This document shows, in pieces, positions 1 through 32,000 of a stretch of DNA of 32,000 bases. Origin of the DNA: Wolbachia endosymbiont of Cimex lectularius (GTDB lineage: Bacteria > Pseudomonadota > Alphaproteobacteria > Rickettsiales > Anaplasmataceae); assembly GCF_000829315.1 (NCBI RefSeq), contig NZ_AP013028.1, forward strand, positions 480,001 through 512,000. The letters run 5' to 3'. How positions within the stretch are numbered: position 1 is the stretch's first letter; each line of letters begins with the position of its first letter. A program made the translations under genes and the position numbers. Below the pieces are notes generated by a model. That model did not search any database and was not told where the DNA came from. It worked only from the letters and a program-made list of their open reading frames with translations.

Positions 1-37
1 ATCACCCAACGCCGGATTTTAAAATAGAGAGTGGAAT

Positions 38-105
38 AACTAGCTACCTCGGGGTTTTATTGTCCTTTTTTTCTGCCTGGTAAATTTCTTAAATATTATA
101 GCTTA
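38..105 (+). repeat. T-rich intergenic repeat module (TLR) copy 1
   Basis: Motif ...ctaCCtcGGGGTTTtattgtcCTTTTTTTCTgccTGGTAAATTTcTTAAATA. It is related by eye to seven other copies in this window, all in the same orientation. Confidence 0.6.
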
Positions 106-149
106 GACTAGTTGCGTTTAAGGCATAAAAACGCCAATACTAAAAATAA

Positions 150-212
150 ATACCGACCAGGGTTTCTTTTGCTTTTTTCTCTGTTTAGTAAATTTTTTAA
201 ATATTTATAGCT
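150..212 (+). repeat. T-rich intergenic repeat module (TLR) copy 2
   Basis: accGaCCAGGGTTTCTTTTGCTTTTTTCTCTGTTTAGTAAATTTTTTAAATA. The core is near-identical to the copies at 12234, 13367, 17345, 18455, 19539 and 29472. Confidence 0.65.
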
Positions 213-252
213 AATTGCAATTTATGAACGAATATTTGTTTTTACAACAAAT

Positions 253-378
253 GGTGTCATTCCAGCGCGTGACGCTGGAATCCAGGAACTTTATTAGGCT
301 AGTGAGCATAAAAGTTATGTTAAAATGCACCATTTTTATGGAAAACTGGATCCCAGTGTCGGAGCACTTGGATGCACC
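253..378. repeat. Palindromic MITE-like element resembling Wolbachia palindromic elements
   Basis: Arm 253-285 (ggtgtcattccagcgcgtgacgctggaatccag) is an imperfect inverted copy of arm 346-378 (ctggatcccagtgtcggagcacttggatgcacc). Each arm is itself a hairpin, e.g. attccagcg/cgctggaat. A related single arm lies at 29545-29574. Confidence 0.55.
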
Positions 379-464
379 CTCTTGGCAGCACAATGTTTGT
401 ACGCTCTTCCTGAGTATTCCCATCTGCGTTTCTCCTCAAAATTTTTTACCATAAATTAATTATG

Positions 465-1043
465 CTAGAGATCTAATGCTAATTTAAAAGGTGTCTTATT
501 ATCATTGTTTCTAGCATTAATATCAGCTCCTTCTTTTATGAGAAGCTCAATTAGATCTAAATTACCTTCCTTAGCAGCATAGTGTAGTAATGTATTACCG
601 CTATTACCCTTTGCTACAGCAAGAAAAGTTACCACCTCTCCTTGTGCAATCTCGAAAGGTGCCTTGTTTTTATTGTTTCTAGCTCTAATATTAGCTCCTT
701 TACTTATAAGTAGTTCAGCTACATCCTCTGCATCAAAGAAAGCAGCTGTGTGTAATGGCGTCCAGTCAATATTGTCCCGAGCATCAACATCAGCACCATT
801 GTCTACAAGGAATTCAGCTACATCTTTTGCATTAGAGATAGCAGCCGCATGCAGCGGTGTCAGGTCTTCATTGTCTTTAGTATTAACATCAACATCTTCT
901 TTTACAAGAAGCCTAGCTAGATATAAATTACCTTCTTGAACAGCGTAGTACAGCAATGTATTACCGCTGCTATCCTTTGCTGCAGCAAGAATTCTTGCAA
1001 TTTTGTCATCATATGTTTTAATATCAGCAGTGTGCTTTTTCAT
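465..1043 (-). CDS. Ankyrin repeat protein, probably 5'-frameshifted
   Basis: The 192-aa ORF has at least four ANK repeats (G-x-TPLH-x-AA...VxxLLxxGADVNA motifs). The frame stays open upstream to 1199, but the ATG at 1203 is out of frame by 1 nt. Confidence 0.85.
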   Translation of the reverse strand: MKKHTADIKTYDDKIARILAAAKDSSGNTLLYYAVQEGNLYLARLLVKEDVDVNTKDNEDLTPLHAAAISNAKDVAEFLVDNGADVDARDNIDWTPLHTAAFFDAEDVAELLISKGANIRARNNKNKAPFEIAQGEVVTFLAVAKGNSGNTLLHYAAKEGNLDLIELLIKEGADINARNNDNKTPFKLALDL

Positions 1044-1495
1044 GAAAGCTTCAATTGCTGCTGGCCGTTTTTTTGGTACATCGCCTAAAGTATATTGTTG
1101 ATCACTAACGGTCTTTATGATTTTGTCATTGTGTTTTTGAATATCAGCAGCTTGTTTATAACTGTTAATTTGTTCTAGAAAATCTTCATCTGTTTCCTTT
1201 CATAAAAAGCATTATTAGATTTCTTCAGCTCCATAATTTTTACCTCTGTCAATTAACCTTGGTTTTTCTTTGGCATTCTAAAACGCATCACTACTAACTT
1301 AACAATACATACCATTATTATTTAGATAATACAACCATTTTGAGCAACAAAAACCTAAAGAAAGGGTAGAGAACAGGAAAAGTGGCTGCTTGGAGACACT
1401 ACTCGTTTTACGCAGTAACATGTTGGCATAAATTTTTTACTTCGGTAGTTTTTTCATTGTCACTATAATTATAGTAGTAATTAAGTTGGATAGGT

Positions 1496-1822
1496 ATGAA
1501 AGCTTTTGCAAAAAACCTTAAGAGTAAGGAAAAAAAGCTGGAGGAATTCAATGAAGAAATTGAAGATATAACCACCTTAGCTCAAGATAAATTTGCGCAT
1601 GAACTTGAAAATATTGCATACGATAGCATGCAAAAATTTCGCAGTTTGCTTACTCAAGAGTTAAACACCATCTTCAACAATATCCATTCTCAAAATGTTA
1701 ACTCGCTGAAATCCAGCCTAGTTGAATATGCTATAAGTTCAAATTTTATCAATAAAAAGGGAGAAACAGCTTTAATACGCTCTCTCCTCAATGTAGTAGA
1801 ACATACGATAAAGAACTTATAG
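1496..1822 (+). CDS. Hypothetical protein
   Basis: 108-aa ORF that is K/E-rich and predicted helical. I recognise no family. Confidence 0.4.
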   Translation: MKAFAKNLKSKEKKLEEFNEEIEDITTLAQDKFAHELENIAYDSMQKFRSLLTQELNTIFNNIHSQNVNSLKSSLVEYAISSNFINKKGETALIRSLLNVVEHTIKNL

Positions 1823-1982
1823 CAAATCAAGAGTTTCAAGCACTTAGGGTTGCTACATGCAGATTTAACTTAATATTAAATGCGAGAAATTTAGCTAAGA
1901 TGAGTTTACCTGTGATTTATTTACAGCATAGATCCAGCGGTTGGGATAACGAGTTTTAGTCATACATAAACGGGAGGTTATT

Positions 1983-2523
1983 ATGTCTACTTCACCAAAA
2001 ATACATGTACAACGTAAATCCAAATCTAAATCTCTTCCAGTTACTTTGGAAGAAGTTAAATCTTTATTTACGCGTTGAGAACTATCAAGATGACAAGTTG
2101 ATCTCAAGCCTCATTTCTGTGGCAACCGACTATGCTGAATGGTATACGGAAAAGTCGCTGGTTAAGCAAACGTGGCAAGTTTCGTATGAGGACTATATAC
2201 CTCATAGGATCTATTTAAGCTATGGTCCTGTGAAAATGATAATGTCTGTTACTGCAACGATGTCTAAAAATCAAGAGAAGAAGACACCTAGATATTATTT
2301 CAGCGATGTAGGGGGCTACATTGAATTTTTCAGTCATTTGAATGCAATAAGAGTTGATGTTGTGTATGAAGCTGGCTATGACAACGTTCCTGAGCAGATA
2401 AAACTAGGTATTATGCAGCATTTTTCTGCTCTTTATAAAAATCGCGAATCAGAAGTGAAGAGCTATTTATCCGAAGTGAAGGGAGTATATTCCCCATTTC
2501 GCGAACCACGAGTTGTGTTGTAG
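1983..2523 (+). pseudogene. Phage head-tail connector (gp6/GTA g6-like), frameshifted
   Basis: ATG at 1983 is preceded by GGGAGG. It reads MSTSPKIHVQRKSKSKSLPVTLEEVKSLFTR and stops at 2076-2078. The next frame continues LRVENYQDDKLISSLISVATDYAEWYTEKSL..., the typical connector pattern (LEE-K-HLRVD..DD-LI). Removing one T near 2066-2069 restores EEVKSLLRVEN. Confidence 0.7.
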
Positions 2524-2571
2524 CTTTTTTTGCCATCCCTCTATATTGACTGTACTTTTAAGAGGATTATT

Positions 2572-2961
2572 ATGGATAATTCAAGTTATAAATGAGTTGT
2601 ACAACAGCATTTATGCAGCACTAAAGGCAAACTCTGATTTAAAGAAATACGTTACCAACATTTATGATTACCTACCTAAGCAGGTTACTATTCCTTACCT
2701 AAAATGAGCATAGTAAGTTATAGCAACTTTCATATGCTGTCCAATTTTGCTACAAAGGTAAGATTTGCATGCGATATATATACTTATCATATAGACAGTA
2801 TGTTTTCCATTATGAAGCGTATTAACTTTATACTTGAAAGTATTGAAGGTTTTGATAGTGGGACTATTTTGGAAAATAATTGTGCTGTGGATCAGCACGA
2901 TGAAATTTTACATTCAACAATTAATTTTGACATTTTTATCAAAGGAGGTGACAATGAGTAA
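2572..2961 (+). pseudogene. Phage DUF3168-like head-tail joining or tail-completion protein, two frameshifts
   Basis: AGAGGA then ATG at 2572. An extra G after the ATG (atgGataatt) displaces M-IIQVINELYNSIYAALKANSDL...IPYLK. A second shift lies in the A-run near 2701-2704, before SIVSYSNF...RFACDIYTYH...INFDIFIK. The pattern resembles DUF3168; assigned from memory. Confidence 0.5.
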
Positions 2962-3343
2962 GTTACAACTAAAAATTAAAGATCATGACAATAATTTTGT
3001 TGTGCTGAACAATATACGAAACTTAAGGTTTACTTTGCGTAATAATAGGGAAGAGATAAGAGATATTTCTTCTTTTGGCTGGAGAAAAGTGCTCGATTGT
3101 GCTGGAAGCAGGCACATTACAATAAAAATTAATGGAATTTTAGATTCTGTATTAGCAGATGAATTATTGCGTAATTCTGCTATGCTAAACTCTAATAATG
3201 ATTACGAAATTAGTTTTAATGCGAAGGAAAAGATAAGGCTTAGATGTTCGGTTGAGCTGTATGAGAGGTATTATGACCCTGCTGCTTTTGACAGCTTCAC
3301 TGTAGTTCTAGCCAGTGCTGAAGTTGTAACCACCTTTCATTAA
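2954..3343 (+). CDS. Phage major tail protein, TP901-1/GTA g9-like
   Basis: AAAGGAGGTG sits 4 nt upstream of the ATG at 2954. The 129-aa product contains ...SSFGWRKVLDCAGSRHITIKINGILDS...FTVVLASAEVVT, matching the conserved pattern of alphaproteobacterial GTA-type major tail proteins. Confidence 0.7.
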   Translation: MSKLQLKIKDHDNNFVVLNNIRNLRFTLRNNREEIRDISSFGWRKVLDCAGSRHITIKINGILDSVLADELLRNSAMLNSNNDYEISFNAKEKIRLRCSVELYERYYDPAAFDSFTVVLASAEVVTTFH

Positions 3344-3398
3344 TGTTAATTTAATTTTTTCATATACAATAGTAACTGATAGAAATTTTAACTAAGTT

Positions 3399-4175
3399 AT
3401 GGATGACAATTATCTTTTTAAGGAGGGAAGTGAAGAAAATAACGATGATAAAAGAGAGAGGAATTTGAAAAACGAAAATCAGCTAAATCAAGAAGAGCAG
3501 CCCAAAGAGAAAGACATAACGCAGTACGTTCAAGATTACTTAAAAGCTTTTGAGGATATTTTAACCCAGATTGACGAAGAAATCAATAATTTAGATAGTT
3601 ACGAAAGAACTATGCAAGTAAAGCGAAGTATAGATAGGCTCATAGAAACCTTGTATAGTCAAGCAGCGTCTGAAGACATTGACGTGGAACTTGAAACCAC
3701 AAAGCATACTCGCGATAAATCAGAGTCCAAGAAAAGAGTTATGGAGAAGAGAAGAAAACAAATAATGGAAGAAGTGCTAAGTGGTATGTTTGCCCAGCAA
3801 CAAAAGGAGCTAATGAACGCTAAACATTTAAGCCATGGACATGAAACAGCACATGACGAAGATGTTCTCAAAGCAAAGGCACGAATGAAGTCTTCAATCA
3901 AGGGAGTGTTGTTTTCAGTTATTGCTCATAGAATGGATCCAAGAAGGAGAGCAGGAGAAACTGCTGACGATAATGAAAAGCAAGCTCGTATATACGGCAG
4001 GGAAGCAGTTGGTGGAGCTTTAGGTGCACTGCTAAAAGCGTTTTTGACTGCGGTTATTGCCGCAGTACGCGAAATTGCCAAGCCACTTCAGCATATGAGC
4101 AAACAAGAAACATCCTTTGCAAAGCAAGTCGAGGAAAGCAGAAACACAGATCCACAAAAAGGTAGGTCTATGTAG
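3399..4175 (+). CDS. Hypothetical protein: acidic, K/E-rich, with a C-terminal hydrophobic helix
   Basis: 258-aa ORF with a charged low-complexity N-terminal half and the segment GGALGALLKAFLTAVIAAV. I recognise no family. Confidence 0.45.
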   Translation: MDDNYLFKEGSEENNDDKRERNLKNENQLNQEEQPKEKDITQYVQDYLKAFEDILTQIDEEINNLDSYERTMQVKRSIDRLIETLYSQAASEDIDVELETTKHTRDKSESKKRVMEKRRKQIMEEVLSGMFAQQQKELMNAKHLSHGHETAHDEDVLKAKARMKSSIKGVLFSVIAHRMDPRRRAGETADDNEKQARIYGREAVGGALGALLKAFLTAVIAAVREIAKPLQHMSKQETSFAKQVEESRNTDPQKGRSM

Positions 4176-4301
4176 ACTTTTCATATTACTCTCTGATCTT
4201 TAGCCGTCTTTTACAAAGTTAAAGGTTGTAACACTTAAAAATGTGGTTGAAAAATTGTGAGCAATAATGTATAATTATTAATATTTTTAAGCATTTTAGC
4301 T

Positions 4302-5222
4302 GTGGCATTTTCTAAATTTCTCGACCCTAAAAATGATGTCGCCTTCAGGCGCATCTTTGGTACAGAAAAGAACAAGGATATTCTCATTCATTTCCTCAAT
4401 GATATCTTGGGGCTCACTGGCAAGGATGAAATAAAAGAAATAGAGTTCCTCAGCACTATTCAAGATGCTGAAATTGCCTCCAAAAAGCAAAGCATTGTTG
4501 ATGTTCTCTGTAGAGATAAAAATGGGGTGCAGGTAATCGTCGAGATGCAGGTTGCTAAAACTAAAGGCTTCGAAAAACGCGCACAATACTATGCAGCTAA
4601 GGCGTATTCAAGACAGGCTAATAAAGGTGATCAATATGAAGACCTTAAAGAAATTATCTTTATCGCCATAGCAGATTGTATCCTGTTTCCGGACAAGTCC
4701 GAGTATAAATCAAAACACACTATTCGGGATGAGGATACCAATGAACATGATCTAAAAGATTTTTATTTTACATTTATTGAACTGCCAAAATTTCCCAAGA
4801 CGAAGGAAGATCAACTGGAGAGTATAGTAGAAAAATGAGTCTACTTCTTCAAGTATGCGGAGGAAACCAGTGAAAAGGAATTGGAAAGAATAATAGGAAG
4901 TGATGTAATAATCAAAAAAGCATATGAGGAGCTAAATAGATTTAACTGGTCAGAAAAGGAGTTCATAGCATATGAATAAGAGATCAAGCGTATTCGTGAT
5001 GAGAAGGCTGTCCTCGCTCAAAAACTTGATGATGCTAGAGACGAAGGCATCAAAATTGGTAAAGAGAAAGGTAGGACAGAAGGTAGAGAAGAAGGAAAAA
5101 TCGAAGTGGCAAGAGCAATGCTGGCTAATAATGTTGATGTTGATACTATTGCCAAGTGTACTAATCTCTCCATTAGCGAGATTGAAGGATTAAGGAATAT
5201 GCTTCAAGTTGAAGAAAAATAG
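4302..5222 (+). pseudogene. Rpn-family (PD-(D/E)XK, YhgA-like) nuclease/putative transposase, two in-frame stops
   Basis: GTG start; N-terminus AFSKFLDPKNDVAFRRIFGTEKNKDILIHFLNDILG. TGA at 4836-4838 replaces the TGG (W) seen in the paralogs (EKWVYFFKY). TAA at 4977-4979 replaces CAA. The frame is otherwise continuous to TAG at 5220-5222. Confidence 0.85.
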
Positions 5223-5252
5223 CAGCAGATCTGGATGAGGGAGTATAATGGC

Positions 5253-6611
5253 CTAATCCACTTTCAACTCCTCGGCATGTAAGCTACGTGGTAAAGACTC
5301 CAGTTCCTTTGCAGCACTTAGTTCTTTATTTTTTGCATGTATACCAAGCTTGTTGAACTCTCGGGCAGCAGGAAACACCCTTGCTTCAAGAGAGCCTGCA
5401 GTTTTATTGTAATGATCAACAGAACTTTTTAAGCTCCTGCGCAAATTATCAAAATTTTCACCCATTGTGCAGATACGCTCGTATAAAATATGGCCCAGTT
5501 CACTGATTTTTTTTGCACTTTCGGCTATCATTTCCTGTTTCCATCCATACGCTATTGCCCTAAGTAGTGCGATCAAAGTAATCGGTGTTGCAATAATCAC
5601 TTTTTTTTCCACCCCAATCTCTATCAAAGCGGGCTCATATTCCAGTGCTGCACTGAAAATCCCCTCCCCTGTGAGGAAAAGTACCACAAGCTCTGGCGTA
5701 TTTTCAAATTGATTCCAATATTCTTTTTTACCTAGATCATTTATATGTTTTTTTATTGCCAAAGAATGATTCTTTAATTTCTCCCTTTGTATCTGCAAAT
5801 CATTTTGTGACATAGCATCAAGATAGGAATCAAGCGGTACTTTAGCATCTATTATTATCTGCTTTCCAGATGGCATTTTAATTATCAAATCAGGGCGTAA
5901 TAAATTGTCCTCGTTTTTATCAACTACTGACGGCTGAGTAAAAAAATCGCAATATTCGATCATCCCCGCCATTTCTACCACTCTTTTTAGCTGAATTTCG
6001 CCCCATTTTCCTCTAATGTGAGGCTTCCTCAGAGCATTAGCAAGGCTAGAAGTCTGGTTCATTAACGCACCAATTTGCTCCTTTAAACCTTCATAGGCCC
6101 CTACCCTCTCCTTCTCCAGCTCGCGTATCTCGCTATCAAATTTTTCTAATTTTTCTTTTATTGGAACTACAACTTCGTTAATTGTTGCTTGTCTTTTTTT
6201 GAAATCGTTTTCTGTTTCTTTTAATTTGCCATCAATTACTTCCTTTGCCAAGTTCAAAAAATTATTATTGTTCGCCTGCAGAGCATCAAGAGACAGTGCT
6301 TTAAAAGCATTTGTGAGTCTCTCCTCAGCTTTTGTCAATAGTTCTATTTCTTTTTTCTTCTCCTCACGTTCTTTCTGCAGAGTTACTTCTAGCTCTGCGT
6401 TGCTCACTTTTAAACCTACTATTTCTTCGTCCTTATTAGTTAAAGCCTGCTTTGCTTCCTGAAGCTCATGCTCTAACTTACACAAATTACCCTCAAGATT
6501 TGCTGATTTTATTTTCTCCTCGCTCAGTTTTCTATTCTTTTTTGTGATGGTATAGAGAAAGAGTAATAAGGAGAGAAAATTTAGTCCGAGAAATATAGAA
6601 TTGAAAAGCAT
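5253..6611 (-). CDS. rmuC: DNA recombination protein RmuC
   Basis: 452 aa with an N-terminal TM segment, a long coiled coil, and the conserved RmuC core ...[23 protein letters not shown]...[23 protein letters not shown]... Confidence 0.9.
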
Positions 6612-6662
6612 CAGAATACAAAAAAATCGTACTCATAATGCTATCTAATTTTTATTTATATA

Positions 6663-6696
6663 GGAAAGAAAAAAAGGAGCACCTAAAGAGGTGCTC
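6663..6696 (-). terminator. Rho-independent terminator of the 6704-7444 gene
   Basis: Perfect 7-bp stem gagcacc (6677-6683) / ggtgctc (6690-6696) with a 6-nt loop. On the minus strand it is followed by CTTTTTTTCTTTCC. Confidence 0.65.
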
Positions 6697-6703
6697 TGTG
6701 TAA

Positions 6704-7444
6704 TTAGCAGTTTACAGAGATAGTCTTAAAGTTCCCTAGGTCTACTGAGCTAAATGCTGAGCTTGGTACACCCGAGTGATTTTCAGCAAATGCACTTTGC
6801 GATACTCTAGTTATTTCAGCAGATTTTCTGTTCTCATCCAAACCTAATTTACACATCATTCCTGATAGGTCGCTCGACTCAGAGCCATTACTATTTTGCC
6901 TTTTTACTGAATTTACGGGTAGAGATTTCTTTTCATTATTTGTATCTTGCTTTAAGCTATAAGAACCAGTAATGCAGAAATTTTCATTGCCACAGTTTAC
7001 AAATACACGAAACTCTCTAGGTCTCGTTTTATTGTTTTGGTTTGTGTTTTGGCACTTTTCCGCAAGAAATTTGTAGCCTTTATCTGTTGTAACAAGCAGT
7101 AACCCATCCTGAGTAGCCTCAAAATAACATGGTTGCCTTTTGTACTGTTTAATAGGTTTCATTGTATTATTTTGACCTTGGGGTTCGTCTGGTGCTGCTG
7201 TTGGTTGACCATGATCAACTTGATCATCCAGAGTTTCTGATGTTGTAGTTTTTGTTTGAGCAGGTTCCTGTTCCTCATTATTCGAAGATCTCTTTTGCTG
7301 TGATGCATTTTGTTGAGTAGCATTTGCTTGACTTTTGCTACCACCAAACAACCACTTCCAACCTGATGAAATCTTTCTTGCAATCCATGAAATACCAGTA
7401 TGATCAGCAACCCACTTAAAAAAACTCTTTATCTTTTCCCACAT
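6704..7444 (-). CDS. Hypothetical protein: W-rich N-terminus, Q/N/T-rich disordered region
   Basis: 246-aa ORF starting MWEKIKSFFKWVADHTGISWIARKISSGWKWLFGG, followed by a Q/N/T/E low-complexity stretch and a Cys-containing C-terminal part. It has its own terminator. I recognise no family. Confidence 0.5.
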   Translation of the reverse strand: MWEKIKSFFKWVADHTGISWIARKISSGWKWLFGGSKSQANATQQNASQQKRSSNNEEQEPAQTKTTTSETLDDQVDHGQPTAAPDEPQGQNNTMKPIKQYKRQPCYFEATQDGLLLVTTDKGYKFLAEKCQNTNQNNKTRPREFRVFVNCGNENFCITGSYSLKQDTNNEKKSLPVNSVKRQNSNGSESSDLSGMMCKLGLDENRKSAEITRVSQSAFAENHSGVPSSAFSSVDLGNFKTISVNC

Positions 7445-7550
7445 ACTTTACTCTCACTGTTAATAATAAATTAACTTAATTATTACATAAAAAACATAAC
7501 ATGTCAACTATTTTAGAGAATATTTTAGTGCTTGTCTGAGCTTGTAACCT

Positions 7551-8161
7551 TTAGCAATTAATAGCACTGGTATTTACAACCTCTCCGCCGACACGCTTAG
7601 TGATAAAAAACCTAACATAAGGTTTATTCGTATAAGGGTCTCTCAGTATTCTCATCCCTCTGCTATCTACGATCTTATAAGCCTTTTTAAAATCTGCTAT
7701 TGCGATTACCGGCAGTTTGCTTGGCGCAGGTGGCATATCAGCAGATTGATACACTGGTATCCCCATTAAAGTATCTGGAGCTTCAAGCGACAAACTTGGC
7801 TGCCAAAGGTATTGACCTGTTTGAGATTTTAGTAGCCTAACATCCTTCAACGTACTTCTATTCATCAAAAACGATGCATTTTTAGAGTAATATTCATTTA
7901 GAGAATAATACAATATCATTATTGAATCACTATCCAATTTGTTAGTTTTAATTTGCTCTATTTTATTATAACTGTTTCCATCGTCATAAGCTAAAATCCC
8001 TTTAGGCTGAAAAGTGCCCTCACCTTTAATGAAGGCTTCGTTTTCTTCCTTACTAAAAGTCTCGGCAATCTTTTCCACCAGCCAGCTTTCAACATCAACA
8101 AACGCATCATCAAGCAGCTTTTGTGATATCTGTGGCTAAGCGTATAATTCGTAAGTTGTAA
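7551..8161 (-). pseudogene. HK97-family phage major capsid protein, 3' part (IS-split, with nonsense codon)
   Basis: ...AFIKGEGTFQPKGILAY...LWQPSLSLEAPDTLMGIPVYQSADMP...MRILRDPYTNKPYVRFFITKRVGGEVVN is the typical HK97 capsid C-terminal half. There is an in-frame TAG at 8138-8136. The gene is interrupted by the IS at 8162. Confidence 0.85.
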
Positions 8162-9021
8162 GAACCTGTTTAAAATCTTCGTAACAGGAGAGAAATGAAG
8201 GAGAGGACTATCATCTGTAAGCTAGTGTTGAGCTTCCGCTCGCAATTTTTCCACAATCGCCTGCACTTTTCTAACCAGGCAAAAGAGCGTTCAACAACCC
8301 ATCTTTTTGGCAATACGACGAAAGTGTGTAACTCACTTCGCTTTATTACTTCAACAGTCGCACCAATGATAGCTTTTATTTGTGTTGCAAAATTTTCTCC
8401 TGTGTAGCCAGCATCAACCAGTATGTTTTTAACTTCAGAGAGGTTTGCTTTAGCATTTTCGACCATTTTCACAGCACTGCTACGGTCAGTTGCTTCTGCC
8501 GTTGTTACATAAATTGCATGTGGCAAACCTTGTGTATCAACTGCAATATGGCGCTTTATCCCTGAAATCTTTTTACCTGCATCATAGCCTTTTTTTTTCA
8601 GCAGTATCTGCGTTTTTAACGCTTTGAGAATCAATTATACAAAAGCTAGTTTTCTCTTTCCGACCATTGCTGATACGGACCTCTCCAACTAATTTTTTTT
8701 AAGACTAATTCCAACAAGCTTGGCTCTTCTCCATTCTTTTTACTCCACACTCGAAAATAGTAATATACGCTTTCCCATCTTGGAAAACCCTTTGGTAACA
8801 TCCTCCACTGACAACCACTTTTTAAGACGTACAACACCCCACAAAATACGTCATACAAATCAAGTTTTCTTGGTTTTGTTTTCTGCTTGCTACTCTCCAA
8901 AATTGGCCTGATTTTTTCAAACTGCTCTTGACTTATATTACTTGGATAACTTTTCTGCATAGACACCTCATTATTAATCTATGCTACTTTACCTCACATT
9001 TCCAAGATTTTAAACAGGTTC
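8162..9021 (-). mobile_element. IS5-family insertion sequence, copy 1
   Basis: 18-bp terminal inverted repeats GAACCTGTTTAAAATCTT. A TAA target duplication lies at 8159-8161 and 9022-9024. The element carries an orfA/orfB transposase. Confidence 0.9.
8170..8966 (-). pseudogene. IS5-family transposase orfAB; copy has an A9 tract that breaks orfB
   Basis: orfA is MSMQKSYPSNISQEQFEKIRPILE...CQWRMLP. orfB is ...[39 protein letters not shown]...DAGYTGENF...[13 protein letters not shown]. The homopolymer at 8590-8598 is 9 nt here versus 8 nt in the plus-strand copies, which separates IDSQSVK from GYDAGKK. Confidence 0.75.
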
Positions 9022-9589
9022 TAATGGAAATCTTTTGAATTTTAGGCGTATCTGTATCTTTTGCAAAATCATACTTGGATTTACTGCCACCATCTTCATC
9101 ATCTACTGTTTCACCACTCCAACCTGCACTAGCGCGGTCACGGTCTTCTATAATATAGTCCAATGTTTCAGTAGAGATTCTTTGACTGGAACATATTTGC
9201 CGCATTGGAGACGAGTCTGTTACACGCTTGTTTATACGTTTTACAATATGCGGAGTAATTAGATATCCTCCAATATCATTATCATCTCCACTGAGAGTTT
9301 TGCGCGATAAGCCGCTTTCCACTCCTTTGCGGATATAATCAGAAAAATATTTATCATTTGTGTCAAAATCTGTACTTACTTCTGGACGCTGAGCTACAGT
9401 TTCAATTAAATCCAAGCGTTTTTTGCAATTATCAATATCACCATCTATCTTGCATAGCTGCTCAATCGTTGCAGAGTCAGCTTGCCCTTTGCTTTCAATT
9501 TCTTTTAGTCTGCGATCATTTATTAATTTAAATTGCTCCCACGATGAAGCTAATTCATTAACACGGTGAGCGATATCAGTGAGCGACAT
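9022..9589 (-). pseudogene. HK97-family phage major capsid protein, 5' part
   Basis: AAGGAGG then ATG at 9589. The sequence MSLTDIAHRVNELASSWEQFKLINDRRLKEIESKG...GGYLITPHIV...ISTETLDYIIEDRDRASAGWSGE is the typical capsid N-terminal half. The reading frame runs into the IS end. Confidence 0.85.
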
Positions 9590-9687
9590 AATAGCCTCCT
9601 TTGAAGATGAAAAATGATTACGGTTTGTATTGGATGATACTCTAATGTAGCCTATGCTCGTTATTCCAATGCTTGAATTGGAACTTA

Positions 9688-10547
9688 GAACCTGTTTAAA
9701 ATCTTCGTAACAGGAGAGAAATGAAGGAGAGGACTATCATCTGTAAGCTAGTGTTGAGCTTCCGCTCGCAATTTTTCCACAATCGCCTGCACTTTTCTAA
9801 CCAGGCAAAAGAGCGTTCAACAACCCATCTTTTTGGCAATACGACGAAAGTGTGTAACTCACTTCGCTTATTACTTCAACAGTCGCACCAATGATAGCTT
9901 TTATTTGTGTTGCAAAATTTTCTCCTGTGTAGCCAGCATCAACCAGTATGTTTTTAACTTCAGAGAGGTTTGCTTTAGCATTTTCGACCATTTTCACAGC
10001 ACTGCTACGGTCAGTTGCTTCTGCCGTTGTTACATAAATTGCATGTGGCAAACCTTGTGTATCAACTGCAATATGGCGCTTTATCCCTGAAATCTTTTTA
10101 CCTGCATCATAGCCTTTTTTTTTCAGCAGTATCTGCGTTTTTAACGCTTTGAGAATCAATTATACAAAAGCTAGTTTTCTCTTTCCGACCATTGCTGATA
10201 CGGACCTCTCCAACTAATTTTTTTTAAGACTAATTCCAACAAGCTTGGCTCTTCTCCATTCTTTTTACTCCACACTCGAAAATAGTAATATACGCTTTCC
10301 CATCTTGGAAAACCCTTTGGTAACATCCTCCACTGACAACCACTTTTTAAGACGTACAACACCCCACAAAATACGTCATACAAATCAAGTTTTCTTGGTT
10401 TTGTTTTCTGCTTGCTACTCTCCAAAATTGGCCTGATTTTTTCAAACTGCTCTTGACTTATATTACTTGGATAACTTTTCTGCATAGACACCTCATTATT
10501 AATCTATGCTTACTTTACCTCACATTTCCAAGATTTTAAACAGGTTC
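9688..10547 (-). mobile_element. IS5-family insertion sequence, copy 2
   Basis: Same inverted repeats as copy 1. TTA duplication at 9685-9687 and 10548-10550. Confidence 0.9.
9696..10491 (-). pseudogene. IS5-family transposase, frameshifted
   Basis: orfA is intact (10171-10491). orfB has a 1-nt deletion (cgcttattac versus cgctttattac near 9866), giving ...[11 protein letters not shown], plus the 9-nt homopolymer variant. Confidence 0.8.
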
Positions 10548-11858
10548 TTACAATTTTACGTCCATTTTTTAGTAATCTACAGTATGCTCTTGCTGTATCT
10601 AAAATGTTAATGTCTTTGCCAGGTGACTTCTGTTCAGGAATATACTCACGTAGAATTTTAACCATAGCCTTAATGGCGCGTCCTGAGTAGTATACTTTGT
10701 GGTATTCTTCATAGTAAGGCTTTACGCCATTTACCATTTTATTGTTTCATTGACAGAAGGCTCTTTCACATTAATTTTTTGAAATCTTCTTGCTAGTGCT
10801 TTGTCTTTTTCAAAGCTATTGCTGTATTCTTTGTATGTAGTTGCACCTATGCAACGTAATGTACCTCTTGCAAGTGCGGGCTTAAGCAGATTACCAGCAT
10901 CGAGAAAGCTACCACTTGTTGAACCAGCTCCAATGATGGTGTGTATTTCGTCAATAAAAAGAATAGCGCCTGGCTTTGCCTCGATTGCTTTCGTTATGGA
11001 TTTCATTCTTTCTTCAAAGTCGCCTCTATAACGGGTTCCTGCGAGGAGTGCTCCTAAATCTAAAGCATAGATTGTGCTAGACCTGAGCGCACTGGGAACA
11101 CTGCCTTCGATTATTTTCAACACCAAACCCTCGACTATTGTTGTTTTGCCAATACCTGGGTCTTCTACATATAAAGAATTGTTTTCCCTACGCCTCAATA
11201 ATATCTCTATGGTGCGACTTAATTTATAATCGCGACCAACAACACAATCTATTTTTTTGCTTCTTGCATAATCATTCAAGTTTTTACAATAGCTTAGTAG
11301 AATTTCTTCGTCTTTTAGTAACTCACCTTTATTTACTGTAGTGGAGATGTTGTTATTTTTATCAAGCTTTACTTTATGATTAGTAGCGCATTCATCTGTA
11401 TCACCCGAGTATTTCATATTAGATATGTGGTAGATTAAGTTAGAATCTTTAGCATTTTGCTTTTGTAATAGGTCTTAAATATAGAAATTCTGTTCAGACA
11501 AAATTTCTACTAGGACATTTGCTCCATTTATTTCCTTTTTTCCTAAGCTATGAGCTCGTATTATGGACCTATGTATTATGCATTGAAACAGCGGATTAAG
11601 CTTAACTTCGCTGACAACCAATTCGGGATTGTCTTCAGAAAAACCTTTTTTATAACCATCAGCATTACACCTTGATAAGACGCTGTCTATATTTATGATT
11701 TCATCAGCTCTGATGTTACATCTTGATAGAACGTAATTTACATCCACATCTTTGGTTAGCGCTAGCAATAAGTGTTCTACTTTTGCATATTTAAGGTTAA
11801 AGTTGGAGGCAATCAGCAATGCTCTATTTAAACTTGCCTCTAGATTTTTAGAAATCAT
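10548..11858 (-). pseudogene. clpA: ATP-dependent Clp protease ATP-binding subunit ClpA: fragmented and 3'-truncated by the IS
   Basis: Three frames: the N-domain (11475-11858), the AAA+ D1 domain (10731-11417, ...GRDYKLSRTIEILLRRRENNSLYVEDPGIGKT...ILFIDEIHTIIGAGS...ALARRFQKI), and VNGVKPYYEEYHKVYYS...DINILDTARA (10548-10737), which runs into the IS inverted repeat. No D2 domain is present. Walker A is degenerate (EDPGIGKT). Confidence 0.85.
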
Positions 11859-12062
11859 CTTCTACTCTCTTTAAAAATAGGGACTTATATGCAATTGATA
11901 GCACACAATTATTAAAAAAACTGAAATCCGGCAGTTTGTTATAGCTAAGTTCTTTACAAGTAGCCTATTCTAAAATTCTTATCAGCAAGCTAGGTGTCTC
12001 CCACATATAAAACCAATTTTGGCAGCGCACTGTGCATATCATCCAGGAACGAAAAAAACTAC

Positions 12063-12091
12063 TTGACAACTTTCGCCATCACCCTTATAAT
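12063..12091 (+). promoter_or_regulatory. Consensus sigma70-type promoter inside a repeat (copy a)
   Basis: TTGACA (12063-12068), a 17-nt spacer, then TATAAT (12086-12091). The same module occurs at 17106 and 29295. Confidence 0.55.
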
Positions 12092-12233
12092 GGTACTGAA
12101 GCTATTATTTATCTTCAGTCTGTGCACCGTATGTCTTTTTAAAACTTCTGGTTTTTTACCTATACAAGCTGAAACGCGCTTATAAGTCGTTTAAAATATA
12201 AAAAAACGCCAATATTATAGGATAGATAGTAAA

Positions 12234-12292
12234 TAACTAGCTACCGGGGTTTCTTTTACTGTTTTTTCTGTTTAGTAAATTTTTTAATATAA
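12234..12292 (+). repeat. TLR copy 3
   Basis: aactagctaCCGGGGTTTCTTTTactgTTTTTTCTGTTTAGTAAATTTTTTAATA. Confidence 0.65.
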
Positions 12293-12346
12293 TTGCAATG
12301 CAAGATGAGGCTTGGGTTCGTAGGCCAATACATCCGAACAAAAAGA

Positions 12347-12375
12347 TTGAATATTTTTACAGAATTGTGTATAAT
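12347..12375 (+). promoter_or_regulatory. Putative rpn promoter
   Basis: TTGAAT (12347-12352), a 17-nt spacer, then TATAAT (12370-12375), 27 nt before the ATG. The same site is conserved upstream of the 17516 and 18624 copies. Confidence 0.5.
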
Positions 12376-12402
12376 TTTTAATACTTTTTAAGTGAATCTC
12401 TC

Positions 12403-13338
12403 ATGGCTTTATCAAAATTTCTCAATCCAAAATTGGACTTAACCTTCAAGAAAATCTTTGGCACTGAGAAAAACAAGAACATTCTTATCCATTTTCTCAA
12501 TGATATCTTAGGATTTACTGGAATAGATACTATACAAGAAGTTGAGTTTCTTAGCACCTATATGGATCCTGAAATTGCCCTCGATAAACAGAGTATCGTT
12601 GACGTTCTTTGCAAGGATTCTAGAGGGCTTAGGTACGTGATTGAGATGCAGCTTGCTCGCGATAAAGGCTTCGAAAAACGCGCTCATCTATATGCAGCTA
12701 AAGCTTATTCAAGGCAGGTTGGGAAAGGTGGCAAGTACATCGATTTAAAGACAGTATTCTTTATTGCTATTTCCGATAATGCGATATTTCCTGAGGAAGT
12801 TGAGTACATTTCTACTCATAATATACGAGAGGTAAAAACCAATGGACATTACTTAAAAGATTTTCAGTTTGTTTTTATTGAGTTGCCTAAATTCGCAAAA
12901 AACAGAGTGGAGGAACTAGAGAGCACAATAGAAAGGTGGTGTTTCTTTTTCAAGTATGCAGAGGATACTACAGATGAAGACTTAAGGAATATAGCAGAAA
13001 AATCACCAATAATAAAGCTAGCATATGATGAGTTAGACAAGTTTCGCTGGAATGAGAAAGATCTAATAGCGTATGAAGAAAGATTAATGGACCTACGCAA
13101 AGAAGAAGGCATCCTCGCTCAAAAACTTGATGATGCTACTGAAAAAGGCAGACAAGAAGGCAGAGCGGAGGGGAGAGAGGAAGGCATCCAAATCGGCCAT
13201 GAAAAAGGCAGAAAAGAAAGGGAAATTGAAGTGGCTAAAAACCTACTTAAAGCAGGAGTTTCTATTGATATCATAGCCCAAACTACTGGTCTTCCTAAAA
13301 CTGAAATTGCACAACTCACAGAAGAAGTCACGAGTTAA
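12403..13338 (+). CDS. Rpn-family (PD-(D/E)XK, YhgA-like) recombination-promoting nuclease/putative transposase
   Basis: Intact 311-aa ORF: MALSKFLNPKLDLTFKKIFGTEKNKNILIHFLNDILG...SIVDVLCKD...YVIEMQLA...FIELPKF. The C-terminus has six 12-bp G-x-x-x units and a helix-turn-helix-like tail. Confidence 0.9.
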   Translation: MALSKFLNPKLDLTFKKIFGTEKNKNILIHFLNDILGFTGIDTIQEVEFLSTYMDPEIALDKQSIVDVLCKDSRGLRYVIEMQLARDKGFEKRAHLYAAKAYSRQVGKGGKYIDLKTVFFIAISDNAIFPEEVEYISTHNIREVKTNGHYLKDFQFVFIELPKFAKNRVEELESTIERWCFFFKYAEDTTDEDLRNIAEKSPIIKLAYDELDKFRWNEKDLIAYEERLMDLRKEEGILAQKLDDATEKGRQEGRAEGREEGIQIGHEKGRKEREIEVAKNLLKAGVSIDIIAQTTGLPKTEIAQLTEEVTS

Positions 13339-13366
13339 CCGCTTAGCTACCAATATATTTTGAAGT

Positions 13367-13420
13367 AAGCTGCCCACAGGGCTTCTTTTGCTTTTTTTCC
13401 ACTTAGTAAATTTCCTAATG
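13367..13420 (+). repeat. TLR copy 4, terminator-like, 29 nt after the rpn stop
   Basis: aagctGCCCacaGGGCttcttttgctttttttcc: a weak GC hairpin plus a T-tract, then cttagtaaatttcctaatg. Confidence 0.5.
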
Positions 13421-13514
13421 TTTTTAGTCGCTGAGACAACAAATAGTGTAACGCATAAGAACCTGTTTAAAATCTTGAAAATGTGAGGTAAAGTAAGCAT
13501 AGATTAATAATGAG

Positions 13515-13781
13515 GTGTCTATGCAGAAAAGTTATCCAAGTAATATAAGTCAAGAGCAGTTTGAAAAAATCAGGCCAATTTTGGAGAGTAGCAAGCAGAA
13601 AACAAAACCAAGAAAACTTGATTTGTATGACGTATTTTGTGGGGTGTTGTACGTCTTAAAAAGTGGTTGTCAGTGGAGGATGTTACCAAAGGGTTTTCCA
13701 AGATGGGAAAGCGTATATTACTATTTTCGAGTGTGGAGTAAAAAGAATGGAGAAGAGCCAAGCTTGTTGGAATTAGTCTTA
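13515..13781 (+). pseudogene. IS5-family transposase orfA of copy 3a, cut by the nested IS
   Basis: MSMQKSYPSN...EEPSLLELVL, then the sequence enters the inverted repeat of copy 3b. Confidence 0.85.
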
Positions 13782-14646
13782 GAACCTGTTTAAAATCTTC
13801 GCAACAGAGAGAAATGAAGGAGAGGACTATCATCTGTAAGCTAGTGTTGAGCTTCCGCTCGCAATTTTTCCACAATCGCCTGCACTTTTCTAACCAGGCA
13901 AAAGAGCGTTCAACAACCCATCTTTTTGGCAATACGACGAAAGTGTGTAACTCACTTCGCTTTATTACTTCAACAGTCGCACCAATGATAGCTTTTATTT
14001 GTGTTGCAAAATTTTCTCCTGTGTAGCCAGCATCAACCAGTATGTTTTTAACTTCAGAGAGGTTTGCTTTAGCATTTTCGACCATTTTCACAGCACTGCT
14101 ACGGTCAGTTGCTTCTGCCGTTGTTACATAAATTGCATGTGGCAAACCTTGTGTATCAACTGCAATATGGCGCTTTATCCCTGAAATCTTTTTACCTGCA
14201 TCATAGCCTTTTTTTTTCAGCAATATCTGTCGTTTTTAACGCTTTGAGAATCTATTATTTTTTAAAGCTAGTTTTCATTCTTTTCGACCATTGCTGATAC
14301 GAAACTCTCAAAGTAATTTTTTTTAAGACTAATTCCAACAAGCTTGGCTCTTCTCCATTCTTTTTACTCCACACTCGAAAATAGTAATATATGCTTTTCC
14401 ATCTTGGAAAACCCTTTGGTAACATCCTCCACTGACAACCACTTTTTAAGACGTACAACACGCCACAAAATACGTCATACAAATCAAGTTTTCTTGGTTT
14501 TGTTTTCTGCTTGCTACTCTCCAAAATTGGCCTGATTTTTTCAAACTGCTCTTGACTTATATTACTTGGATAACTTTTCCGCATAGACACCTCATTATTA
14601 ATCTATGCTTACTTTACCTCACATTTCCAAGATTTTAAACAGGTTC
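13782..14646 (-). mobile_element. IS5-family insertion sequence copy 3b, a divergent variant nested in 3a
   Basis: Inverted repeats at both ends. TTA duplication at 13779-13781 and 14647-14649. The central segment at about 14221-14330 diverges from the other copies. Confidence 0.85.
13790..14590 (-). pseudogene. IS5-family transposase of copy 3b, degenerate
   Basis: orfA variant (MSMRKSY..., WKSIYYYF). Just after the A8 site the orfB frame reads LL-stop (ttactttga) instead of LVGEVR. The 9-nt homopolymer variant is present. A 1-nt deletion near the 3' end removes the normal stop. Confidence 0.75.
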
Positions 14647-14649
14647 TTA

Positions 14650-15178
14650 AAAAAAATTAGTTGGAGAGGTCCGTATCAGCAATGGTCGGAAAGAGAAAAC
14701 TAGCTTTTGTATAATTGATTCTCAAAGCGTTAAAAACGCAGATACTGCTGAAAAAAAAGGCTATGATGCAGGTAAAAAGATTTCAGGGATAAAGCGCCAT
14801 ATTGCAGTTGATACACAAGGTTTGCCACATGCAATTTATGTAACAACGGCAGAAGCAACTGACCGTAGCAGTGCTGTGAAAATGGTCGAAAATGCTAAAG
14901 CAAACCTCTCTGAAGTTAAAAACATACTGGTTGATGCTGGCTACACAGGAGAAAATTTTGCAACACAAATAAAAGCTATCATTGGTGCGACTGTTGAAGT
15001 AATAAAGCGAAGTGAGTTACACACTTTCGTCGTATTGCCAAAAAGATGGGTTGTTGAACGCTCTTTTGCCTGGTTAGAAAAGTGCAGGCGATTGTGGAAA
15101 AATTGCGAGCGGAAGCTCAACACTAGCTTACAGATGATAGTCCTCTCCTTCATTTCTCTCCTGTTACGAAGATTTTAA
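14650..15178 (+). pseudogene. IS5-family transposase orfB part of copy 3a
   Basis: ...[41 protein letters not shown]...LLLRRF is open and in one frame (A8 variant). Confidence 0.8.
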
Positions 15179-15186
15179 ACAGGTTC

Positions 15187-15936
15187 TTAGAACCAAATAT
15201 AAAATTTGCCCCCTGTGAACCCAGAAACATGAACTTGTTTATCATCATTGTACCATTCTTTAAGAAAACTAATCAATTCTCTTTTATTACTGTTTCCAAA
15301 CTCTTTTTTTCCTTCTACATACTTGATAAACTCAACAAATTCATCATTACATATAATACTATTGGGTTCTGGTATCTTCTCACCATATTCACCTTTGAGT
15401 GTATTGATGCTGTCAACAATGCTATCGTTTGCCATATGAGGCATCATATGTTCTTTCATAGCACTCATCATATTCTTTGTACCAATTAGATTCTCATACA
15501 AACCATCGGAAAGTAGCTTTAATGAAGCTTTGAGTAAGGCTATGGGGTTAAGCTTTGTTGGTCTTGTTTCAGGCTGTAATAGAATTATTCCAATTGCCAA
15601 TGGTATCGGTGCTAATAGCCAAGCTAATATTAAAGGCTTAGAAAAAAAATAATAGATTGTTAGCCCCGTAACACATGAAACTAAGATTGACTTGATTATG
15701 TTACCTTGACCAAATATTTTCCAATATTCTTTTTTTCTTATCTTCTCCCCACCTTTTATTTTTTTATATCCAAGAAATGTTTTGATTTCTGCGTCATATA
15801 GGGCAGATACCAAGCTGACTGCTATCGAAGTAGGAATGGTTGCTATAGTTAACGCATAATAAAAAGATAAATAGAGAGCAGTTCTAACTTTACTGGAGCC
15901 ACTGCGAGGAAATTGTACTTGAGAAAAACCTATCAT
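15187..15936 (-). CDS. Hypothetical membrane protein
   Basis: 249-aa ORF with about four hydrophobic segments and a soluble C-terminal part. Its TAA stop (15189-15187) coincides with the trinucleotide flanking the IS, so the 3' end may not be native. Confidence 0.5.
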   Translation of the reverse strand: MIGFSQVQFPRSGSSKVRTALYLSFYYALTIATIPTSIAVSLVSALYDAEIKTFLGYKKIKGGEKIRKKEYWKIFGQGNIIKSILVSCVTGLTIYYFFSKPLILAWLLAPIPLAIGIILLQPETRPTKLNPIALLKASLKLLSDGLYENLIGTKNMMSAMKEHMMPHMANDSIVDSINTLKGEYGEKIPEPNSIICNDEFVEFIKYVEGKKEFGNSNKRELISFLKEWYNDDKQVHVSGFTGGKFYIWF

Positions 15937-15993
15937 AACCTACTCCTTCATACTACTAAATTTTCATAATAATATACATAATGGTTTTAAATG

Positions 15994-16890
15994 TCAATGT
16001 TTAAGTATCTTATCATCCGCACACTCATCATATTCAATTTCAACTGTAGAGTGCGCTATTTCAAATTTATCCAGCAATATTTTTTTTATTCCATACAAAA
16101 TATCAGTGTGTTGCACGCTTCGCTTAATTTTAGCATGCATAGTTATTATGAAATAATTATCAGACAGTGACCATGCATGTATATGGTGTACATCTATCAC
16201 TTCAGGTAGCTTAGATACAAGCTCACTTTTTATTTCCTCAGCAGAGATACCTTCAGGTGTACCTTCAAGAAGTATATGGCAGGAATTCTTGAGAATTTTA
16301 TAGCCGCTATTTAGAATTATCACACTAACAAATACTGATAATATTGGATCTACTATTTGCCATCCAGTAAGCATGATAATTATGGATGCAAGTATAGCAG
16401 CTACAGAACCTAAAATGTCTCCTATAACGTGCAGTACGGCACTTTTTATGTTTATATTACTTTCGCATTTACTATGTAATATAAAAAAGACTACAATGTT
16501 AGCAATCAGCCCAAGTATGGCAATCATTAACATTATTTGCCACTCAACATTTACTGGAAAAATAAATCTCTTTATTGACTCAATTATGATGATTGCTGCA
16601 ATGAGAAATAGAGTTAAACCATTGACAAATGCTGCGATTATCTGCAACCGATGATACCCGTATGATCTTTGCAGGTCAGATTTCTTAGCTGAAAATCTAT
16701 GCGCTACCCAGCTTAAGACTAAGGCAAAGAGGTCAGTGAGCATATGTCCTGCATCTGATAGCAGAGCAAGCGAATGTGAAATTACTCCCCCCACTATCTC
16801 CATGAGCATTGTTATCGCAACTATTATTATGGAATAGATTAAGCGTTTGGACTCTGCTGCTGAGTGTTTACCGTTGTGTACCACTGCCAT
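15994..16890 (-). CDS. Cation diffusion facilitator family transporter (CzcD/ZitB-like)
   Basis: ...SHSLALLSDAGHMLTDLFAL...HVIGDILGSVAAI...HHIHAWSL are CDF signatures. The longest ORF (to 16956) would overlap tRNA-Val, so I start it at the ATG at 16890 (MAVVHNGKH). The ATG at 16905 is an alternative. Confidence 0.85.
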   Translation of the reverse strand: MAVVHNGKHSAAESKRLIYSIIIVAITMLMEIVGGVISHSLALLSDAGHMLTDLFALVLSWVAHRFSAKKSDLQRSYGYHRLQIIAAFVNGLTLFLIAAIIIIESIKRFIFPVNVEWQIMLMIAILGLIANIVVFFILHSKCESNINIKSAVLHVIGDILGSVAAILASIIIMLTGWQIVDPILSVFVSVIILNSGYKILKNSCHILLEGTPEGISAEEIKSELVSKLPEVIDVHHIHAWSLSDNYFIITMHAKIKRSVQHTDILYGIKKILLDKFEIAHSTVEIEYDECADDKILKH

Positions 16891-16914
16891 ATAAAATCTT
16901 TTCATGAACAAAAA

Positions 16915-16987
16915 TGGGTAACACTGGACTCGAACCAGCGACCGCTTGCACGTCAAGCAAGTGCTCTACCAACTGAGCTAATTACCC
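16915..16987 (-). tRNA. tRNA-Val (anticodon GAC)
   Basis: Minus-strand GGGTAATTAGCTCAGTTGGTAGAGCACTTGCTTGACGTGCAAGCGGTCGCTGGTTCGAGTCCAGTGTTACCCA folds by hand into a cloverleaf: 7-bp acceptor stem, GCTC/GAGC D stem, CTTGC/GCAAG anticodon stem with loop TTGACGT, and a T arm with TTCGAGT. No CCA is encoded. Confidence 0.9.
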
Positions 16988-17105
16988 ATCATGGTTTTAG
17001 TATAGTGCTTCAGCAGGATGAAAGTCAATTTGCTTTTAAACTATTGATTTTTCGCATAGCTTTTGGCAGCGCACTAGGCGTATCATCCAGGAACAAAAAA
17101 ACTAC

Positions 17106-17134
17106 TTGACAAGTTCCTCCAAACCCATTATCAT
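17106..17134 (+). promoter_or_regulatory. Near-consensus sigma70-type promoter inside a repeat (copy b)
   Basis: TTGACA (17106-17111), a 17-nt spacer, then TATCAT (17129-17134). The upstream flank ttttggcagcgcact..gc.tatcatccaggaac.aaaaaaactac is shared with copy a. Confidence 0.45.
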
Positions 17135-17344
17135 AACAACAAGGGTGTTTCTGACTCAAAACTTGTTTTTGATCTGCAGGCTCAATGACAAAATTCAGTA
17201 AAAAACTCAGGGTATTTTTTGGCGGATTGTATCAAATTATAGCGGCTGCATGTCTTTTTCATTTTTTCTACATTCAGCCAAATCGCGCTTGAACTAAGCG
17301 TCAGCAAATTATTATAGCGCCAATTTAAAGTATTATAGAGTCAA

Positions 17345-17400
17345 AACTCGCCACTCGGGATTTCTTTACCTTTTTTTCTTGCTTGGTAAATTTTTTAATA
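17345..17400 (+). repeat. TLR copy 5
   Basis: aactcgccactcGGGaTTTCTTTaCCTTTTTTTCTTGCTTGGTAAATTTTTTAATA. Confidence 0.6.
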
Positions 17401-17460
17401 TAATTGCAATGCAAGATGAGGCTTGGGTTTGTAGGCCAATACATCCAAAACAAAAAGAGA

Positions 17461-17489
17461 TTGAATATTTCTACAGAATTGTGTATAAT
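17461..17489 (+). promoter_or_regulatory. Putative rpn promoter
   Basis: TTGAAT, a 17-nt spacer, then TATAAT, in the same position relative to the start codon as at 12347. Confidence 0.45.
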
Positions 17490-17515
17490 TATTAATATTT
17501 TTAAGCACTATAGTC

Positions 17516-18426
17516 GTGGCTTTCTCAAAATTTCTCGACCCTAAAAATGATGTAGCATTTCGGCGTATCTTTGGTACAGAAAAAAATAAGGACATCCTTA
17601 TTCATTTTCTCAATGATATTTTGGGCTTTACTGGCAAGGATGAAATAAAAGAAATAGAGTTCCTCAGCACTATTCAAGATGCTGAAATTGCCTCTAAAAA
17701 ACAAAGTATTGTTGATGTTCTCTGTAGAGATAAAATGGAGTACAGGTGATCGTCAAGATGCAGGTTGCTAAAACTAAAGGCTTCGAAAAACGCGCACAAT
17801 ACTATGCAGCTAAGGCGTATTCAAGACAGGCTAATAAAGGTGATCAATATGAAGACCTTAAAGAAATTATCTTTATTGCCATTGCAGATTGTATCTTCTT
17901 TCCTGATAAGTCTGAGTATAAATCAAAGCACACTATTCGGGATGAAGATACCAATGAACATGATTTAAAAGATTTTTATTTCACATTTATTGAACTGCCA
18001 AAATTTCCAAAGACGAAGGAAGATCAATTAGAGAGTATAGTCGAGAAATGGGTCTACTTCTTCAAGTATGCGGAAGAAACTAGTGAAAAGGAATTGGAAA
18101 GAATAATAGGAAGTGACGTAATAATCAAAAAAGCATATGAGGAGCTAAATAGATTCAACTGGTCAGAAAAGGAGTTCATAGAATATGAACAAGAAATAAA
18201 GCGTATTCGTGATGAGAAGGCTGTTCTCGCTCAAAAACTTGATGATGCCACTGAAAAAGGCAGAAAAGAAGGCATCCAAATCGGCAGGGAAGAAGGCAGA
18301 AAAGAAAGGGAAATTGAAGTTGCTAAAAACCTACTTAAAGCAGGAGTTTCTATTGATATCATAGCTCAAACTACTGGTCTTCCTAGAGCTGAAATTGCAC
18401 AACTCAAAGAAGGAGTCACGAGTTAA
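17516..18426 (+). pseudogene. Rpn-family nuclease/putative transposase, frameshifted
   Basis: GTG start. The A-run at 17732-17735 is A4 where the 4302 paralog has A5 (gataaaatggag versus gataaaaatgggg). This gives TGA at 17747-17749, and the rest of the protein continues in the next frame to 18426. Confidence 0.85.
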
Positions 18427-18454
18427 TCACTTAGCTACCAATATATTTTGAAGT

Positions 18455-18510
18455 AAGCTGCCCACGGGGCTTCTTTTGCTTTTTTTCTCTATTTAGTAAA
18501 TTTTTTAATA
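18455..18510 (+). repeat. TLR copy 6, terminator-like, after the rpn stop
   Basis: aagctGCCCacgGGGCttcttttgctttttttctctatttagtaaattttttaata. Confidence 0.5.
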
Positions 18511-18568
18511 TAGTTGCAATTCAAGATGAGGCTTGGGTTCGTAGGCCAATACATCCAAAACAAAAAGA

Positions 18569-18597
18569 TTGAATATTTCTACAGAATTGTGTATAAT
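18569..18597 (+). promoter_or_regulatory. Putative rpn promoter
   Basis: TTGAAT (18569-18574), a 17-nt spacer, then TATAAT (18592-18597). Confidence 0.45.
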
Positions 18598-18623
18598 TAT
18601 TAATATTTTTAAGCATTTTAGCT

Positions 18624-19511
18624 GTGGCATTTTCTAAATTTCTCGACCCTAAAAATGATGTAGCATTTCGGCGCATCTTCGGTACTGAAAAGAATAAGGA
18701 TATTCTCATTCATTTTCTCAATGATATCTTGGGCTTCACTGGCAAGAATGAAATAAAAGAGATAGAATTCCTCAGTACTATTCAAGATGCTGAAATTGCC
18801 TCCAAAAAGCAAAGCATTGTTGATGTTCTCTGTAGAGATGAAAATGGGGTGCAGGTAATCGTCGAAATGCAGGTCGCTAAAACTAAAGGCTTTGAAAAAC
18901 GTGCTCAATACTATGCGGCTAAGGCGTATTCAAGACAGGCTAATAAAGATGATCAATATGAAGACCTTAAAGAAATTATCTTTATTGCTATAGCAGATTG
19001 TATCCTGTTTCCGGATAAGTCTGAGTATAAATCAAAACACACTATTCGGGATGAGGATACCAATGAACATGATCTAAAAGATTTTTATTTTACATTTATT
19101 GAACTGCCAAAATTTCCGAAAACGAAGGAAGATCAATTAGAGAGTATAGTTGAAAAATGGGTCTACTTCTTCAAGTATGCAGAAGAAACTAGTGAAAAGG
19201 AATTGGAAAGAATAATAGGAAGTGACGTAATAATCAAAAAAGCATATGAGGAGCTAAATAGATTCAACTGGTCAGAAAAGGAGTTCATAGAATATGAACA
19301 AGAAATAAAGCGTATCCGTGATGAGAAGGCTGTTCTCGCTCAAAAACTTGATGATGCCACTGAAAAAGGCAGAAAAGAAGGCAGAAAAGAAAGGGAAATT
19401 GAAGTGGCTAAAAACCTACTTAAAGCAGGAGTTTCTATTGATATCATAGCCCAAACTACTGGTCTTCCTAGAGCTGAAATTACACAACTCAAAGAAGAAG
19501 TCACGAGTTAA
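18624..19511 (+). CDS. Rpn-family (PD-(D/E)XK, YhgA-like) recombination-promoting nuclease/putative transposase
   Basis: Intact 295-aa ORF with a GTG start. It is close to the 4302 and 17516 copies and carries only two 12-bp G-x-x-x units. Confidence 0.9.
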   Translation: MAFSKFLDPKNDVAFRRIFGTEKNKDILIHFLNDILGFTGKNEIKEIEFLSTIQDAEIASKKQSIVDVLCRDENGVQVIVEMQVAKTKGFEKRAQYYAAKAYSRQANKDDQYEDLKEIIFIAIADCILFPDKSEYKSKHTIRDEDTNEHDLKDFYFTFIELPKFPKTKEDQLESIVEKWVYFFKYAEETSEKELERIIGSDVIIKKAYEELNRFNWSEKEFIEYEQEIKRIRDEKAVLAQKLDDATEKGRKEGRKEREIEVAKNLLKAGVSIDIIAQTTGLPRAEITQLKEEVTS

Positions 19512-19538
19512 CCGCTTAGCTACCAATATATTTTGAAG

Positions 19539-19592
19539 TAAGCTGCCCACGGGGCTTCTTTTGCTTTTTTTCGCTTAGTAAATTTTTTAATG
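19539..19592 (+). repeat. TLR copy 7, terminator-like, after the rpn stop
   Basis: aagctGCCCacgGGGCttcttttgctttttttcgcttagtaaattttttaatg. Confidence 0.5.
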
Positions 19593-19741
19593 TTTAGATT
19601 AGTGCAATTTAAGAGCAACAGCGTTATAAAAAACACCAATACTTAAAATCTAGGTTATCCTAATGACTATGCCAAATCCTCTGTGCTATGATATTTGCGA
19701 GTATCCGGTATAATACCCAATTGGTTAATTTAAATAGATAG

Positions 19742-20722
19742 ATGACTTCATCTATAAAAATATTTTTTACCTCGTTTATTTTTGGGTTTATTCTTTCCCC
19801 TTATTTTATAAAACTTCTGAAAAAAGTAAGCAAAAATGGACAGCCAATCAGGTTATGTGGACCAGAAAGTCATTTAATGACAAAAAGAAATACCCCTACC
19901 ATGGGCGGGATAGTAGTACTAATTTCTTCTTTATTACCAATTCTACTTTGGGCTCAACTAACGCCAGAAATTCTGTTGCTGGTATTTATAACTCTGTTTT
20001 TTGCTCTGATTGGATTTATTGACGATTATCTAAAATTAAAAGCAAATAACCATCGAGGTTTAAGGGCAAAAACTAAAATACTTATCCAATTTGTTGTCAC
20101 TCTGATTGGTATGTCCATATTTAAGCTGTATTTTACTGAGGACTTTGCAAAAACGTTCCTAGTTAAAGGAATAACGATCGACTTTGGCTGCCTATATGTT
20201 CCGTTTGCTGTATTTGTGATTGTCGGCTCTTCTAATGCTGTAAATATTGCAGATGGTCTAGACGGCCTTGCTGCAACTCAAGTTATCACTTCTTTTGTTT
20301 TTTTAGGACTAATTGCGTACATAACTCAAGTAAACGTGAACATTATTTTATTCTGTATTGCATTTGTAGGAGCAATTTTAAGTTTCTTATGGTTTAACAC
20401 GCACCCGGCAAAAATGTTTATGGGTGATGTTGGCAGTTTATCAATTGGTGCAGCTTTAGGACTAATCAGCGTTCTCATTAAAAGGGAAGTGCTTTTCGCT
20501 GTTATTGGAATAATTTTTGTAATAGAAACACTATCTGTAATTATCCAGGTATTATATTTTAAATACACAAAGTTTAAGTATGGGAAGGGAAGGAGGATTT
20601 TTCTTATGGCACCAATACACCACCATTTTGAAAAGAAGGGATGGTCAGAAAATGAAATAGTTATGAAATTTTGGATAATTGCCATTACCTGTTCAACCTT
20701 TACTATAGCTTTCTTGTTATAA
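19742..20722 (+). CDS. mraY: Phospho-N-acetylmuramoyl-pentapeptide transferase
   Basis: 326-aa polytopic membrane protein with ...TPTMGG..., ...NAVN.ADGLDGLA... and ...MGDVGS... motifs. Confidence 0.92.
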   Translation: MTSSIKIFFTSFIFGFILSPYFIKLLKKVSKNGQPIRLCGPESHLMTKRNTPTMGGIVVLISSLLPILLWAQLTPEILLLVFITLFFALIGFIDDYLKLKANNHRGLRAKTKILIQFVVTLIGMSIFKLYFTEDFAKTFLVKGITIDFGCLYVPFAVFVIVGSSNAVNIADGLDGLAATQVITSFVFLGLIAYITQVNVNIILFCIAFVGAILSFLWFNTHPAKMFMGDVGSLSIGAALGLISVLIKREVLFAVIGIIFVIETLSVIIQVLYFKYTKFKYGKGRRIFLMAPIHHHFEKKGWSENEIVMKFWIIAITCSTFTIAFLL

Positions 20723-20728
20723 AAACTT

Positions 20729-21337
20729 ATGGCATACCCAGATTTCACATTAGAAAATAAATTATCAGGAGTGACAGCAGGAGTGGACGAAGTTGGAAGG
20801 GGTCCGCTAGCTGGTCCTGTAATGTCTGCAGCAGTAGTATTTACCGATAGAAATATAATCATTGAAGGAATTAATGACTCAAAAAAGTTGACTGCTAAAA
20901 ACAGGCAAGTTCTATATGAAAAAATAACGTCTGTTGCAAAATTTGGTATAGGAATAGCAAGTGTTGAAGAAATAAATTCATACAACATTTTACAAGCAAC
21001 GAAACTTTCAATGCAACGTGCATTAACAAACTTAGGTCTAGAATTAGATTATGTGCTGGTTGATGGTAATCAACCACCCAAAGTAAAATGGCAGGTGAGG
21101 TCCGTAGTAAACGGTGATGGTTTGAGTATATCAATTGCAGCCGCTTCAATTATCGCAAAAGTGACAAGAGATAAGCTGATGCAAGAGTTGCATGATCAAC
21201 ATCCAGAATATAATTGGTATAAAAATAAAGGATATGGAACAAAAGAACACATAGATGCTATAAACCTCCATGGCATTACAGAACATCATAGAAGAAACTT
21301 TGCACCTATCTCACACTTTGTTGAACGAATACCTTGA
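20729..21337 (+). CDS. rnhB: Ribonuclease HII
   Basis: 202 aa: ...AGVDEVGRGPLAGPV..., DSKKL, ...ASIIAKVTRD..., YGT.EH. Confidence 0.92.
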   Translation: MAYPDFTLENKLSGVTAGVDEVGRGPLAGPVMSAAVVFTDRNIIIEGINDSKKLTAKNRQVLYEKITSVAKFGIGIASVEEINSYNILQATKLSMQRALTNLGLELDYVLVDGNQPPKVKWQVRSVVNGDGLSISIAAASIIAKVTRDKLMQELHDQHPEYNWYKNKGYGTKEHIDAINLHGITEHHRRNFAPISHFVERIP

Positions 21338-21389
21338 GCTTAGCCAGGCAAAAATGATATCCATTAAACGCAAAACAGATGAGACAAGC

Positions 21390-22004
21390 CTATAGCTTAC
21401 TTACATATTTTTTGATCTCAGCTATGATCTTATCAGATTGACTTTCATACGAATTTAGATCAGCTGCAAAGTGTGTAACATATTTTCCTCCAGGGCCAAT
21501 AAGATATATTATTGAAGAATGATTAATTTCCTCTTCCCCACCAACTTTACTGGCATATACTTTATAATTTGCAATTACTTCGTCTATTTTTTTTCTCTCA
21601 CCGGTCAGCATTTGTATTCTATGGTCAAATTGCTGCTGAAATTCTTTGAGTTTTTCCGTGCTATCGCGTTCAGGGTCAACTGTTATAAAAAACGTTTGTA
21701 GCTTGTTATTAGTTCTCTCATCTAGCTTTGCAAGTGTTTCTGAAATTATTCCAAGATTCATAGGGCAAATCTTTTTACATGAAGAAAATCCGAAGAAAAT
21801 CATCATATACTTATCTTTAAAATCACTACTACGTATGGTCTGTCCGTCTTGATTAATCAAAGAAAAATCTCCTCCTATCTTGACTTCTACATTGTGAACT
21901 ACTGCTGGAGCAAATATGCCTTTTTTAGTGAAATAACAATAACCAAGAAAAATGGCTGCTAATGTTATTACTACACTAGACAATAACCTTACAAACTTTA
22001 GCAT
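21390..22004 (-). CDS. SCO1/SenC family copper chaperone
   Basis: 204 aa with an N-terminal TM segment, ...FGFSSCKKICP (a CxxxC motif), ...FITVDPERD. Confidence 0.88.
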   Translation of the reverse strand: MLKFVRLLSSVVITLAAIFLGYCYFTKKGIFAPAVVHNVEVKIGGDFSLINQDGQTIRSSDFKDKYMMIFFGFSSCKKICPMNLGIISETLAKLDERTNNKLQTFFITVDPERDSTEKLKEFQQQFDHRIQMLTGERKKIDEVIANYKVYASKVGGEEEINHSSIIYLIGPGGKYVTHFAADLNSYESQSDKIIAEIKKYVSKL

Positions 22005-22048
22005 TAGGACACCTTGAATAAAATAAGATTATATCTTTGTTAGTTGAC

Positions 22049-22744
22049 TTATTCAATATTTTCTTTCCAAAGTGGATTGTTAATTGTATCTAACAGTTTT
22101 CTATGTTCGTTAATTTCTTCATTACTTGGTGAGTGTTCCCTACGAGCTAAGTTACGTACTTTGTGCTTAATGAATGTGGAGTTGTTATCCTGTTCACACT
22201 GATTATCAAACAAGAAAGTTTGTAACCCTCCTGTAAGCTCAACATACACTTTTGCAAGCAACTGAGCGTCAATTAGTGCTCCGTGTAATTCTCTATCCTC
22301 CAGTGATATATCAAAACGCTTACATAATGCATTTAAAGATGCAGGTGACCCTGCAAACTTTTTTCTCGCAAGTGGCAATGTATCCAGCACTCTGTCTGAA
22401 GAGATTAATCCAGCACCCAATTTGCCCAACTCCATATTAAGGAACTTAACATCAAACTCAGCGTTGTGAATTATCAAAACATCGTTAGATATAAAGTCAA
22501 GAAATTCAAGAGCAACATCTGAAAACAATGGTTTATCTTCTAAAAATTCTTCACTAATGCCGTGAATCTTAAATGAGTGGTAAGGCACACCTCTTTCTGG
22601 ATTGAGATACTGATGGAATACTTTACCTGTCGGGATGCGGTTAATTAGTTCCACACACCCTATTTCAATAATCCGGTGACCAGATTCGATATCCAAACCA
22701 GTAGTTTCAGTATCAAGTACTATTTCGCGTAATTTATTTTCCAT
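22049..22744 (-). CDS. dnaQ: DNA polymerase III subunit epsilon (3'-5' exonuclease)
   Basis: 231 aa: ...IVLDTETTGL..., ...IIHNAEFDVKFLN..., ...HGALIDAQLLAKVY (ExoI-III motifs). Confidence 0.92.
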   Translation of the reverse strand: MENKLREIVLDTETTGLDIESGHRIIEIGCVELINRIPTGKVFHQYLNPERGVPYHSFKIHGISEEFLEDKPLFSDVALEFLDFISNDVLIIHNAEFDVKFLNMELGKLGAGLISSDRVLDTLPLARKKFAGSPASLNALCKRFDISLEDRELHGALIDAQLLAKVYVELTGGLQTFLFDNQCEQDNNSTFIKHKVRNLARREHSPSNEEINEHRKLLDTINNPLWKENIE

Positions 22745-22755
22745 GTTAAATAGAA

Positions 22756-23412
22756 TTATTCATACTTTACGTTCGTTTTACCATCATCTGCCTTTTTATA
22801 GTTTATGGAAGTAAGCAACCAGCTTGGGTTTGATGAAGTAATATTTTTTTTGAATTGCCAAACATCCTCGACTTTATTGATAGTGGATGTGCTACCTGAT
22901 ATAATATTTCCCTTGTCATTCTTAACAAAGTTAATTTGCTCTGAAAGGAAATATACTGCAATAAACACTACATTTTTTACTAGTTTTATTTCTAAAATCT
23001 TTTGTGAAACAATAGAGACAATTATAGATTCTTGTATCTCTTTACGGTGTCTGATCTTCTCTGCAAAGTTGTTGTATAAGTCTTTGTCCAAGAGAGGTTT
23101 TAACTGGGATAGATTTCCTTGATTGAAATATTTTATTATTAATTCGAAAGCTATGCTTGAACCTTCCATGAAATGGGAAACGGAGAAATCTTTATTTTTT
23201 TGTAATATTTGCTCATAGGTAGCTTTTATTGAATTTTTGTCGTTGCTATCGATGTAATCTTCAATGTTTTCTACTACATCTTCTCTACTTTGGCTTATAT
23301 CAAGTGCACTAGTCAGTTTTTTTAGGTTGAGGTTTGTTGATTTTCCTAAAGAATTGTACAACCGTGAAAAAACGAATGCCACTAATAAAGCATATATTAC
23401 GAGCTCTATCAT
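22756..23412 (-). CDS. Tim44-like domain protein
   Basis: 218 aa with an N-terminal TM segment. The C-terminal domain pattern (...GNLSQLKPLL...F...I...) and the position between dnaQ and secB are typical of alphaproteobacterial Tim44-like proteins. Confidence 0.7.
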   Translation of the reverse strand: MIELVIYALLVAFVFSRLYNSLGKSTNLNLKKLTSALDISQSREDVVENIEDYIDSNDKNSIKATYEQILQKNKDFSVSHFMEGSSIAFELIIKYFNQGNLSQLKPLLDKDLYNNFAEKIRHRKEIQESIIVSIVSQKILEIKLVKNVVFIAVYFLSEQINFVKNDKGNIISGSTSTINKVEDVWQFKKNITSSNPSWLLTSINYKKADDGKTNVKYE

Positions 23413-23579
23413 AGTAACTCAACTCCCTAGCATATAAAGTATCTGAACATTATTAATTATTAATGAAAATGGCTTATCCTATACCAATCTGTAATTTAGG
23501 TTTGCTATTCATCTATAAATGGTTATATTATACAAGAAAGTGTTAAATACTTCAACTTAATTATAAGGAGACGTAAAAA

Positions 23580-24083
23580 ATGTCACAACACAAAATGAAA
23601 ATTCATGGTCAGTATATTAAAGATCTATCGTTTGAAAATCCGAATTCACCATTCCTTTCTGCAAAAGAAGCTCCCGGTATTAATGTAATGGTTAATATCA
23701 ATTCAGTGAGATTGGAAGGAGCTGAAGGCGAGGAAGGAGAGAATGAAGAAAAATCTTTTCATGAAATTACTTTGCACATAGAAGCCAAAGCAACGGTAAA
23801 AGATGAGAACATAAAAGATGGTATTGCTTTCATTTGTGAAACGAAATATTGTGGTATTTTTTCAATAGAAAACTTTGCAGAGCTAAGTGCAGAAGAGATA
23901 AGGCAAGCTTTATTTATTGGTGGGCCTACTTTTCTTTTTCCTTTTGCGAGAGAAATAATTGCAAGGGTTACAAGTAGTGGTGGGTTTCCTCCACTTATGC
24001 TAGATCCTATAGATTTTGAAGCTATGTATAAGCAGCAGAGTCAACAACAAAAAAATACTGTGAGTAATGAGAATTTTAACTGA
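23580..24083 (+). CDS. secB: Protein-export chaperone SecB
   Basis: 167 aa: ...YIKDLSFENPNSP..., ...CGIFSIENF..., ...PTFLFPFAREIIA..TS.GGFPPLML.PIDF. Confidence 0.92.
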   Translation: MSQHKMKIHGQYIKDLSFENPNSPFLSAKEAPGINVMVNINSVRLEGAEGEEGENEEKSFHEITLHIEAKATVKDENIKDGIAFICETKYCGIFSIENFAELSAEEIRQALFIGGPTFLFPFAREIIARVTSSGGFPPLMLDPIDFEAMYKQQSQQQKNTVSNENFN

Positions 24084-24215
24084 TACGACACTACTTCGTC
24101 ATCCCGGTGTATTAGATGATTTTTTTGCATAGCAAATTAAAAGGCTTCAACGCTTTTAATAGTTAAGTCTTTTTAAAGATATCCCACTTATATTACAGCT
24201 AAGTTTATAAAATAA

Positions 24216-24244
24216 TTGACAATGTTAATTTTCTAATTTATAAG
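24216..24244 (+). promoter_or_regulatory. Putative rpsU promoter
   Basis: TTGACA (24216-24221), a 17-nt spacer, then TATAAG (24239-24244), 38 nt upstream of the rpsU start. Confidence 0.4.
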
Positions 24245-24281
24245 TAGATTTTTGAGATAATTACCAGAGGAGGTATAAAGT

Positions 24282-24482
24282 TTGATTGAAGTATCAGTTC
24301 ATTATGGTGATGTAGATAGAGCTTTTCCGGTATTGAAAAAAACAATTCAAAAAGAAGGAAGAGGGGTAAAAATGAAAAAGCAATACCATGAAAAGAAATC
24401 AGAAAAGAGAGCTAAAAAGAAAGCTGAAGCTAAAAAAAAGAGGCGCCAACAAGAGAGTAGAAGACAGCGTTATGGTTGGTAG
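24282..24482 (+). CDS. rpsU: 30S ribosomal protein S21
   Basis: GAGGAGG then a TTG start. The 66-aa product is very basic, with the typical S21 layout (...V....D.AF..LKK.IQKEG......KQ.YEKKSEKR..K...). Confidence 0.88.
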   Translation: MIEVSVHYGDVDRAFPVLKKTIQKEGRGVKMKKQYHEKKSEKRAKKKAEAKKKRRQQESRRQRYGW

Positions 24483-24510
24483 TTTTTAATAGTTTATCGT
24501 TGGTTGTTTT

Positions 24511-25671
24511 ATGAATATTCACGAATATCAAGCAAAAGAGATTTTGCGCAAATTTAATGTTCCAGTACCAAAGGGTTTTGTTACTACATCTGCAGAAGAA
24601 GTAGAGACTCAAATGGGTCAGTTGAAGTCTGACGTGCTTGTGGTTAAAGCTCAAATTCACGCAGGTGGCAGAGGTAAAGCTGGTGGTGTAAAGCTGGCAA
24701 AGTCAGCTGAAGAAGCTAAGCAGTTTATAAAGGACATGCTTGGCATGACTTTAATTACTCACCAAACAGGATCAAAGGGACAGCAAGTAAGAAGAGTATA
24801 CATTGAGGAAGGCTCAAGCATTAAGAAAGAGTATTATTTAAGCCTAGTAGTTGATCCAAAGCTCAGTAGACCAACATTCATATTTTCCTCAGAAGGTGGA
24901 ATGGATATTGAAGAAGTTGCAAAAAATTCTCCTACAAAAATTGTAAAATTTGATATTGATTATACTGCAGGTTTTACAAGTTTTGATAGCAGCAAATTAA
25001 GCAATGGTTTTAATCTGAGTTCAGAACAAATAAAAAAAATAACAAATGTTGCAAAAAATATATATGATGCATTTATTGCAACTGATGCAAGCCAAATAGA
25101 AATTAATCCACTAGTTGAAATAAATTCTGGGGATTTTATTGCGCTTGATGCTAAAATCAATTTTGATGATAACGCTTTATACCGTCACCCGGAAATTGTG
25201 GAACTCCGTGATTATAACGAAGAAGTGAAAGAAGAAATAGAAGCTTCAAAACATGGGCTCAGTTATATTAAAATGGATGGCAGCATTGGTTGCATGGTAA
25301 ACGGTGCGGGTCTTGCTATGGCAACAATGGATATAATAAAATATTACGGAGCAGAGCCTGCCAACTTTTTGGATGTTGGCGGTGGAGCAAGTAAAGAGAC
25401 TGTCACCGAAGCGTTCAAAATTATATTGTCCGATAGTAACGTAAAGGGGATTTTGGTTAACATATTTGGTGGTATAATGCGCTGCGATATCATTGCAAGT
25501 GGTATCGTTGAAGCTGCAAAAGAAATAAGTATAAAAGTTCCTTCAGTGGTTAGGTTATCAGGTACTAATTTTGAAGAAGGAAAGAGAATCTTAGAAGAGT
25601 CAGGATTAAATATTATCGCTGCAGATGAACTTGATGAAGCTGCACAGAAAATAGTAAAAGAGGTAAAATAA
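24511..25671 (+). CDS. sucC: Succinate--CoA ligase (ADP-forming) subunit beta
   Basis: 386 aa: [21 protein letters not shown]..., ...[18 protein letters not shown]..., ...[15 protein letters not shown]... Confidence 0.95.
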
Positions 25672-25674
25672 ATC

Positions 25675-26553
25675 ATGTCCATTTTAGTAAGCAAAGATAC
25701 AAGATTAATATGCCAGGGTTTTACTGGTGCACAGGGTACATTCCACTCAGAGCAAGCAATCAGCTACGGAACCAAAATGGTTGGTGGCGTAACTCCCGGC
25801 AAGGGTGGGAGCACTCACCTTAACTTGCCGGTTTTTAATACTGTAGCAGAAGCTCAAGAAAAAACTGATGCGAATGCTACGGTGATATATGTACCTGCTA
25901 AGTTCGCTGCTGATGCAATACTCGAAGCCATAGATGCAAAAATAGAGCTGATAGTTTGTATTACAGAGGGTATTCCTATACTTGACATGGTAAAAGTTAA
26001 GCATGCGCTTATTGGTTCAAAAAGTCGATTGATTGGTCCCAATTGTCCGGGGGTTATTACACCTGAAGAATGCAAAATAGGAATTATGCCAGGGCATATT
26101 CACAAGCGTGGGAATATAGGGATCATGTCTCGTTCCGGAACTTTAACTTATGAAGCGGTAGCACAAACAACTGCTGTTGGCCTTGGTCAGTCAACATGTA
26201 TAGGAATTGGAGGAGATCCTGTTCATGGTATGACATTTGTTGACTGTATGGAACTGTTTTTAAAAGATGACGATACTCATGGTATTGTAGTCATTGGTGA
26301 GATAGGTGGAAACGAAGAAGAGGACGTATCACGTTTTGTGAAGACAGAGAAAACTAAAAAGCAAATTGTTGGATTTGTAGCTGGTCAAACAGCACCTCCA
26401 GGAAGACGCATGGGACACGCTGGAGCGATTATCTCTTCTAGTGGAGGGAGTGCTGGTGCAAAGCTGGAGGTTATGAGGAGTGCTGGTATTGCAATTGCAG
26501 AAACTCCTGCAGTAATTGGTAAAAAAGTTTTGGAAGTAATAAATCAAGTTTAG
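25675..26553 (+). CDS. sucD: Succinate--CoA ligase subunit alpha
   Basis: 292 aa: ...[28 protein letters not shown]..., ...[10 protein letters not shown]..., ...MGHAGAII... Confidence 0.95.
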
Positions 26554-26560
26554 AATATTG

Positions 26561-27343
26561 CTATAGAAACCCTACATTACCAGTTATAAATACATCGTCT
26601 ACCCATTCAACTAGCAAGTTTCCCCCTGGCGAATTTACAGAAGTTTGCTTAGCAGTCAAATATTTACGAAGTACGGATGCAACAAATGCTGCACAAGCTG
26701 CACTGCCGCATGAGGCAGTAATACCTGTACCTCTTTCCCAAACTCTTAAGTTTATTTCTCCAGACTTTTCAATTTGTGCAATGCTGACATTCACTTTCTT
26801 AGGAAATAATATGTGGTTTTCCAATCTTGGTCCTAAATTTTGCAACGGTATTTCACTTATGTTATCAACAAAAAAGACCATGTGAGGGTTGCCAATATTT
26901 ACTGCAACTGGATCTTTTAGCATTTCAACCTCTATAGGTAAATGAAGGGTGTTACATTCAATGGAAAGAGGGATTTCATGCCATCTAAACAGTGGTTTGC
27001 CCATATTGACCTTTATGGACCTACCACCCACCTTGAAGCACTCTAAAATGCGCTCGTTTATTAACTCAATGGTTGCATACTCAGTGCTTTTTTCTGACAT
27101 TATCAAATATCCAACACAACGTGCTGCGTTCCCGCACATTTCAACTTCGCTGCCGTCAGCATTATAAATGCGCATAAAGCAATCAGCTGCGCCAGAGTTA
27201 GTTATAACTATTACTTGATCGCAGCTGTTTTGGTTAGCAATTTCTCTATAATGCCAATTTAAGCTATTTGTTGAACGTGAGTCTATGATAACAAAGTTGT
27301 TACCAGTACCATGCATTTTTTTAGGACTTCGGCCATTCGCCAT
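26561..27343 (-). CDS. dapF: Diaminopimelate epimerase
   Basis: 260 aa: ...KMHGTGNNFVIID..., ...MCGNAARC..., ...ERGTGITASCGSAACA. Starting at 27343 overlaps the upstream gene by 23 nt; the ATG at 27316 (MHGTGNNF) is an alternative start. Confidence 0.9.
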   Translation of the reverse strand: MANGRSPKKMHGTGNNFVIIDSRSTNSLNWHYREIANQNSCDQVIVITNSGAADCFMRIYNADGSEVEMCGNAARCVGYLIMSEKSTEYATIELINERILECFKVGGRSIKVNMGKPLFRWHEIPLSIECNTLHLPIEVEMLKDPVAVNIGNPHMVFFVDNISEIPLQNLGPRLENHILFPKKVNVSIAQIEKSGEINLRVWERGTGITASCGSAACAAFVASVLRKYLTAKQTSVNSPGGNLLVEWVDDVFITGNVGFL

Positions 27344-27878
27344 AAAAAAACATCTCCTCTATTGGCTTTCTTGTCTTTTCCTTAACTTCAGCACCCTCTT
27401 CTTCGTAACCAATCGCTATCACCGACCTTACATCAAAGTCATCGGGTATATTGAATTTCTCTACTATTTTATCACCATCGAAGCCACCCATCTGATGGGC
27501 CATGAAACTCATAGATGTAGCCTGTAGCATAAGCGCGTAACTTGCTGCACCAGTATCGTAGCTGCCCCAAAGATTTGCTCCTTTTGTGTGATCACGGTAA
27601 TTTTTAGCGCTTAATACTATGATTAATACTTGAGTGCTTTTCGCCCATCTTTGATTAGGCTCAGTAAGGCAACTCAATAGCTTCTCCCATGCATTTTGAT
27701 TGCTTTGTCTGTTGCATATTACATATCTCCAGGGCTCGTCACCATAACATGAAGGATAGAGCCGTGCGGCTTCTATCAGCATATTTATGTCCTATTGATG
27801 TACTACTCTATTTTGGTTATATGAATATCCACTGTGTCTTACTTTCATTAACTCCATTAGATCTTCTTTATTAATCAT
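27321..27878 (-). pseudogene. Nitroreductase family protein with an in-frame TAG at codon 29
   Basis: The ATG at 27878 gives MINKEDLMELMKVRHSGYSYNQNRVVHQ, then TAG (27794-27792), then DINMLIEAARLYPSCYGDEPWRYVI... in the same frame. The restart ORF at 27321-27782 would lack the N-terminal strand and helix. Confidence 0.7.
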
Positions 27879-28034
27879 TTTTAATCCTCTAAAAAAAAAC
27901 TAACTATATATAGCGGAATATTAAAAAAAGTTTAACCTTTTTGTTTCACATAAGAAATATAATTATGGGCAATAAATTTAAATTGCAAAACTTTTAAAGT
28001 ATAGTTAATATTAGTATATTCTATTTGGAGGAGT

Positions 28035-28562
28035 ATGTTGACAGCACAATATAGCAGCAAATCAACATTGGTCGAAATTTTCTTTTGTGTCTTATTCTTA
28101 TTTCTAGTGACTCAGATAAGAATACCGTTGCAACCTGTGCCTATCACACTACAGAGTTTAGGAGTGATGCTTATTGGGCTCAAATTTAACCGCAAAACGG
28201 CATTTTATTCCGTGCTTACATATTTATCACTTGGTACAGCAGGGTTACCCATTTTTGCGGATTTTTCCAGTGGTTATCACACTCTTCTTGGACCAACAGG
28301 TGGATATTTAATTGGCTTTTTAGCTGCTGTTATGGCAATGGACGAAGTAAATGAGTTACTAAACTCCAAATGTGAATCACTTGTGCGTAATTCTCTAAGT
28401 TGTCTGGCTGGTACAGTCGTGATCTTTATCTATGGTGTCAGTTGGCTCGCTATTCACGTTGGTCTGAAACAGGCAATAATGATTGGTGTTCTGCCATTTA
28501 TTCTGCCCGGTTTAGTAAAGATTTTTCTACTAGTAGCGACTTTACAATATCTGAAAAAATGA
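28035..28562 (+). CDS. bioY: Biotin transporter BioY
   Basis: 175 aa, multi-TM: ...PVPITLQSLGVML.G..., ...GLPIFA......LLGPTGGYLIGF... Confidence 0.88.
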   Translation: MLTAQYSSKSTLVEIFFCVLFLFLVTQIRIPLQPVPITLQSLGVMLIGLKFNRKTAFYSVLTYLSLGTAGLPIFADFSSGYHTLLGPTGGYLIGFLAAVMAMDEVNELLNSKCESLVRNSLSCLAGTVVIFIYGVSWLAIHVGLKQAIMIGVLPFILPGLVKIFLLVATLQYLKK

Positions 28563-28969
28563 TAAGATTTCGCCCTCATCATTTTATGTGCACTCTTGCA
28601 TTTCGAGGGTATGGGTATACTCGGGGCTTTGTAAAAAATTATAGAAAGATAGCAAATAAGGTAATTACTGATCCCAATACTCAAATCAAGGTAGTTGGTG
28701 ATCTTGATAGTGTCTGCAGTGCTTGTCCACATCAGACTGAGCAAGGTGAGTGCACCACACAAGCTAAAGTCTTGGAGCTGGACAGAAGGCATATGGAAGT
28801 TTTAGAGATAAAAATTGGAGAGACTTTAACCTGGAACGAAGCAGTAAAAAGAATTAGAGAGAAAATGTCTTTAGAGAAATTTGACTACGCATGTGAGAAG
28901 TGCAACTGGCAACCATATGGAATGTGCAAAAGTGCCCTTTTGGATTGCCACCTCCACATAATGCGTTAA
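28559..28969 (+). CDS. DUF1284 domain protein (Cys-rich)
   Basis: The ATG at 28559 overlaps the bioY stop (ATGA). MIRFRPHHFMCTLAFRGYGY...CSACPH...C..C matches the DUF1284 pattern as I remember it. Confidence 0.7.
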   Translation: MIRFRPHHFMCTLAFRGYGYTRGFVKNYRKIANKVITDPNTQIKVVGDLDSVCSACPHQTEQGECTTQAKVLELDRRHMEVLEIKIGETLTWNEAVKRIREKMSLEKFDYACEKCNWQPYGMCKSALLDCHLHIMR

Positions 28970-29286
28970 TGAAGATATTGAGGTGAAAGAAGTCCACTTT
29001 TGGGAAAATGCCTGTGCTGCGCAGGAAAAAACAATTCATTTTCTTCTCCAGTAATACGTGGAGGAGCTTCTCCAATATCTGGAATTTCATCACGAAGGTT
29101 TTCAAGATCTTCTTGCAACTGCTTGAGATCCTTCACTAATCCTTCGTAATTTTCATCAACCTTCACAATCAGCTCATCAAGCCTACTTTTCTCCTCTGCT
29201 AGAGCATTACTTATACCAATTCCCACTACACAAGGAACAAGCAGACAACAGTGGAAAAAAGCTATAATGTCATCCAACAGAAACAA
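28966..29286 (-). CDS. Hypothetical membrane-anchored coiled-coil protein; start uncertain
   Basis: 106-aa ORF with no ATG (TTG start) whose 5' end lies inside the promoter repeat. It has a hydrophobic N-terminus followed by EEKSRLDELIVKVDENYEGLVKDLKQLQEDLENLRDE. It may be a remnant. Confidence 0.3.
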   Translation of the reverse strand: MFLLDDIIAFFHCCLLVPCVVGIGISNALAEEKSRLDELIVKVDENYEGLVKDLKQLQEDLENLRDEIPDIGEAPPRITGEENELFFPAQHRHFPKSGLLSPQYLH

Positions 29287-29294
29287 AAAAACTA

Positions 29295-29323
29295 CTTGAC
29301 AAGTTCCTTCAACCTCCTTATAA
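29295..29323 (+). promoter_or_regulatory. Consensus sigma70-type promoter inside a repeat (copy c)
   Basis: TTGACA (29295-29300), a 17-nt spacer, then TATAAT (29318-29323). The downstream block at 29330-29425 is homologous to 12098-12190. Confidence 0.55.
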
Positions 29324-29471
29324 TGATATTGAAGCTATTTGTTTATCTTCGCAATCTGTGCACCTCACGTCTTTTTAAAACTTCTGGTTTTTACCTATAC
29401 AAGCTCAAACGCGCTTATAAGTCATTTAAGACAGTATAGAACGTCAAATAGACAAGGGAGAATTTGAATAT

Positions 29472-29530
29472 TAGCTGCTCTAGGTTTCTTTTGCCTTTTC
29501 TCCTGCTGAGTAAATTTCTAAATATTTATG
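29472..29530 (+). repeat. TLR copy 8
   Basis: agctgctctAGGTTTCTTTTGCCTTTTCTCCTGCTGAGTAAATTTCTAAATA. Confidence 0.55.
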
Positions 29531-29600
29531 ACTAAAGTAGCATCCTGGATTCCAGTGTCCGCTACTTGGATGACAGGAGGGGGCGTCATTTCAGCTAGCA

Positions 29601-30223
29601 TCAGTTCCCTGGCGCCCTTGTCCTCATTGGTTGCTTCTTTACTGTTACACCACTTAAATAAAGTTCTGGGTTATCACTAGTAGTCTCTCGACTTTTCTTT
29701 TTTGTACCACCTAATATGTCAACAACTCTCATGTACCCTCGTCCTCTAGCAAGATCTGAAGGTATCAGACCACTATTATCTTTAGCGTAAATATTAGCTC
29801 CTTTATCAGTTAGAAGTCTAACAATTTCTAATTGACCACAATCAGCAGCGTAGTGTAGCAGTGTCCAACCATCTCTGTCAGCATCGTTAACGTCTATTCC
29901 TATATCTATAAAAAATTCTACAATGTTTTCATATCCATTTGTAATAGCATGATGTATAGGCTTATAATTGAAATTACTTTTAGCATATATATTAGCCCCT
30001 TTGCCAACCAGAAACTTTATAGTCTCTAGGTGATCATACATGGCAGCAAGATGTAGCAGTGTCCGACCACCATTATCGGCATCGTTAATGCTTATACCCT
30101 CCTTATTAAGGAAAAACCCTACAATATTTTTATGTCCACCTACAGTAGCACTTTGTATAGGCTTGTCACCAGAAATAGCATTTCTAACATGCACGTTAGC
30201 CCCTTTGCCAATCAGCGACCTTA
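29601..30223 (-). pseudogene. Ankyrin repeat protein, 3' part (IS-split)
   Basis: ANK repeats (...GRTLLHLAAMYDHLETIKFLVGKGANIYAK..., ...GWTLLHYAADCGQLEIVRLLTDKGANIYAK...). The frame is open up to the IS boundary. Confidence 0.85.
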
Positions 30224-31083
30224 GAACCTGTTTAAAATCTTGGAAATGTGAGGTAAAGTAAGCATAGATTAATAATGAGGTGTCTATGCAGAAAAGTTAT
30301 CCAAGTAATATAAGTCAAGAGCAGTTTGAAAAAATCAGGCCAATTTTGGAGAGTAGCAAGCAGAAAACAAAACCAAGAAAACTTGATTTGTATGACGTAT
30401 TTTGTGGGGTGTTGTACGTCTTAAAAAGTGGTTGTCAGTGGAGGATGTTACCAAAGGGTTTTCCAAGATGGGAAAGCGTATATTACTATTTTCGAGTGTG
30501 GAGTAAAAAGAATGGAGAAGAGCCAAGCTTGTTGGAATTAGTCTTAAAAAAAATTAGTTGGAGAGGTCCGTATCAGCAATGGTCGGAAAGAGAAAACTAG
30601 CTTTTGTATAATTGATTCTCAAAGCGTTAAAAACGCAGATACTGCTGAAAAAAAAGGCTATGATGCAGGTAAAAAGATTTCAGGGATAAAGCGCCATATT
30701 GCAGTTGATACACAAGGTTTGCCACATGCAATTTATGTAACAACGGCAGAAGCAACTGACCGTAGCAGTGCTGTGAAAATGGTCGAAAATGCTAAAGCAA
30801 ACCTCTCTGAAGTTAAAAACATACTGGTTGATGCTGGCTACACAGGAGAAAATTTTGCAACACAAATAAAAGCTATCATTGGTGCGACTGTTGAAGTAAT
30901 AAAGCGAAGTGAGTTACACACTTTCGTCGTATTGCCAAAAAGATGGGTTGTTGAACGCTCTTTTGCCTGGTTAGAAAAGTGCAGGCGATTGTGGAAAAAT
31001 TGCGAGCGGAAGCTCAACACTAGCTTACAGATGATAGTCCTCTCCTTCATTTCTCTCCTGTTACGAAGATTTTAAACAGGTTC
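30224..31083 (+). mobile_element. IS5-family insertion sequence copy 4, apparently intact
   Basis: Inverted repeats GAACCTGTTTAAAATCTT at both ends. TTA duplication at 30221-30223 and 31084-31086. Confidence 0.9.
30280..31075 (+). CDS. IS5-family transposase (orfA 30280-30600; orfB frame open to 31075; fusion needs a frameshift on the A8 run at 30546-30553)
   Basis: orfA is 106 aa. The frame one nt downstream reads [73 protein letters not shown]...DAGYTGENF...[20 protein letters not shown] without interruption. Confidence 0.85.
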
Positions 31084-31336
31084 TTACAGCCTCTAAGTGA
31101 CCATACATAGCAGCAACGTGTAAAGGTGTATAACCACAGCTATAACCGTTAATGTCATCGCCTTTATTTACAGAATATTTTATTGCTTCTAAATCGCCAT
31201 CTCTAGCAGCATTATGCAAAGGAGTATAAAACTCCTTATTATCCTTGGCATTGATGTTATCTTCATGAGACTTACGAACCCCACGAAACTTGTCCTGCTC
31301 TACAGTATTAGATAACTTACGATCAATTTTTCTCAT
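31084..31336 (-). pseudogene. Ankyrin repeat protein, 5' part (IS-split)
   Basis: MRKIDRKLSN...YTPLHNAARDGDLEAIKYSVNKGDDING...YTPLHVAAMYGHLEAV, then the sequence enters the IS inverted repeat. Confidence 0.85.
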
Positions 31337-31493
31337 AAACTCTTTAATGATATTAATCTTTCTTCAAACTATACGTTGTTACTGAATTATGCAAATTCTA
31401 GTGCCTACAATATAGATATTTCCTGTATACAACAACTTTTTTTGAAATTGTGAGTTTGAATTGATGGTAATTTTTATGCCGTCACACTCTGAG

Positions 31494-32000
31494 TTAGCCA
31501 GTGACTACTCTATTTCTGCCACTGTTTTTTGCTTTATATAGGTATCTGTCAGCGCGTACTATAAATTTTTTAATGTTATCAAGATCAGATTTTTGCATTT
31601 CTGCAATTCCAATGCTCACAGTCACACTATGAGTTGTGTTCTCGCCTGAGAGCACAAAAGGTTCTGTGGCAATAATTTCACGTATTCTCTCTGCAACAGT
31701 GTATGCATCTGATATATTGGTATCTGGCATTACTATAACAAATTCCTCACCACCAAACCTAGCTAGCAAATCCGTCACTCTGATATTCTCAGAAATTCTC
31801 TTCTGCATTTGCTTTAAAAACTCATCCCCAGCACTATGCCCAAAATCGTCATTTACTACCTTAAAATAGTCTATATCAAGTATCATAAGAGATAATCTTC
31901 TGTCCTTCTCTACAGAATCCTTAACAATGTTTTTCAAGTGCGCATCAAAATATCTTCTGTTATAACAGTTAGTTAGCGAATCCTTTATAGACATTTCTGC
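31494..32000 (-). CDS. GGDEF-domain diguanylate cyclase; 5' end lies beyond the window (possibly a PleD-type response regulator)
   Basis: ...DSLTNCYNRRYFD..., ...LMILDIDYFKVVNDDFGHSAGDEFLK..., ...ARFGGEEFVIVMPDT..., ...RADRYLYKAKNSGRNRV. The frame is open to position 32000. Confidence 0.88.
   Translation of the reverse strand, partial: AEMSIKDSLTNCYNRRYFDAHLKNIVKDSVEKDRRLSLMILDIDYFKVVNDDFGHSAGDEFLKQMQKRISENIRVTDLLARFGGEEFVIVMPDTNISDAYTVAERIREIIATEPFVLSGENTTHSVTVSIGIAEMQKSDLDNIKKFIVRADRYLYKAKNSGRNRVVTG

Follow-up and report, generated by a model that had tools for sequence, protein, structure and literature searches.

This locus raises the question of whether Wolbachia Rpn genes move as mobile elements or serve as toxin/defence modules, and the defined ends of its gene cassettes make that question testable; the gene family itself is ordinary. 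The window (the whole 32,000-nucleotide stretch of DNA analysed here, from wCle, the Wolbachia endosymbiont of Cimex lectularius) contains exactly four Rpn/PDDEXK_2 genes, c1 to c4, two intact and two broken (Table 1), and a tblastn search of the window turned up no further copy or fragment. The initial annotation had the coordinates and states of all four right, as well as the two nonsense codons of c1 (TGA at 4836-4838, Trp179; TAA at 4977-4979, Gln226) and the A-run frameshift of c3 (one A lost at 17732-17735, AAAA versus AAAAA in c1). It missed a GAG to AAG change at 17755-17757 of c3, which turns catalytic Glu81 into Lys. The c2 protein is identical to BAO99805.1 and the c4 protein to BAO99810.1; c4 is ~81% identical to a wMel-type protein (P0094).

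All four genes are members of the Rpn family (YhgA-like, COG5464/TIGR01784, Pfam PDDEXK_2), as proposed, and the intact c2 and c4 match PF12784 (E = 6e-48 and 2e-54) and TIGR01784 (E = 7e-44 and 7e-50). There is also a match to phrog_3300 'transposase' (E = 8e-69), and PADLOC found no defence model matching the Rpn genes. Mutational evidence places the RpnA active site at D63, E82, Q84 and R94 (PMC5350276); D67, E81, Q83 and R93 of c2 and c4 align with these positions, indicating that both intact copies keep the D...E-x-Q...R residues, as had been anticipated. The predicted structure is mediocre (mean pLDDT 64.6) and gave no significant Foldseek match against the PDB, the top weak matches being PD-(D/E)XK nucleases such as EndoMS (E = 0.03).

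Table 1 Features of the wCle window (positions within the window).
Feature	Position	Strand	Details
Generic intergenic repeat, partial	16..212	+	Two TLRs (52-102, 160-212), no Rpn gene
Promoter-like site upstream of c1	4247..4275	+	TTGAAA-17-TATAAT, read from sequence
c1, Rpn pseudogene	4302..5222	+	N4-type nuclease domain, beta-type C-terminal domain; 5 tetrapeptide repeats at 5037-5105
Generic intergenic repeat copy	12062..12290	+	TTGACA-17-TATAAT at 12063-12091; ends in resident TLR 12245-12290; target of c2 cassette
Cassette c2, 1133 nt	12291..13423	+	Leader, promoter-like site (TTGAAT-17-TATAAT, 12347-12375), gene, own TLR 13377-13423
c2, intact gene	12403..13338	+	311 aa; N2-type nuclease domain, alpha-type C-terminal domain
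In-frame ATG (Met229) of c2	13087..13089	+	Candidate internal start, 83-aa RpnS-like product
c2 tetrapeptide (dodecamer) repeat region	13138..13230	+	7 repeats
Generic intergenic repeat, full-length	17105..17401	+	TTGACA-17-TATCAT at 17106-17134; ends in resident TLR 17356-17401
Cassette c3, 1110 nt	17402..18511	+	Leader, promoter-like site (TTGAAT-17-TATAAT, 17461-17489), pseudogene, own TLR 18465-18511
c3, Rpn pseudogene	17516..18426	+	5 repeats at 18250-18318
Cassette c4, 1084 nt	18512..19595	+	Leader, promoter-like site (TTGAAT-17-TATAAT, 18569-18597), gene, own TLR 19550-19595
c4, intact gene	18624..19511	+	295 aa, GTG start; 3 repeats at 19359-19403
Generic repeat paralogue	29295..29527	+	TLR 29483-29527, no Rpn cassette; unoccupied TLR in window

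Three of the copies (c2, c3 and c4) are ~1.1-kb cassettes whose insertion point lies exactly behind a T-rich repeat (TLR) of ~46 nt that was already present, and the common leader, promoter-like site and TLR on both sides hold for these three, as first written. Their leaders (~110 nt) are mutually 88-97% identical, and the promoter-like site is conserved in distant Wolbachia. TLR matches have BLAST E values of 1e-5 to 1e-32, and the TLR pattern found no match in 100 shuffles. The TLR also occurs in the window away from Rpn genes and is the 3' terminus of an intergenic Wolbachia repeat of ~290 nt, itself found without Rpn; TLR and parent element are widespread in both orientations, which rules out the TLR as a cassette-specific end. 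Gene c1 lies outside any TLR cassette: upstream it has only 34 nt (4268-4301) in common with the other copies, with neither leader nor TLR, and it adjoins a phage tail-tube-type gene (PF06199) and rmuC. Its orthologues in wTis (L031) and wPaur (L072) have the same neighbours on both sides and are each broken independently.

The full-length generic repeat ahead of c3 lies directly upstream of mraY in relatives, and five or six of them keep this site unoccupied. Two (L083, L084) have the order czcD, tRNA-Val, element and mraY with a single TLR, against which 17402-19595 of the window is extra and flanked by two TLRs; in L087, L088, L089 and L090 the TLR is followed directly by the mraY leader. 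In the window, the original mraY-proximal sequence stands directly 3' of cassette c4. The insertion junction, GTAAATTTTTTA followed by ATATAATTGCAAT, is preceded by different TLR variants and is repeated in 10 of 11 non-duplicate instances from at least seven genomes. The idea of a discrete cassette is thus borne out directly, since relatives have empty sites and two loci have identical insertion junctions. Insertion rather than precise deletion rests on parsimony, and the TLR duplication could also come from RecA-dependent recombination or unequal crossing-over with the Rpn protein uninvolved. The cassettes are not classical insertion sequences, because no terminal inverted repeats were found on them. 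The only strains in which TLR-bounded cassettes were seen are wCle-like, termite-associated or from lice and cicadas (L003-L006, L034, L037, L066); wMel and WOVitA1 showed none.

A variable number of 4-residue repeats is an Rpn hallmark (PMC10400941), and the window genes carry 3, 5, 5 and 7 copies compared with 2-13 among 128 Wolbachia homologues, with period-12 repeats detected at the DNA level. The length from AQKLDDA to VAKxLL is 11-55 residues and equals 3 modulo 4 in 111/111 and 17/17 homologues; off-period lengths occur in 0/128. Beyond the repeats, the best PDB sequence match of c4 residues 246-287 is RpnA-S (7TH0), precomputed matches to PF27070 (HTH_Rpn_C) are weak in c2 and c4 and extend to most homologues, and the predicted structure has a long helix (218-267) plus two short helices (pLDDT 70-88). 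The C-terminal domain is homologous to this E. coli antitoxin. The initial annotation mentioned toxic Rpn proteins restrained by a small C-terminal protein; the source is Zhong et al. 2023 (PMC10400941), in which E. coli RpnL is toxic and restrained by RpnS, translated from its C-terminal region. For Wolbachia Rpn, the internal-antitoxin idea is only half supported. Met229 of c2 lies 17 codons before the end of AQKLDDA and its equivalent is conserved in 117 of 120 N2-type homologues, consistent with an internal start in this lineage. Where RpnA has its internal start at Met244, the c1/c3/c4 lineage offers no canonical start: 44 of 46 DNA sequences lack ATG, GTG and TTG within 20 codons of the repeats.

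Pairwise comparison of c1, c3 and c4 gives dS 0.32-0.43, dN 0.007-0.009 and omega 0.02-0.03 (4-5 non-synonymous versus 36-45 synonymous differences), and omega is 0.02-0.05 against orthologues in other strains. Even the tandem pair c3/c4 falls within this dS range, which contradicts the notion of a recently duplicating family; the copies are therefore alleles that are old or were acquired separately, and only the inactivation of c1 and c3 is recent. Sliding identity reveals that nuclease and C-terminal modules have been reshuffled at a conserved junction: every combination of N2 or N4 with alpha or beta is present among 240 homologues, and c3-c4 differences follow a 5'-to-3' gradient. The lesions of broken copies (c1, c3, L031, L034 and L056) differ, and the comparison across close relatives suggested with the initial annotation found that Rpn copy number and position vary.

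Like E. coli RpnA-E and plasmid RpnP2 (Kingston 2017, PMC5350276; PMC10400941; PDB 7TH0), the wCle genes belong to TIGR01784/COG5464 with a D...E-x-Q...R motif, order their parts as nuclease, 4-residue repeat helix and small helical C-terminal domain, and combine hypervariable repeat number, tandem arrays and variable copy number with a lack of inverted terminal repeats. They differ in having a PF12784 PDDEXK_2 rather than a PF04754 Transposase_31 nuclease domain (identity to RpnA ~22-25%) and an obligate intracellular mutualist as host. E. coli Rpn genes have variable ends and no flanking repeats according to Zhong et al. (PMC10400941), whereas three wCle copies have defined ends at a specific repeat, and relatives have the corresponding sites empty. 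The Wolbachia 'PDDEXK2 transposase' or Rpn proteins of prophage WO, cif islands and Octomom (WD0296, WD0627, WP0281) are of the same family and have in common with wCle a proximal promoter region of ~55 nt, two N-domain lineages and recombinant C-termini. Unlike these, the wCle copies lie in chromosomal intergenic repeats or beside phage-remnant (tail-tube/rmuC) genes; a search for wmk in the window found none, and no cif was detected by domain scans of ORFs at 465-11858 and 13570-23412 and in precomputed domains at ~19.7-29.3 kb. The genes had been thought undescribed in this lineage, but Wolbachia Rpn or 'PDDEXK2 transposase' genes are annotated and have been discussed near wmk, cif and Octomom (PMC6736233, PMC6967388, PMC9203015, PMC11342252, PMC12445526, PMC13439711). 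There they are called transposons with undefined ends, whereas the wCle ends are defined and do not look like transposon ends; these ends and the empty sites appear new to the literature. As a mechanistic analogy only, integron gene cassettes and IS26 translocatable units likewise turn a one-site unit and a resident site into site-unit-site, and repeated insertion gives tandem arrays. The Rpn cassettes belong to neither family; no integrase or IS26-type transposase lies beside the arrays, every cassette carries a promoter of its own, and no attC-like folded structure was found in the TLR.

The whole is probably best explained by an Rpn family encoding a restrained, potentially toxic nuclease, carried in TLR-recombined cassettes and exchanging modules. 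The N-terminal part would be a DNA endonuclease of PD-(D/E)XK type that depends on Mg and has the D...E-x-Q...R active site, and the C-terminal part a long helix of variable 4-residue repeats followed by a small HTH-like bundle homologous to RpnA-S. Judged from its E. coli homologues, the nuclease may be toxic and restrained via oligomerisation of the C-terminal domain, with repeat number deciding which partners fit. The c2 lineage may make a separate small C-terminal protein from its conserved internal Met; such a protein from a canonical start seems unlikely in the c1/c3/c4 lineage, where any restraint would therefore lie within the full-length protein or act in trans. None of the genes is an autonomous transposon. 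A cassette of leader, own promoter, gene and own 46-nt TLR would have recombined into the 3' end of a resident TLR, leaving a TLR on both sides, and modules were further exchanged between copies at two conserved junctions, one just upstream of the promoter and one at the AVLAQKLDDA block before the repeats. The nuclease domain has stayed under very strong purifying selection, and c1 and c3 were disabled only recently, c3 through the catalytic-glutamate change among others, as would be expected if an unrestrained toxic nuclease is selected against. A defence or addiction role is conceivable; the wCle window holds phage remnants only, which leaves no obvious anti-phage role at present.

The reading of Rpn genes as true transposons, in which the 'PDDEXK2 transposase' moves the cassette with the TLR as end or target, sometimes with cif or wmk as cargo, is common in the Wolbachia literature, where this multi-copy family is tied to prophage WO and cif/Octomom islands (PMC9203015, PMC11342252, PMC12445526, PMC13439711). 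Defined ends, one insertion point at two loci, empty sites, the phrog_3300 match and the RecA-independent recombination promoted by E. coli Rpn proteins (PMC5350276) agree with it. It is nonetheless improbable, with no terminal inverted repeats, a pre-existing 46-nt genomic repeat in place of a short target-site duplication, TLRs and parent elements widespread without Rpn, within-genome copies that differ by dS 0.3-0.4 rather than being near-identical, and no TLR at c1 or at the Rpn genes of supergroup A/B strains. We also know of no autonomous transposase with an Rpn-type fold. Zhong et al. saw no evidence of transposition (PMC10400941). It is very improbable that the TLR-flanked state is ancestral and the 'empty' sites are precise TLR-TLR deletions of a deletion-prone cassette. 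Such deletions are just what 46-nt direct repeats would be expected to produce, and a single locus cannot tell insertion from deletion products, yet the relatives with a single TLR span MraY identities of 92-98% and include two kinds of upstream neighbour (czcD/tRNA-Val or ftsK), at the filled site the resident TLR variant stands on the left and the cassette variant, also found with c2 at the other locus, on the right, and one leader junction stands behind unrelated TLR variants.

Possible, if rather unlikely, is a recombination or repair accessory of prophage WO and its remnants, acting in genome maintenance or rearrangement rather than as toxin/antitoxin or defence; the repeats would then merely tune dimer geometry or DNA binding. 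Rpn genes do lie inside real phage WO genomes (between tail tube and tail chaperone genes in WOVitA1; adjoining wmk in wMel), c1 has its tail-tube-type and rmuC neighbours, dN/dS is as low as in housekeeping genes, a canonical internal start is missing from the N4 lineage, and housekeeping roles are allowed by Zhong et al. (PMC10400941). Against this, hypervariable repeat number is the signature behind the defence interpretation and changes partner specificity in E. coli (PMC10400941), repeated loss through different lesions is unusual for a needed repair function, and close relatives differ in copy number and position. That all four are decaying, functionless relics with two frames open by chance is hardly credible: half of the copies are broken, relatives often have broken copies, and mobile DNA tends to erode in a long-term obligate mutualist such as wCle, but the dN/dS of 0.02-0.05 excludes the neutral values that the initial annotation associated with inert relics, synonymous differences far outnumber non-synonymous ones between copies, the active-site residues of c2 and c4 are intact, and the promoter-like site has been conserved across distant Wolbachia.

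All four Rpn reading frames lie at the coordinates assigned to them in the initial annotation. Judged by sequence, c1–c4 belong genuinely to the Rpn family (RpnL/RpnS; COG5464/TIGR01784), which is known and already annotated and is marked by an N-terminal YhgA-like PD-(D/E)XK nuclease domain: an HMM search matched PF12784 (E 6e-48/2e-54) and TIGR01784 (E 7e-44/7e-50), with scores far above both curated cut-offs. The two copies described as intact, c2 and c4, are open and encode proteins identical to BAO99805.1 and BAO99810.1. The two nonsense codons of c1 and the A-run frameshift of c3 were likewise confirmed, and c3 additionally carries a change of the catalytic glutamate that the annotation had missed. 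Mutagenesis has shown that D63, E82, Q84 and R94 of RpnA are needed for activity (PMC5350276). These residues correspond to D67, E81, Q83 and R93 of c2 and c4 in an alignment with E. coli RpnA, the columns being invariant, and c1 keeps D67, E81 and Q83 though truncated. PADLOC gave no defence-system match, only a marginal 'putative invertase' match to the C-terminal helix-turn-helix (HTH), and tblastn with N- and C-terminal queries found no fifth Rpn copy, Rpn fragment, stand-alone RpnS gene or wmk in the window. That the proteins are active, toxic and restrained, or serve in defence or addiction, is predicted from homology. A 73-codon ORF crossing the repeat region of c1 owes its open frame to two point changes near the second stop codon of that gene and is probably coincidental.

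Features of the Rpn loci and their surroundings (window positions)
Feature	Position	Details
c1, Rpn pseudogene	4302-5222	TGA 4836-4838; TAA 4977-4979
73-codon ORF	4972-5193	+ strand, +1 frame relative to c1
c2, intact Rpn	12403-13338	311 aa; candidate internal ATG (Met229) 13087-13089
c3, Rpn pseudogene	17516-18426	one A lost at 17732-17735; Glu81Lys at 17755-17757
c4, intact Rpn	18624-19511	295 aa; GTG start, as in some orthologues
Two-cassette extra DNA	17402-19595	2194 nt
~290-nt intergenic repeat	12062-12290, 17105-17401, 29295-29527, partial 16-212	29295-29527 without Rpn cassette (unoccupied); also in Wolbachia sequences L008, L012, L017, L031, L034, L037, L043, L077, L083, L089
Wmk-similar Rpn C-termini	19284-19508, 13063-13335	
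PHROG-matching C-terminal domains	19356-19487 (c4), 13153-13314 (c2)	
Ankyrin-repeat genes	465-1043 and 29601-30194 (- strand)	internal ~200-nt repeat periodicity (families D11, D15 of repeat search)
Head-tail connector and tail-tube genes, then 258-aa ORF	1496-4175	PF05135, PF06199; directly upstream of c1
HK97-type major capsid gene, split	7551-9589	C-terminal part 7551-8078; N-terminal part 8984-9589; IS ~8161-8978
Second IS5-family copy	~9687-10504	100% identical
Further IS5-family copies	start 13458, 30223	
ClpB-like gene	10510-11858 (- strand)	three ORFs: Clp_N, AAA, AAA_lid_9

The promoter-like TTGAAT-17-TATAAT site, the ~110-nt leader and the ~46-nt T-rich repeat (TLR) were found as first described at c2, c3 and c4, each of which forms a cassette of ~1.1 kb. 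The c1 gene has in common with the other copies only the last 34 nt before the start codon, and defined ends with occupied and empty sites were found for c2, c3 and c4 but not for c1. In two related assemblies (MraY identity 98% and 93%) the czcD, tRNA-Val and mraY neighbours are the same and the Rpn gene between them is absent. The intergenic region of one related Wolbachia sequence, L083, is 97.7% identical to 16841-17401 and 95.5% identical to 19550-19793, and these two matches overlap by 46 nt that constitute the TLR, so that the two-cassette segment between them is extra DNA. This segment begins exactly after the resident TLR and closes with a TLR of its own, and in four further relatives the mraY-proximal sequence follows directly after the TLR. 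The c2 locus shows the same junction (…GTAAATTTTTTA/ATATAATTGCAATGC…) behind a different resident TLR. Of 11 non-duplicate instances, drawn from at least seven genomes, 10 have the leader starting at this same point, with TLRs of differing 5' parts ahead of it. The cassette-borne TLR and the ~35 nt preceding it are 91–95% identical among c2, c3 and c4. A second empty site, for c2, was sought on contigs with an identical neighbouring Clp_N protein; all of them carry, or break within, a gene at the position and spacing of c2 (confirmed as PDDEXK_2 in two of five), and the contigs are therefore of the same lineage and provide no empty site for c2.

The TLR is not Rpn-specific: it forms the 3' terminus of an intergenic repeat of ~290 nt, which starts with an invariant, near-consensus CTTGACAA-N17-TATCAT promoter-like site, continues through a conserved body (including TATGTCTTT and AAGCTGAAACGCGCTT) and is often followed by a second module and a second TLR. 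Many Wolbachia, distant ones included, have the repeat without Rpn and in either orientation, and its presence upstream of mraY is ancestral. TLRs were located with BLAST, as an ungapped consensus search recovers only 2/8 copies because they differ by small indels. Two candidate roles were rejected. As a structured small RNA, the ~290-nt repeat yielded four pairs and no covariation in RNAalifold (13 copies), and had no Rfam match at gathering score or E ≤ 1. As an intrinsic terminator, no TLR had a qualifying hairpin in the scan, and the folding energies of six TLR regions fell within those of shuffles (z −0.9 to +1.1); a weak hairpin plus U-run occurs in the cassette TLR variant only, for which no terminator is claimed. 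Each of the two ankyrin-repeat genes in the window adjoins an Rpn-free TLR element.

The best sequence match in the PDB is RpnA-S (7TH0), an antitoxin with a crystal structure, with which the C-terminal 45 residues of the Rpn proteins align (phmmer against residues 246–287: whole-sequence E 0.1, domain conditional E 6e-7), and precomputed PF27070 (HTH_Rpn_C) matches fall in the same domain. An AlphaFold model predicts helices at 218–267, 272–279 and 283–294 and an order of secondary structure consistent with the PD-(D/E)XK fold; this model is of moderate quality (mean pLDDT 64.6, because the alignment holds close relatives only), had no Foldseek match in the PDB at E ≤ 0.001 and was used for secondary structure only. 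Tetrapeptides of the x-x-G-[R/I/K] type fill the segment between the invariant block AVLAQKLDDA and a VAKNLL block, matched in the DNA by dodecamer (period-12) repeats and numbering 5 in c1, 7 in c2, 5 in c3 and 3 in c4. Among the 128 homologues with both anchor motifs, of 240 retrieved, the anchor-to-anchor segment (11–55 residues) always measures 4n+3, in 111/111 c4-type and 17/17 c2-type proteins, and the 238 residues preceding it almost never change length. This is exactly the hypervariability described by Zhong et al. (PMC10400941), in whose work a hypervariable four-amino-acid repeat is the signature of the oligomerisation helix of RpnL/RpnS and sets partner specificity.

The small E. 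coli protein, RpnS, starts 8–20 residues ahead of the repeats, and the alignment places RpnA Met244 opposite the V/I of A-V-L-A-Q-K-L. Of 120 homologues in the c2 lineage, 117 have an in-frame Met 17 residues ahead of the repeats; in c2 itself this is Met229, which has no clear Shine–Dalgarno sequence. The c1/c3/c4 lineage has no Met in the 45 residues before the repeats (115/116 proteins), and over a distance of 20 codons from them in-frame ATG, GTG and TTG are absent (44/46 DNA sequences), leaving only AUU/AUA codons. The antitoxin translated from the C-terminal region, as the initial annotation described it, is therefore plausible as a 'gene within a gene' for c2 only, and is unsupported for c1, c3 and c4. 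An AUU codon 16 residues before the repeats is conserved in the latter lineage, and its use as a non-canonical internal start is speculative. Restraint in the c1/c3/c4 lineage would need another route: an interaction inside one full-length protein or between several, a product of a non-canonical start, or a factor supplied in trans.

Proteins outside the family resemble the Rpn C-terminus. A segment of Wmk of wMel (L081 4932-5927; …KIAKGMVKAGISVDIVSQAIGLSANE…) is similar to the RpnS-like C-terminal domain (BLASTP E 5e-10), and the two Rpn C-termini match both halves of the NCBIfam Wmk model below its cut-off (E 1e-9, 3e-8). In wMel and in two other sequences (L030, L038), wmk lies next to an Rpn gene and diverges from it. 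Two PHROG families of small phage proteins, phrog_5416 (66 aa) and phrog_12274 (138 aa), match the Rpn C-terminal domain only (E 2e-7 to 9e-5), so phages carry stand-alone RpnS-like proteins.

Sliding identity along the four genes reveals a mosaic. The leader is common to c2, c3 and c4; the nuclease domain is common to c1, c3 and c4 (87–100% per 60-nt window, against only 55–80% for c2, at ~60% protein identity); and c2, c3 and c4 are 92–100% identical over the stretch that starts at the AQKLDDA block and runs up to the TLR, where c1 is at about 50%. Among 240 Wolbachia homologues each nuclease lineage is found combined with each of the two C-terminal types, and modules have therefore been exchanged at a conserved junction ahead of the repeats, in agreement with the rpn fusions noted by Zhong et al. 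(PMC10400941). The nuclease domains of c1, c3 and c4 differ by 36–45 synonymous versus 4–5 non-synonymous changes (dS 0.32–0.43, omega 0.02–0.03; omega 0.02–0.05 against orthologues in other strains), so strong constraint has acted on alleles that are either old or were acquired separately, and the inactivation of c1 and c3 is recent. Towards the 3' end of the gene c3 and c4 become more alike, with 11 differences per 105 nt falling to 1, which suggests 3' gene conversion between the tandem copies. On either side of c1 lie rmuC and a hypothetical gene, itself after a PF06199 phage tail-tube-type gene. In wTis and wPaur an Rpn copy occupies the same place, the wTis copy having the C-terminal type of c1 and being broken differently, and further broken Rpn copies are present in wTis and wPpe.

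Of the marks of an insertion sequence or autonomous transposon, the cassettes show defined ends with occupied and empty sites. No terminal inverted repeats pair the two cassette ends, and no short target-site duplication was found, the flanking direct repeat being the pre-existing 46-nt repeat, with the resident variant as the left TLR of an occupied site and the cassette variant as the right. The near-identical copies expected of recent transposition were not seen among c1, c3 and c4 (dS 0.32–0.43). Integron gene cassettes adjoin an integrase, and no recombinase appeared in domain scans of ORFs in 465-11858 (except 1496-1822 and 2704-2961) and 13570-23412 or among precomputed domains at ~19.7-29.3 kb, where coverage ends. 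They are also promoterless, whereas each Rpn cassette carries its own promoter-like site, and unlike attC the TLR folds no better than shuffles. According to Zhong et al. (PMC10400941), rpn genes lack flanking repeats and have variable ends, to which the TLR-bounded Wolbachia cassettes are an exception. Ordinary recombination at the repeat may explain them: most simply, a resident TLR would undergo a single crossover with the one carried by a cassette, whether free or in a donor, and the tandem c3-c4 pair would stem from repeated crossover, or from crossover followed by unequal exchange.

A more far-reaching and, in our judgement, unlikely account treats the Rpn genes of one Wolbachia clade as site-specific mobile cassettes and, jointly, the lineage without an internal start as restrained in trans. 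Leader, promoter, rpn and a single T-rich site would form a unit that integrates exactly at the 3' core GTAAATTTTTTAAT of resident TLRs that terminate a promoter-bearing intergenic repeat, the site being chosen by the recombination-promoting nuclease itself or by its C-terminal HTH domain. Trans restraint would come from stand-alone RpnS-like domains, for which Wmk segments, phrog_5416 and phrog_12274 are candidates. These would then be the first Rpn genes with defined ends and a target site, and a male-killing candidate gene family would be linked to Rpn toxin/antitoxin logic. Action of the nuclease or HTH domain on the TLR would explain how Rpn genes move between Wolbachia genomes, and perhaps how neighbouring reproductive-manipulation genes move in other strains; if neither acts on it, this is an ordinary known family spreading by homologous recombination at repeats.

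In the Wolbachia literature these genes are listed as Rpn or 'PDDEXK2 transposase' and seen as prophage WO mobile elements, frequently adjoining wmk, cif and Octomom; two wMel copies tested in flies caused no male killing (PMC6736233, PMC6967388, PMC9203015, PMC11342252, PMC12445526, PMC13439711). Phage WO records place the Rpn gene inside the tail module (WOVitA1) or divergent from wmk (wMel). The literature searched held no paper that links Wolbachia Rpn to RpnL/RpnS or to repeat hypervariability, and none that defines cassette ends. Two literatures are at odds over this one gene family: in Wolbachia it is a 'transposase' carrying cif/wmk, whereas the E. coli work denies that it is a transposase and describes a toxic, anti-phage nuclease with a built-in antitoxin. 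At this locus the choice can be made concrete: the cassettes have exact ends and a 46-nt target repeat, close relatives offer occupied as well as empty sites, the two intact paralogues contrast in repeat number (3 against 7) and in the presence of a candidate internal start, and c3 is a natural knockout of a catalytic residue. New here are the exact cassette with its empty sites, the finding that Wolbachia Rpn show the same hypervariable repeats, the shuffling of modules, the contrast between lineages in internal starts and the strength of selection.

The wCle strain is a nutritional mutualist of the bedbug and belongs to supergroup F. Its window (G+C 33–40%) holds ankyrin genes, phage head and tail remnants, IS5-family copies and alphaproteobacterial housekeeping genes. 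The capsid gene is split by an IS5-family insertion, and the ClpB-like gene is broken into three ORFs, a fragmentation also seen, with identical proteins, in several related assemblies. The order of tail-tube gene, 258-aa ORF, Rpn copy and rmuC around c1 is the same in wTis (L031), and in wPaur (L072) the tail-tube/258-aa ORF/Rpn order is kept as far as the contig reaches, to its end within the Rpn gene.
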